Assembly (NCBI GenBank): GCA_017444385.1
Contig: JAFSWQ010000013.1
Location: 127,009 to 191,008 of the forward strand
Reading direction: 5' to 3'
DNA from: Clostridia bacterium
GTDB lineage: Bacteria; Bacillota; Clostridia; Christensenellales; CAG-1252
DNA length: 64,000 bases
Under the pieces are notes generated by a model, which saw nothing but the letters and a program-made list of their open reading frames with translations, searched no databases and was not told where the DNA came from. Positions 1-64,000 of the stretch are shown piece by piece. Made by a program: the position numbers and the translations under genes. Numbering within the stretch: position 1 is the stretch's first letter; each line of letters opens with the position of its first letter.

Positions 1-380
1 TACAAAACTTAGGTCAAGCGGCTAAAACGGGTTTGGGTTCGATAAAGAACAAAGGATTGAAGATCCTACTCGACAATACCGAAAAGGTCAGTATGACGAC
101 GTTATCCGAGCTTGAATTCGATTTCGTCCGTATAGATAGCCGATATTACGAGTTGGGCAACTTCAAAGCGGAAGGTTTCTTGAGATTACTTACCGCTTTC
201 GCCAAAGAACAAGGTATTCCCACCGTCGCGACCTTCTGCGACAACGAGGATATGGCGGAATATATGTTCTATATGGGCGTCGACTACGTACAAGGCAACG
301 CGGTATCCCGCCCTCAACGTACCGTACCCAACGCGGTCGATAAAGTTACTCTCCTCGAGAGTATGCAGCAAATAGGTTAA
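1..380 (+). CDS. EAL-domain-like protein, C-terminal fragment (gene continues upstream of window); motifs look degenerate
   Basis: Frame 3 is open from the window edge to the stop at 380. FDFVRID and GVDYVQGNAVSRP resemble the EAL-domain KID and QG(Y/F)xxxxP C-terminal motifs. The usual A-E-G-V-E box reads ATFCDNED, and the DDFGTG-like box reads LLDNTEK. Confidence 0.45.
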   Translation, partial: QNLGQAAKTGLGSIKNKGLKILLDNTEKVSMTTLSELEFDFVRIDSRYYELGNFKAEGFLRLLTAFAKEQGIPTVATFCDNEDMAEYMFYMGVDYVQGNAVSRPQRTVPNAVDKVTLLESMQQIG

Positions 381-445
381 ACCCGCCGAGTGGCGTGTAA
401 ATAAAGTAAAAAATAGCCGAAAGGCAAAATATGGAGGATATTATT

Positions 446-1651
446 ATGAAAAAAAGAATGTTTATTACGACTATCGTAATGATGCTCGTTTTAGCAGTCG
501 CATTGACCACCAGTTCTTTGGCATGGTTCTCGTCTGCTAACACTGCAGTTACGGCTTCTGCTGCGACGTTTACAGCTACGTCTTCTGGCGATAGTAACGT
601 AAACTTGAAGATTAGCGATAGTACTGGTTCTTGGGGTAACCAAATCGCTTTGACGAGTGCCGCAGGTCGTTCCATGATTGGTATGATCCCTCAAAGCGCT
701 CTCGTTGCTACCACCGGCACGGCTCCCACCTTTACCGGCGTTACCGTTAACGGTGCCCACGTTGACGTCGTTCACGGGAACTACGTATGGCCCGCAAGAA
801 TGAGCTTCAACTCCGCGAAGATCGGCGACGAATCCAACTTCGTTATCGAGGCTGACGCCGCGGGAAACGACGTAAACGGAGATCCCAGCACTTCTACCAA
901 CAAAGTTAGTGACTACTCTAACGTTGCGGTTAATGGATCTGCTGGTTATTACTACGATGAGTTCTATCTCCACAATGCAGACGCTCAATCCGTTATCAAC
1001 ACCTTGAACTTCCAAGTTCGTGGTTCATTGAGTAAAATTACCGGCGCTGAAGCAGAGGGTTCCGACTATACTTGTAACGGTTATGCAGCGTTTATCGTGT
1101 TTGACGCCGTAGCTGTTGCAGTTGGCGAAACCGTTCCTACTAATGCCCTCGAAAGCGCAGGTTATACTGTTATCGCATATGGTACCTCTCCTGCAGAAAA
1201 CCAAGTTGCTGCTGCTTCTGATGACAAGTATCTTGCTTGGGTTCCCTTTGCAGCATTTACTATCGCTATGGATAAGACCGGTGACACTGGTGCAAATAAC
1301 AGCAACGTTGCATGGCAATTCGGTAACTTGGACGAGATTGATGGATCTGCTTTCCGTTACAATAGTATAGCTATCGAAAACGTTAACACTCAAGCTTACG
1401 ATGCAATTTCCGGTGATACAGGTTTCACTCTCAGCACTGCTAACCTTAAGCTTTTGAATGACAAGGTAGTTAACGGAGAAGGTAATGTTACTAATTCAAA
1501 TACTTCGAGAGATACCACTAGCGTATTCACTATGCCTGCAGGTGAGACCTATAGAGTAGCTTTCTATTTCTGGCTTGACGGCTATACTATGACTTCCTTT
1601 ACCGATACCACTGTTGCTGAAGTATCCATTAGAGTAAGTGCAGCTCAATAA
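446..1651 (+). CDS. secreted TasA/camelysin-like protein with SipW-dependent-type signal peptide (candidate fibre/matrix subunit)
   Basis: ATG 446 is preceded by GGAGG (433-437). The N-terminus MKKRMFITTIVMMLVLAVALTTSSLAWFSS has the L-A-(W/Y)-F-(S/T) pattern of SipW-cognate signals. It is followed by ATFTATSSG..NLKIS, like the mature TasA N-terminus. It lies directly upstream of a SipW-type peptidase gene and a hairpin terminator follows. Confidence 0.6.
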   Translation: MKKRMFITTIVMMLVLAVALTTSSLAWFSSANTAVTASAATFTATSSGDSNVNLKISDSTGSWGNQIALTSAAGRSMIGMIPQSALVATTGTAPTFTGVTVNGAHVDVVHGNYVWPARMSFNSAKIGDESNFVIEADAAGNDVNGDPSTSTNKVSDYSNVAVNGSAGYYYDEFYLHNADAQSVINTLNFQVRGSLSKITGAEAEGSDYTCNGYAAFIVFDAVAVAVGETVPTNALESAGYTVIAYGTSPAENQVAAASDDKYLAWVPFAAFTIAMDKTGDTGANNSNVAWQFGNLDEIDGSAFRYNSIAIENVNTQAYDAISGDTGFTLSTANLKLLNDKVVNGEGNVTNSNTSRDTTSVFTMPAGETYRVAFYFWLDGYTMTSFTDTTVAEVSIRVSAAQ

Positions 1652-1698
1652 TTGACGTGAAGAATAGCATAGAATAAATGCTTTAATTGAAATTAAAA

Positions 1699-1720
1699 GG
1701 AGGGCTTGGCCCTCCTTTTT
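1699..1720 (+). terminator. rho-independent terminator
   Basis: GGAGGGC-ttg-GCCCTCC stem-loop followed by TTTTT, 48 nt after the stop at 1651. Confidence 0.8.
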
Positions 1721-2017
1721 GTTTGCATAAAAAATGAAAATATTGATTTATCGAGAAAGGAAAACCGCAATTAAGAATAAGCGATAAAAAAGGATCAGGA
1801 AAATCAAGTCGTGTAGTATTCCAAATCATATAGCTTAGAGAAGAATTTTCTAATGATTGGATTTCTTTAACTATGCTTATGAAAATGGAAAACTTGCTAG
1901 TACCATAATCTTAAAAACTATTCTTAACAATTATACCACAAAATAGATTTTTTTAACTTTTTTCTTATTTTTTTTCAACAAATTTTTATATTATTATAAT
2001 TTAATTAAATATGAGTA

Positions 2018-2046
2018 TTGCAATTCGCAAAAAACTATGATATAAT
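2018..2046 (+). promoter_or_regulatory. sigma-70-type promoter
   Basis: TTGCAA (2018-2023), 17-nt spacer, TATAAT (2041-2046), about 30 nt upstream of the 2078 start. Confidence 0.6.
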
Positions 2047-2077
2047 AACTTATATTATGTAATAGTGCCAATAGGCA

Positions 2078-3094
2078 ATGGAGTATATTAATATGGCAGA
2101 AGAAAAGAAAAAGTCGAAAATTAATCCTAAAACTCGTCAGATACTCGATATCATGGTTACGGGTATTCAAGTTGTGATAGTAATTTTCTGCATAGTTTTG
2201 AGTATTATTATTTGGACGGGCAATGCGGGCGATCCAATAAATCGTAAGATCAATTGGTTTGCAATACGTACCGACTCTATGACGAGGCAATCCGACGAGT
2301 ATTATGCGGCGCTTAAAGAAAAGTTGGGTTGTGATTTTAACGTTAAGAAATCGACGTTCGATCCCGGTGATATGGTCATTACCAAAAAAGTTGCGTTTGA
2401 AGACATCCAAGTTGGTGACGTTATAGCCTATAAAGCGACAATAAAGGATATCAACGGTAACTTCAGCGAACAAATCATTACCCACAGAGTTGTGATGATC
2501 AACAAAAACAACAAAGAGATTACTACGCGCGGTGATAGAGACGTCAATGGCGAACAAGAGACTACCGTTGAGTATAGTAACGTCTTCGGTAAGATGACGG
2601 GTAAGCTCAAAGGTATTGGCGGCGCAATTCTTTGGTTGCAAGGTTTCCGTAGAATTGAAACCGAGAACGGCGTTGGTTACGACCGTGACGAGAATAATTC
2701 GAAGTCCGCAAGCTTTTTGATTATCATAATTCCTTTGGCTGCGTTGTTTATCTACAACGGATTTTACGTTGTCAAATGGGCTATGGACGAGAGAACCAAG
2801 AAGATCAAGGAAGCCGCTCAAAAGGAAGCCGCAGACAAACTTGCTACCGAGGCAGTCAACCAAAAGGAACTCGAACGCAAGGCTATCCGCGCGTTTATGG
2901 CTTCTCAAGGTATGACCGACGAGCAGATCGACGCGTATTTCGCTAAAGAGGATGAAAAACTCGCGGCTCAAGAGGCGGCTAAGGCCGAAGAGACTTCAAC
3001 CGAAGATTCTTCCGCAGATGTCGAAGAGACGGTCGAGCAACCCGCCGAAGAGGCAAATTCCGAAGAGCAGGAAAGCGAAGAGCCTAAAGAGTAA
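2078..3094 (+). CDS. sipW: signal peptidase I, SipW/ER type (S26B), with insertion after the Ser box and a long charged C-terminal tail
   Basis: Motifs IRTDSM (Ser box), PGDMVITKK, VGDVIAY, ITHRVV (His box) and TRGDRDVNGEQE. An N-terminal TM and a C-terminal TM (FLIIIIPLAALFIYNGFYVV) are followed by ~100 aa of K/E/A-rich tail. An alternative start is ATG 2093. Confidence 0.75.
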   Translation: MEYINMAEEKKKSKINPKTRQILDIMVTGIQVVIVIFCIVLSIIIWTGNAGDPINRKINWFAIRTDSMTRQSDEYYAALKEKLGCDFNVKKSTFDPGDMVITKKVAFEDIQVGDVIAYKATIKDINGNFSEQIITHRVVMINKNNKEITTRGDRDVNGEQETTVEYSNVFGKMTGKLKGIGGAILWLQGFRRIETENGVGYDRDENNSKSASFLIIIIPLAALFIYNGFYVVKWAMDERTKKIKEAAQKEAADKLATEAVNQKELERKAIRAFMASQGMTDEQIDAYFAKEDEKLAAQEAAKAEETSTEDSSADVEETVEQPAEEANSEEQESEEPKE

Positions 3095-3383
3095 GGAAGA
3101 GCCGTTTCGACTACGCTCAACGTGACGAGCTAAAAGTAGAGTACGTCATTCCGAGCAACGTCGAGGAATCCCCTATACTAGTACGTCATTCCGAGCGAAG
3201 CGAGGTTCGAGCAAACGCATAACGTTTGCGAGAAAGAGGAATAGGCAAGCAAAAACGAAATCATCATAAGATGATAAGTTATAGTGAAGCCTATGACGAG
3301 TCGAAGGATCCCCTAAAAAGGCGTAACGTGCTTATAAAAGTAAAAAGCGGAAGAGCCGTTTCGACTACGCTCAACGTGACGAG
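3095..3383. repeat. cluster of bipartite palindromic intergenic repeats (order A, B, interrupted B, A)
   Basis: Module A (GGAAGAGCCGTTTCGACTACGCTCAACGTGACGAG) is at 3095-3129 and 3349-3383. Module B (GTACGTCATTCCGAGCAACGTCGAGGAATCCCCT) is at 3141-3175. A second B starts at 3181 and resumes at 3297-3316. Confidence 0.85.
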
Positions 3384-3483
3384 TTAATAGCTAATTGTTT
3401 ATCAACATATATATATTAGTGTAACCTATAGTTGAATTTGCCTTTAAGGTAAGTTTTAGTGCGGTCTAAACCGCGAAGAAGAT

Positions 3484-4449
3484 ATGGCTGATAAAGAAAA
3501 GAAAACCCAAACCGAAGAGTTGACCACTCCCGAAATCAACGAAGAGGAAAGCCCTAAAGGGAAATCTTCGCTAACCGAGTCTCAACTCAAAGACAAGGAT
3601 AAGTTCGCCTACATAATCAAACGGAAGAGCGTCCGCAAAAGAGCGAGACGTAAGACCGTATCTTTGATTATGGTAATTTTCGTTCTAATCGCCTTGCTTA
3701 TCACGGGTTTGGTCTACGGCGTATTGACGTTTATAGATTTTAACAGTTTCCGTATTACCGTTGAGCGATCCAACCTCAATTATTTAACGTTGAGCGAGGA
3801 TTACGAATTTACAAACCCCACTTCGGTTTTGTCGCTCTCCGGCCCTAAAGATATGGACAACTTCACTTTTGAATGGTTACCTTATAGAACTCAATTCCTT
3901 AACGAAGAGGGTAGTTTGAGCAGCGATAATTATATTGCATCCGCATTCTATCTTAAAAATATTTCTGAAAAACCTGTTTACTATACCGAAAACATATCCC
4001 TTACAAACGTTTATAAAGGATTAGAAGATACTATAAGAATATTATTAATAAAACAAATTGTTACTGAAGACGAAAGCGGTAATGCGGTATTAAGCGCCCC
4101 CGAGTATCGTTGCTACGCAAAGGTATCGGCGGACGGCGTCACCCCCGAATACGTTGCGGGCGGACACGAGGACGAGTATTATCCCGTACCCGTATCTAAT
4201 CCAAACAATATCGAGAGCAGCGACCCGTGGTACACGATACCCTTCTACTCCGCGGATAGCGGCACCGTCCTCGACTCGGTTTACTACCCCTTAATGCCCG
4301 GTCAAAAGATAAGATACGCTATGGCGGTGTGGATAGAGGGTACCGACCCCGAGTGTACTAACGACAAGTTAGGCGGTAAGGTATCCTATAACTTCCGCTT
4401 CTCACTCCTCACCGACGAAGACGGTAAGGTCGTAGAGATAGAAGAGTGA
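3484..4449 (+). CDS. membrane-anchored or secreted protein, paralogous at its C-terminus to the 446-1651 product (second SipW-cargo candidate)
   Basis: A K/E-rich 60-aa N-terminus is followed by TM VSLIMVIFVLIALLITGLVYGVLTFIDFNSFRITV. The C-terminal PGQKIRYAMAVWIEGTDPECTNDKLGGKVSYNFRFS aligns with PAGETYRVAFYFWLDGYTMTSFTDTTVAEVSIRVS of ORF 446-1651. Confidence 0.55.
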   Translation: MADKEKKTQTEELTTPEINEEESPKGKSSLTESQLKDKDKFAYIIKRKSVRKRARRKTVSLIMVIFVLIALLITGLVYGVLTFIDFNSFRITVERSNLNYLTLSEDYEFTNPTSVLSLSGPKDMDNFTFEWLPYRTQFLNEEGSLSSDNYIASAFYLKNISEKPVYYTENISLTNVYKGLEDTIRILLIKQIVTEDESGNAVLSAPEYRCYAKVSADGVTPEYVAGGHEDEYYPVPVSNPNNIESSDPWYTIPFYSADSGTVLDSVYYPLMPGQKIRYAMAVWIEGTDPECTNDKLGGKVSYNFRFSLLTDEDGKVVEIEE

Positions 4450-4459
4450 ATAATAAAGC

Positions 4460-4485
4460 GTAGACGTTTCGACTACGCTCAATGT
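4460..4485 (+). repeat. solo, truncated module A repeat
   Basis: GTAGACGTTTCGACTACGCTCAATGT matches the module A core. Confidence 0.6.
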
Positions 4486-4567
4486 AAAAACTAAACTATT
4501 AATCGGTTAACCGATACGAAATAAACAAAAACCAAAAAGGAGAAAGCCGTAAGGCTTGTAGACGACA

Positions 4568-6100
4568 ATGTTAGATTTGATACAATCATTACTGAAAATA
4601 TTCATCGGTGGATTCTTGCAGATATTCACCGGAATTTTCGGTGGCATAGCGCAAATGTTTAACTTTGTAGATTACTATAATACCATAAAGAATATGGCGG
4701 ACGGTAACGCTTCCTATTGGATAGTCGGCGCGTTGGTCGTTCTCGTGGTATTGGCTGTTTTGGTCGCTATCGTTTGGTTGTTAATTTATTTCAGTATTCG
4801 CTTTTTCAAGAGATTAAAGAGCAAAAACGCCGTTCTCGACCAAGACCTCGTCGACGAGATCAACGAGTTAAAGAGACAACTCGTTAAGACCAATATGGAA
4901 AAGGATAGAATTCTCGGCTTGAAGATAGGCTCTCGCGGCTACGACATTACCGAGGGTTACGAAGGCGAAGAGGTCAAAGACGACGCAAAGAAAGAGGGCG
5001 AAAGCCGTTTCTACAAACTTACCGAAGTTGATAAAGAATTCGAAGCGGGGCTTTTCCCGCCCCGCGAGTACGACTGGGATATAACGCTCGAGCAACTGTG
5101 CGACCGTTTCCGTTTCTACGCGGCTAATAACCCCGATAGACCCTGGCGTAAACTTTATTATGAAATTAAAATAATCCGTTTGTTCTTCAGTTCGTTCGCT
5201 ACGACGAGATTGCTAATCCTACAAGGTATATCCGGTACAGGTAAGACCTCTCTTCCCGAATGTATGGGTCACTTCTTCGATAACCCTACGACCATCGCTT
5301 CCGTTCAACCGTCCTGGCGTGACCGTACCGAAATATTCGGATATTTCAACGAATTTACCAAGCGTTTCAACGAGACCGAAGTTTTGAAGGCGATGTACCA
5401 CGCCCGTTACAGCGAAGATATTTATCTCACCGTTCTCGACGAAATGAACATAGCGCGTGTTGAGTACTACTTCGCTGAATTGCTGTCCATATTGGAAATG
5501 CCTTCGCGTGAACAATGGATAGTCGACTTGGTTCCTTCCGGTTGGCCGAGCGACCCGAAGTTCGTAGAAAAAGGCAGATTTAAGCTTCCCGAAAATATGT
5601 GGTATATCGGCACCGCAAACAACGACGACTCCACGTTCGCTATTTCCGATAAGGTTTACGACCGCGGTATGCCTATCAACATTAACAGTAAAGCGGCTCC
5701 TTTCGACTGCCCCGTTACCGAGAAGTTACACGTTTCATATAAGCACCTTGAGGAATTGTTCTCCAAGGCGTTCGAAGTAAACGCGGTCAGTAAAGAGAAC
5801 CTCGATAAATTCGAAAAAATGGACGACTACGTTATCGAACACTTCCGTTTGGCGTTTGGTAACCGTATTGTTAAGCAATTGCGTGAATTCGTCCCCGTTT
5901 ATATTGCCTGCGGTGGTACCGAAATCGACGGATTGGATTACGTATTGTGTAACAAGATCCTTCGTAAGTTCGAGTCCTTGAACTTGGCGTACATTCGCGA
6001 CGAGATCGACGACTATATCCAATACCTCTCCGACCACTTCGGCGAAGAGAATATGGGCGACTGTAAAGAGTACTTGACGAGATTGAAGAAGTTGTTCTAA
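4568..6100 (+). CDS. McrB-family (AAA_5/COG1401-like) NTPase with N-terminal transmembrane anchor
   Basis: Hydrophobic N-terminus including YWIVGALVVLVVLAVLVAIVWLLIYFSIRFF. Walker A is LLILQGISGTGKTS (5225-5248). Walker B plus the McrB helix is TVLDEMNIARVEYYFAELLSILE (from 5432). The McrB signature is WYIGTANNDDSTFAISDKVYDRG (5609-5632). VQPSWRDRTEIFGY resembles the conserved McrB-like segment. Confidence 0.75.
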   Translation: MLDLIQSLLKIFIGGFLQIFTGIFGGIAQMFNFVDYYNTIKNMADGNASYWIVGALVVLVVLAVLVAIVWLLIYFSIRFFKRLKSKNAVLDQDLVDEINELKRQLVKTNMEKDRILGLKIGSRGYDITEGYEGEEVKDDAKKEGESRFYKLTEVDKEFEAGLFPPREYDWDITLEQLCDRFRFYAANNPDRPWRKLYYEIKIIRLFFSSFATTRLLILQGISGTGKTSLPECMGHFFDNPTTIASVQPSWRDRTEIFGYFNEFTKRFNETEVLKAMYHARYSEDIYLTVLDEMNIARVEYYFAELLSILEMPSREQWIVDLVPSGWPSDPKFVEKGRFKLPENMWYIGTANNDDSTFAISDKVYDRGMPININSKAAPFDCPVTEKLHVSYKHLEELFSKAFEVNAVSKENLDKFEKMDDYVIEHFRLAFGNRIVKQLREFVPVYIACGGTEIDGLDYVLCNKILRKFESLNLAYIRDEIDDYIQYLSDHFGEENMGDCKEYLTRLKKLF

Positions 6101-6160
6101 TAGTACGTAACGCGCTTATCGTATTAGTATTATATAATAGTGAAATTACTCTATCATAAT

Positions 6161-6506
6161 ATAATAAGCGTTATAGTGCCTTATTCCAAGCAACCTTGAG
6201 GAATCGCCTATAAAAGTACGTCATCCTGAGCTTGTCGAAGGATCCCCTAACGCAGAGCAGTAAATACTAATAAGTGTTTATCAAATAGGAAGAGATGTTT
6301 CGACTACGCTCAACATGACGAGTTAAAATTAGAGTACGTCATTCCGAGCATCGTCGAGGAATCCCCTAACGCGAAGCAGTATTGACAAGGAAGAGATGTT
6401 TCGACTACGCTCAACATGACGAATAAAAAAGTACGAATTCTTAATTCTAAATAATAAGCGTTACGGCACGTCATTCCAAGCAACGTCGAGGAAAATCCCC
6501 TAACGC
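6161..6506. repeat. cluster of six palindromic repeat modules (degenerate B, B, A, B, A, B)
   Basis: B modules at 6216-6253, 6334-6373 and 6468-6506. A modules at 6288-6322 and 6389-6422. A degenerate B is at ~6161-6212. The cluster fills the 455-bp gap between the AAA+ gene and its partner. Confidence 0.85.
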
Positions 6507-6555
6507 AAAAAGCAAAACAAAGAAATCTTCAATTTAGGAGAATATAAAAAGTATA

Positions 6556-14117: not shown

Positions 14118-15896
14118 ATGAAATATAACGACCGTAAGGATATACCCGAAGAGTACAAATGGGACTTAACTCAACTCGTTTCTTCGGACGAAGAATGGGA
14201 ACGTCTTCTCGCCGAGTTTTCCGAGAAGAAGAAGGAAATCGTCAAGTTTAAGGGCAAACTAAAAGACAAAGCGACCTTGCTCGAATGTTTCGCGTTTTCC
14301 GACGAATTGGAATTGGAATTCGAGACCATATACGTTTATGCCAATATGAAAAATCACGAGGATATGCGTATAGGCAAGTATCAACAATACGTCGCTTCTT
14401 TGGGCAACGTGGTAGGCGAATATATGGCTCTCTCGGCGTTTATCACACCCGAGATCATCGCGTCTTATTCGGTGGAAGAGTTGAACGCGCTTTCAGATGA
14501 TCCCGCTTTCAACGCCCATTCGTACGAGCTTAAAGAATTGGCGAGAAAGAAAGATACCATCTTGTCCGAAAAGGAAGAGAGCATACTCGGTCAAGCGTCC
14601 GCGATAGTTTCGGTATTCCACGATACTTTCGCCCGTTTCGACAACGCCGACGTCAAATTCGCCCCCGTCAAAGTTGGCGGCAAAAAGGTAAAATTATCCC
14701 ACGGCGTTTACGGTACTTTGATGCAAAACAAAAATAGAGAGGTACGCAAGGCGGCTCATTTCTCTATGTTCAACGGCTATAAGGATATGATAAACACCTT
14801 GGCGAGCAACTATTCGGGCAACGTGCAAGCCGACTGGATGGACGCGAGAATAAGAGGCTTCAAGAGTTCGCTTTCTCGCGCGCTCGACTCTACCAACGTG
14901 CCCGTCGAGGTATATAATACCCTCATTGAGGAAACTCATAAGGCGTTGCCCTCTTTGAAAAAGTATCTCACCTATCGCAAAAAACAACTGGGCGTTAGCG
15001 AGCATAAGGCTTACGATATGTACGCGAATACCGAGAAGTACAAAGCCGAAGAGATATCCTTTGACGACGCTTTCAATATCGTTCTCGAAGGGCTTGCGCC
15101 TATGGGGGAAGACTACGTGGAACTTCTCAAAAAGGCGAGAAGAGAGAGATGGCTCGACGTCTACGAATCGGACGGCAAGAGAAGCGGCGGTTACAGCTGG
15201 GGCGTTTACGGTCACCCCGCGTACATTCTTTTAAACTTCAACGGCACTTTGAGCGAGACTTTCACCATCGCGCACGAATTGGGTCATAGTATGCACTCGT
15301 ATTTCAGCGATAACGCCCTTCCTTACGCGGCGGCTCAATACAAGATCTTCGTAGCCGAGATAGCGAGTACGGTCAACGAAACCTTACTCATCAACCATCT
15401 TTTGAAGACCGCTACCGGCGAAAGACGCAAATATCTTTTATCCTATCGTTTGGATATGTTCAAGGCGACGGTATTCCGTCAAACCATGTTCGCCGAGTTC
15501 GAGCAAAAGGCGCACGAATACGTTGAAAAGGGCGGCGGTTTGTCTGCCGAGGCGCTTTGCGATATGTATGAGAAGTTGAACGTCCTCTACTACGGCAAGC
15601 AATTTATAACCCCCGTACTCAAATACGAATGGGCGCGTATTCCCCACTTCTATACGAGTTTTTACGTTTATCAATACGCTACCGGGCTTATCTCGGCGAC
15701 AGCCATCGCTTCGGATATCCTTTCGGGTAAAGAGGGCGCGGTGGAAAATTATAAGAAATTCCTCTCTGCCGGCGGCAGTATGCCCCCTCTTGAGATACTC
15801 AAACTCGCGGGCGTAGATCTCACCACCCCCGAACCCTTCAAAAAAGCCTTCGCGTTGTTCGCGGATACTTTGAAAGAGTTGTCCTCTTTGAAATGA
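14118..15896 (+). CDS. pepF: oligoendopeptidase F (M3B)
   Basis: HELGHSMHS (HExxH) with the downstream E (VAEIAST). N-terminal EEYKWDLTQL and overall length are typical of PepF. ATG 14118 with GGAGG (14108-14112) is preferred over TTG 14106. Confidence 0.9.
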   Translation: MKYNDRKDIPEEYKWDLTQLVSSDEEWERLLAEFSEKKKEIVKFKGKLKDKATLLECFAFSDELELEFETIYVYANMKNHEDMRIGKYQQYVASLGNVVGEYMALSAFITPEIIASYSVEELNALSDDPAFNAHSYELKELARKKDTILSEKEESILGQASAIVSVFHDTFARFDNADVKFAPVKVGGKKVKLSHGVYGTLMQNKNREVRKAAHFSMFNGYKDMINTLASNYSGNVQADWMDARIRGFKSSLSRALDSTNVPVEVYNTLIEETHKALPSLKKYLTYRKKQLGVSEHKAYDMYANTEKYKAEEISFDDAFNIVLEGLAPMGEDYVELLKKARRERWLDVYESDGKRSGGYSWGVYGHPAYILLNFNGTLSETFTIAHELGHSMHSYFSDNALPYAAAQYKIFVAEIASTVNETLLINHLLKTATGERRKYLLSYRLDMFKATVFRQTMFAEFEQKAHEYVEKGGGLSAEALCDMYEKLNVLYYGKQFITPVLKYEWARIPHFYTSFYVYQYATGLISATAIASDILSGKEGAVENYKKFLSAGGSMPPLEILKLAGVDLTTPEPFKKAFALFADTLKELSSLK

Positions 15897-17041
15897 AAAA
15901 AGGGTTATTGATAACTATTATCGCGCTTCTTTCCCTCGCTCTCTTACTATTGGCGGGGTGCGGGGAAGCGACCTATACCGTGAGGATAGAAAGCGGCGGC
16001 GCGAGGATCTATTCCTATACCGTGCGTTTGGACGCGTCGGACTTGGACGTTGAAAAGCAACGCGCGGCTGTAAGGACGGTCTTTACCTATTACGCCGACA
16101 GGATAGACCGAGCGACCTTTACCGATACCGATCCCAATGTTTTGACCTTGGAAATAAGGTACGACGATCTCACCGATTACTATATCGCGAACGGCATTAC
16201 GGGCAACGAGCCTAACGAGCCTTCCGAATGGGAAAAAGAGGGCGTACTCTTCCAAAAGTATTATACGGTTCTATTCGTTGCGGACAAAGGTAACTTCGAG
16301 TATTACGCGCTTCAATACCTCGACGCGTACGACGCTACCTTCCGTCAAAACTACGTCGTAAAGGCGTACGCCGCAGCGAATAACGGCTCGCTTTCCGCGG
16401 TTTATTCGCAAGTAGTGCGTAACGCTGTGGCGAACGAAGACGCTTTTTCAACTCTTAGAGCGCTCGTGAACGACGGAAATTCTTCTTACGCAGAGGAAGC
16501 GCAAACGACCGCCTACGAGTGGATGAAGGAACTCGGCTACGATTACTCGAAGGTGACCGCGTATTTCCGTTACAGTATGTACTTCCGCAACGTCAAAGGG
16601 CAAAACCCCGACGAAGTGTATACCGAAGACGGTCAAACGGTTTATAAGTGGAAACTCGATCCTTTTTCCGCTAACGAATTCACCTTAACGCAAACCGTCC
16701 CTTCGGTTTGGGTGTGGGAACTTCTTTCTATCGCGGCAGGATTGATGGTAGCGGGCGTGTGTATCGCTTTGATTATAGTTAAAAAGAAGATAAAAGGCGA
16801 GAAGAAGGGCGAACCTACGGGCGAGAACGAAGAAGATAAAATTGACGGCGAATCGGGCGAAAGCGATGACGCCGATCGCGCTACTACGGAAGAACCCAAT
16901 AACTACGTCGTTATAACGAACGACGCTTCGTCTTTTGAAAAAGAAAGAGAAAACGTAAACGAAAATAACGACGATAACGATTATAACGGCAACAACGACG
17001 ATAACGATAATAACGAATATAACGATAAAGAAAACGACTGA
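15893..17041 (+). CDS. lipoprotein with additional C-terminal TM and Asp/Asn-rich cytoplasmic tail
   Basis: Lipobox LLLLAGC|GE. C-terminal TM LLSIAAGLMVAGVCIALIIV followed by KKKIKGEKK and an N/D-rich tail. ATGA overlap with the pepF stop. Confidence 0.7.
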   Translation: MKKGLLITIIALLSLALLLLAGCGEATYTVRIESGGARIYSYTVRLDASDLDVEKQRAAVRTVFTYYADRIDRATFTDTDPNVLTLEIRYDDLTDYYIANGITGNEPNEPSEWEKEGVLFQKYYTVLFVADKGNFEYYALQYLDAYDATFRQNYVVKAYAAANNGSLSAVYSQVVRNAVANEDAFSTLRALVNDGNSSYAEEAQTTAYEWMKELGYDYSKVTAYFRYSMYFRNVKGQNPDEVYTEDGQTVYKWKLDPFSANEFTLTQTVPSVWVWELLSIAAGLMVAGVCIALIIVKKKIKGEKKGEPTGENEEDKIDGESGESDDADRATTEEPNNYVVITNDASSFEKERENVNENNDDNDYNGNNDDNDNNEYNDKEND

Positions 17042-17064
17042 ATGTAGTCGTAAAAGGAATTATT

Positions 17065-18660
17065 ATGGCGAAGAATGAAAAAAACGTGGTAAAAAGATAT
17101 CCCAATAACGTAGACGCGGAAAAGTCTATGCTCGCGTGTATTTTATTGGATCCGAAGATCGCTAACGTGATGATCGACAAACTCGTAGAAGACGACTTTT
17201 TCGATTTGAAACACAAGCACGTATTCAAGGCGATGAAGTCGTTACACGCGGCGAGCAAGTCGATAGACATAGTGTCGGTTAGCGAAAAATTGCCGAGTCT
17301 TGGTATTTCGAGCGAAGACGTCGATATCGATTACATAGTCGAGATATCCGACTTCGTGCCTTCTACGAGCGGGTATATAGGCTATTACGACATTCTCAAA
17401 AAGAACACCCTTTTGAGAGGTCTTCTCAACGTGAGCAAGAGCATCGCCGAAAATGTCTACGTTTCTGATAACGCCGAGGCTTCCCTCGATCACGCTCAAC
17501 AGTTGATACTCGACCTCGCGAAGAATACGGGTTCAACCACGCTTACGCCGGTTTCCGAGATAGTGCCCCAAGTCTTGACGGATATACAAGATCAATCCTT
17601 GAACGGAAAGGCAAAGGGGCTTATGACGGGTTTCAAGAATATGGATTACCACTTCAACGGCTTGAAGCGTTCGGACGTGGTGCTTTTGGCTGCTCGTCCG
17701 GGTATCGGAAAGACGGCTTTCGCGCTGAATATAGCCGCGAATATCGCCAAAAATCCCGAATACAAGGGCGCGAATATCCTCATATTCTCTTTGGAAATGT
17801 CGGCTAAACAACTCGTAACGAGAATGATGTGCAATATCGGCGAGATGGATAACGATAAGATAAACCGCGGCGAGATGGGCATAGACGATTACGTTAAATT
17901 GCGTTCGGCTTCTTCTACGCTTTTCGATAGCGGCATTTATATCGACCAGACCGCGAGTTCCAACCCCGTCGAGATATTCAGTAAGTGTAAACAATTCAAG
18001 ATAGAGCATAGCCACCTCGACTTAATAATAATCGACTACTTGCAGTTGATGGACTTGCCCGACGATAGAAAGAGCGAGAGCCGTCAACAGGAAGTCGCGT
18101 ATATGTCCCGTCGTATCAAATTGCTTGCGAAAGACCTCGACGTACCGGTCATTCTTTTGTCCCAATTGTCGCGCGGCGCCGAGCAAAGACACGAAAAACC
18201 TCAACTTCACGATTTGAGAGATTCGGGCTCTATCGAACAAGACGCGGATATAGTTTTGTTCCTGTATAAGGAAAAGGGGCAGGATCCGCAAAACGAGGTC
18301 ATCGAACTCATCGTCGCCAAGTATCGTAACGGTAAGCAAGGCTCTTTGGCTTTCCGTTGGGACGGTCGCTATTTCAAATTCGAGCCGCTTTCCGAAGAGG
18401 CTCTCGATAAGATAGTCGTCTACGGCAAGGACGGTCAAGCCACGGTAGTGGGTAGAGAAGGCGCGCCTCAAAAGCAGAATACCGTATCTTCCGCCCGCGT
18501 TTCCCAAGCCGCGCAACAAGCGGCGCAACAAGCCGTACAGCAATCCGCTCCCGCGCCGCAATATCCATCGAGCGATAACGCGAGCGACGATATAATCAAC
18601 CTCGACGCGTCGGGGCTCTCGATTTCCGAGGATCCCAAACCCGTAAAGACGGAGGAATAA
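17065..18660 (+). CDS. dnaB: replicative DNA helicase DnaB with ~80-aa Q/A-rich C-terminal extension
   Basis: PNNVDAEKSMLACILLDP N-domain. Walker A is ARPGIGKTAFALNIA. IIDYLQLM, LSQLSRGAEQR and RDSGSIEQDADIV motifs are present. Confidence 0.92.
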   Translation: MAKNEKNVVKRYPNNVDAEKSMLACILLDPKIANVMIDKLVEDDFFDLKHKHVFKAMKSLHAASKSIDIVSVSEKLPSLGISSEDVDIDYIVEISDFVPSTSGYIGYYDILKKNTLLRGLLNVSKSIAENVYVSDNAEASLDHAQQLILDLAKNTGSTTLTPVSEIVPQVLTDIQDQSLNGKAKGLMTGFKNMDYHFNGLKRSDVVLLAARPGIGKTAFALNIAANIAKNPEYKGANILIFSLEMSAKQLVTRMMCNIGEMDNDKINRGEMGIDDYVKLRSASSTLFDSGIYIDQTASSNPVEIFSKCKQFKIEHSHLDLIIIDYLQLMDLPDDRKSESRQQEVAYMSRRIKLLAKDLDVPVILLSQLSRGAEQRHEKPQLHDLRDSGSIEQDADIVLFLYKEKGQDPQNEVIELIVAKYRNGKQGSLAFRWDGRYFKFEPLSEEALDKIVVYGKDGQATVVGREGAPQKQNTVSSARVSQAAQQAAQQAVQQSAPAPQYPSSDNASDDIINLDASGLSISEDPKPVKTEE

Positions 18661-18662
18661 TT

Positions 18663-19079
18663 ATGTTCGTTTTGTATTTGATATTTCCTATAATCGGAAT
18701 CTTTTTGGGCGGTTTGACCTTCTTTATGGGCGTTACTCTCATCACTAACGAGATAAAGAAAGCGGAAGCCGAGAGGGGCGAACAAGTGGAAGAAGTCGAG
18801 GAAGAAGTCCGCGAATTGACTAACGAAGACCTCGAAGCAGAAGCAAAAGAAGTTAAACGCAAAGCGTTGTCCCCCTTGCCTTATCTTTTGGGCGCGGAAG
18901 GCTTATTGGCTTTCGTGGGGTCGACCTTGATGATAGTTTTCAGATTGTTTACCGAATTGACTTTCGCATGGTGGATATTCCCCGTAGCGTTCGTAGGATA
19001 CGCGCTTTTCGCTTTCGTCGTAGACGGCTTCGCAATGTCGGGTTACGCCGCAAAGACCAAGGAGGACGAGAATGAATAA
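18663..19079 (+). CDS. small membrane protein (hypothetical)
   Basis: Starts 2 nt after the dnaB stop. Has an N-terminal TM, an acidic coiled middle and two or three C-terminal TMs. Its end overlaps the PPTase start. Confidence 0.6.
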   Translation: MFVLYLIFPIIGIFLGGLTFFMGVTLITNEIKKAEAERGEQVEEVEEEVRELTNEDLEAEAKEVKRKALSPLPYLLGAEGLLAFVGSTLMIVFRLFTELTFAWWIFPVAFVGYALFAFVVDGFAMSGYAAKTKEDENE

Positions 19080-19578
19080 AACGTTGGTCGTATTGACGGG
19101 CGCAGGCTCGAATATCAATTCGATGGTGAATAATATATTGAAGAAGAAGGTCGTTATTGAACGCAAAGAAAGCGGTGCGCCCTATCTTGAAGGCTCTGAT
19201 CTTTCTTTCTCACTTTCACACAAAGAAAAGCTCGTTTGCTTTGCGATTTCACCCAAAGCGGTGGGCGTGGATATCGAAAAGATAGTCGAAAAGGACAGCA
19301 TTTACGGAATAGCCGAGAGGTATTTCGGCGAACCTATCGAAGTGGGTGACGCTCTCGCGTTTTATACCGCTTGGACGAGGAGGGAAGCGTTATCCAAATT
19401 AGTGGGAACGGGCTTGAACAAAGAACTGCTATCCACCGATTTATCCTCGGGCGAATATCAAACCGATGAAGGCATGGTGGTTTTTCGCTCTTGGGAAGAC
19501 GAGGGATACCTTATTACCGTCGCTTGCTACGACGACGCCCCCGAATTCAAGAAGGATATAAAGAAGCAAGAAGAATGA
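19072..19578 (+). CDS. 4'-phosphopantetheinyl transferase, short Sfp-like
   Basis: Motifs GAPYL, FSLSHKEK, VGVDIEKI and YTAWTRREALSKLVGTG (WxxKEAxxK-type). At 168 aa it is shorter than typical Sfp-type enzymes. Confidence 0.75.
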   Translation: MNKTLVVLTGAGSNINSMVNNILKKKVVIERKESGAPYLEGSDLSFSLSHKEKLVCFAISPKAVGVDIEKIVEKDSIYGIAERYFGEPIEVGDALAFYTAWTRREALSKLVGTGLNKELLSTDLSSGEYQTDEGMVVFRSWEDEGYLITVACYDDAPEFKKDIKKQEE

Positions 19579-19761
19579 TAATTCGCTAAGCGAAAATGAT
19601 AACTTGCTACCGCGAAGCAATATGATAGCGTACAAGGCGTTCGCTTGTATCGTTACACGATACGACTTTTATAAAGTCCAACGCATAAATGCGTTAGCGA
19701 ACGCCCCCGCGTTCTCACTCGAAGATAATAAGTAAACTTGCTCTCTTCTTCGTTCGACGCT

Positions 19762-19851
19762 TCATGTTGAGCGAAGTCGAAACATCTCAACCGAATGAAA
19801 AGAATAGAGTACCATCGGTTAGGGGATCCTTCGACAGGCTCAGGATGACGG
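19762..19851 (-). repeat. palindromic repeat unit in inverted orientation (B then A on the minus strand)
   Basis: 19762-19788 is the reverse complement of the module A core. 19818-19851 is the reverse complement of module B (CCGTCATCCTGAGCCTGTCGAAGGATCCCCTAAC). Confidence 0.8.
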
Positions 19852-19951
19852 AACTGAATCACTTTGTGAGAATTATAATTCGCTACGCGAATATAAATAT
19901 ACCCCGTCGTGTGACGGTCAATTATATAAACAAATAAAGGAGTATAAAAAT

Positions 19952-20176
19952 ATGGATATTAAAGAACGCGTAATAAAATTACTTGGCAACCGCAAGAAAA
20001 TAGCGATCACAGAAGCGACTCGCTTCAAAGAGGATCTTCAAACCGACTCTTTGGATTTTATGGATATGATCTTCGACGTGGAAGAGGAATTCGGTTTCGA
20101 GGTCGATATTGACGTCGTTAAGGATTTCAAAACCGTAGGCGAAGTCATCGAATACGTCAAACAAAACGCAAAATAA
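19952..20176 (+). CDS. acyl carrier protein (orphan)
   Basis: A 74-aa ORF with the DSLDFMDMIFDVEEEFG motif (phosphopantetheine Ser in DSL). AAAGGAG SD. Confidence 0.85.
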   Translation: MDIKERVIKLLGNRKKIAITEATRFKEDLQTDSLDFMDMIFDVEEEFGFEVDIDVVKDFKTVGEVIEYVKQNAK

Positions 20177-20211
20177 TTCGTTTTAGTTATTTGTTATAAG
20201 TACCTTAAATC

Positions 20212-20352
20212 GGAAGAGACGTTTCGACAAGCTCAACGTGACGAAAAAACAGTACGTCATCCTGAGCCTGTCGAAGGATCCCCTAAAAAGGGGTAATTCG
20301 TTTATAATAATAAACAGCGGAAGAGACGTTTCGACAAGCTCAACGTGACGAG
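20212..20352. repeat. palindromic repeat cluster (A, B, A)
   Basis: A at 20212-20244, B at 20252-20293 (ending in the CCCCT-aaaa-AGGGG mini-hairpin) and A at 20319-20352. Confidence 0.85.
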
Positions 20353-20441
20353 TAACTTTTGAAAATTCGGTTACTGAAAGACAAATCGTTGCTTACTCAA
20401 AACACTGTTTTTTATCGGCTTATCGTTTTAAATAACGCTTG

Positions 20442-20466
20442 CGCCGCCTAAATAGGCGGCGTTTTT
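20442..20466 (+). terminator. rho-independent terminator
   Basis: CGCCGCC-taaata-GGCGGCG followed by TTTTT. Confidence 0.85.
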
Positions 20467-20604
20467 CGTTAAATCGTGCCTAAATAGGCGGTGGTTGGAT
20501 TAAAATTTGATTAATTTTATAGTAAAATAAAATTATAGTACGTTTAAGAAAATATTAAAGTAATAACGTTTATTATAATTATATATAAATTTTCGGGTTT
20601 CGTA

Positions 20605-20633
20605 TTGACTTTGAACCGCTATTACAGTATTAT
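20605..20633 (+). promoter_or_regulatory. sigma-70-type promoter of the giant gene
   Basis: TTGACT (20605-20610), 17-nt spacer, TATTAT (20628-20633). The GAAGGAG SD precedes ATG 20700. Confidence 0.6.
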
Positions 20634-20699
20634 TTAATATATTATTTTAAGTACAACGGGGGGATTCCCTCGTAGGAGTAATTACTTGAAGGAGTTATT

Positions 20700-23600
20700 A
20701 TGACTAAAAAGCATTTGAACGTTTTATTTATTTGCTTGATATGCTTGACGCTCGTATTCGCCGTCACCTATCTCGCCGCTTGTAAGAAAAACGTTTCCGT
20801 CGATATCATTCTTAACGACGTTGACGAAACTTACAGCGGGGAAGCCGTGACCTTTACGGGTAACACCTCGGACGGAAAGTATTTCTTCGATTCTTCCGCT
20901 CTCGACGGCTCGTTCAGCGTTGCGTACTTCGATAAGAACGGCGATCCCGTCGACGAATGCGTTTACGCGGGCGAATATACCGCGCAAGTCACTTTCGCCG
21001 CAAAAGGCTATAACACCGTCACCGCTTCGTGTAAAATCACCATACACAAGAAGAAGCCCGAAGTCAAGAGATGGCCTACCGTCAAAAACGACGAAAACGG
21101 CGAGCCTTACACCGTCACTTTCGGCGAAAAGCTCGATAACGAAATGTTAGAGCCCACCATTGCCGAAAACGTGGTGTTCGTGGTCGGCGTAGACAATAAA
21201 GCCGTTAGAGGTACGTTCTCTTGGGCGGATACCGCGGTGAGCGTCGCTACCGAAAAGTACGACGTCATATTCACTCCGCGCGGCTCGGCGACCGATCCTT
21301 CATCGGATTACAACAACTATACTACGGTGAGTATGAAAAAGGACACCGACGACTGTTTGAGAGTCAGAGTGCTTCCCGCTACCCCCGAATTGATAGAAGC
21401 CCCCAATATGCCCACCTTGAAGAGCGGCGACAGTTTGCAAAACGCCAAACTGACCTCTTACACTTTCGGCGTTTATAAGGACGCGGAAAGAAAGAACTAT
21501 ACCACCGTCAAGGGTACTCTTAATTGGGGTTATCTCACCGAAGAGGGCGGCTACGTTCTTTACAACGGCACGAGCGTCGCTTGGCCGGGCGTTACCGTAA
21601 AGGACGCGGCTAACTATATCGCAATCTTTATACCCAACGACAAAGATAACTACAAATCTTTCGTGTCCATTCCTCTCACCTTGAACGTGCTTCCCACCGA
21701 TCCTACGTTCAATACGAGTTTCGAGATACCCGCCGCAGACACGATTTCCTATGGTAAACCTTTGAAAGAAAGCGCGCTTCGCGGTCTTCTCGGCGTAGGG
21801 AAAGGCAGATCCGATCAAGTTTACGGTACTTTCGTTTGGGAAGACCCCGAAGAGGTCCCCGAAGTAAGCGGCTCCTTCAACGCTTTATTCATTCCCGACG
21901 ATACCGTCGAATATAGTTCCAACGTGGTCGTTAAGATCAAGGTAGACGTGACTGACGCCGAATTGCGCGTACAGCTTCCTTCCGCGTCCGCAGTCGATTA
22001 CGGCGACTCTCTCGAACATAGTATCATAGACAACGACACGTTAGGCGCGGGCGTATTCTATCTCTATTACGACCGCGACGTCCAAGCGTACGAAACCATC
22101 AAGGTTTCGGGTTATTTCGTTTGGGAATCCCCCGACCTTCTGCCCGAAGACGGTGAAAAACTTTCCACCATCGACACTTACGCGTGCGACGCGTTGTTCG
22201 TGCTTGACGATACTTCCATCGCGTATCGCTTCAACGAAGAGGACTTCAAAGTTAAGATTCCCGTCAAAGTCAAGAAAGCCGCTTTAGTGGATTTCCCCGA
22301 CTTCGATCCCATCGAACACGTAGTGTTCGGCACTCAACTTAAAGACGTAGCCCTTCCCGCATACACCGCGAAAGCCTACACCACCGACGAATTCGGCAAT
22401 CCCACCGCGGACGGCGAAGACGTTCCCGGCTTGCTTTCTTGGGTGGACGGCGATATCTATCCCGGCCTCGACGAGAACGGCGACAATAAGTATCTCGCGG
22501 TATTCACGCCAAAGTCCCCCGACTTCTCTCAATATCAAAGCTACAACGTAGAGATAATCGTTAGAGTGGATCCCGCCAATATCGACGCGGATAATTCTAT
22601 CTATCCCGTTGTGAGATCCCGCGTTGAAGCGGGTTCCGACCTCGAAGACGACAACATCGACGCGACGGAAGCCAAGATGTACATAAGAGGTCTTATAGAC
22701 GAAAACGGCGAGCATATCGCCGTCAGCGGTACTTTCGTTTGGACGGCGCAAGGTCCCGTTACCCCCGATAGACAAAAGTATTCGGTAAGATTTATCCCCG
22801 ATAATCTCAACCTCGTCAACACGTTCGACTTCGAGCTTTCGGTATCCATCGTTTCCGAAAGTTCCTGCTTCGAATTCACCTATAACGAAAGCGAAATGAC
22901 CGCCGTCATCACTTCCTTGGTATCTCATACCGACTGTATCGGCGGACACGTCAATTTAAGAATATCCGAGACCGTCAAGAAGGACGGCGAGGTTTATACC
23001 GTAGTCGGTATAGGCGACAACGCCTTCGCTTATCAACGCGTGATACAAACCATCGAATTGCCTTCCACCGTTACTTACATAGGCAACGGCGCGTTCCAGG
23101 GTTGCGATAACCTCTACGAAATAACGATACCCGAAGGCGTTACCTACATAGGCGCGTCCGCATTCCAAGGCTGTACGGCTTTGAAGAGCGTAGACAATCT
23201 TAGCGGCGTTATCGAACTCGTGGGCGACTTCGCGTTTGCCAACTGCTTGCTGTTAGAGGAACTTTCCCTTCCCAATTCGGTTTCCTATTTGGGTTACGGC
23301 GCGTTCGCTAACTGCGGCTCGTTGAAGGATCTTTCCATCGGCAACGGCAATATCAAGTACTACGTAAGAGACGGCGTAGTCCTCGAAGTAGGCGAAGACG
23401 GCAACGATATACTTCATACCTACCTTTGCACCAATTCTATATCCAGTTTCAGAATTCCTTCGTCGGTCACCGTTATCGCGCCTTATGCGTTCGCTTATAA
23501 CGACAACGTATTGCAAGAAGTCATAAGCGACACCGTTATCACGGTAGGCGACAGGGCGTTCCAAAACAGCAGCCTTAAATATTTGTATATCCTAAACGAC

Positions 23601-26600
23601 GAGATATCTCAAGACGAGGACGCTTGGATAGCCGCCTTGTCGGATATCGGTCACTCTATCACCGTTTACACAAAGAACGAGAGCGGCAACGTCGCGACCG
23701 CTTGCGCGAGACTCGGCCACGAATGTAAACAATGGACTTTGTCCGAAGACTTGAACTTCAACCTCAACGCTCAAACCAACGAAGTATCCTTGGAGGGATT
23801 CCGAGAAGACCTCAGCGACGAAGCGGTAGACCTCTACGTAGATCTCGTAATACCCGCCTACGTCAACATTGACGGCGTAGATTATCCCGTCACTTCGATA
23901 GGCAGCTTCGGCGGTAGAAACTTCCGCACCGCGGTTGTTCCCGAAACCGTAAAGATTATAGAGGAAAACACCTTCTATAACTGTACTTCTTTAAGAGAGA
24001 TTGTTTTGTTCGACGGCGTCGAGTCCATCGGCAAATCCGCGTTCTTCGGTACCGACCTCGTGAACGTCTACCTGCCTTCCTCTTTGAAAAACATCGGCAG
24101 CTACGCCTTCCAAAATAACTCCAACCTCGAAGGCGTTACCTTCGCTGGAGATTGTTATCTCGAAAAGGGCGTGTTCAGCGGTTGCAGTTCCGACCTTATG
24201 GTCTACGGCCCCGACGTAGTGGACGACGCTTACACCGACTTACACTACTACTTCGAAACGGTCGCTACCGATATTTCCTTCAACGCTTTCACGCCTATAA
24301 GCTGTTTGCGTTACACGGTTTCTTACGTGGGTACGCCTTACGTTATCATTCAAGGCGTTCGCAACCACGTATGTCAAGGCCACCAAAATATCATTCTTCC
24401 TTCCAAGATAGAAGGTTATCCCGTCAAAGAGATCGCTTCGGGCGCGTTTGCGGGCAATAAAGAAATTAAGACCATCGGCATTCCCGCTTCGGTCACCACG
24501 ATAGGCAGCAACGTCTTTGCGGGTTGCGCGTCGTTAGTCGATATCACCATCGACTCTGCTAACCTCAGGTACAGTTTCCAAGCGATACAAGACGAAGAGA
24601 ACGGCACGCTCTTGTCGGGCGCTCTCTTCAACCGCGACGGTTCCGTTTTGATCAGCTATCTCGCCCTTTCTTCCGCCGAGACCTACACTGTCCCCGCGAG
24701 CGTCAAAGAGATCAAGGATAGCGCTTTCGAAGGCGCGGTGAATTTGAAGAAGGTTGTTTTGGGCGCGAGCCTCGAAACTCTCGGATACGACGTATTCAAG
24801 GGTTGTACCGCGCTTACCGACGTTGAAATGGACGGCAACCTCTACTACGTGTACGACGAAGGTATTATTTACAACTCGGAAAGAAGCAAGATAGTTTACT
24901 ACCTGCCCACCAACGATAAAGAAAGACTTATCGTTCCCGCAGGCGTCGTCGATATAGGCGCGCGCGCGTTCGGCGGCAACACCTATCTCTCTTCGCTCAT
25001 CTTCAAAGGCGACGTAGATTATATTAGAGAAAACGCATTCGCCGATTGTTACAACCTTTACAGCGTTACCGCCGAGGGCGAGTTGGGTTACGTGTTCGAT
25101 TACGCTTTCGCAAACTGCGGCAACCTCGTTTCCTTCTACGTCGAAAAGGACGTGGCATTCTTGTCCGAAAAGACCTTTGAAAACGTTCCCAACGTAGTGG
25201 TTTACAGCCCCGACGGAAGTAACTTGGAATTGTATTGCGAAAATCGTTTCAAGTTCGCCAACTGCGAATCCGCCAATTCCTTCGACGTTGAAGTTTCGGG
25301 CGGCTCGGTCACCGTCACCAACTTGCGTATCCGTTCGGAAAGATCGGATAATCTGCGTATCGTTTTGCCTTCTTACATAAACGGTTACAGAGTGATTTCC
25401 ATAGGCGACAACGCATTCTCTGAATACGGTTTGAGAAAGGTCGCCAAACTCGCGAGCATTTACGTTCCTTCCACCGTCCTTTATATCGGCGAAAGAGCGT
25501 TCTACGATTGTACCGCCCTTTCCAACATATTCTTCGGCGGCGATATCGCGGTAATCAACAACGTATGTCAAGTGGGTAAGGACGCCTTTAAGAACCTTCC
25601 CGACAACGTAAAGATCACCGTCAAAGAGGGAAGCAATATCGAAAAATACTTCAAAGAAAATTATCCCGCCTACTTCGGCGTGATCTACGATTCGGGTATT
25701 TGTATCGAAACTCAAGCTTTGCCCGGCGGCGGCGTAGCCGTTACCGGTCTTTCCGCTCATATCTGCGATAAGAGCCACTCGAGAGTCGCTATTCCCGAGA
25801 CCGTCGATAAGGACGGTTTGAGTCAAAGAGTGGTAGCCATCGCGGCGGAAGCGTTCAAGGGTTCCAAACTCATTTCCATCAACCTGCCCGCAACCGTCAC
25901 CGCTATCGAAGATAGCGCGTTCGCCGATTGTACCCGTTTGACTAACGTTTATATGCCTAGCGTCATAAGCATAGGCAATTACGCGTTCCGTAATTGTTCG
26001 CGTTTGAACACTCTCGCCATCGCGGCGGGATTGGACGCCGTGGGCGAATACGCGTTCGCAGGATGCGATAATCTCGCTACCGTTTACTTCAAGGGCGACT
26101 TCTCAAAGGACGCTCACAGCACGAGCAACACCACCACGTTGAAGAACAACGCTTTCGTCAACCTCGACGACTCGGCGTTAAACGTCACCGTTTACGCGCC
26201 CAGTACCCGTATAGTTACCAAGGGTACCGGCGAATTGCAAGCGGTTCCCACCTACGTTTACGCTTACTTCACCGTGAACGCCCGTCAACCTTATAACTTC
26301 GTCGAATGGCGTACCGACGAGGAAAATCCCAACGGTTATTCCATCGAGATCAAGTCGTTCAACGGTATAGAAGGCGTATATATCAACGGATATAACGATT
26401 CCGCGTTTGCGGAAGAGGATATAAACACCTTGCTCGTCATACCCGCCAAGTATTACGATCTCACGGGTAAGGTCTACGACGTAATCGGTATATCCGACTA
26501 CGCGTTCGACGGCAACACGGCGAGAAACTCGGTGGCGAACGTCAAAGAGATATTCGTAGGCGAAAATATCTACGAGATCGGCAAGAACGCCTTCTCTTAT

Positions 26601-29600
26601 ATGCCTAACCTCAGGAAGATATCCATCGCTCAATCGGTCTATTCGATAGGCGACGGCGCGTTCTTCCATTGTCCCAAACTCACCGAGATCTATTTTGCGG
26701 GGAACGTTGCCGAGTTCGGCGTGAACGTAGTCCGCAATTCTTCCCCCGAACTCAAAGTTTACGGTCCTTCGAGAGGAACCATTTACGATGAATTCGGTAA
26801 ACAAACCTATAACTACGTTAAATACAACACGGTCAGCGATCCCGAGTGCTTCGAGTACACTTACAACGAGCAAGAGGATTACTATACGATAATCGGGCTT
26901 AAATCTCACTACTGCGCTTTAGGCCACGTCAGTATCGTATTGCCCGCCTACTACAAAGGCTCGCCCGTCAAGGTAATATCCGCCTCCGCATTCAACGACG
27001 AGGAAGAGATCTACTCGTTGAAGATTTCCTCGACCATCGCGAAGATCTATCCCGGCGCGTTCGCGGGTTGCTCTAAACTTAACGCGATATCGGTTGACGA
27101 CGCGAACGAGTACTACACCTTCGTGGACGGCGTTTTGACCGATAAGAAGACTAAATCCATATTGTACATTTGCTTGGCGAATACGGTTTCTTACGATATT
27201 CCCGAGAGCATTAAGGTAATCAAGAAGGGCGCGTTCGACGGCTCGGTGGTACAAAACCTCGGTCTTAACGCGGTCGTTCAAACCATCGAATCGGGCGCTT
27301 TGAGCGGCGCGAAGAACTTGAAGAGCATTGCGGGACTCTCGCATAACACGAGCTTCTACTTCGACGGCAGAGCCTTGTACGGCAAGAAAGCCGACTCGGT
27401 TTCCACCTTGTTGCTCTACATCTTCAATTCGTCCATGCCTTCTTATACCGTACCCGCTTCCGTCGACTACGTAGCCGAAGGCGCGTTCGAGAACGCTTTG
27501 AACTTGCGTCAAATCACCTTCTTGGCGGACGCCGAGTTCGCGGATAACGTCTTCGTGGGCGTTTCCGACGAGTTGACAGTGTACGGCAATTCGAGTTGCT
27601 ACAACGTGCAGTACACCTGTATAAGAGAGAACGTTCTCTATCATCGCACGCTTACCGACGATTCCTTCGACGTGGTACCCACCGAAGACGGTACTTTGCA
27701 GGTCAACGGCTTCGCAGTTACCGCGACGATAACCGAAAGCGTGGTTTACCTGCCCGCTTACATTAACGACGTATTGGTCACCAATATCGCCGCTAACGCG
27801 TTCACGGGTTACGTGGAAGGGTTGGTGGGTATGGTGCTTCCCGATAGTATCCTCGTCATTGGCGAAAGAGCCTTCTACGCTACCAATATGAGCAGTATCT
27901 CGGTAGGCGCGGGCGTCGCCGTACTCGGCAACGAGGCGTTTGAAAGCGTTTCGTTGAGAGAGATATTCTTCAGAGGCGATATCTCGCTCTATCAAGGATT
28001 CCTCGCCGATCACACCACCGAGGAAAATCAAAAGGTCGAGGTCTACTATTCTTCCGAGTATTCCGACCTCGCCGCTTACTTCACCGACGAGTATCTCGCT
28101 TCGGTCGCTCCTTTCGTCAAGGTGAGAGACGTTTCCGCATACACCGATGATATGTTGAGAGCGACCTGCTTCGAGTTCGTTCTCGAAGGCGGCGTTTATA
28201 AGATAGCGGGATTGAAGACTCACGCTTGTTCCTTCAACCACGCCGATCTCGTCATCCCCGACTTCTACTACGTGCAAAACGCGGACGGCGACTTCGTCTT
28301 GCAAGAAGACGGCTACGCTAAACAAAGACTTACCGAGATAGCCGACGGCGCGTTCGCTCATAATAAAGATATCTATCGTCTAACCTTGCCCGCGTCCATT
28401 TCGGTCATCGGTACGGGCGCGATTTCCGACTGCGAGAACCTCACCGAGATCATTCCCGCCGAAGGTTCGGTATTCGTATTCGATAGATTGTATTCCACTT
28501 TGAGAGTGAGGGATTATTCCGAACTCTATTCGGAAGGCGCGGAATTCGATACGCTGACTCTCGTTGCCGAATTGGATTATAAGGTCGTCGAATTCGAACG
28601 CGTTATCAACGAAAACGCGATAGAAACGATAGGTTTACGCTTACCTCGCGATATCTTCAAAGGACTATCCGCCGGTAACCATACCTTGACGATGTACGAC
28701 GCTACGGGTAGAAGCATAGGCGTATTCGTCGTCAATACGATTAGGAATACCGTACTTTACAACGATTATAACGAAGCGATAGAGTTCTACGACAACTTCG
28801 CTATCCTCACCCATTCGTACGCGCAATTCGACTTCCGCGCTATTAAGAAAGTCGTGTTAAGCGCGAAGGTCGACTTCGAGACCACCGATAAGGGCTTCAA
28901 GATCTCCGCCGCGCTACTCGGCGCCGTGAAGAAAGGTTCGCATTCGCTCATCGCCGCTTACGATCTTAACGGCGAAGAGGGCGAGCTTGCTCTTACCTTG
29001 AATTACAAGCAAGACGAGTGGTATCTGTTAGGCGACGAAGACGAACAGGTCGTCACCTATAAGGAAGGCGTTTTGTATAAATTCATAAAGAAAGCGAGCG
29101 TTTGGGCGGACGAGCAAATAAGCGTTCTCGATAGCCTCGTGGTCTACGTTTCGGTCAACCAAGACAACAGCTTCGAAATACCCGACACCGTTACCAAGGT
29201 AGAGGACGGCGCGTTCTACGGCGTCAAGGCTTTGACCGACGTCACGATAGGCGAAAAGGTCGCCGAGATAGGCGCGAACGTCTTTGCTAAATCCGTCAAT
29301 ATCACGGCGTTCTACGTCCACGAAAACAACGAATACTTCTTCACGGATAAGTTTAACGCGCTCTACCGTTACAATACGGGCAAAGAAACCGCGACCTTCA
29401 TCGCTTATCCCCCCGCGAGAAGCGGTCAAAACCACTGGTTAGGCGTCGACGTACCCGTTACCGAAATTGCGGGCGGCGCGTACGTATCCGCGAAGTGGTT
29501 GACGAGCGTCTACGTAGAGAGTTACGTCGAGGCGGTGGAAGACAAGGGCATAACCCTCTTCGAAGGCGCGAACAGTTTGAACGCCGAATACGGTCTCAAC

Positions 29601-32600
29601 GTTTATATGCCTATCCGCGGCGATAATACCCCGGACGGCTTCGTCAAGAGCGAAACCGCTCTCGAAACCTACGTTTCCGCGCTTAAAGCGGAGGGCACGA
29701 ACGTCAACCTCATCTTACATACGCATAAAGAGTGCTTCATTTACGACGATACGGGTAGAACAATCGTCGGCGTTAAGGATCACGACTGTAACTGCGACCA
29801 TTCCAATTTGGTGATACCCATCTTCGCTTACGGCAAAGAGGTCACCGCTTTGGGCGAATACGCGTTCAGAGGGGACGCGGAATTGAATACCGTCGAATTC
29901 CTCAATAAGAATTCCAGCTTCGAATTGAAGCCCGCGGCGTTTGCGGATTGCGACAACCTCGCTTCCGTCAAGATACCCGCTTCCACCGGTTACGTATTCG
30001 ACTCGGGTATGATCTTCAAGGACGATACGCTCTACGCGGTATTGTCTTCGGTAGATTACCTCGAAATAAGACTTGAAGACACTTTTGCGACTATCGCCGT
30101 TAACTACGACGTCGACAACGGCGCGGGCGATATCGAAACCGACGAAGAGCCCGAACTCGACAACGACGAGTCAAGCGATACGGTAGGCGTCGCCATCGAC
30201 ACCATTTACAGCCAAGGCAAAGACGTCAAGATCGCTTACGTCTACAACGTCAAGAGCGTCGAGCAAGGCGCGTTCTTCGGTAACGACAACGTTAAGATCA
30301 TAGGGCTCTCCGCGAGCGTTTCCTCTATTGGCGACGGCGCGTTCAGCTACTGTACTTCCTTGAAGAGCCTTGAAATATCCAACGAAAATCTCAACTACTA
30401 CTTCGAGGACGGCGTGCTGCTCAACTACACGAAGTCCATTCTTCACACCGTGCTTTACAACTACGCCGTCGATATGACGGATAGCCTCTACGGCGTGGAT
30501 AACGGCAGCAGCGTGAGAACCGAGAACGTGGTCGAGATAAGACCTCGCGCAATGGAAGGCGTAAATATCGCGCGTATCAAATTGCCTTTGAGCCTCGACA
30601 TAATAGGCGACAGGGCGTTCGCGGAAATGCCTTACCTCACTCATATCTACTTCGAATCCGAAGTTAAGGATATCTCGTTAGACGCGGATATCTTAGGTCT
30701 TACCTACTTCACCGAAGAAGAGCAAGCCGCTTTCGGCGAGAGAAAGATAACCGCTTTCGGTCCTTGCGGCAACGATCCCGAGAGCAAGTCCTCTTTAGAG
30801 GATAAATACAGTATTATACATAGATACTTTATCAATAAATACTTCGGCGAATTGCCCGAAGAAAGCGTAATGCTCGAAGACTTCGAGTGGTACACCTCGA
30901 ATATCTCGCTTTCCGCTGTTTACAAACCCTGGACGAGTTACACCAAGTTCGACTACGACCTTGTGAAAGCGAAGGACGAGAACGACGAGAACACCGCGTA
31001 CATCGTGGGTTACAACGTACCCAAGGGCGCGTCCACTCTCGACGCAGGCTCGGACGAGATAGTTTTGCCTATGTACACCGAAGTCGCCGACGAAGAGGGC
31101 AACGTCGAGAAGTATCGTATAGTCGGTATCAAAGAAAACGCTTTGGGCTACCATACCGAAATCATGTCGATGACGATCTTATACAACGTCGTCACCGTGG
31201 AAGACGGATTTATGAAGGGTAGCTCCAACGTCGAAGAACTTATCGTAATGGATAACGATACCTACGTCGTAAGAAGAGGCGACTCCATAAACGGCGTAAT
31301 GTTCACCAAGGATTACAAGAAGTTGGTGGTTTACCTGCCCACTTCCGACCTCGGCACCTACGAAATACCTCAAGGCGTAGTTGAAGTCGCGAGGGCTGCG
31401 TTCGCCTTCTCGAAGAACCTCACCACCGTAGTAATACCCAGAACGGTAGAATACATCGGCTCGGCGGCGTTCTCGACCTGCTTGAACCTCACCAACTTCA
31501 CCTCTAACTCGCCTTACTATTCGTTCAGTTATTCCGCGTTGTACGGCAATAACGGAACTCTCTTGCATACTTATCTCGCTTCCGGTAGAGGTACTTCGGG
31601 TATGAACGGCGTTTACGTCATTCCCGAAATAGTCACCGAGATCAACGAATACGCGTTCGAGGGTAACAAGTGGTTGTCTTCTATTAGAATACCCGAATAT
31701 CCCACCGACGACGGTCTTACTTCGGTCAACTATATCGGCAAGAACGCGTTCGCCAATATGAATTCTCTCAAAGAGATATTCTTCGAGGGCTACACCGACG
31801 TCAATAAGGCGAAAGAGATAAGCCCCGACGACGTTCTTTCCTTCGATCTCGCTTCGGGCGAGGGCGAAGAAGCCATCAATATCAAGGTGGAAATAAGAGA
31901 CGCGAGAACGAGTTTCGCGTATGCGGAAGACTTCGATATCGGCGAATTGATATTCACCGTAATTTCCGACGAGGGCGAAACGCAGGTATTCGACAAGCAA
32001 TTCGGCGACGATAACTACTACGAATACACCACCGTCGGCACGATGAACGTTTTAGGCGACGACGGCGCGATGACTATGAAAGAAGTCGATTACAACAAGT
32101 GGATAGAGGGCGAGTATCCCGTATTCGTCACCTTGGTCTACGACGGCGCGACCTACGAATTCACCTATAACGTGAAAGTGGAACCCATCACCGACGTATT
32201 CGGCGGCACCGTAGTCAACAAAGTTATAACCGTTTACTCTCCCGCCGACTCTCTCTTGTATCATCAAGTTTACGACAAGGCGAACGTCAACTACGTCGCT
32301 TATACGCCTAAGACCGCTTTGGAATACTCGGTATCTTCGGGTGGCGCGATATCCAGCTACGTTATCGTCGAAGGCTTCTCCAAGGACGCCGCGAGCGTAC
32401 TCGGCAAAGAAGACTATCGTAACGGCGAAATGACGACGGTAGGCGATATCGCAACCTTGATTATCCCTTCGTATATCGAGAATAAGAAGGTCACCGAGAT
32501 CGCTAAAAACGCGTTCTATTCCACCGACGAAGCGATAGAAAAGGCGCGCGCTATCATACCCGACGAGACCGAATTCAATCTCGAAACGGTAGAATTGTAC

Positions 32601-35600
32601 GTATCCGCTTTGAATAACGTAGAGCTTTACGCTCTCGACGCGAGAAAGGCGATCCTTAACTCCGCTATCGTGAACTTCACCTCTCTCGACAACCTCGTCA
32701 CCATCGGCGAAGGCGCGTTCGAGAACGCAGACAGGCTGGAAAATATCACGTTGAGCAAGACCGTCCTCGACATAGGCGCGGGCGCGTTCACTTACGCTTA
32801 CGCCGTAAAGACCGTAAATATCGACGCTAACAACAATTCGTATATGATGGAAGGCGCGGTACTCTACGAAAGCAAGGGCAAGGTATTGCACACCGCATTC
32901 AATTCCCTCTTCGAAGAATTCTTCTTCGAGACCGAACTTCCCGTCGCTACCATCAAGGCGAGAGCGTTCGAGGGTGTGGACGCTTTGAGTTATCTCACCG
33001 TACCCGTCACCATTTCGGGCGCGGAAGACGCCATCGGCGAAAGAGCGTTCAAGAATATGACCAACCTCGAAGAGATCTATATAACCAAGAACTTCGCTCT
33101 CCCCGATAACGCGTTCGACGGTTGTATGGTGGGCTTCGTGATCTACTCGCCTAAGGGCGACGCATTGAAGGCTTACTGCAACAAGCATAAGTATCTGTAC
33201 GTCGAATGGAATCCCAAGGAATGCTTCGAGATAGAGTACGTCAACTCCACGAGCGTAGCCATCGTAGGTCTTTCCGGCCACGCGGATTGCGACAGCTCGC
33301 ACACCGACATAGTTATTCCTATGTACGTCGACAGTTATAAGGTCACGCAAATAGGTAACGGCAAGCCGGTATTCTCCACTATGACCGAATCGGTCAACTC
33401 GGTAACCATTCCCACCAGCGTCAAGACAATAAAGGCTAACGCGTTTAACGGTTGCATAGGTCTTACCTATATGTATATACCTTACAGCGTCGAAGAGATA
33501 GGCGACAACGCGTTCACCGCTTGTACGTCTATGACCGAGATGGTATTCATCGACGACGTTGCGACCTTTGGCAGCAACGTATTCAACAGCGTAAGCGCGA
33601 ACCTCATCGTTTACTACGCGCCCACCCGCACCAAAGGCTCGGGCAAGGTAGTCAAGTATTGCGCGGAAGCGGGCATTTCCGTAAACGCCGGCACGCCTTC
33701 CACTTGCTTCAACGTAAGCGAAGTTATAATGGACGGCATAACGGGTTACAGAATAGACTCGTTGAAGACCCACAAGTGCGGCTTCACCCATAAGACCGTA
33801 GTAGTACCCGACTATATCAAAGGTAAGAAGGTATTGAGATTTGCGGACGGCGCGTTCAAGAACGTCAACGAACTTACGTCCATAAGCGTTCCCAAGTACG
33901 TGCAAAACGTCGGTATCGGCACCTTCAACGGTTGTAAGAATCTCGCCCAAGTCACCGTAGACGGCGGAAACGAGAATATCGTATTCGAGAGCGGCGCGTT
34001 CTATACCAAGGATAGAAAGACCTTGCTTCTCTGCGTATCTTCGGTAGCGGGTGAAGAAATAGTCTTCCTCGAATCCACTTATAGAGTCGCTTCGGGCGCG
34101 TTCGAAGGCGCGACCGTCGCTTCCATAACTTTGAACGCTTCCTTGTTCAGTATCGACAACGGCGCGTTCGCAAGTTGTTCTAACCTCACCACCATAAACG
34201 TACCCGACGGCGCGACCTACTTCGCTTCGGTTGACGGCGTGCTTTACAACTCGGCTAAATCCCGCCTCGTCGTATATCCTTCGGGTAGAACGGCGGTAAG
34301 CTTCACCGTACCCGACGGCGTTATCGTCATCGCTCCTTACGCCTTCGCGGGCGCGAAGAACCTTGAAAGCGTCACCATCGACGCGGAGATCAAGACGATA
34401 AGCTCCAACGCGTTCGCAGATTGTTCGTCCTTGTACGATATCCAAGTGCTCGGCGACCTGCAAGCCATCGGCTCGGACGCTTTCGTCGGCACGAAAGAAG
34501 GTCTCCTCGTAACGAGTATCTACAACGGCAACGCTTTGGAATACTACTGTATCGAGAACGATCACAACTTCCGCAAGTCCAATCCTCTCTCGTACTTCAA
34601 GACCAGCACCGAGAATATGCCCGTGGGCGAAGTCGCCATCACGGGCTGGAACGACGTCGCGAGTATGAACGACGTTACCGACGTAGTGATTCCTATGTAC
34701 GTCGACGGGCTCAAAGTGACCGTCATCGCGGCTAACGCGTTTAGATACAACCACGTTATCAGAACGCTCGTCGTACCCGATACCGTCACGAGCATCGGCG
34801 TCGCTTCATTCGCGGGGGCGGAAAACCTGCGCAGCGTACTCTTCGGTAAGAACGTAGCCGACATACACGTCAACGCGTTCAATCAATGTACCGAATTGAA
34901 CAGTATGTACTTCATGAGCGAGAGCGTCACCATCTATAACAACGCGTTCAAGGGTATGGATATCCCGAACGCCGAAGTTTACGTCGACGCTTTGTCTCGC
35001 GGTTACGAGAGAGTCGCGGATATTCCCGTTTACTCTTCCTTGCGTTCGTTAGGCTTCACCGTAGACGATATCAAGTATTCGTCCTGCTTCACCTATTCGG
35101 CGGTAAACGGCGACGGTCTCATCGTTACGGGGCTCAAAGATCACGTCTGCCCCGTCAACCACAACAACGTGGAAATACCCGACGTCATAGTATCTTCCAA
35201 CGGTTCCATCCGTTACGTAATCGCTATCCAACAAAACGCTTTCGCGGATAACGAGAGCCTCGTTCGTATCGTAGTACCCGAAGGTATCACCGATATTGGC
35301 GACGGCGCGTTCTCGGGTTGCACCAACCTGCACGAAATAGTGCTTGAAAACAATAAGTTCTACACGTTTGAAAACGGCGCGCTTTACAACAGCAAGAAGA
35401 CGGTGCTTCACACTTACCTCGCGTCCAACAGCGCGTTGACGCTCACCATTCCTTCCACCGTTTTGAAACTCAACGACAGCGCCTTCAAGAACGCGGTCAA
35501 CCTCACCAGCATAACCTTCAATAAGGACGTGCAAGTGGGCGAACACGTGTTCGACGGCTTGTCCCGTAACGTTATCATCTTCGGACCCGAAAAGGACGGC

Positions 35601-38600
35601 GATTATTACACCAACCTCTACGTTGCGTTCGTGGAAGAATATCTCGATTACACTTCTAAAGTCACCGACGGAGACAAAGTCACCGAGTACGTTCTTGCGA
35701 TAACCAATACCAAGAGCGTTTACACTTCCAAGACCTTCCAAGATCCCAAGAGCGATTACAACGACTTCAAGTACGTCATTCAAGACGACGACACTTTGAA
35801 GATAATCGCTTACACGCCCGCCGAGAAGCCCAAGAAGATAATCATACCTCAATATATCATCGACCGTAAGGTCACCGCTATCGCTACCGAAGCGTTCAAA
35901 GGTCAGGATAGAGCGGATACCATCATACTTCCCGACGGTCTCGTCACCATAGAAAGTATGGCGTTCGCGGATTGCAGTTCTCTCGAGAGAATAGTATTCC
36001 CGTCGAGCGTCCAAAACATCGGCGACGACGCGTTCAACGGCTGTACCGGTCTTTACGAAGCGTACTTCGTTTCGGATATCGCTTTGCTCGGCGAGAACGT
36101 ATTCGCCAACACCTACGCTGACGACGGCTACACGATATCCGTCTTCGGAACTAAGTACAGTTACCTCGAAAGCTGCTTCGACGCGTCCCTATACAACAAC
36201 GCGACCTCGTTCAACTGCTTCGAGTACGAATTCCTCACCAACGATTCGGTCATCATAACCGGTCTCAAAGATCATAACTGCAACGGCAACCACGATAACG
36301 TGATCATACCCAATACGATAGGCGGCGCGAGAGTGGAAAAGCTTGCGAGCGGTTTGTTGAGAAACAACTCCACCGTTACCTCGATCAAGCTTCCCGAATA
36401 CCTCGTCGCCATCAACGAACACGCGTTCGACGGTTGCAACAACCTGCAATCCATCTACATTCCTTCGAGCGTCACTTCGATAGGCAGCTACGCGTTCTAC
36501 AACTGCGTCGCTCTCGAAGGCGTAGTCCTTCCCAATATCACCGAGATAGGCAAGTACGCCTTCGCGAATTGTCACACCTTGACGACCTTCATCCTTCCCG
36601 AGACCGTCAAGTCTCTGGTATCGGCGGAAGGCTTGTTCAAGAACTGTTACAACCTGACTCAAATCAGATTGCCTAAGACCTTGAAAGAATTGCCCGACAG
36701 CTTCTTCGAGAACACCACTTCGTTGACCTCTATCCTCTACTTCAACGTAGTACACGTCAACGGCTTACCTCCCGAAATAAGAAGTTTGGGCGCTAAGTGC
36801 TTCGCCAATTCCAAGTATCCCGAAGTGGGTAGTATGAGCCTTAACTCTCTGCCTTTGACCTCTTTGGGCGACAAGTGCTTCGCGGATACCGGATTACCCG
36901 ATTTCGATATCTCGGATATCGTTTCCTTGGGTAGAGGCGTATTCAGTAACTGTCACAGCTTGCAACTCTCGGGCGAAAACGAAGAGTACCTCTACGACGA
37001 GACCGATCATATCTTGTACGAGAAAGTCAAGACTCCTCCCGTCGCGGCTTCCATGGAAGAAGCGCAATCCCTCGTTCAAGAGATCCCCGCTTACGATTCC
37101 ATGATGCCCGAGACCACTCTCGTTCAAGTGAACGGAAGCAACGTCTATATGGTATCTCTCGGCGGCACCGACCTCTACAAGCATAGAGACGGCGACAGCG
37201 TTTATAAAGAGAGATTCAATATCGCGATGGTGACCTCTTCGGCGAGAGTTACGTTCATCAGCGGCACTTACGTATCCGAAGCGATGCCCGTGGATCACGT
37301 CATCGTCACGAACAAGACGGATTACAACAACTACGCGTTCTATATCAATCCCGATAGACTCAACTCTCTGCCCGCGGGTATCTTCACCATGAAGGTATCT
37401 TACGATTACACCTGCGAAGTGGATAGAGACGACGGTTGGACGTGGTTGTTAGGCCGCGATAAACCCACTTATAGCGAATTCGTCAATATCGACGAAAGCA
37501 AGACCATCGTCAAGGGCGAGATAACTTCCGCTCGTATCACCTACGTTCCCGGTTCCGCCGACGCTGAAGAGGGCGGCGGCGAAGGCGGCGAAGGCGGCGA
37601 AGGCGGCGGCGAGGGCGAAAGCGAAGCCGAAACCCCGCAAACCGAGGAATACATCTTTACCAAGAAGGAGGGCGAACCCAGATTCGAGGAATACTTCTCG
37701 ATCAACGACAAGACGGGTTACGTCACCATGATAAAGACTCTCGAAGACCTCGAAATCACGGGTATCAGCGAATTCACGCTTACCTTCTCGACCACGGCGG
37801 GCGGCCCTTACGAAGTAGTGTTCAAATACGATTCCGACGTAAGAGTTATTACCGTAAAAGTGGCGATACACACCGTACCCGCTTCCACGAGCGCGGAAAC
37901 CATCAATCCTTCGAGTTCCTTCAACTTCTACCGCGACGGCAACGACTACTACTACAACAATATAAAAGTGGATATGAAGGACGGCGTTGTTTACAACAAC
38001 GAACTCTACAACGCCATCAAGTTACTCAACGAGGAAGATATTTACGTAGTGGACGGCGTGAGCGCGATCAGATCCTTCGCGTTCGAAGGCTGTTCGGAAA
38101 TCAGCAGATTGGTCGTTTCTTCGAGCATAAAGACCATCGAAGAGGGCGCGTTCATCAACGTCACCAATTTGAGCGAGGTCGGTATCTCGGGCAATAACAA
38201 GTTCTACATACTCAATCTCGACCACAACGATCCTCAATACGCTTACGCGGGCGGCGCGATCTTGCAACGCAACGTAGACGCGAACGGCGAACCCGTCAAC
38301 GACGTTAACGGCAAACCCGCTTATACGCTCGTTTCCTATCTTGCGACCAACACCGCGGAAGAGTTCACCGTACCCACCTCTATCGTCAACTACGATACGG
38401 GCGTCGTGACCCCCATCCATATCACCTCGATAGGCAACTACGCGTTCGCGTACAACGAAGTGATCAAGGTGGTCAACCTCACCGACGTCGAACGTATAGG
38501 CGATTACGCGTTCGCTAACTGTAAGAATATCAAATACGTCAACGTTCCTTCGGGCTGCTACTACATCGGCGAACACGCTTTCGACGGTTGCTCGCTCACG

Positions 38601-41600
38601 AGTATCTACTTCGAAGACGGTATCGCGGGCGGCTTGAAAGCCGAGGATATCGAAAGACAAGTCCTCGTATCTCTAATCGCGGGTTCCTCGTATAGAAAGA
38701 TCGAGAATCCCACCGCCGGCATCCTCGCCGAATACGAAGTCACCGCGACTTACAACGACCTCGTTCTCAAAGACTCTGCGGGACAAATCCAAACTTACAG
38801 CGTCGACGAACAAGTCAAGTTCAGAACGGGCAACTTCAACTTATTGAAGTACAAAGTCACCGTCTACGACACCGAATCCGTCAACGACAGGATAAAGGTA
38901 AGATACTATTCGTACGCTTCTAACGACTTCACCGAAGGAGCCGTATCCCTGAACTTCTTCGCGCAGTACAACTCGGACGGCTCTATCACGATAACTTCGG
39001 ACGGCGTTACCGTAGCGACGTTAGGTGAGAACGACGCGGCCTACACCAATCCCAACTACGAAGAGATGAACGTCAAAGTCGAGATCGTAGACGAGGGCGG
39101 CGCGACCTACTACCTGCTCGTTTGCTACAACGACGACAAGTCCTATACTCTCACCGAGGACAACGGACACACTTCCTTCTCGGGCGGTATAGGCGCGGAA
39201 GCGTTCGGCGACAACGTGAGCGTAATGATCTATTCGTCCTTGAAAGACGGCGAGTTCAACGTACTCAGCAACTACGCCGACAAGTATATTCTCAACGAAG
39301 AGAACGTACCCATCACCTATAACACCGTTTCGCCCATAACCTTGTTCTCTTACGAGATAATCAACGGTAATCAAATCCGTATCAAAGGTTTGAAGAAGAG
39401 CGGTATTAAAGACCTCGTCATTCCTTCCACCGTGGACGGAATGCCCGTCACGAGCATTCTCTCGTTGGCGTTCAGCGGCAACACCGACCTCGTCAACGTG
39501 ACCATACCTTCCACCGTCACTTCGATAGGCAACAACGCGTTCTACGGTTGTACCTCTTTAAGACAGGTCTACGTCGAAGGCATAGTCACCGACCTCGGTC
39601 TAAATATCTTCAAGGGTTGCGATTACAACAACCTCGAAGTTTACGGTATCATCTCGACCGAACTCGACAATTACTGTCAACAAGAAGGCATATCCTTCAA
39701 CGTCGGCACGTATTGGGGTTGCTTCAAGATCTACGTCAACGGCGATAACGAAGCGACCATCGCGGGGCTCGTCGATCACCATTGCAACACTTCGCACCGA
39801 TATATCACCATTCCTTCCGAAATCAACGGAATGAGAGTGGTCGGCATACACCGCGACGCGTTCAAGGGTAGCGACGTGGTTTCCGTCAATATCTCGGTCA
39901 AGATACCCAAGTCGGGCGGCGTGGACGTAGGAACCTACCTCATCGACGAGGGCGCGTTCGCTAACTGCGCTTCCTTGAAGTCCATCTACTTGCTCGACGA
40001 CGGTTATAAAGTCGAATTCGCGGAAGGCGCGATCGACAACTACGGCGCGGGACTTACCGTCTACGCTACCGGCGACGGCAACCTCGTCAACACCGACGCG
40101 GAACTATTAAGAGACGCTTATATCTCTGCCATCACGATAAGCGACGTATTCGTCGTTAGCGACGTGACGGGCGGCTATAAAGTCATCGGTCTCACATCGG
40201 AAGGCTTGGAAATGGGCAAGATACGTATGCCCGACACCATCAAGGGTAAGAACGTAGTGGCGATAGGCAACCTCGCGTTCATGGGCGACGTCAACCTTAC
40301 CACTATGATACTCGGCAAGTACGTGACGAGCATAGGCGAACACGCGTTCGAAGAGTGTACCAACCTCACCTACGTATTTATGCCCGATTCGCTCACCGAG
40401 ATAAAGAGAAGCGCGTTTGCGGATTGTACGTCCTTGCGCAGTATAATGCTCGGCGAAAACGTCGAGTCGGTAGGCGACTACGCGTTCAGCGGCTGTTCGG
40501 CTTTGAAAGAATTCCGTATATCCAACCCCGACTGTAAGCTCGGCGAAAAGATATTCGACGGAATCAAGGGCAATATCGACTTCGTTGAAGTTCCCTCTTC
40601 CGCAAGCAAGCTTTACACCTACTTCCGCAACAATTACAGCACCAAAGCGAAGTATATAGAGAACCTCTCCACCGCAGTCAAGTACAGAGAATGCTTCACT
40701 TACGAAGTGGTACTCGACGACGACACCTACGGCGACTATATCATCATCACCGGTTTGAAGACCCACAGCGGTTGCGCGGTCGGTAACCACAAGAACGTTA
40801 TCATACCCGCGTACATCGGCGGACTTCCCGTCAAGATGATCCAAAGAAGAGCGTTCGCGGGTAACACCGTGATACAAAGCGTTATCGCCGAAGTGGGCGA
40901 AGGTCTTATCCTCTACGAAGGCGTATTCCAGAACTGCGTGAATTTGGGTAGCGCCGACCTCGGCAAAGTGCAACAAATCTATATGTACGCGTTCAAGGGT
41001 TGCGGCAACCTTGCCAGCGTATCCTTGTCGCTTATGAGCAATACCGTCCTCGGTAAAGCCGACGACGCGGACGATCAACGTATCGCCGAAGTCTTCGAAG
41101 GTTGCACCAACCTCAAAGAGATAGTCATCGACGACTCTTACGTTAGCGCGTCGCGCGTGCGTTATTATTCGAAGAACGGCGCGGTCTACGACAAGAAGAA
41201 CACCTTACTACTTTGCTACGACCTCTCCACCGATACCTTCGCCCCCGACAACGCGGTGGCTATCGCTAACGGCGCGTTCACGGGTTGCGGCAAGATAAGA
41301 ACTCTCGTTCTTCCCGCTTCGGTCACCGTATTTAATACGTCGGTACTCTTCGATAACGAGGGCAACCTCATACTCACAAATCTCTCTAAACTGTACGTCA
41401 ACGCCGACAGAATGCAAATAATCGGCGCGGATAAACTCGCTAACGTGGAAGTTTACTATCCCATCGACTGCGAGCCCGTCACCGACAGTCCTTTGGTAAG
41501 CACCTTCGAATACATACCTCAACGTTACTTCGACTTCAATTTGAGAGTTGAAGACCTTACCGACGGCTACGTTTACGTTCTCAACGGCGTGAATTACGTC

Positions 41601-44600
41601 TACTCTCAAGCGGTTTCCGCTTGGGTGGAAAGCACGGGTAATTACAGCGTGCTTTTGGCTGACGCGTACTTCAAGAACAACTATAACGTATTTACCAAAC
41701 TCGGCGAAGACAACGTTTACTACGTTTACGCTAACGGCGAATTTACCTCGGTGTCCATCACCTCGGATATGATTTCCGAAACTCAAAAGATGTACACCAT
41801 CTATCCTATCGCCAATATCAACAAGCTCATCGAAGTCAACGTCGTCAACGGTTTGGTCTACTACAAGAGCGACCTGCTCTCGTCGAGAAATCAATACAAC
41901 GACGTTTACGTCAAGTATTCCGCGATAATAAGAAACGGCGACCGCGACCTCGTATCCGTGGTTTACGTCAACAGGGGCAACGGTCTCGCTTACTCCTTCG
42001 ACGAATCCACCGCAAGCTTCGTCAAGGTGAACGGCGACGCGTATCTCTTGCATAACGCGCTCTTGCTCGAATCGGATTCCTTCCAATACTATATCCGCAC
42101 CGAAGACAACGCTCTCATCAGCGCGAACGCGGAAGGATTGGGACTTATCTATGACGTTTACGCGAACGGCGAATACTACTATCTCAACGAGAATAACGAC
42201 TTCGTACTCGCCACCGTCATAGCCGACGTGGTTTACGATAACGGCGAGGCTGTGTCCGTAATGGGCGTACCCGTAAGACCTCAAGATCTCTACTTGCGTA
42301 AGTTCGCTCACGTCAAGAGCGGCGTAGAACGCAACGTTTACGCTTACGTCAAACTCTCGGATAACTCGGTATATCTCTACGAGGCGAAAGGCGCGGCAAC
42401 CTTGCTCACCGAAGAATACGACTTGTACGAGATAAAGAGCGTACTCACCGGTCAAACGCAAGGCGCGATAGTTTCGGTCAAGAACGTCAACGATACCGAT
42501 TGGAACAAGTCGGTTTACAGCGACGACGTCAAGATACCCGACTTCGCGTATATCAACGGCGTAAGCTATCCCGTCGTCGAGATAGGTTTGAGAGGTTTCA
42601 AAGACAGTAAGGCGACCAAGATAACCGTCAGCGGCAATATCGCCACGGTAGGCGACCACGCGTTCGAGAATTCTTCCAAGCTACAAACCGTTGAATTCAA
42701 GAACAGCGTCACCACTTTGGGCGACAACGTATTCGCGGGTTGCAACGCTTTGAAGACCGTCAACATCGGCGAGAACATCAACAGCATTGACGGCAATATG
42801 TTTACCGAAAGAGCGTACGTCCTCGACAACGACGGCAATATCAACGCGGCGACCGACCTTACCGTTATCGTAGCGGTGAACAACCAAACCTTCGAGAACG
42901 ACTCTTCGGATTATATGATCCGCAGCAAAGACGGCAGCGTGCTTTACGCTTACTACGGTATCGGCGGCGAGAACGGCGCGGATAAGGGTACGGTCATCAT
43001 ACCCGAAGGCGTGAGCGTCATCAAGACGGGCGCGTTCCGTTACGCTACCTTCAAGCAAGGCACCTCGACCAACAACATTACGACCATCATTCTTCCCACC
43101 ACTCTCCGCGAAGTCGAGATAGGCGCGTTCGACAATATGCCCGCGCTTACCAAGGTTATCTTCCGCAGCGCGGTTAAGGCTCTCGAGTACGACGATGAGG
43201 AAGAAGAATCGGTATTCAAGACCACCGCCGAAAACTTCACCGTCTACGGCATCGAAGACAGCCTCGTCGAAGAGTATTGCGACGATCACGATTACGCGTT
43301 CCGCGCGTACGTATCCGAAGATACCTTCGTCGCCGAAGCGTTCAAGAAGAACGGCAACTGGTACGCGAGAATACTTTCGGTCAATCCCGAAAAGATCAAG
43401 CGTAACCTCTTCCTGCCCGACAAACTCACCGTTACCTACGACAAGGACGGCGTTTATACCACCGAAGAATTGAGAGTCCTCGAAATCTCTTCCGCGGTAT
43501 TCTACGGCTTGTCGAGTATTGAAAGAGTCATCATTCCCGCTACGCTCACCGATATAGGCAACAACGCTTTCGCGGAATTGCGCAACTTGAAAGAGGTCAT
43601 CGTATTAGGCGAAAACGAACTCTCGATCAAGAACACCGCCTTCGCGTACAGCGAAAAGCTTACCGGCTTCTACGTCGAGGAATACAAGACCATCGTATTC
43701 GGTAAGAACGTCTTCAAAGGCTCGAATTCCAACCTCGTCGTTTACTGCGTATCCGACGCCGCCGACAAGATGAGAAACTTGGGCGAAGACGTGGTTACGA
43801 GCGTGGTCGACAAGGCTTCCGCGTTCACGGTATCCAACATCAACGATAACGTGACCTCTATCGTAGGCTTCCAGAACGGCGCGATAATGGCGGGTTCGGT
43901 CGTCGACGGCGATATGGCGATACCCACCTACATAGGCGGCGCGAAGGTCGTCAAGATTGCCATCACCGGCACCGAAAACGGACTTAACAAACAAATAGAC
44001 TCTATATCCATTCCTTCTTCGGTCACCGAGATAGCGGCGAACAGCTTCAAGAATTCCAAGATCAACGAGATAGTCATTCCCGCTTCGGTCACCAAGATAG
44101 GCGATAACGCCTTCTTCACCAACTACCTCACCGCCGAAATTAAGAACGAGTTGAACGTCTACCTCGAAAGAGATATCGAGCTTGGCGAACACGCGTTTGC
44201 GGCTCAAAGCACGATAGGCGGCAAGGTAACGAAGGGAACCGTCAACTTCTACGTACCCAAGAACGTACCCAACGTTTCCGCGTACGCCGAGAGCTTGAAG
44301 GCGGAAGGCTATACAGTAAATATGAACTACTATACCGAGACCTCTTGCTTCGAATATTCGGTAGTCAACGGTCTCGAAGTATCCATCGACGGACTCACCG
44401 AGGAAGGCAAGTGGCTTACCAAGATAGTCGTACCCAGATATATCGACGGTAAGAAAGTCACCGCGATAGGCGACGGCGCGTTCGCCCATAACGTCGCGCT
44501 CTTGAAATTGAGCTTGCCCGAAGATCTCACCGCGATAGGCGACTACGTATTCGTAGGAACCTTTATGGACGTCAACGAAGAAGTCATCTCGGCTTCCGTC

Positions 44601-47600
44601 GAGACCGGCTTGCTTGACGTAGGCGATTACGCGGGTAGCATAGACAAGTATCAAGAAGTCGTCTTTAGAGGCAACAGTAGATTCCAACTCAAAGTCGACG
44701 ACAACAACGCGAGATACATTACCAATAAGTATATGCAAGGCTCGGGCGACGCCGAATACCTCTATGCGGTACTCGCTTCTTCCACCGCCGAAAACTTCGA
44801 GATCTCTTCCAATATCGAATACGTCGCGGCGGGCGCGTTCGCAGGGTCTAACATCAAGACCTTCTCGGGCGACGTGGATAACGGACACGGCTATCAGATC
44901 GTAAGTTACAGAAGAGTCGCCGGTCAACCCATCTACACGATGCTCGTCCATAACGACGTCGAACTCGTCGCGGTATTGTCCGACGCTTACGACAACGCTA
45001 ATCCCACGCAACTCACCTTGCCTACGGGTATAACCACCATTCTTCCTTACGCTATGTACGGATATCAAAATATAAGAGTTACCACCTTGCAACTGGGCGG
45101 CTCTCTTACCGACATAGGCGAAGGCGCGTTCGAGAACGCGAAGTACATAACCACCTTCGCGATAGATCCTCAAAGCGCGATCTACACGATAAGAAGCCGT
45201 ACCTTCTACGGTTGCGAAAGTATGGCGACCATGCCTTTGATCAACGCGTTGAAGACCATCGGCGCAGACGCGTTCGCTCAAAGCGGTCTTACCGATATCA
45301 GCAACCTGCCCGAATTGTTGTTCGTCATTTCGGACGGCGCGTTCCGCGGTTGCGATAAGCTCGTTGAGATCGAGATACCCGATAACGTCACCACGATAGG
45401 CGCTTACGCGTTCGCGGATTGTTCCGCGCTTACCACCGTCACCATTCCCGACGGCGTCATTAAACTCGGCGAAGGCGCGTTCTCGGGTACGTCCATCACT
45501 TCGGTCATCTTACCTAAGGGCATCAACGAAATACCCGATTACCTCTTCTACGGCGCGTCCGGCCTTGAAAGCGTTACCGTTTACGGCGACGTTTCGAGGA
45601 TTGGCGATTACGCGTTTGCGGGAACCGAGAAGCTCACTTCCATTCCTTCCAACATCGGCGTATCCGTCGCCAAATTGGGCGTAGGCGCGTTCCGGGGCAG
45701 CGGTATCCGTTCTATAACCTTAGGCAACCGCGTCACCGAAATTCCCGAGTCCTGCTTCGAGGATTGCGTATATCTCACCAACGTGGATCTTCCCAGCTCG
45801 ATAAGAGTCATCGGCGACTACGCGTTCAGAAATTGTAACGGTAGAAGAGATATCGAAGGATTAGACGTGGTTTACGTCGTGGACAACAAGAAGTCCGAGA
45901 TAACCTTGACCGACGGCGAGGGTTACGAAGATACCGCGGTCATCACCACCAGCAAGAGCAAGTTCACCTACGTCGTAGTGGACGGCTACCGTATAAGAGT
46001 AGTGGGCGGTAAGATAACCGTCAACGATAGAACGGTGGCGGCTTCCTCGACGACAGTCGACGGCGTGACCGTAGTCACCTCTCGTTACAACGGCTTGACG
46101 ATAGTTTACTCGGCGGGCGTTTTGAGAGTATCGGGCGGTAAGACCGTCAACCTCAGTAACGGTATCACCGAAGTACAATTCGGTATCAACGTTTACGAGT
46201 TGGGCGCCGAAGCATTCGCGAATTGCGCTTTGAAGAGCGTACTCATCGCGGACGGTATCGAGATAGTAGGCGAGAACTGCTTCAAGAGTAACTCTCAAAT
46301 GGAAAGCGCCGAGATCGGCAGCAGTTTGAGAATATTGGGTCAAGGCGCATTCAGCGGCGCGACCAGCTTAACCATAATCAACGTTTCCAGCCGTAACAAC
46401 AAGTTTACGAATATGGACGACGGCATTCTCTTCGAGAGAGAAACCAACTCGGACGGCGTTTACACGGGTAACGTAATATTGAAGGTATATCCCGCGGGTC
46501 TCATTCCTTCGGGCACCGATAGAATGTACACCCTTCCCGCGAACACCGTAAGCATTGACGCCAACGCGTTCGAGTACAGCTCGCTCATCACCGTCAACGT
46601 TCCCGCAAGCGTCAAGAGAATAGGCGACAACGCCTTCGCAGGCGCGACCGACCTCGTCAACGTATTCTTCGACGGCGACCTCGATATCTCGGAAGATCAG
46701 GATATCTTCGCAAATATCGCGGTCAAGTCCTTCGCGGACGATAACGGCGAATTCGTCAAAGTGGAAGACGAATATCTACTTCCCGTCAAGGCGTTCGTAC
46801 GCGACGCGGAAGGCGGCTTCGTCAAGACCGACGACGGCTTCGTTCCTTACGAAGAGGGCGAGGCTACCCGTTATTCTTACGCGACCTTCGTCAAGTACTA
46901 CGCGGGCGAATACGTCCTGACCGACAACGAGATGATACTCGACGGCGAGGGCGAAGAGCGTTATACTATGCTCACCGGCGAAGAGCAACGTTACACGATA
47001 ACCAACCTCATCATCGACTGCGCGTATAACAGCAACATTTACAACTACTGCGTAAATCAAGGTTACACCTGCCTGCCCTTCGGCGACGACGTTTCCTCGG
47101 TGACCGTCGCGGGCATCATTTGCGTACAACACACCGCAAAGACCTGCTTCGATATCGAGGACGGCGAGTATATCACCATAAAGGGATTGAGCGGTAACTG
47201 CGAATGCGCGGATCATTCCACCTTGGTAATGCCTACCTTCATCAACGGCAAGGAAGTAAGGACGATATCCGACTTCGCGTTCGCTAACGCGGGCGTGACC
47301 ACCTTCGCTTTGGGTAGATACGTCAACTATATCGGCACGGGCTTCCTCTACGGCAACAAGATAGAACGCTTGTACGTAGTGAGCATACCCAACGTGGAAT
47401 TCGATCCCGTCCTCTCGCCCAACAAGTATTCCGCTAACACCGTATTCACCGTTACCGAAAACGATGAAGAGGGTTACGCGTATATGTCGGGCAACGTCGG
47501 CGGCGATCAAACCATTCTCGTTTACGCGTCCTCGTCCACCGCGGCGGAATTCGTAATACCCGAGAAGATCAAAGTTATAGGCTACGGCGCGTTCGCGAAT

Positions 47601-50600
47601 AACGACTACTTGAAGAACGTCATAATACACGACGAGATAAGAGCGATATCCGATTACGCGTTCGCTAACGACAAGGCTCTCGTAGGCTCGCCTTCAGACG
47701 AAAACGGCAAGCGTTCGGGCTTCTACCTCGGTAAGCGCGTAGAGAAGATAGGCGTAGGCGCGTTCGAAAACGACGACAAACTCCTCGCCGTATTCGGCTA
47801 CGACCTCGAAGAGATAGAGTACAGAGCGTTCGCGGGTTGTACTTCGTTGAACGAGATCGCTTGGGTCGTCGAGACCGAAGAGGGTTACGACTACGTTTAC
47901 TCTATGGGTAAATACGTATTCGATTACGATAATTCGCTCTTGTACGAGAAGACGGGCGAGAATTGGAACTTGCACACCTTCCTGTCGAGTTCCGCTCTCT
48001 GCGTAAACGGCGCGGCGGTACTCCCCGAACGCTTCGGCGAAACGGTTATCGGCGGTATTTGCGACTATGCGTTCTACGGCTCTTCGTCCAAGATACTCTA
48101 CGTAGTCGTTCCGTATAACCCCGAACGTAAGAGCGTGAGCGTAGGTAGATACGCCTTCTACAACACGAGCATTGAAGAAATTCACTTCGAGGGCGACGTT
48201 TACGCAATGTACTCCGACGAAGAAGTATTCGACGCCGACGTTAAGGTCTACCTGCCCTTCAAGTCGCCTATAACGGCAAATATGAAGAAGTTCGGCGTCA
48301 AGTACAAAGAAGTATCTTCAAGAGACGACCTTACTTATCAAACCAATAATATCGCGAATACCGTTATCATTACGGGATTCAATACGAGCGTACAACTCAA
48401 ATCCACCGCTCTCGTTGTTCCTTACTACGTGAAGGGACTTAAAGTGGACGGCATCACCGACGGCTTCGCGGGTTCGCCTTTGCTTACCTCGGTCGAGTTG
48501 TTCGACAATATCGGCGAATTGCCCGAAGGCGCGTTTGCGGGTTGCGAGAACCTCGTTTCCGCGGATATCTCCAAGATACTCGTCGACGCGATACCCGACC
48601 GCTTATTCAAGGATAGCGTTTCTCTCGCCTCCGTCAAGTTGTCGCCTTACGTCCTCGATATAGGCGTTATGGCGTTCAAGGGAACGGCGTTGACCGAAAT
48701 GCCCGCCGTGAGAAATCTTGAAAACATTGCCGCGGGCGCGTTTATGGATACTAATATCGATAGCCTCTCGCTTCCCAACACCTTACTCACGATAGGCGAC
48801 TTCGCGTTTATGAATATCGGCGAGATAGAAGAACTCAATCTGCCTTCCTCGTTGGTAGAGATAGGCAAGAACGCCTTCTCGGGTAACGCGACCTTGCTCT
48901 ACGTTTGCTTCCAAACCGACGTCGAGACCATCGCGGGCTTCTACTGGGACGAAGACGCGGGCGAACTCAAAGCGAGAGAGGACGGCGATCTCGAAGCGAT
49001 AGTGGACTACGACGAAGATATCATCGTCAAAGTTCCTTCTAACGCGATAACCGTCGTCAATTACTTCAAAGCGCTCGGCTATCACGACGCGGCGGACGTA
49101 CTCATCGACGATACTCTCATTCAAAACTTGTTCCTCTATACTCCCGCTTCCTGCTTCGAATACGAGGATTACGAAGACGGCTTGAAGATAGTTGGAATGA
49201 AGTCGGACGAGAGCCACGTTATCGGCGAGTGCGAATACTGCAAGAACGCTATCTACTTCCCCGACCAAATCAACGGTAAACCCATCTACGCGGTAGGAAG
49301 CGACTTCCATACGAGCGTAAGCGACGACGTTGCCTTCATCGAATTCAACACCGATCTCAAATTCATCGAAGACGACGCGTTCAGAGGTATGACCTCGCTC
49401 GCTAACGTCGTATTCGGTACGAGAGGATTAAGCTACTTGATGAGCATAGGTAAACGCGCGTTCATGGGTACCTCGCTCACCTCGCTCACCACTCCTTCTC
49501 ACGTCCTCGTGAAAATCGACGACTTCGCGTTTGCGGGCGTTCAATTGACTTCGGTCAATATCAACTCGGTCGTAGTTATCGGCGAATACGCCTTCGCTAA
49601 CGTAGAGATAGACGGCGAGAACAACGTCACCGCCGAATTCGCGGGAGTCCTTAATTCTCTCAGCGTTTACTTCGATTCTAACGGCGAGATCAGAACGGGC
49701 GCGTTTATGAACAACCTCTCGCTTACCACGATGTACCTCAACAACGGTATAACGAGAATCGGTGACAAGGCGTTTATGAATTGTAACCTCTCGGCTTTGA
49801 AGTCGACCAACCTCGGTATGGATATTGAGTATATCGGCGACCTCGCGTTCGCGAATACCAAGATATCCTTCGTGCCCGATCAAGTCGAGTACGTGGGCAA
49901 GTTCGCGTTCGCTCGCGGTTATGCGGACGGCAACGCGGTCTTCGACGGCGTAGTCACCTTGAAGTCGGTCACCTTGAAGAAGGTAGTAAGCATAGACGTA
50001 GGCGCGTTTGCGGGTACGAGTTTAGAGTACCTCAACCTGCCCGATACGTTGACTTACTTGGCGGCTCCCGATTACAACGGCGACGTCGAGATCCTCGGCG
50101 CGATAGAAAATACGCCTTCTCTCAAATACGTCACCGTAGACTCTAACGATAACTACAAGGTCGTCAAGGGCGCGATATTCCACATAGACGGCGAACGCGC
50201 TACCTTGATAGGCTATCCTCGCGACTTCGCTAACGCGGACGCGAAGTACCTCAAGTCCTTCAAGACCTATCGTGACGAGCCTTACCTCATCATCAACAGC
50301 GGCGTTGCGGTCTCCGCGGCGGACGGTATTGATATCGGCGTAAGAGCGTTCGCTTACACTCAAATAGACAGCGTAATGCTTTCGAGCAGTTACTACACGA
50401 TAGGCAGAAACGCGTTCTATAACTGTAAGGAACTCGATTACGTATTCCTTACCAACTCTTCCGTTGAAACCATAGGCGACTACGCGTTCTACGGTTGTAC
50501 CGAACTCGTCGACTGCCACGAAACCGGCGATCACGAACTCAACTATCAATGCGCGAAGAACAAAGAGAATTACGGCGTTTGCAACGGCTACTCGGCGTTC

Positions 50601-51161
50601 GTTACCAGTCCTTACCTCAAAGAGATAGGCGAACACGCGTTCGACGGTTGCTTGGGTATCACCTCTATCGCTTCTTCGGGCGAAGACCTCGTTATCAAGG
50701 CTTACGCGTACGCTAACACGTCCATCGACTTCGTAGCGATACCCGACAACGTAGTCGAGATAGGTACGGGCGCGCTCGCAACCGCGAACGAAGTACAACT
50801 GCCTATCTTGAACAAGGCGCTCTCGATAGAAAACGGCGCGTTCAAGTCGAACGTCAAGATCTACTACGCCGCGTATAGAGCGGAAGAGGGTACGTTGAAC
50901 AACGCTTACGCGCAAGAAGCGGTCGCCGCTTATGCAGCCGAAAACGACGTGATAGAATACGCTCACTACGCTTGGTTGCACTTCGTATTCAGCGAAGACA
51001 GCACGTCGATAGTAGGTATCGCGAGCATTTGTCAGAACCATACGAGCAGCCACACCGGCGAGAACGTACTCGCGCCTCGCTACACGGACGGCGGTGTGAG
51101 AATAGTCGAGATAACCGACTTTGCGAACAACTGCGCGAGCATCAAGTTCGTAGACGAATAA
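20700..51161 (+). CDS. giant (10,153 aa) surface lipoprotein: six Ig-like ~100-aa modules followed by dozens of BspA-type leucine-rich-repeat (LRR_5-like) cassettes
   Basis: A single open frame of 30,462 nt. Lipobox signal MTKKHLNVLFICLICLTLVFAVTYLAAC. The consensus IP.SV..IG..AF..C..L..I is repeated throughout. No C-terminal sorting signal is present. Confidence 0.9.
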   Translation: MTKKHLNVLFICLICLTLVFAVTYLAACKKNVSVDIILNDVDETYSGEAVTFTGNTSDGKYFFDSSALDGSFSVAYFDKNGDPVDECVYAGEYTAQVTFAAKGYNTVTASCKITIHKKKPEVKRWPTVKNDENGEPYTVTFGEKLDNEMLEPTIAENVVFVVGVDNKAVRGTFSWADTAVSVATEKYDVIFTPRGSATDPSSDYNNYTTVSMKKDTDDCLRVRVLPATPELIEAPNMPTLKSGDSLQNAKLTSYTFGVYKDAERKNYTTVKGTLNWGYLTEEGGYVLYNGTSVAWPGVTVKDAANYIAIFIPNDKDNYKSFVSIPLTLNVLPTDPTFNTSFEIPAADTISYGKPLKESALRGLLGVGKGRSDQVYGTFVWEDPEEVPEVSGSFNALFIPDDTVEYSSNVVVKIKVDVTDAELRVQLPSASAVDYGDSLEHSIIDNDTLGAGVFYLYYDRDVQAYETIKVSGYFVWESPDLLPEDGEKLSTIDTYACDALFVLDDTSIAYRFNEEDFKVKIPVKVKKAALVDFPDFDPIEHVVFGTQLKDVALPAYTAKAYTTDEFGNPTADGEDVPGLLSWVDGDIYPGLDENGDNKYLAVFTPKSPDFSQYQSYNVEIIVRVDPANIDADNSIYPVVRSRVEAGSDLEDDNIDATEAKMYIRGLIDENGEHIAVSGTFVWTAQGPVTPDRQKYSVRFIPDNLNLVNTFDFELSVSIVSESSCFEFTYNESEMTAVITSLVSHTDCIGGHVNLRISETVKKDGEVYTVVGIGDNAFAYQRVIQTIELPSTVTYIGNGAFQGCDNLYEITIPEGVTYIGASAFQGCTALKSVDNLSGVIELVGDFAFANCLLLEELSLPNSVSYLGYGAFANCGSLKDLSIGNGNIKYYVRDGVVLEVGEDGNDILHTYLCTNSISSFRIPSSVTVIAPYAFAYNDNVLQEVISDTVITVGDRAFQNSSLKYLYILNDEISQDEDAWIAALSDIGHSITVYTKNESGNVATACARLGHECKQWTLSEDLNFNLNAQTNEVSLEGFREDLSDEAVDLYVDLVIPAYVNIDGVDYPVTSIGSFGGRNFRTAVVPETVKIIEENTFYNCTSLREIVLFDGVESIGKSAFFGTDLVNVYLPSSLKNIGSYAFQNNSNLEGVTFAGDCYLEKGVFSGCSSDLMVYGPDVVDDAYTDLHYYFETVATDISFNAFTPISCLRYTVSYVGTPYVIIQGVRNHVCQGHQNIILPSKIEGYPVKEIASGAFAGNKEIKTIGIPASVTTIGSNVFAGCASLVDITIDSANLRYSFQAIQDEENGTLLSGALFNRDGSVLISYLALSSAETYTVPASVKEIKDSAFEGAVNLKKVVLGASLETLGYDVFKGCTALTDVEMDGNLYYVYDEGIIYNSERSKIVYYLPTNDKERLIVPAGVVDIGARAFGGNTYLSSLIFKGDVDYIRENAFADCYNLYSVTAEGELGYVFDYAFANCGNLVSFYVEKDVAFLSEKTFENVPNVVVYSPDGSNLELYCENRFKFANCESANSFDVEVSGGSVTVTNLRIRSERSDNLRIVLPSYINGYRVISIGDNAFSEYGLRKVAKLASIYVPSTVLYIGERAFYDCTALSNIFFGGDIAVINNVCQVGKDAFKNLPDNVKITVKEGSNIEKYFKENYPAYFGVIYDSGICIETQALPGGGVAVTGLSAHICDKSHSRVAIPETVDKDGLSQRVVAIAAEAFKGSKLISINLPATVTAIEDSAFADCTRLTNVYMPSVISIGNYAFRNCSRLNTLAIAAGLDAVGEYAFAGCDNLATVYFKGDFSKDAHSTSNTTTLKNNAFVNLDDSALNVTVYAPSTRIVTKGTGELQAVPTYVYAYFTVNARQPYNFVEWRTDEENPNGYSIEIKSFNGIEGVYINGYNDSAFAEEDINTLLVIPAKYYDLTGKVYDVIGISDYAFDGNTARNSVANVKEIFVGENIYEIGKNAFSYMPNLRKISIAQSVYSIGDGAFFHCPKLTEIYFAGNVAEFGVNVVRNSSPELKVYGPSRGTIYDEFGKQTYNYVKYNTVSDPECFEYTYNEQEDYYTIIGLKSHYCALGHVSIVLPAYYKGSPVKVISASAFNDEEEIYSLKISSTIAKIYPGAFAGCSKLNAISVDDANEYYTFVDGVLTDKKTKSILYICLANTVSYDIPESIKVIKKGAFDGSVVQNLGLNAVVQTIESGALSGAKNLKSIAGLSHNTSFYFDGRALYGKKADSVSTLLLYIFNSSMPSYTVPASVDYVAEGAFENALNLRQITFLADAEFADNVFVGVSDELTVYGNSSCYNVQYTCIRENVLYHRTLTDDSFDVVPTEDGTLQVNGFAVTATITESVVYLPAYINDVLVTNIAANAFTGYVEGLVGMVLPDSILVIGERAFYATNMSSISVGAGVAVLGNEAFESVSLREIFFRGDISLYQGFLADHTTEENQKVEVYYSSEYSDLAAYFTDEYLASVAPFVKVRDVSAYTDDMLRATCFEFVLEGGVYKIAGLKTHACSFNHADLVIPDFYYVQNADGDFVLQEDGYAKQRLTEIADGAFAHNKDIYRLTLPASISVIGTGAISDCENLTEIIPAEGSVFVFDRLYSTLRVRDYSELYSEGAEFDTLTLVAELDYKVVEFERVINENAIETIGLRLPRDIFKGLSAGNHTLTMYDATGRSIGVFVVNTIRNTVLYNDYNEAIEFYDNFAILTHSYAQFDFRAIKKVVLSAKVDFETTDKGFKISAALLGAVKKGSHSLIAAYDLNGEEGELALTLNYKQDEWYLLGDEDEQVVTYKEGVLYKFIKKASVWADEQISVLDSLVVYVSVNQDNSFEIPDTVTKVEDGAFYGVKALTDVTIGEKVAEIGANVFAKSVNITAFYVHENNEYFFTDKFNALYRYNTGKETATFIAYPPARSGQNHWLGVDVPVTEIAGGAYVSAKWLTSVYVESYVEAVEDKGITLFEGANSLNAEYGLNVYMPIRGDNTPDGFVKSETALETYVSALKAEGTNVNLILHTHKECFIYDDTGRTIVGVKDHDCNCDHSNLVIPIFAYGKEVTALGEYAFRGDAELNTVEFLNKNSSFELKPAAFADCDNLASVKIPASTGYVFDSGMIFKDDTLYAVLSSVDYLEIRLEDTFATIAVNYDVDNGAGDIETDEEPELDNDESSDTVGVAIDTIYSQGKDVKIAYVYNVKSVEQGAFFGNDNVKIIGLSASVSSIGDGAFSYCTSLKSLEISNENLNYYFEDGVLLNYTKSILHTVLYNYAVDMTDSLYGVDNGSSVRTENVVEIRPRAMEGVNIARIKLPLSLDIIGDRAFAEMPYLTHIYFESEVKDISLDADILGLTYFTEEEQAAFGERKITAFGPCGNDPESKSSLEDKYSIIHRYFINKYFGELPEESVMLEDFEWYTSNISLSAVYKPWTSYTKFDYDLVKAKDENDENTAYIVGYNVPKGASTLDAGSDEIVLPMYTEVADEEGNVEKYRIVGIKENALGYHTEIMSMTILYNVVTVEDGFMKGSSNVEELIVMDNDTYVVRRGDSINGVMFTKDYKKLVVYLPTSDLGTYEIPQGVVEVARAAFAFSKNLTTVVIPRTVEYIGSAAFSTCLNLTNFTSNSPYYSFSYSALYGNNGTLLHTYLASGRGTSGMNGVYVIPEIVTEINEYAFEGNKWLSSIRIPEYPTDDGLTSVNYIGKNAFANMNSLKEIFFEGYTDVNKAKEISPDDVLSFDLASGEGEEAINIKVEIRDARTSFAYAEDFDIGELIFTVISDEGETQVFDKQFGDDNYYEYTTVGTMNVLGDDGAMTMKEVDYNKWIEGEYPVFVTLVYDGATYEFTYNVKVEPITDVFGGTVVNKVITVYSPADSLLYHQVYDKANVNYVAYTPKTALEYSVSSGGAISSYVIVEGFSKDAASVLGKEDYRNGEMTTVGDIATLIIPSYIENKKVTEIAKNAFYSTDEAIEKARAIIPDETEFNLETVELYVSALNNVELYALDARKAILNSAIVNFTSLDNLVTIGEGAFENADRLENITLSKTVLDIGAGAFTYAYAVKTVNIDANNNSYMMEGAVLYESKGKVLHTAFNSLFEEFFFETELPVATIKARAFEGVDALSYLTVPVTISGAEDAIGERAFKNMTNLEEIYITKNFALPDNAFDGCMVGFVIYSPKGDALKAYCNKHKYLYVEWNPKECFEIEYVNSTSVAIVGLSGHADCDSSHTDIVIPMYVDSYKVTQIGNGKPVFSTMTESVNSVTIPTSVKTIKANAFNGCIGLTYMYIPYSVEEIGDNAFTACTSMTEMVFIDDVATFGSNVFNSVSANLIVYYAPTRTKGSGKVVKYCAEAGISVNAGTPSTCFNVSEVIMDGITGYRIDSLKTHKCGFTHKTVVVPDYIKGKKVLRFADGAFKNVNELTSISVPKYVQNVGIGTFNGCKNLAQVTVDGGNENIVFESGAFYTKDRKTLLLCVSSVAGEEIVFLESTYRVASGAFEGATVASITLNASLFSIDNGAFASCSNLTTINVPDGATYFASVDGVLYNSAKSRLVVYPSGRTAVSFTVPDGVIVIAPYAFAGAKNLESVTIDAEIKTISSNAFADCSSLYDIQVLGDLQAIGSDAFVGTKEGLLVTSIYNGNALEYYCIENDHNFRKSNPLSYFKTSTENMPVGEVAITGWNDVASMNDVTDVVIPMYVDGLKVTVIAANAFRYNHVIRTLVVPDTVTSIGVASFAGAENLRSVLFGKNVADIHVNAFNQCTELNSMYFMSESVTIYNNAFKGMDIPNAEVYVDALSRGYERVADIPVYSSLRSLGFTVDDIKYSSCFTYSAVNGDGLIVTGLKDHVCPVNHNNVEIPDVIVSSNGSIRYVIAIQQNAFADNESLVRIVVPEGITDIGDGAFSGCTNLHEIVLENNKFYTFENGALYNSKKTVLHTYLASNSALTLTIPSTVLKLNDSAFKNAVNLTSITFNKDVQVGEHVFDGLSRNVIIFGPEKDGDYYTNLYVAFVEEYLDYTSKVTDGDKVTEYVLAITNTKSVYTSKTFQDPKSDYNDFKYVIQDDDTLKIIAYTPAEKPKKIIIPQYIIDRKVTAIATEAFKGQDRADTIILPDGLVTIESMAFADCSSLERIVFPSSVQNIGDDAFNGCTGLYEAYFVSDIALLGENVFANTYADDGYTISVFGTKYSYLESCFDASLYNNATSFNCFEYEFLTNDSVIITGLKDHNCNGNHDNVIIPNTIGGARVEKLASGLLRNNSTVTSIKLPEYLVAINEHAFDGCNNLQSIYIPSSVTSIGSYAFYNCVALEGVVLPNITEIGKYAFANCHTLTTFILPETVKSLVSAEGLFKNCYNLTQIRLPKTLKELPDSFFENTTSLTSILYFNVVHVNGLPPEIRSLGAKCFANSKYPEVGSMSLNSLPLTSLGDKCFADTGLPDFDISDIVSLGRGVFSNCHSLQLSGENEEYLYDETDHILYEKVKTPPVAASMEEAQSLVQEIPAYDSMMPETTLVQVNGSNVYMVSLGGTDLYKHRDGDSVYKERFNIAMVTSSARVTFISGTYVSEAMPVDHVIVTNKTDYNNYAFYINPDRLNSLPAGIFTMKVSYDYTCEVDRDDGWTWLLGRDKPTYSEFVNIDESKTIVKGEITSARITYVPGSADAEEGGGEGGEGGEGGGEGESEAETPQTEEYIFTKKEGEPRFEEYFSINDKTGYVTMIKTLEDLEITGISEFTLTFSTTAGGPYEVVFKYDSDVRVITVKVAIHTVPASTSAETINPSSSFNFYRDGNDYYYNNIKVDMKDGVVYNNELYNAIKLLNEEDIYVVDGVSAIRSFAFEGCSEISRLVVSSSIKTIEEGAFINVTNLSEVGISGNNKFYILNLDHNDPQYAYAGGAILQRNVDANGEPVNDVNGKPAYTLVSYLATNTAEEFTVPTSIVNYDTGVVTPIHITSIGNYAFAYNEVIKVVNLTDVERIGDYAFANCKNIKYVNVPSGCYYIGEHAFDGCSLTSIYFEDGIAGGLKAEDIERQVLVSLIAGSSYRKIENPTAGILAEYEVTATYNDLVLKDSAGQIQTYSVDEQVKFRTGNFNLLKYKVTVYDTESVNDRIKVRYYSYASNDFTEGAVSLNFFAQYNSDGSITITSDGVTVATLGENDAAYTNPNYEEMNVKVEIVDEGGATYYLLVCYNDDKSYTLTEDNGHTSFSGGIGAEAFGDNVSVMIYSSLKDGEFNVLSNYADKYILNEENVPITYNTVSPITLFSYEIINGNQIRIKGLKKSGIKDLVIPSTVDGMPVTSILSLAFSGNTDLVNVTIPSTVTSIGNNAFYGCTSLRQVYVEGIVTDLGLNIFKGCDYNNLEVYGIISTELDNYCQQEGISFNVGTYWGCFKIYVNGDNEATIAGLVDHHCNTSHRYITIPSEINGMRVVGIHRDAFKGSDVVSVNISVKIPKSGGVDVGTYLIDEGAFANCASLKSIYLLDDGYKVEFAEGAIDNYGAGLTVYATGDGNLVNTDAELLRDAYISAITISDVFVVSDVTGGYKVIGLTSEGLEMGKIRMPDTIKGKNVVAIGNLAFMGDVNLTTMILGKYVTSIGEHAFEECTNLTYVFMPDSLTEIKRSAFADCTSLRSIMLGENVESVGDYAFSGCSALKEFRISNPDCKLGEKIFDGIKGNIDFVEVPSSASKLYTYFRNNYSTKAKYIENLSTAVKYRECFTYEVVLDDDTYGDYIIITGLKTHSGCAVGNHKNVIIPAYIGGLPVKMIQRRAFAGNTVIQSVIAEVGEGLILYEGVFQNCVNLGSADLGKVQQIYMYAFKGCGNLASVSLSLMSNTVLGKADDADDQRIAEVFEGCTNLKEIVIDDSYVSASRVRYYSKNGAVYDKKNTLLLCYDLSTDTFAPDNAVAIANGAFTGCGKIRTLVLPASVTVFNTSVLFDNEGNLILTNLSKLYVNADRMQIIGADKLANVEVYYPIDCEPVTDSPLVSTFEYIPQRYFDFNLRVEDLTDGYVYVLNGVNYVYSQAVSAWVESTGNYSVLLADAYFKNNYNVFTKLGEDNVYYVYANGEFTSVSITSDMISETQKMYTIYPIANINKLIEVNVVNGLVYYKSDLLSSRNQYNDVYVKYSAIIRNGDRDLVSVVYVNRGNGLAYSFDESTASFVKVNGDAYLLHNALLLESDSFQYYIRTEDNALISANAEGLGLIYDVYANGEYYYLNENNDFVLATVIADVVYDNGEAVSVMGVPVRPQDLYLRKFAHVKSGVERNVYAYVKLSDNSVYLYEAKGAATLLTEEYDLYEIKSVLTGQTQGAIVSVKNVNDTDWNKSVYSDDVKIPDFAYINGVSYPVVEIGLRGFKDSKATKITVSGNIATVGDHAFENSSKLQTVEFKNSVTTLGDNVFAGCNALKTVNIGENINSIDGNMFTERAYVLDNDGNINAATDLTVIVAVNNQTFENDSSDYMIRSKDGSVLYAYYGIGGENGADKGTVIIPEGVSVIKTGAFRYATFKQGTSTNNITTIILPTTLREVEIGAFDNMPALTKVIFRSAVKALEYDDEEEESVFKTTAENFTVYGIEDSLVEEYCDDHDYAFRAYVSEDTFVAEAFKKNGNWYARILSVNPEKIKRNLFLPDKLTVTYDKDGVYTTEELRVLEISSAVFYGLSSIERVIIPATLTDIGNNAFAELRNLKEVIVLGENELSIKNTAFAYSEKLTGFYVEEYKTIVFGKNVFKGSNSNLVVYCVSDAADKMRNLGEDVVTSVVDKASAFTVSNINDNVTSIVGFQNGAIMAGSVVDGDMAIPTYIGGAKVVKIAITGTENGLNKQIDSISIPSSVTEIAANSFKNSKINEIVIPASVTKIGDNAFFTNYLTAEIKNELNVYLERDIELGEHAFAAQSTIGGKVTKGTVNFYVPKNVPNVSAYAESLKAEGYTVNMNYYTETSCFEYSVVNGLEVSIDGLTEEGKWLTKIVVPRYIDGKKVTAIGDGAFAHNVALLKLSLPEDLTAIGDYVFVGTFMDVNEEVISASVETGLLDVGDYAGSIDKYQEVVFRGNSRFQLKVDDNNARYITNKYMQGSGDAEYLYAVLASSTAENFEISSNIEYVAAGAFAGSNIKTFSGDVDNGHGYQIVSYRRVAGQPIYTMLVHNDVELVAVLSDAYDNANPTQLTLPTGITTILPYAMYGYQNIRVTTLQLGGSLTDIGEGAFENAKYITTFAIDPQSAIYTIRSRTFYGCESMATMPLINALKTIGADAFAQSGLTDISNLPELLFVISDGAFRGCDKLVEIEIPDNVTTIGAYAFADCSALTTVTIPDGVIKLGEGAFSGTSITSVILPKGINEIPDYLFYGASGLESVTVYGDVSRIGDYAFAGTEKLTSIPSNIGVSVAKLGVGAFRGSGIRSITLGNRVTEIPESCFEDCVYLTNVDLPSSIRVIGDYAFRNCNGRRDIEGLDVVYVVDNKKSEITLTDGEGYEDTAVITTSKSKFTYVVVDGYRIRVVGGKITVNDRTVAASSTTVDGVTVVTSRYNGLTIVYSAGVLRVSGGKTVNLSNGITEVQFGINVYELGAEAFANCALKSVLIADGIEIVGENCFKSNSQMESAEIGSSLRILGQGAFSGATSLTIINVSSRNNKFTNMDDGILFERETNSDGVYTGNVILKVYPAGLIPSGTDRMYTLPANTVSIDANAFEYSSLITVNVPASVKRIGDNAFAGATDLVNVFFDGDLDISEDQDIFANIAVKSFADDNGEFVKVEDEYLLPVKAFVRDAEGGFVKTDDGFVPYEEGEATRYSYATFVKYYAGEYVLTDNEMILDGEGEERYTMLTGEEQRYTITNLIIDCAYNSNIYNYCVNQGYTCLPFGDDVSSVTVAGIICVQHTAKTCFDIEDGEYITIKGLSGNCECADHSTLVMPTFINGKEVRTISDFAFANAGVTTFALGRYVNYIGTGFLYGNKIERLYVVSIPNVEFDPVLSPNKYSANTVFTVTENDEEGYAYMSGNVGGDQTILVYASSSTAAEFVIPEKIKVIGYGAFANNDYLKNVIIHDEIRAISDYAFANDKALVGSPSDENGKRSGFYLGKRVEKIGVGAFENDDKLLAVFGYDLEEIEYRAFAGCTSLNEIAWVVETEEGYDYVYSMGKYVFDYDNSLLYEKTGENWNLHTFLSSSALCVNGAAVLPERFGETVIGGICDYAFYGSSSKILYVVVPYNPERKSVSVGRYAFYNTSIEEIHFEGDVYAMYSDEEVFDADVKVYLPFKSPITANMKKFGVKYKEVSSRDDLTYQTNNIANTVIITGFNTSVQLKSTALVVPYYVKGLKVDGITDGFAGSPLLTSVELFDNIGELPEGAFAGCENLVSADISKILVDAIPDRLFKDSVSLASVKLSPYVLDIGVMAFKGTALTEMPAVRNLENIAAGAFMDTNIDSLSLPNTLLTIGDFAFMNIGEIEELNLPSSLVEIGKNAFSGNATLLYVCFQTDVETIAGFYWDEDAGELKAREDGDLEAIVDYDEDIIVKVPSNAITVVNYFKALGYHDAADVLIDDTLIQNLFLYTPASCFEYEDYEDGLKIVGMKSDESHVIGECEYCKNAIYFPDQINGKPIYAVGSDFHTSVSDDVAFIEFNTDLKFIEDDAFRGMTSLANVVFGTRGLSYLMSIGKRAFMGTSLTSLTTPSHVLVKIDDFAFAGVQLTSVNINSVVVIGEYAFANVEIDGENNVTAEFAGVLNSLSVYFDSNGEIRTGAFMNNLSLTTMYLNNGITRIGDKAFMNCNLSALKSTNLGMDIEYIGDLAFANTKISFVPDQVEYVGKFAFARGYADGNAVFDGVVTLKSVTLKKVVSIDVGAFAGTSLEYLNLPDTLTYLAAPDYNGDVEILGAIENTPSLKYVTVDSNDNYKVVKGAIFHIDGERATLIGYPRDFANADAKYLKSFKTYRDEPYLIINSGVAVSAADGIDIGVRAFAYTQIDSVMLSSSYYTIGRNAFYNCKELDYVFLTNSSVETIGDYAFYGCTELVDCHETGDHELNYQCAKNKENYGVCNGYSAFVTSPYLKEIGEHAFDGCLGITSIASSGEDLVIKAYAYANTSIDFVAIPDNVVEIGTGALATANEVQLPILNKALSIENGAFKSNVKIYYAAYRAEEGTLNNAYAQEAVAAYAAENDVIEYAHYAWLHFVFSEDSTSIVGIASICQNHTSSHTGENVLAPRYTDGGVRIVEITDFANNCASIKFVDE

Positions 51162-51167
51162 TAAGAA

Positions 51168-51194
51168 GCGTAGCGAAGTTTCCCTTCGCTACGC
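51168..51194 (+). other. perfect 11-bp-stem hairpin after the giant gene stop (no U-tract)
   Basis: GCGTAGCGAAG-tttcc-CTTCGCTACGC, followed by AAAATG rather than a T run. Confidence 0.6.
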
Positions 51195-51206
51195 AAAATG
51201 TCGCTA

Positions 51207-51235
51207 TTGACAAATATAACGACTTATAATAAAAT
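51207..51235 (+). promoter_or_regulatory. sigma-70-type promoter of the pilus operon
   Basis: TTGACA (51207-51212), 17-nt spacer, TAAAAT (51230-51235). The AAAGGAG SD precedes ATG 51273. Confidence 0.6.
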
Positions 51236-51272
51236 AAAGTATTGAACGTAAATCGTTCAAAAGGAGAATTTT

Positions 51273-52448
51273 ATGCAAAAATATTCCTACGTTGCATTGA
51301 CCCCCGAGGGTAAGACCATCAAGGGTACGATGATAGCGCAGAGCGACGAAGAGATCAAACAGCTCGTTACCAAAAACGGTAACTACTGTTTGTCTTACAC
51401 TCGTTTGAAGGACGATTCGGTCTCGGCGAAAGCCCTGCCGCTTAAAGACCTCGTAAACCTGTGTAGCCAGCTTTCGTCCATTTTGCACGCAGGCGTTCCT
51501 CTGTCGTCCGCTCTCGAAATGCTTATTTCGAAGATGGAAATGGGCAACGTCAAAAACGTTATGACCAACGTTTACGAACAGGTGCAAAAGGGTACCGCGC
51601 TATCCGACGCGTTGCAAAAACAGGGCAAGGCGTTCCCCGGAATTATGCTCAATATGGTCAAAGCGGGCGAACAAACGGGCGACCTTGACAAAGCGCTTTC
51701 GAAATTGTCCCAACAATTCGACAAGAGTTTGAAACTCAAACACCAAATCAAGAGCGCGATGCGTTATCCTAAAATTTTGGGACTTATTACGCTTTTGGTC
51801 GTTATCATCTTGGTCGTCGGCGTTTTGCCGAATATGGTCCAAGGTAAGGATAACGTCCCCGCCGCCACCGCCTTTTTGCTTGGTTTGGGCGACTTCGTAA
51901 AGAACAATTGGCCCTTCCTCTTGCTTGCGTTTCTTGTGCTTAAATTCACGATCCCTATGATCAAGGAAATACCCAAGGTAAGATACGCGCTCGACTCGAT
52001 GAAGGTAAAACTGCCCAAGGTAGGAAAACTCGTGCGTATGACTTATACGGCTACTTTCGCGAGAACTCTCGCCACCTTGTACGACGGAGGTATTCAACTT
52101 ATCGACGCTATACAAATGGCGACCGCGACCGTAGGCAACGTTTATATCTCGCAGCAAATGGACGAGGCGATTTTTAAGATCAAGAAGGGCGATCCCATGA
52201 GTAAATCCATAGGCGCCGCGGGTTGCTTCGACCCGTTGCTTACGAGTATGTTGTTCGTCGGTGAAGAATCGGGCGTATTGAGCGACGTTTTGAACAGGGT
52301 CGCCGAATACTTCGACGAAGAGGCGAACACCGCCGTAAAAGGTTTGACCGCGATGATAGAACCCGCGATGATGGTCGTAATGGCGGGCGTTATCGGCGTA
52401 GTATTGCTTGCGGTCGTACAACCTATGTTCCAATTCGACGTAACTTGA
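51273..52448 (+). CDS. pilC: type IV pilus / type II secretion platform protein (GspF/PilC family)
   Basis: Two T2SSF-like halves, for example VYEQVQKGTALSDALQKQGKAFPGIMLNMVKAGEQTGDLDKAL and IKKGDPMSKSIGAAGCFDPLLTSMLFVGEESGVLSDVL. Three TM segments. Confidence 0.85.
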   Translation: MQKYSYVALTPEGKTIKGTMIAQSDEEIKQLVTKNGNYCLSYTRLKDDSVSAKALPLKDLVNLCSQLSSILHAGVPLSSALEMLISKMEMGNVKNVMTNVYEQVQKGTALSDALQKQGKAFPGIMLNMVKAGEQTGDLDKALSKLSQQFDKSLKLKHQIKSAMRYPKILGLITLLVVIILVVGVLPNMVQGKDNVPAATAFLLGLGDFVKNNWPFLLLAFLVLKFTIPMIKEIPKVRYALDSMKVKLPKVGKLVRMTYTATFARTLATLYDGGIQLIDAIQMATATVGNVYISQQMDEAIFKIKKGDPMSKSIGAAGCFDPLLTSMLFVGEESGVLSDVLNRVAEYFDEEANTAVKGLTAMIEPAMMVVMAGVIGVVLLAVVQPMFQFDVT

Positions 52449-52461
52449 TAGAGGTGAGATT

Positions 52462-53379
52462 ATGATATGTATTTATATTAGCGATGAAAAAATCAAATTG
52501 ATTGACGGCGAGCAACGCGGTAAAAAGACCGTCGTCAAAAACTGCTACGATATCAGCACGAAAGCGGGCTCGTTAGAGAGTGGCGCGATAAAAGATACCG
52601 TAGTGTTCACTCAAGCGCTTCAAGATTGCTTGCAGACCACGAATATCAAACCTACGAAAACTATTTATATGCTCGACAACAACAGAATAGTTTTCAGAGA
52701 AATGATAGTCCCCGACGTTCCCGACGCGAAGATAAAGAAGGTCATCGTCTCCGAGTTGTTCAGCGATAATAAATCGGCTAACAACACGATAGACTATATC
52801 GTTTTGGAAAAATTCAAAGACGAGAAGGTCAGTAAGTTGCGTATTATGGTAACTTACATAAACAACGAGATAATCGACAACCTTTCGGTTTCCGCCACCG
52901 AATTGGGGCTTACCCCCGTTTGTTTGGATATAGCCCCCAACACTATGGCGAAACTCATCGGGCAGTACGGCGACAGCGCGCAGGATAAAAAGTTGCTCGC
53001 AGGCTCTTTCTTGTTGCTCGACTTCAAGGATACTTTCATATCCATCTACGTATTCAAGGACTACGTTATGCAGTTCACCAAGAGTACGGTATTGTACGTA
53101 TCCGATCCCGACCACCCCGACCTCGACTACCTCGCGTCCGAGTTGTCCACACAGCTCGTCAGCACCGTGAGATTCTATTCCTCTCGTAACGAGGGCAATA
53201 AGATAGAAAAGGTGTTCGTCACGGGTAACGCTCTCGTTCTCGATAAGATAATGCAGGAATTGGCGGACGCGGTGAATATGGAAGTTTCGCACTTGCCTTT
53301 ACCGTCTTTCGTCAAAGGCGTCGAACTCATTGATTACAACGCGTTCAGTTGCGCGTTGGGCGCTTTTATAAGGAGGTAA
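52462..53379 (+). CDS. pilM: PilM-like actin-fold pilus assembly protein
   Basis: The position after pilC and N-terminal ICIYISDEKIKLIDGE...SGAIKDTVVF...IVPDVPDAKIKKVI match the PilM pattern. LDIAPNTM and LLLDFKDTFISIYVF are sugar-kinase/actin-fold phosphate motifs. Confidence 0.65.
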   Translation: MICIYISDEKIKLIDGEQRGKKTVVKNCYDISTKAGSLESGAIKDTVVFTQALQDCLQTTNIKPTKTIYMLDNNRIVFREMIVPDVPDAKIKKVIVSELFSDNKSANNTIDYIVLEKFKDEKVSKLRIMVTYINNEIIDNLSVSATELGLTPVCLDIAPNTMAKLIGQYGDSAQDKKLLAGSFLLLDFKDTFISIYVFKDYVMQFTKSTVLYVSDPDHPDLDYLASELSTQLVSTVRFYSSRNEGNKIEKVFVTGNALVLDKIMQELADAVNMEVSHLPLPSFVKGVELIDYNAFSCALGAFIRR

Positions 53380-53381
53380 TT

Positions 53382-54584
53382 ATGGCTGCTTACAAACGCG
53401 ATATTAACCTATTCAAAGCGGCGGGCGGCGGCGCCGTAAAAGGCAAAAAGATGCCGCTCACCAAAAAACTCCTTATCGTTATGGTCATAGTTACCATCGC
53501 GGTAGGCGCTGCTATCGGTATATTGATGTACCTCAACAACAAGCAAAACGCAAATCTCAAAAAACTTCAAGAGAAGAGCGAAGCGATGAAATATACCGAG
53601 GTCTATACCAAAACCGCATTGGAAGAGTATAACAGCGTTACCGTCAACAACAAGACGATGCAAGCCATCGAATACAACGACGAAAGCAAAAACTCGGCTA
53701 TAACCTTCCTTTCGGACGGCGAGATAGACGCGATAAAGGACTACTTCGACAACGGCGGAGTGTTCGAATACGATTATTCCTACTTCGACGGCATTATCGA
53801 CGAGCTTATCGACGTCGTGGGGCTTGCGCCTTACAAACTCGACGAGAATATAAGCGACTACGCTTCGGCGAGCAATAACCTCAAATACGTCTATTCCGCG
53901 CTCTGTTACATGAAAAACAACGCGTCGGCATTCTCGGTGCTTTACGGTCAGGACGGTGAGCATAACGACCTTTGGTATTGCTATTATAGAGGTCAGTTCG
54001 TTATGCTCTTAAAAGGCGGCTCGGATTCGGACGTCAACGCCGCTTTATCCGAACTTACCGACGGAGCTCACCTTATCGATCCCAACAGAGTGGACGACGG
54101 TTTCCTCTCTCCCTTTATGTCTATTCTCGAAAATGTTTCGGGTGCTACTTCGACTTTCAACCTCAACTGCGGATTTTCTTTCGACGTTGACGGCGAGAAC
54201 TATTCGGTAATGTGCATAACCCGTAAAAACGTCGCCGAACGTATAATACAATGTATCGAGAGAGCCACGACTATCGCGAAGGAAGCCGATCCGTTGCTCG
54301 AATCGGAATATCACATAATCAAATTCTACTATGAAGGCGTAAGCAACACCGTAAGATTCACGATCTCTATGACTCAAAGCGAACTCTTCGGCTTGGAAGA
54401 CGTATGTCAAGAGATAGAAACGAGCGCGTTTTTCGCCGCAAATCCCGATTTCGCATACGAAACCGAGGATACTTTGGGACCTATCGAAAGAGAGGTTGAA
54501 TTCGTAATATTGAGAACCCCCTTCGACCTTATGTACGACGAAGCGGTAAAACTCTTTGAAACGCAAGAGGAGGTAATGGAATAA
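53382..54584 (+). CDS. PilN-like bitopic protein with oversized (~340 aa) extracytoplasmic domain
   Basis: ATG 53382 follows AAGGAGG. The N-terminal DINLFKA (INLLP-like) is followed by TM LLIVMVIVTIAVGAAIGILMY. The gene sits after pilM. Confidence 0.5.
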   Translation: MAAYKRDINLFKAAGGGAVKGKKMPLTKKLLIVMVIVTIAVGAAIGILMYLNNKQNANLKKLQEKSEAMKYTEVYTKTALEEYNSVTVNNKTMQAIEYNDESKNSAITFLSDGEIDAIKDYFDNGGVFEYDYSYFDGIIDELIDVVGLAPYKLDENISDYASASNNLKYVYSALCYMKNNASAFSVLYGQDGEHNDLWYCYYRGQFVMLLKGGSDSDVNAALSELTDGAHLIDPNRVDDGFLSPFMSILENVSGATSTFNLNCGFSFDVDGENYSVMCITRKNVAERIIQCIERATTIAKEADPLLESEYHIIKFYYEGVSNTVRFTISMTQSELFGLEDVCQEIETSAFFAANPDFAYETEDTLGPIEREVEFVILRTPFDLMYDEAVKLFETQEEVME

Positions 54585-55438
54585 TGGAAAAAACGTTGAC
54601 CGCAAGAGATAAAGCCCTGTTATTGATATTGGGTATCATAGTAATTATTTTCGCGGGCGTTATGATCCCCGCCATCGGCGGCAAACCGATAGGTATTTAT
54701 TCGCAGATCACCGCCAGCCAGGACGTTAAGAAGAAGATAGTCACTCAAGAGAACGAGAACGAAGAAATGTTCACCAACCTCGTCGCAAGCGGATTGGATC
54801 CTCGCTTCGTCGAGAACGCGATAGGCGCGAGAAAAAGCCTGCAAAGCGACGTTTTGGCTCTCAAACACGAGATAACCAAGGTTTCTCAAACCGCCGACAA
54901 AGAGGGCGGCTATAAGACCGCGAAGAAGTGGATAGAACCCACCAAATACGATAATTTCGTTTTGGGCGGCGACGAGCTTCTCTCTAACTTCAAAGTCACC
55001 GGCAACGAAGACGGTTTCTCCGAGTACAGCTTGTCTATGGGCGATACCTATTTGTACGTTTATCGTTACGAAGGCGATTCTTCCTGCGAGGCTCCTCTCG
55101 AAAGATCCTATCTATTCGACACCGAAAACTATGACGACGCCGAGAGCTTTTCCCCCGTCGCGACCTTCGTCGTTTTGACCGCGCAAATGATAAGAAGAGG
55201 TTCGGTCATCGTAAAGGAATACGAATATAATCCTCTCGAAGAACACGCTTCGTCGACCGTTACCGTCCCCTTCGAAGTCTACGCTCCTTTGGTAGACGTT
55301 CATTACGATATTTGCGAATGTACCAACTGCGGAACGCCTTACTATAAGGCGGATTACGACGCGAATTCGGCGGACGCGGAAGAGCCGTTGACCTGCTCGA
55401 ATTGCGAAAGCGAACTCGACGGCGTAGTTATCGGCTGA
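54584..55438 (+). CDS. PilO-position bitopic protein with C-terminal CxxC...CxxC zinc ribbon
   Basis: TAATG overlap with the upstream gene. TM is ALLLILGIIVIIFAGVMIPAI. The C-terminal CECTNCG...(21 aa)...CSNCESE lies at 55313-55406. Confidence 0.4.
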   Translation: MEKTLTARDKALLLILGIIVIIFAGVMIPAIGGKPIGIYSQITASQDVKKKIVTQENENEEMFTNLVASGLDPRFVENAIGARKSLQSDVLALKHEITKVSQTADKEGGYKTAKKWIEPTKYDNFVLGGDELLSNFKVTGNEDGFSEYSLSMGDTYLYVYRYEGDSSCEAPLERSYLFDTENYDDAESFSPVATFVVLTAQMIRRGSVIVKEYEYNPLEEHASSTVTVPFEVYAPLVDVHYDICECTNCGTPYYKADYDANSADAEEPLTCSNCESELDGVVIG

Positions 55439-55580
55439 AAGTTAATCAATAATTAACGTATTTTATAAAAATAATAGTGAAAACCCCCGCCTTTTATGGT
55501 AAAATAATAATATAATTATTATTATTTTCAAAAAGGCAAAACAACCGAAGTACGATACTCGAACTCGCTCGAAAAGGGCT

Positions 55581-58500
55581 GTGAAGGATATGAAGAATAT
55601 AAACGTCGAAAAAATCGTTAAAAACGACAAGGGAGCGATACTCGTTTACACCTTGTTGACAATGATGGTGATCGCAATCGTTTGCGTATCTTTCACTATG
55701 CTCTCGATGAACGCATATAAAAACACTGCGATATCGGCGAGCAAAGAGCAATCCTTCTTGTACGCGAAATCGGTAGGTCAGGCTTTCGCGGTTCAACTCG
55801 TTAAGGACTACGAAGCGTCCAATATAATCGCGTATCTCGAAAAGAACACCGATAGGGCGAAAACCGTGCAAGGCACCGCTTCCATAAGATTCAATCACAA
55901 TATGAATTCCGAGAAGTACGGGAATCTTACCGATATCAACATAACCGCCGCGTCGGTCAAATTCTATTTTAAGATAACCTGCTTGAATTGCGGTAGAAGA
56001 CTTGAGGATCTCGACGAATCGGGCAAATGTCCTTATTGCGAAAAAACTCAAAAATCCGTTGACAATACCTACCTCTACGTTGACGTAGGCGTATCCTATA
56101 ACGGCGCGACCGAGATAGTTACCTCGGTATTTACTTACGTAGACAAGAACGATTTCGAACAAAATATGTACGACTTGTTCAGCGTTTACAACATCTATTC
56201 GACTATGCCGAGCAAGATGAGTTTCAATATCAATCCCTCGGTGAACGAACAGGCGGGCGCCACCGCTCCTAACGTCTACCTTTACAACGGTACGGATAGC
56301 ACGGGGTACAGCGACGAAGCTATCGTCTATTATCTCAAAACGAATATATCCGCTAACCTTACGAGTACGGGTAATATCACGGTCAGCACGGATAACAGCG
56401 TGAGCGATTTAAGGCGGGTAGGCGAAAGCGCGGATAATTATCTCACCTCTTACGGATCGGTCGTTTTAAGTAGAGTTCGGGCGTCCAACGTCATTTCGAG
56501 AGGTAGCGTTACGTTGCGTTCGAACAGCGTGGTGGATTACGATATCACGTCGAGAATGGAAGTATATATCACGGGTAGCGGCAAGGAAAACAGAAGCGCG
56601 AGAAATATATTTGCGCTCGGCGATATAGTCCTCAAAAACTGCGAAGTCCAGAACGTTTACGGCGCTGCTTCCTCTAACGTTAAACTCGAAAATTGCACCG
56701 TTAACGGTGAGATAGTTACGGGCGGCAGCGTAACGGTCGAGGGTAATTGTACTTTGGGTTCGGTCTCTGCCGGTAGAACTCTTACCGTTTACAATAAAGG
56801 CGGTAACAACGTTTTTAGGTCTCGTGTAGCCTGCGGCGAAGATATGAGGATATACTTTAATAACGCCTATTATTCGGAATTCAAAGGGGAAGTCCTCGTT
56901 TTGAAATCTCTTATCGCCAATTCTCCTAACAGCGACAGTAAAGCCGACGTGTTTAAAACCAACGTTTACGTTTCCGACTATATGCTTAAAGGGGTATCGG
57001 TAGACTTGACGAATATGGCGTTAAAAATAGAAGGTTTTCTTAGTATAATGTCGGGAAGAAACGGCGATGACGGCGGTAAGGTCACCGACTTAGGAGCGTT
57101 GCAGGCTAATAAAGTATGTATTGGTCAAAACGGAGTTTACGAAAAGATAAGCCCCTTGTTTGCGTGCAAGACTAATATAGATACTTTAATATGGATGCAA
57201 AAGGAAGCGGCATTTTACGCGAATACGGAAACCGAAATCGACGAAGAAAAGGAAGACAGTTACTTTATTGGCGGTTCGGAAGTGGAAAACAATCACTTGG
57301 GCAACTGCGTCAACTGTCGCGGCTCGGTATTCAAGGTACTTTATCTTAACAAAAACGGGGGCGAAGGCGGCGAACTCTATATGTGTAACGCCACTATCCT
57401 CAATACCGTCGTGTTCGATAAAGGTATTTTCTACGACGTCACGTTCGGTAACGGTTCGAACGACGTACGCGTGGTTGCGGACGATTTCGCAATATTCGGC
57501 TCGGGCGTCACTTTGACCTCGGGCGTTAAGGTGAGTGAGACTATAGGCGCGGGTTCCTCTCAAGGGAGCGGTAGTATAATAGATTCGGGCTTCGTATCCA
57601 TGCAAAAAGGTTCGACTCTCGATAGCGGCGCGCTTATTCAAACAGAAGGCGACTGCTATCTTAACGGTTTAGTAAAAGGCAAAATCGTAGTAGGCGACTC
57701 GAATAAAAACCACGCTAGTAAATTAAGAATAAAATCCCATTGTAAATTGCAAAACATCGAGAATGATCAGCATATTTACGTCAACGGTTCTCTTTACGTC
57801 GATAACGTTTTGAAATCGGAAAATGACGATAGATTACTAATCAAAGACGGCGTGGGCCCTACGATATATATGGACGGAAAGGAAAACGTCTATGGTGTGG
57901 AACTCACTGGCCCCGTTTACAATCTTTATTGCTTCAACTCCGGTGAAATAACGGTCAGGGAACCTTCGGAATCGATATTCGTAAAATCCCCATTCATTGC
58001 CGGCGCGTCAATTATATCGAAAGACTACGTAAAGATAGACAAGAACGGTCTTCCTCAAGATATACAAAGTCAAGGCTGTAAATTGACCGCTTCCAACTCC
58101 ATACTGTTCGTTGCCGAAGCGCCCCAAGGCTCTGTCAACGTCGGTGAATTGATGGTCGCGGGGACAGTCGTAATAAGAAAAGGCGTTTCTTTCAAATGTG
58201 ATTCAATGTACACGGGTAATATAATCGGTAACGCCGATATTGCCGCGACAGCGAACCCTCAACAGGTACGTGATTACGTAAACTCTAACAAAGAGAAAGC
58301 TACTACCGTCGCAAATCTTACTACCACTAGCGACTTTCAATTGGATTACGCCGGAAGTAAGGCAATTACTTTCAGTAACTGTAATATAAACGGTTGGTTC
58401 AGGGCGGCTAACGCGACCGCTACGATAACTTTCGATCATACCTTGGTCTGGGGTAAGAATTATCATAATTATCCGGACGATAAAGACACTCCCGCGATAG

Positions 58501-61500
58501 ACGAAAGTGAAAATAAGTCTACGGGTTGCGTGGTAGTAGGTAACAACCTTGTATTGAAGAACAATTCGGCTATCGGCGGCGATATGAGCAATAAGCAAAC
58601 TACTACTCAAAACCTTGGACACGTCGGTTGCAAAATTTTGGAAATAACCTCTTCGAGAATATGGGGTGACGTTAGCTGCGAATCTATCAAAACCTTTGCG
58701 GGCGGCGCGAAAATAAAAGGGAACGTAGTGATGACCGCAAGCGCCACAATAACCTGGGCTGATTGCGAAGTAACGACAGGTTCTGTTTTGGGCAAGAATA
58801 TTACTCTTACGTTAACGAAAGGCGTTTTGGGTAAAGACGGCGCAATGGCGGGAACGATAAACTCTTACACGACTGATAAGAGTTTTATCGCGCTTTCCGC
58901 GTTGAAATGTAACAGTGATAACGCATATATCGGAAACGACTATAACGTATTTCTTGATAAGACGAGTACGATAGGCTTTAAGAGTTTGTCCAACGTCAAC
59001 TTCTCCGCTACGACGGGAACGTTGACCTTAAGAAAAGCTTCCGGCGGAACTTCCACCCCCGTAATCAAAGGAGTTTTGTATTGCGCCGGTACTCTCGATT
59101 GTTTGACGGGCGTTTATCCTTGCGTGCAAAAAGGATTATATTGTAACAATTTGAGCGCGAATGCCGTCGATTTCTCAAATACCACTATTAATGGCAACGT
59201 TTATATTGTAAACTCAACGCGTGAAATAACGTTGAAAACAAACGGATATAACGTAAAAGCAACAAAATGCGTAGTAAATCTCAAAGAGGTTTCAAACGCC
59301 ACTAACTTTGAAGTGAAAGGTTTGAACGTAGACGTTTCGGGCGGTAGTATAGGGAAAATAAAATCCGAGGGTAAAGTCTCTATTATGAGTTCGGGTGCGC
59401 TGAGCGTAGAAGGAGAAGTTAGCGGCTCTATCGTTACTTGTAACGTCAATATAGGCAGTTCGAACGGAAAGAGTATAAGCCCTAACAATTACACCAATTA
59501 CTCTTCCGGACGTACGGTTACCTTTAAAAAATATATATCCGCCACTCTCTCTTGTTATTTTTACAAAGCCGAGGTAAAGGGTACGTTGTCCACAAAAGGC
59601 GGAGTTTACGCTAGCTCTACAAATTTCTATTCCGACGATTATCAGAGCAATATCTATCACTGCTATTATAATGGTAGCGGTCAAACCCCTGGCGGCTCTA
59701 TTCGTGCAACGTTAAACGGAAGCGCCGGTCTTTCCGAAGGTACTTACGCATTATATCTTACGTCTTGTAACGTTTATAGTAATATCTACGTTGCTTCGGG
59801 TACCAGAAAGAGTTACTTTAGTTCCTGTAATTTGGGCGAGACGATAGATACTAACGTAAGCAACGCAACCAAGTATTACTACTTCTCTAGCTCAGTAGAA
59901 CTTTCATACACAGAGGTAAAGGGTGTTAAACTCCTCGAAACTGCGTCTCCCTCTTGTAAAACCGTATTCGAAGTAGCAAACGGAAATTTGACCATAGATA
60001 GCGGATCGTATATAGGATATCATAATGGTAGCAATAAGACCGATCCTTTTAACGGTTCTAAGCGTCCCGATAAGCACACGGGCATAGACGGTTTGTACGT
60101 AGGCGGTACTATAGATAACTACGGTTGGATAACCGTTAACGTTCGTCGTTGCGTCAAGTTCAATAACTACTCTACGGGCGTAGTCGCATATCAAAAGAAA
60201 GAGAACCAACAGTGGAGCATTTGGGTATGGTACGTTCCGCCTATAGACGACGACTATGATTCCGATACTTGCTGCGGCGGCGTATTCTACGCAGGTTCGG
60301 TATCCAATAGCGGCTATATTAGTATGTCAGGCAATCAAAGATATAGAAAACAAGGCGGTTGGAGTACGAGTTACAGCGCTTGGTCTACGGATAATAAACA
60401 CTACGAATACGGTTCTGAAGGCACTATTTGTTCGCATAACGTCGATAACTATCATACTAGCAATTCGGGTTCGGCGTACAACTGCGGTAATAGGTTCACT
60501 TCCACTTCGTTACCCTCCGTATCTGCGGTAACTATTTCGCCTGCATTCCAAAACAAGCCGATTTCGGGTGGAAAGAGCGTCAAATTTGATTACGTGGGCG
60601 TGGGTATTTTGTCGAACGCTTCTTTGGGTGAGATGGAATTCTATAACACGTCGCTTGCGAATTACGCGACTCAATCGTTGAACGATCTCAACTCTTTGAA
60701 TAAAACCGTACCGACTAACGGCTTGGACGTAGCCGATACCCGCGGTTTGGAAGCAAAAGAGAGAATGAACGTCAGTAACCGCCGTTATTGGAAGCCTATG
60801 GCGATACCTCTCCGTTGGTATAAGCCCACCCAAACGACTGCGGGCGAAACGGTCAAACTCAACGAGCAGAGCGGCAACGTGTTGCAGGTTTCCGAACGTA
60901 ATTTAGCGTCATCATACGACAACCTCAGGAATGCGGTCAACGCATATAACAGCATAGTAGACTCTTTGTGGCCGCCGTGGGAATGGGGCGATATCCCCGG
61001 TCAATGGAATACGTTGAAGACTAACGTAACTGCATTCTTCCAAAATTTGAAATTCGCTTTCATGCCCTCCACTCAATATATAGGATTGAGCTTCAAAAAT
61101 CAAGACGACGGCGTGTACAGGCGTTTGAGCGCTTCTAATATTAATCAAGTAATGTCGGATAAAGGCAATAGCGATATACTGCTTATAACCCGTCGCGTTA
61201 TTATGGCTAAAGACACCATACCTCCCGACTGGTTTATAGACGGCTTATCCAAGATCAACATTTCTTGGCCGAGCGATTGGGTGCTTCCCGTTTCTTGGTC
61301 GTTCAATAAGCGTCCCGTAGCGGCGGTATTCTTCGAAAGCGGTATAGTGCCTCTCAATATGTTCCAGGGCACTACCTATCGCGAATATGCGTATGAAAGT
61401 ACCGAAAAGGACGCGTCCGGTCGTTGGTATTGGGGCGGCGGACAAGAAGGCGTTTGGTACGGCGGTCTGTCCTCCTCGTTAAGCGACGTCAACTGGGTGT

Positions 61501-62345
61501 TCTTCACTTGCGAAGATCCCAGAAATCCTTACACGAGTAAGGCAAAAGACCTACATATCATATTGCCCGAAAGCGTGGCGATGAACTGGACGAAGGATAA
61601 AAACAATTCGGTCAGCATAATCGGTAACGGCAGAGTCTTCCTCTACGTTCAATCGAATTCCAATATTAAAGTCGTCGGTAACGGTTTTACCAACTGGCTT
61701 TCGGACTCGGTATTCAATACGGGCAGCGGTTTGAGCAATTTGCTGAACAGCATAGTAGACTCTAATTACAACGTCTTCGGCGGTTACCGAAAAGTGCTTA
61801 CCGTGAAGAACGAATACGGCGAATACGTCACTTATTACGATAGTAACGGCAAACCTGTGCTTGACGAATCGGCGGAAGCGATAGTCAACGCCAATAAGTA
61901 CACCGATAAATACAAAGTGGAAAGACAACCTCGCTTGTATATAGTGGGTACGGGCGGCAATATCAATTTCGAAGTATGCGACTTCCAGACCGCGGCTTAC
62001 GTCTATATGCCTTCGGGCAACTCTTATTATACGGCGAAAGAAGGTCATGAAAACCGCTTTACCGTCAGTTCGGTCAAAAACCAAGGCGGCGATAATCGTT
62101 GGGATATTATAGGTATGTACGTCTGCGACGTATTCACAAACGAGAACAACACCGGCGCTTTGGTAAGATACATAAAGACCGCACCCGACCTTTCTACGAC
62201 GTCCTTCGCATACGGCAACAAGTTGCTTAACAAGACTCATAACGGCGGCGTGTATTCGTTATCCGAATTCTGGGATTACCCGCCCGACTTACCCGTTTCG
62301 AGTATGAACTGGTATTATAGAGGCGTCGCGTTGCAAAACTATTGA
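55581..62345 (+). CDS. giant (2,254 aa) PilX/ComGG-like minor-pilin-type protein with Zn ribbon and long beta-helix-like repeats
   Basis: The N-terminal KGAILVYTLLTMMVIAIVCVSFTMLSMNAYKN resembles a PilX_N hydrophobic helix. CLNCGRRLEDLDESGKCPYCEK lies at 55980-56039. Hundreds of residues follow of short G/N/V/S-rich repeats (..NCTVNGEIVTGGSVTVEGNCTLGSVSAG..). The start may be GTG 55581 or ATG 55590. Confidence 0.5.
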   Translation: MKDMKNINVEKIVKNDKGAILVYTLLTMMVIAIVCVSFTMLSMNAYKNTAISASKEQSFLYAKSVGQAFAVQLVKDYEASNIIAYLEKNTDRAKTVQGTASIRFNHNMNSEKYGNLTDINITAASVKFYFKITCLNCGRRLEDLDESGKCPYCEKTQKSVDNTYLYVDVGVSYNGATEIVTSVFTYVDKNDFEQNMYDLFSVYNIYSTMPSKMSFNINPSVNEQAGATAPNVYLYNGTDSTGYSDEAIVYYLKTNISANLTSTGNITVSTDNSVSDLRRVGESADNYLTSYGSVVLSRVRASNVISRGSVTLRSNSVVDYDITSRMEVYITGSGKENRSARNIFALGDIVLKNCEVQNVYGAASSNVKLENCTVNGEIVTGGSVTVEGNCTLGSVSAGRTLTVYNKGGNNVFRSRVACGEDMRIYFNNAYYSEFKGEVLVLKSLIANSPNSDSKADVFKTNVYVSDYMLKGVSVDLTNMALKIEGFLSIMSGRNGDDGGKVTDLGALQANKVCIGQNGVYEKISPLFACKTNIDTLIWMQKEAAFYANTETEIDEEKEDSYFIGGSEVENNHLGNCVNCRGSVFKVLYLNKNGGEGGELYMCNATILNTVVFDKGIFYDVTFGNGSNDVRVVADDFAIFGSGVTLTSGVKVSETIGAGSSQGSGSIIDSGFVSMQKGSTLDSGALIQTEGDCYLNGLVKGKIVVGDSNKNHASKLRIKSHCKLQNIENDQHIYVNGSLYVDNVLKSENDDRLLIKDGVGPTIYMDGKENVYGVELTGPVYNLYCFNSGEITVREPSESIFVKSPFIAGASIISKDYVKIDKNGLPQDIQSQGCKLTASNSILFVAEAPQGSVNVGELMVAGTVVIRKGVSFKCDSMYTGNIIGNADIAATANPQQVRDYVNSNKEKATTVANLTTTSDFQLDYAGSKAITFSNCNINGWFRAANATATITFDHTLVWGKNYHNYPDDKDTPAIDESENKSTGCVVVGNNLVLKNNSAIGGDMSNKQTTTQNLGHVGCKILEITSSRIWGDVSCESIKTFAGGAKIKGNVVMTASATITWADCEVTTGSVLGKNITLTLTKGVLGKDGAMAGTINSYTTDKSFIALSALKCNSDNAYIGNDYNVFLDKTSTIGFKSLSNVNFSATTGTLTLRKASGGTSTPVIKGVLYCAGTLDCLTGVYPCVQKGLYCNNLSANAVDFSNTTINGNVYIVNSTREITLKTNGYNVKATKCVVNLKEVSNATNFEVKGLNVDVSGGSIGKIKSEGKVSIMSSGALSVEGEVSGSIVTCNVNIGSSNGKSISPNNYTNYSSGRTVTFKKYISATLSCYFYKAEVKGTLSTKGGVYASSTNFYSDDYQSNIYHCYYNGSGQTPGGSIRATLNGSAGLSEGTYALYLTSCNVYSNIYVASGTRKSYFSSCNLGETIDTNVSNATKYYYFSSSVELSYTEVKGVKLLETASPSCKTVFEVANGNLTIDSGSYIGYHNGSNKTDPFNGSKRPDKHTGIDGLYVGGTIDNYGWITVNVRRCVKFNNYSTGVVAYQKKENQQWSIWVWYVPPIDDDYDSDTCCGGVFYAGSVSNSGYISMSGNQRYRKQGGWSTSYSAWSTDNKHYEYGSEGTICSHNVDNYHTSNSGSAYNCGNRFTSTSLPSVSAVTISPAFQNKPISGGKSVKFDYVGVGILSNASLGEMEFYNTSLANYATQSLNDLNSLNKTVPTNGLDVADTRGLEAKERMNVSNRRYWKPMAIPLRWYKPTQTTAGETVKLNEQSGNVLQVSERNLASSYDNLRNAVNAYNSIVDSLWPPWEWGDIPGQWNTLKTNVTAFFQNLKFAFMPSTQYIGLSFKNQDDGVYRRLSASNINQVMSDKGNSDILLITRRVIMAKDTIPPDWFIDGLSKINISWPSDWVLPVSWSFNKRPVAAVFFESGIVPLNMFQGTTYREYAYESTEKDASGRWYWGGGQEGVWYGGLSSSLSDVNWVFFTCEDPRNPYTSKAKDLHIILPESVAMNWTKDKNNSVSIIGNGRVFLYVQSNSNIKVVGNGFTNWLSDSVFNTGSGLSNLLNSIVDSNYNVFGGYRKVLTVKNEYGEYVTYYDSNGKPVLDESAEAIVNANKYTDKYKVERQPRLYIVGTGGNINFEVCDFQTAAYVYMPSGNSYYTAKEGHENRFTVSSVKNQGGDNRWDIIGMYVCDVFTNENNTGALVRYIKTAPDLSTTSFAYGNKLLNKTHNGGVYSLSEFWDYPPDLPVSSMNWYYRGVALQNY

Positions 62346-62498
62346 TAAACTTCGGTTAGAGGCGATATCGGCAGGTAAGCCTTTCGTCGAACGAAGAAAC
62401 TAAAAACCAAGTCTATCGCGGTCAAACGCTCGTTTAGCCGCGAAAGGACTAATAAGTAAATAGAGGCTTAACGTAGCAAAACAAAGAGGTGAGACTAA

Positions 62499-62924
62499 AT
62501 GAGGAATCTATTTAGACGGCTCAAAAAACTTAATAATAAAAAGGGCTTCACTTTACTTGAATGTATGGTGGCGATACTCGTTATAAGCATAATGTGTTCG
62601 TCTATGATGTCCCTTTTTAACCAAGGTATCACCTACGTCAGCAAATCGAGAGTGCTTGACGAGAAGTCGTCGGCGGCTCAACAACTCGTCTTAGTGCGTA
62701 ACGCCGACGATACTTCGCCGTTACCTGCGGGGGACGATTTCGTGGTTGAAATACCCGTAAAAATACAATTTACGCTGTATATCGACAACGAGCAAAGGCG
62801 CTTGGAAGAATTGGAATACAATTTCCAAGCGGGTGTATCCCAACAATTGGTAGGCAACAAAGTGGAAGTAAGGGTAGTGTATTACGATCTTATGCAATCC
62901 GAACTCGAGAACATTCACTATTAA
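62499..62924 (+). CDS. prepilin-type N-terminal cleavage/methylation domain protein (pilin or pseudopilin)
   Basis: KKG|FTLLECMVAILVISIMC is a class III signal with Glu at +5. AGAGGTGA SD. Confidence 0.8.
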   Translation: MRNLFRRLKKLNNKKGFTLLECMVAILVISIMCSSMMSLFNQGITYVSKSRVLDEKSSAAQQLVLVRNADDTSPLPAGDDFVVEIPVKIQFTLYIDNEQRRLEELEYNFQAGVSQQLVGNKVEVRVVYYDLMQSELENIHY

Positions 62925-62945
62925 GCGAAGCCGACGTTATAATAC

Positions 62946-63032
62946 GGAATAGATGTTTCGACTACGCTCAACATGACGAGAAAGCTATAAAAGAGTAACA
63001 CCAAGAGCCTAAAAAGGATCCCTTAAATAGGG
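62946..63032 (+). repeat. palindromic repeat (module A plus degenerate B tail)
   Basis: GGAATAGATGTTTCGACTACGCTCAACATGACGAG at 62946-62980, and GGATCCCTTAAATAGG at 63016-63032. Confidence 0.7.
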
Positions 63033-63052
63033 TAGGTTAAAAATGGAATAAT

Positions 63053-63676
63053 ATGAAGAAGAAACTATTTAAGAACAAAAAAGGTTTTACCTTAATAGAA
63101 TTAGTAGTGGCTATGCTTATAATGAGCATAATCATCTCTTCTTTGTCTACCATTTTGACGAGTACCTATAACCTCTACGCGCGTAGCGATATCACCACGA
63201 CTTTGTTTAACGTATCCCAAAAAATACATATCGCGTTGAATTCCGAATTTTCCTCTTGTCAGGATATGTACGTTTACAGCGCGGACAAATACAATAAAGT
63301 CAAATACGACGAATACGAGGCTATGATTTACCTCTCGGGCGGGCGTATTCTTAAAGATACCGCGGCTGAGAAGGGCGCGCAACTTCTTCTATCGGATAAC
63401 TCTTATTTGGGTTCGAGGGTAGAGAGCATAAGCATAAAAATCGGCAAAGTGTTAGAGAGAACTTCTTTCGACGATCCCGCCGATCCCACTATGAAAATGA
63501 GATTATTGTACGTTACCACGGTCTTGAAAAAGGGCGAGGTAAGGTACGAACATACGTCCACTATCAAGCTTTACAATATGCAGTTATGGGGTACCGAGAT
63601 CGTCAAGCCCGATAATATTCTCAACGCCGAATATAAGTGCGTCGTATTCCACTACTCGCAGTATTATAGTTTTTAA
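63053..63676 (+). CDS. prepilin-type N-terminal cleavage/methylation domain protein (pilin)
   Basis: KKG|FTLIELVVAMLIMSIIISSL is a class III signal with Glu at +5. Confidence 0.8.
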   Translation: MKKKLFKNKKGFTLIELVVAMLIMSIIISSLSTILTSTYNLYARSDITTTLFNVSQKIHIALNSEFSSCQDMYVYSADKYNKVKYDEYEAMIYLSGGRILKDTAAEKGAQLLLSDNSYLGSRVESISIKIGKVLERTSFDDPADPTMKMRLLYVTTVLKKGEVRYEHTSTIKLYNMQLWGTEIVKPDNILNAEYKCVVFHYSQYYSF

Positions 63677-63730
63677 TAATAGTGCGTCTAAGAGAGTAAC
63701 GCCGAAAAATGCCCTAAAAATGCGGTAACT

Positions 63731-63962
63731 TTCAAGAAGTGAAGTAAAACAAAGCGGAATAGACGTTTCGACAAGCTCAACGTGACGAATAAAAAACAGT
63801 ACGTCATACAAAGCGACGTCGAGAAACACCCTAAAATTAGGGAATTGTTCAAAAAGTGAGGTAAAACAAAGCGGAATAGACGTTTCGACAAGCTCAACGT
63901 GACGAATAAAAAACAGTACGTCATCCCGAGCGAAGTCGAGGGATCCCCTAACGCGAAGCGGT
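63731..63962 (+). repeat. tandem duplication (2 x 117 bp) of an A-B palindromic repeat unit
   Basis: The units start at 63731 and 63848. A 64-nt core (63744-63807 versus 63861-63924) is identical base for base, while the B arms diverge. Confidence 0.9.
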
Positions 63963-64000
63963 TACGATTAACGTCAATACACTAACGCGAAATAAACTAA

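What the first reader, a model, noticed from the sequence alone, without database searches (positions are those of the whole stretch)
20700..51161. 30.5-kb single ORF: 10,153-aa lipobox-anchored BspA-type LRR giant
Seen: the open frame is uninterrupted for 30,462 nt, almost half the window. It has its own promoter and SD and a lipoprotein signal (..VTYLAAC). It has no C-terminal anchor. The body is built almost entirely of the ~23-25-aa repeat IP.SV..IG..AF..C..L..I, grouped into cassettes. Established: BspA-like LRR proteins are surface adhesins or host-interaction factors in oral and gut anaerobes. Proteins above 10,000 aa are rare in bacteria. Inference: this is an extremely long N-terminally tethered solenoid fibre or a multivalent binding array. 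Its position directly upstream of a pilus operon with its own giant adhesin-like pilin suggests a dedicated cell-cell or host attachment island.
Basis: partly seen in the sequence, partly recalled or inferred. Interest (0 to 1): 0.8.

Follow-up and report, generated by a model that had tools for sequence, protein, structure and literature searches.

The report
Giant lipid-anchored leucine-rich-repeat surface protein
An uncultured gut Clostridia bacterium (Christensenellales-like) really does carry a single 30.5-kb gene for a 10,153-residue, membrane-tethered surface protein built from about 28 different BspA-type leucine-rich-repeat modules on an Ig-like stalk; it is an extreme but recognisable member of a common, uncharacterised class of bacterial binding proteins.

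Summary
The ORF (20700..51161, +, 10,153 aa) is real. Two other metagenome assemblies also call a 10,153-aa gene. Collinear orthologues occur in two related genomes, and the C-terminal third has dN/dS of about 0.16. No DNA repeat exceeds 74 nt or 88% identity, so assembly collapse is not a concern.

Architecture: signal peptide with lipobox (Cys28); about seven Ig-like domains (aa 29-720); then about 28 discrete BspA-type LRR (LRR_5) cassettes. Each cassette has its own N-cap hairpin. Low-confidence linkers join them, and at least five unique non-LRR inserts lie between them. "Almost entirely LRR" is therefore overstated, and a continuous solenoid is unlikely.

Paralogous cassettes are only 22-34% identical, whereas orthologous ones are 48-68% identical. 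The array is old and fixed in order, not recently amplified.

Fifteen N-caps carry a co-varying Cys...His-x-Cys-x-His motif. I read this as a possible zinc or disulfide clamp. It was found only in this lineage.

LRR_5 arrays of 2,000-8,000 aa are common in public data, many with lipoboxes, and Clostridia proteins of 10,000-30,000 aa with LRRs have been noted in print. The link to the adjacent type IV pilus operon is only conserved adjacency; each unit has its own promoter-like site.

Verdict: new member of a known kind, of moderate interest.

The parts
20441..20462 (+). Terminator-like hairpin ending the upstream ACP transcription unit. It marks the 5' boundary of the giant gene's own unit.
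   Evidence: 9-bp stem with 7 GC pairs, followed by a T-rich tail
20605..20633 (+). Promoter-like site TTGACT-17-TATTAT (10 of 12 consensus positions)
   Evidence: This is a consensus match only; function is inferred.
20689..20694 (+). Shine-Dalgarno sequence AAGGAG, 5 nt upstream of the ATG
   Evidence: sequence printed
20700..51161 (+). Giant ORF of 10,153 aa plus stop codon
   Evidence: The same 10,153-aa gene is called on ENA contigs ERZ28019071:k141_1040372 and ERZ27256812:k141_1591585.
20700..20783 (+). Signal peptide with lipobox (aa 1-28, ...TYLAAC). Cys28 is the predicted lipidated residue.
   Evidence: A lipobox Cys is also present in the L009 orthologue (LFAGC) and in P0016 (TMSAC).
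20784..22859 (+). Stalk of about seven tandem Ig-like beta-sandwich repeats (aa 29-720). Repeat motif: YG..L...GtF.W....y..F.P.d.NY.
   Evidence: AF2 model is all-beta, with pLDDT 70-92 for about aa 128-428. Foldseek matches tandem Ig, cadherin and S-layer chains. Profile hits include proteins that carry MBG_2 or Big_3_5 domains.
22860..51158 (+). Array of about 28 BspA-type LRR (LRR_5) cassettes (aa 721-10153). Each cassette has an N-cap hairpin, 3-10 LRR units and a tail. Unique inserts lie between some cassettes.
35079..35597 (+). Example cassette (aa 4794-4966) with a Cys/His N-cap, modelled at pLDDT 84-98
   Evidence: Top PDB matches are 4gt6, 4h09, 4cp6, 4fs7, 6mlx and 4oju.
28452..29186 (+). 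Non-LRR insert (aa 2585-2829). It looks beta-rich from the sequence and has no family match.
31779..32390 (+). Non-LRR insert (aa 3694-3897)
36966..38054 (+). Non-LRR insert region (aa 5423-5785), which contains the acidic Gly/Glu linker
37548..37637 (+). Low-complexity linker PGSADAEEGGGEGGEGGEGGGEGESEAETP (aa 5617-5646), partly encoded by a 9-nt tandem repeat (37575-37608). It sits near the middle of the protein and may act as a hinge.
38607..39335 (+). Non-LRR insert (aa 5970-6212)
41304..42440 (+). Non-LRR insert (aa 6869-7247). It is conserved in the L010 orthologue (pN 0.17-0.24).
51168..51194 (+). 11-bp GC-rich hairpin directly after the stop codon. It has no T-tail on the + strand.
51207..51235 (+). 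Promoter-like site TTGACA-17-TAAAAT (11 of 12 consensus positions) for the downstream pilC operon. This is context, not part of the giant gene.
51273..63676 (+). Neighbouring type IV pilus gene set. In order: PilC/GspF platform, PilM-like, two unknown genes (411 and 284 aa), a 2,254-aa protein with a weak GspK-like N-terminus, and two prepilins (141 and 207 aa, GFTL[LI]E motif).
   Evidence: The same gene order occurs in L010.

Best explanation
The gene encodes one very long cell-surface lipoprotein of an uncultured gut Clostridia bacterium. Its nearest DnaB relatives (59-61% identity) are Christensenellaceae and Clostridia MAGs.

Proposed mechanism, step by step:
1. The N-terminal signal peptide directs Sec export (inferred).
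2. Lgt and LspA process the lipobox, so that Cys28 is lipidated and holds the protein in the outer leaflet of the cytoplasmic membrane (inferred from the motif and its conservation).
3. About seven Ig-like beta-sandwich domains form a stalk. At roughly 4 nm per domain this could carry the rest of the protein through and beyond the cell wall (the fold is shown by modelling; the spacer role is inferred).
4. The remaining 9,400 residues or so form a flexible chain of about 28 separately capped BspA-type LRR modules, joined by linkers and interrupted by several unique non-LRR domains (shown by HMMs, PDB matches and AF2).
5. Cassettes within the protein are only about 22-34% identical to each other. 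The same cassette in an orthologue is 48-68% identical. Even the positions that vary between cassettes stay 46-71% identical between orthologues whose synonymous sites are nearly saturated. The array is therefore old and fixed in order, and each module is kept under its own constraint.
6. The most likely function is multivalent, probably multi-specific, binding of host, microbial or particle surfaces (inferred by analogy with BspA, PcpA, LrrG/HupY and TpLRR-type proteins).
For: The gene is real:
- The ORF is intact.
- Two further assemblies call the same 10,153-aa gene and match the window at 99.99% over all the sequence fetched (up to 20 kb; it covers the first 9.5 kb of the gene).
- No internal DNA repeat is longer than 74 nt or more than 88% identical. 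Paralogous protein segments are at most 47% identical.
- A syntenic orthologue lies downstream of DnaB in L009. At least 2,376 aa are visible, collinear with the giant protein at 48.5% identity, and it has a lipobox.
- An orthologue lies upstream of PilC in L010. 3,299 aa are visible, collinear at 67.8% identity with only 49 gap columns.
- dN/dS is about 0.16 over 3,272 codons. pN is well below pS in every 150-codon window.

Lipoprotein: the only hydrophobic segment is aa 4-25, followed by LAAC. The lipobox is conserved in L009 and in P0016.

Stalk: AF2 gives an all-beta model. Foldseek matches tandem Ig, cadherin and S-layer chains with probability about 0.97-1.0 for most of the best matches. 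The stalk profile finds proteins that carry MBG_2 or Big_3_5 domains.

LRR modules:
- LRR_5 is found in all ten slices.
- A two-cassette segment matches PDB sequences 4fs7, 4gt6, 4h09, 6mlx and 4cp6, with E-values down to 3e-31.
- AF2 gives pLDDT 84-98 and 77-92 for two cassettes, separated by a 60-aa stretch with pLDDT below 50.
- Foldseek top hits are all BspA-type LRR structures.
- NCBIfam gives partial hits to the adhesin HupY/LrrG and to Gli349.

Module-specific constraint: between orthologues, scaffold positions are 83-100% identical and paralogue-variable positions are 46-71% identical.
Against: - There is no expression, lipidation, localisation or ligand evidence of any kind.
- The giant protein's own lipobox fails the strict PROSITE pattern at position -4 (Tyr).
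- Whether the organism has one membrane or two cannot be told from the window, so the 'stalk spans the wall' step is inference.
- Only about 5,700 of the 10,153 residues could be compared with orthologues. The middle third has no orthologue evidence.
- The inserts, roughly 15% or more of the protein, have no assignable fold or family. Part of the function may lie there rather than in the LRRs.
- dS of 1.6 is close to saturation, so the dN/dS value is approximate.
Confidence: 0.65

Rival explanations
1. It is a passive surface coat, spacer or barrier rather than an adhesin. A long, flexible brush of beta-rich modules would shield the cell from phage, predators or host factors, or would set the distance between cells. 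No cassette would have a specific ligand.
For: The protein is very long, has a single anchor, and contains low-confidence linkers and a Gly/Glu hinge. The stalk model resembles S-layer chains such as Sap and EA1. No ligand is known for any close relative.
Against: Cassette-specific, non-scaffold LRR positions remain 46-71% identical between orthologues although synonymous sites are near saturation. A pure spacer would not need that. All characterised BspA-type LRR proteins are binding proteins (established knowledge; family matches).
Confidence: 0.15
2. It is secreted or shed, not lipid-anchored. The N-terminus would work as an ordinary signal peptide, or the protein would be cut off the cell after export. 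It would then act at a distance, for example by bridging cells or coating substrates.
For: The strict PROSITE lipobox pattern is not met at position -4. No lgt or lspA gene is visible in the window. Very long tethered proteins are often released by proteolysis.
Against: L-A-A-C fits the common lipobox [LVI][ASTVI][GAS]C. A Cys at the equivalent position is conserved in L009 (LFAGC) and in the distant P0016 (TMSAC). 36 of the 150 top LRR_5 arrays also have lipobox-like N-termini.
Confidence: 0.1
3. It is a functional partner of the adjacent type IV pilus, i.e. an 'attachment island'. It would be co-regulated with the pilus or displayed together with it.
For: The giant gene lies directly upstream of pilC, and this adjacency is conserved in L010. 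A 33-40-nt intergenic element occurs both upstream of the giant gene's promoter and around the pilin genes.
Against: There are separate promoter-like sites with a hairpin between the units. The giant protein has no prepilin signal. The adjacency is shown in only one close relative. The shared element is absent from L009 and L010.
Confidence: 0.08
4. It is an assembly artefact, or a fused or decaying set of smaller LRR genes.
For: The sequence comes from short-read metagenome assemblies, and repeat proteins are prone to mis-assembly.
Against: Repeats are too diverged to collapse: at most 74 nt and at most 88% identity. Three assemblies agree, counting the window. Orthologues in two other lineages are collinear with almost no indels. 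Purifying selection holds in every window tested.
Confidence: 0.02

Closest known systems
BspA-type / TpLRR-type LRR surface proteins (Pfam LRR_5, PF13306), e.g. Tannerella forsythia BspA, Treponema pallidum TpLRR (PDB 6mlx), pneumococcal PcpA (4cp6), and the gut-bacterial structures 4gt6, 4h09 and 4fs7
   Same: Same repeat family, well above the Pfam threshold. Same fold by sequence and by model. Predicted to be extracellular. Each cassette resembles one complete small LRR_5 domain with an N-cap hairpin and a C-terminal tail.
   Different: It is 10-40 times longer, with about 28 such domains fused in one chain. It has a lipobox and an Ig-like stalk in place of the choline-binding, T9SS or other anchors of the characterised members. 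Many N-caps carry a Cys...His-x-Cys-x-His motif. That motif was absent from the other 149 top LRR_5 arrays and from 32 small relatives. No function has been tested.
Multi-thousand-residue LRR_5 arrays in public genomes and metagenomes (uncharacterised), e.g. P0020 (7,983 aa), P0016 (7,944 aa), P0140 (7,622 aa), P0007 (7,528 aa)
   Same: Very long chains of LRR_5 cassettes. 345,363 representative proteins match at E<=1e-3, and the top 150 are 1,741-7,983 aa long. 36 of those 150 have lipobox-like N-termini. P0016 shares the full architecture: lipobox, Ig-like stalk and Cys/His-capped cassettes. It is collinear with the giant protein at 24.6% identity over the first 1,700 aa.
   Different: The window protein is longer than any of the 150 listed. 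The library did not return the protein itself or its orthologues, so it may lack the very longest proteins. Apart from P0016 and P0151, the other arrays have different caps, anchors (for example the C-terminal TM segment in P0140) and accessory domains.
'Large' (>=10,000 aa) and 'giant' (>=30,000 aa) bacterial proteins, as surveyed by West-Roberts et al. 2023 (bioRxiv 10.1101/2023.11.21.568195)
   Same: It falls in their 'large' class. The paper already notes Clostridia proteins of 10,000-30,000 aa from mammalian gut metagenomes that carry surface-antigen domains including leucine-rich repeats, and it proposes adhesion roles.
   Different: It is unlike the Omnitrophota giants, which have many transmembrane regions and SecA-DEAD domains. 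This protein has one hydrophobic segment and no enzymatic domain. The lipobox/Ig-stalk/capped-cassette architecture and the positional conservation of cassettes are not described there.
Giant tandem-repeat adhesins of the Bap / LapA / SiiE / Ebh type
   Same: A very long, single-anchor surface protein made of repeated beta-rich modules, with a presumed adhesion role.
   Different: From my own knowledge, those proteins are built from Ig-like or similar repeats that are often nearly identical, reflecting recent amplification. They are exported by T1SS or anchored by sortase. Here the modules are LRR solenoids. Paralogues are only 22-34% identical, with no sign of concerted evolution. The anchor is an N-terminal lipobox.

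Membership tests
BspA-type LRR (Pfam LRR_5, PF13306) | Match to the LRR_5 model above the gathering score (27.7 bits) | tested here: met
   129-334 bits in each of ten 1,000-aa slices
BspA-type LRR (Pfam LRR_5, PF13306) | Repeat unit of about 22-24 aa with the consensus IP.sV..IG..AF..C..L..i | tested here: met
   128-146 units; the commonest spacings are 23, 22 and 24 aa; I5, A9, F10 and L16 are 81-98% conserved
BspA-type LRR (Pfam LRR_5, PF13306) | Fold like the solved LRR_5 structures | tested here: met
   the model is confident (pLDDT up to 98); Foldseek top hits are 4gt6 (E 7e-12), 4h09, 4cp6, 4fs7, 6mlx and 4oju (TM-score 0.66 normalised to the target)
BspA-type LRR (Pfam LRR_5, PF13306) | Adhesive or ligand-binding function at the cell surface | not testable with these tools
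   Requires binding assays, localisation experiments or mutants
Bacterial lipoprotein (Lgt/LspA substrate) | N-terminal basic n-region, hydrophobic h-region and lipobox [LVI][ASTVI][GAS]C within about the first 35 residues | tested here: met
   MTKKH..., hydrophobic aa 4-25, L-A-A-C28
Bacterial lipoprotein (Lgt/LspA substrate) | Strict PROSITE PS51257-style pattern, which also constrains position -4 | tested here: not met
   Tyr at -4 is outside the allowed set. From my reading of the sequences, the L009 orthologue's VLFAGC fits the pattern.
Bacterial lipoprotein (Lgt/LspA substrate) | Conservation of the lipobox Cys in homologues | tested here: met
   L009 (LFAGC) and P0016 (TMSAC)
Bacterial lipoprotein (Lgt/LspA substrate) | Actual lipidation, and presence of lgt and lspA in the genome | not testable with these tools
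   These genes are not in the window. Mass spectrometry or the complete genome is needed.
Sortase-anchored (LPXTG) wall proteins | C-terminal LPXTG-like motif followed by a hydrophobic segment and a basic tail | tested here: not met
   only two internal LPxxx strings (aa 1674 and 5384); no C-terminal hydrophobic segment
Type IV pilins / pseudopilins | Class III signal peptide G|F(T/S)L(I/L)E (TIGR02532 / N_methyl) | tested here: not met
   no hit for the giant protein's N-terminus. The two neighbouring small genes (62499-62924 and 63053-63676) do meet it.
Omnitrophota-type giant proteins (West-Roberts et al. 2023) | Length >=30,000 aa, numerous transmembrane regions, divergent SecA-DEAD domain | tested here: not met
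   10,153 aa, one hydrophobic segment, no such Pfam domain. It does meet their 'large' threshold of >=10,000 aa.
Recently amplified tandem-repeat adhesins (Bap/LapA-like) | Long, near-identical tandem repeats at the DNA level | tested here: not met
   repeats are at most 74 nt and 60-88% identical. TRF finds only short repeats with 9-, 18- and 24-nt periods.

The most novel reading that the evidence does not exclude
The protein may be a fixed, ancient repertoire of about 28 non-interchangeable receptor modules on a single polypeptide. Each LRR cassette, and each unique insert, would have its own ligand specificity. That specificity would have been preserved position by position since before these genera or families diverged, with no concerted evolution. 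Most N-caps would be clamped by a lineage-specific Cys-His-Cys-His site, either structural zinc or a disulfide with flanking histidines. That would make it a single-gene 'adhesin library' rather than a repetitive fibre.
Probability: 0.3. Interest if true: 0.6.

Novelty: new member of a known kind. Interest (0 to 1): 0.4.

Why it matters
If it is expressed, this one gene takes up about 30 kb of what is probably a small gut-anaerobe genome. That implies strong selection for surface binding in a poorly known, uncultured Christensenellales-like lineage. Sample labels suggest ruminant or animal gut, but that is an inference from names only.

The useful result is not the size. It is that the modules are old, ordered and individually conserved. 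This makes the protein a natural test case for asking whether BspA-type LRR domains carry distinct specificities. The co-varying Cys/His N-cap is a concrete structural hypothesis that can be tested.

It also illustrates two practical points. Diverged-repeat giants can be assembled reliably from short reads. Homology tools that limit target length can miss such proteins entirely.

Tried and rejected
1. Assembly collapse or chimera: rejected.

2. Phase-variable inverton: an imperfect 22-nt inverted repeat (20538-20559 / 20633-20654) brackets the promoter-like site. However, 10.5% of dinucleotide shuffles of the intergenic region give an equally good repeat. The L009 upstream region shows only generic AT-rich palindromes. 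All fetched contigs have the same orientation. I treat it as chance.

3. Homologue searches:
- The word-index search with aa 1-770 found nothing.
- The two later searches returned only targets up to about 1.75 times the query length. That tool therefore cannot report giant relatives, and its silence is not evidence of uniqueness.
- The representative-library search returned neither the protein itself nor its orthologues. It cannot be used to claim that no LRR_5 protein of 10,000 aa or more exists.

4. Family assignment for the stalk and inserts: Pfam at E<=10, NCBIfam and a PDB sequence search gave nothing meaningful. The inserts are not homologous to each other.

5. The Cys/His N-cap motif elsewhere: absent from the other 149 top LRR_5 arrays and from 32 small relatives.

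6. Identifying the species: a GTDB-representative scan with DnaB found only relatives at 59-61% identity. The genome itself was not located.

7. Horizontal transfer: GC3 is 0.68, against 0.52-0.64 for the neighbours. This is not a convincing foreign signature, and housekeeping genes flank the gene.

8. Rfam scan of the window: no family reached its gathering score.

9. A first multi-cassette alignment (A1) was useless, because overlapping rows aligned by identity. It was replaced by non-overlapping cassettes (A4).
Full report
**Observation**

The window contains one ORF at 20700..51161 on the + strand. It starts with ATG, encodes 10,153 aa and has a single terminal stop. The nearest in-frame upstream stop is at 20679. 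With the local base composition, about 4.4% of random codons would be stops. An open frame of this length therefore cannot be chance; my arithmetic gives about 1e-198.

The long antisense ORFs listed inside the gene, up to 900 aa, lie wholly within it. I take them to be shadows of its strong codon bias.

**Is the ORF an artefact?**

The internal repeats are far too diverged to confuse an assembler.
- The longest DNA repeat families are 30-74 nt at 60-88% identity.
- TRF finds only three short tandem-repeat rows, with periods of 9, 18 and 24 nt.
- The best non-self protein segments are 27-34% identical over about 200 aa, with a maximum of 47%.

Exact look-ups of the neighbouring DnaB and ACP proteins found two ENA contigs on which a gene of exactly 10,153 aa is called: ERZ28019071:k141_1040372 (92 kb) and ERZ27256812:k141_1591585 (35 kb). 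Each differs from the window by one base over all the sequence fetched, which covers the first 9.5 kb of the gene.

Two more distant genomes carry collinear orthologues.
- L009 is an uncultured Christensenellaceae MAG whose DnaB is 59% identical. It has a syntenic ORF downstream of DnaB and ACPS that runs off the fetched locus after 2,376 aa. That stretch aligns end to end with aa 1-2367 at 48.5% identity.
- L010 is contig Ga0256405_10000803, whose PilC is 91% identical. It has an ORF that ends just before pilC. Its visible 3,299 aa align with aa 6854-10153 at 67.8% identity, with only 49 gap columns.

Over those 3,272 codons pN is 0.22 and pS is 0.665, giving dN/dS of about 0.16, and pN is well below pS in every 150-codon window. 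PilC gives 0.07. The gene is therefore translated and under purifying selection over its C-terminal third, and its dN is about 3.5 times that of PilC.

**Transcription unit**

- A strong terminator-like hairpin (20441-20462) follows the upstream ACP gene.
- A promoter-like site TTGACT-17-TATTAT lies at 20605-20633.
- An AAGGAG Shine-Dalgarno sequence precedes the ATG.
- After the stop codon there is an 11-bp hairpin (51168-51194), then an 11-of-12 promoter-like site (51207-51235) in front of pilC.

The gene thus looks monocistronic. This is an inference from consensus matches only.

**Architecture**

1. Signal peptide and lipobox (aa 1-28). The sequence is MTKKHLNVLFICLICLTLVFAVTYLAAC. The only hydrophobic segment of the whole protein is aa 4-25. 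The common lipobox L-A-A-C is present. There is no LPXTG motif followed by a TM segment anywhere. The strict PROSITE pattern fails at position -4 (Tyr). However, the orthologue in L009 (LFAGC) and the distant homologue P0016 (TMSAC) keep a lipobox Cys at the same place.

2. Ig-like stalk (aa 29-720). It consists of about seven repeats of about 95 aa with the motif YG..L...GtF.W....y..F.P.d.NY.
- It has no Pfam, NCBIfam or PDB sequence match.
- A profile built with L009 and P0016 finds 26 proteins, several of which carry MBG_2 or Big_3_5 domains.
- An AF2 model is all-beta, with pLDDT 70-92 for about aa 128-428.
- Foldseek matches chains of tandem Ig, cadherin and S-layer domains.

3. LRR cassette array (aa 721-10153).
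- Pfam LRR_5 is found in every 1,000-aa slice.
- My single-unit HMM finds 128-146 canonical units, mostly spaced 22-24 aa apart.
- About 28 cassettes begin with a recognisable N-cap 'head': F.Y....I.GL......vvIP.yI.G..V..I...AF.
- A two-cassette segment (aa 4794-5170) matches solved LRR_5 structures by sequence: 4fs7 (E 3e-31), 4gt6, 4h09, TpLRR 6mlx and PcpA 4cp6.
- Modelled with the window's own paralogues as the alignment, that segment gives two confident LRR modules (pLDDT 84-98 and 77-92). About 60 residues with pLDDT below 50 separate them.
- Foldseek returns the same BspA-type structures.

The body is therefore a chain of separately capped modules, not one continuous solenoid.

4. Non-LRR inserts.
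- The main ones are at about aa 2585-2829, 3694-3897, 5423-5785, 5970-6212 and 6869-7247.
- The 5423-5785 insert contains a Gly/Glu linker at aa 5617-5646.
- They look beta-rich from the sequence.
- They have no family match and are not homologous to one another.
- Beyond the stalk, stretches of at least 80 aa with no recognisable LRR unit or head add up to about 3,150 aa.

**Evolution of the array**

Paralogous cassettes are 22-34% identical. The same cassette in L009 is 48% identical and in L010 68% identical, with the order preserved. The array therefore predates the split of these lineages, and there is no concerted evolution.

Within LRR units, scaffold positions (I5, A9, F10, L16) are 83-100% identical between the window and L010. 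Positions that vary freely among paralogues still remain 46-71% identical, although synonymous sites are near saturation. Each module appears to be held under its own constraint.

**A lineage-specific N-cap motif**

In 15 of 22 heads scored, a Cys directly precedes the first strand (C-F-x-Y), and the hairpin ends in H-x(1-3)-C-x(2-4)-H. Six heads have neither feature, one has the Cys only, and none has H-C-H alone (Fisher p = 9e-5).

The state is the same in the orthologous cassettes of L009 and L010. P0016 has the motif too. It is absent from the other 149 top LRR_5 arrays and from 32 small relatives.

A four-ligand Cys2His2 site (structural zinc), or a disulfide flanked by histidines, is my inference. 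I could not inspect model coordinates.

**How unusual is it?**

A full HMMER scan of 1.84 billion representative proteins with aa 4176-5375 found 345,363 matches at E<=1e-3. The 150 best are LRR_5 arrays of 1,741-7,983 aa with 16-56 matched stretches. By a loose regular expression, 36 of them have lipobox-like N-termini.

P0016 (7,944 aa) shares the whole architecture and is collinear over the first 1,700 aa at 24.6% identity.

Neither the protein itself nor its orthologues were returned. That library, and the word-index tool, which only returned targets up to about 1.75 times the query length, cannot tell us how many LRR_5 proteins of 10,000 aa or more exist.

West-Roberts et al. (bioRxiv 10.1101/2023.11.21.568195) call proteins of 10,000 aa or more 'large' and those of 30,000 aa or more 'giant'. 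They already mention Clostridia proteins of 10,000-30,000 aa from mammalian gut metagenomes with leucine-rich repeats, and they suggest adhesion roles. A literature search found no description of this family in Christensenellales.

**Context**

Upstream lie housekeeping genes: a SpoU methylase, a PTS EIIC, PepF, DnaB, ACPS and ACP. The locus is therefore chromosomal. GC3 is only slightly above that of the neighbours.

Downstream is a type IV pilus gene set:
- PilC/GspF and a PilM-like protein.
- Two unknown genes.
- A 2,254-aa protein with a weak, sub-threshold GspK-like N-terminus.
- Two prepilins that score above the TIGR02532 cut-off.

The same order occurs in L010. This supports conserved adjacency in one close relative, not a functional link.

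**Mechanism proposed**

Sec export and lipidation at Cys28 tether the protein to the membrane (inferred). The Ig-like stalk, about seven domains, lifts the rest of the protein through and beyond the wall (fold modelled, role inferred). The roughly 9,400-aa chain of capped LRR modules and unique inserts then presents many different binding surfaces (structure supported, ligands unknown).

I give this 0.65. The rivals are:
- a non-specific coat or spacer, 0.15;
- a shed or secreted form, 0.10;
- a pilus-coupled role, 0.08;
- an artefact, 0.02.

**Verdict**

This is a new and very long member of a known, abundant but uncharacterised kind of protein. The positional conservation of diverged modules and the Cys/His N-cap are the points worth following up.

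Noticed in passing
window 20212-20244, 20319-20351, ~62975-63010, 63756-63788, 63873-63905 (all + strand): An intergenic element of about 40 nt, core CGGAAKAGAYGTTTCGACAAGCTCAACRTGACGA, occurs five times. Two copies lie between the ACP gene and the giant gene's promoter. One lies about 60 nt upstream of the 207-aa pilin gene. Two lie after that pilin gene. None is expected by chance. No Rfam family matches. The element is absent from the related loci L009 and L010. Its function is unknown; it could be a REP-like repeat or a shared regulatory or leader element.
   Followed up: partly
window 22860-51158; N-caps of the cassettes (e.g. aa 721, 1200, 1666, 2048, 2488, 3010, 4173, 4334, 4794, 5171, 6339, 6663, 8814, 9483): A co-varying Cys...His-x-Cys-x-His motif occurs in 15 of 22 cassette heads, in an almost all-or-none pattern (Fisher p = 9e-5). 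Its state is conserved in the orthologous cassettes. Elsewhere it was found only in the distant homologue P0016. It may be a structural zinc site or a disulfide clamp.
   Followed up: partly
window 20538-20559 / 20633-20654: An imperfect 22-nt inverted repeat brackets the giant gene's promoter-like site, in an inverton-like arrangement. About 10% of dinucleotide shuffles give an equally good repeat, and all fetched contigs share one orientation. It is probably chance.
   Followed up: yes
window 55581-62345 (+): A 2,254-aa protein in the pilus operon has no Pfam family. Its N-terminus (KGAILVYTLLTMMVIAIV...) is hydrophobic and lacks the pilin Glu5. It gives only a weak GspK-like (minor pseudopilin) hit, E = 0.005 and below the family cut-off. 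A 2,235-aa counterpart exists in L010. It may be a giant pilus-tip subunit.
   Followed up: partly
window 62499-62924 (+): A small prepilin gene of 141 aa (KKGFTLLE motif, above the TIGR02532 cut-off). It falls below the 150-aa cut of the first ORF list. It lies between the 2,254-aa gene and the 207-aa pilin gene.
   Followed up: yes
window 431-11508 (+): Seven consecutive + strand ORFs (406, 338, 321, 510, 842, 261 and 413 aa) have no Pfam family above threshold. The only hits are weak AAA_5 and DUF3810 matches in the 510-aa ORF. The region has a strong positive AT skew.
   Followed up: no
window 37575-37623: An in-frame 9-nt tandem repeat (GGCGGCGAA, 3.8 copies) encodes part of the Gly/Glu linker near the middle of the giant protein. 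It is the only simple-sequence tract of note in the gene. It could vary in length without breaking the frame.
   Followed up: no
window 24534-51053, minus strand: Many long antisense ORFs, up to 900 aa (32052-34754), lie inside the giant gene. They are probably shadows of its codon bias. They could mislead gene callers if the + strand ORF were split.
   Followed up: no
tools: The word-index homologue search returned only targets up to about 1.75 times the query length. The representative library did not return the 10,153-aa protein or its orthologues. Absence of giant relatives in these outputs is therefore not evidence that they are rare.
   Followed up: partly
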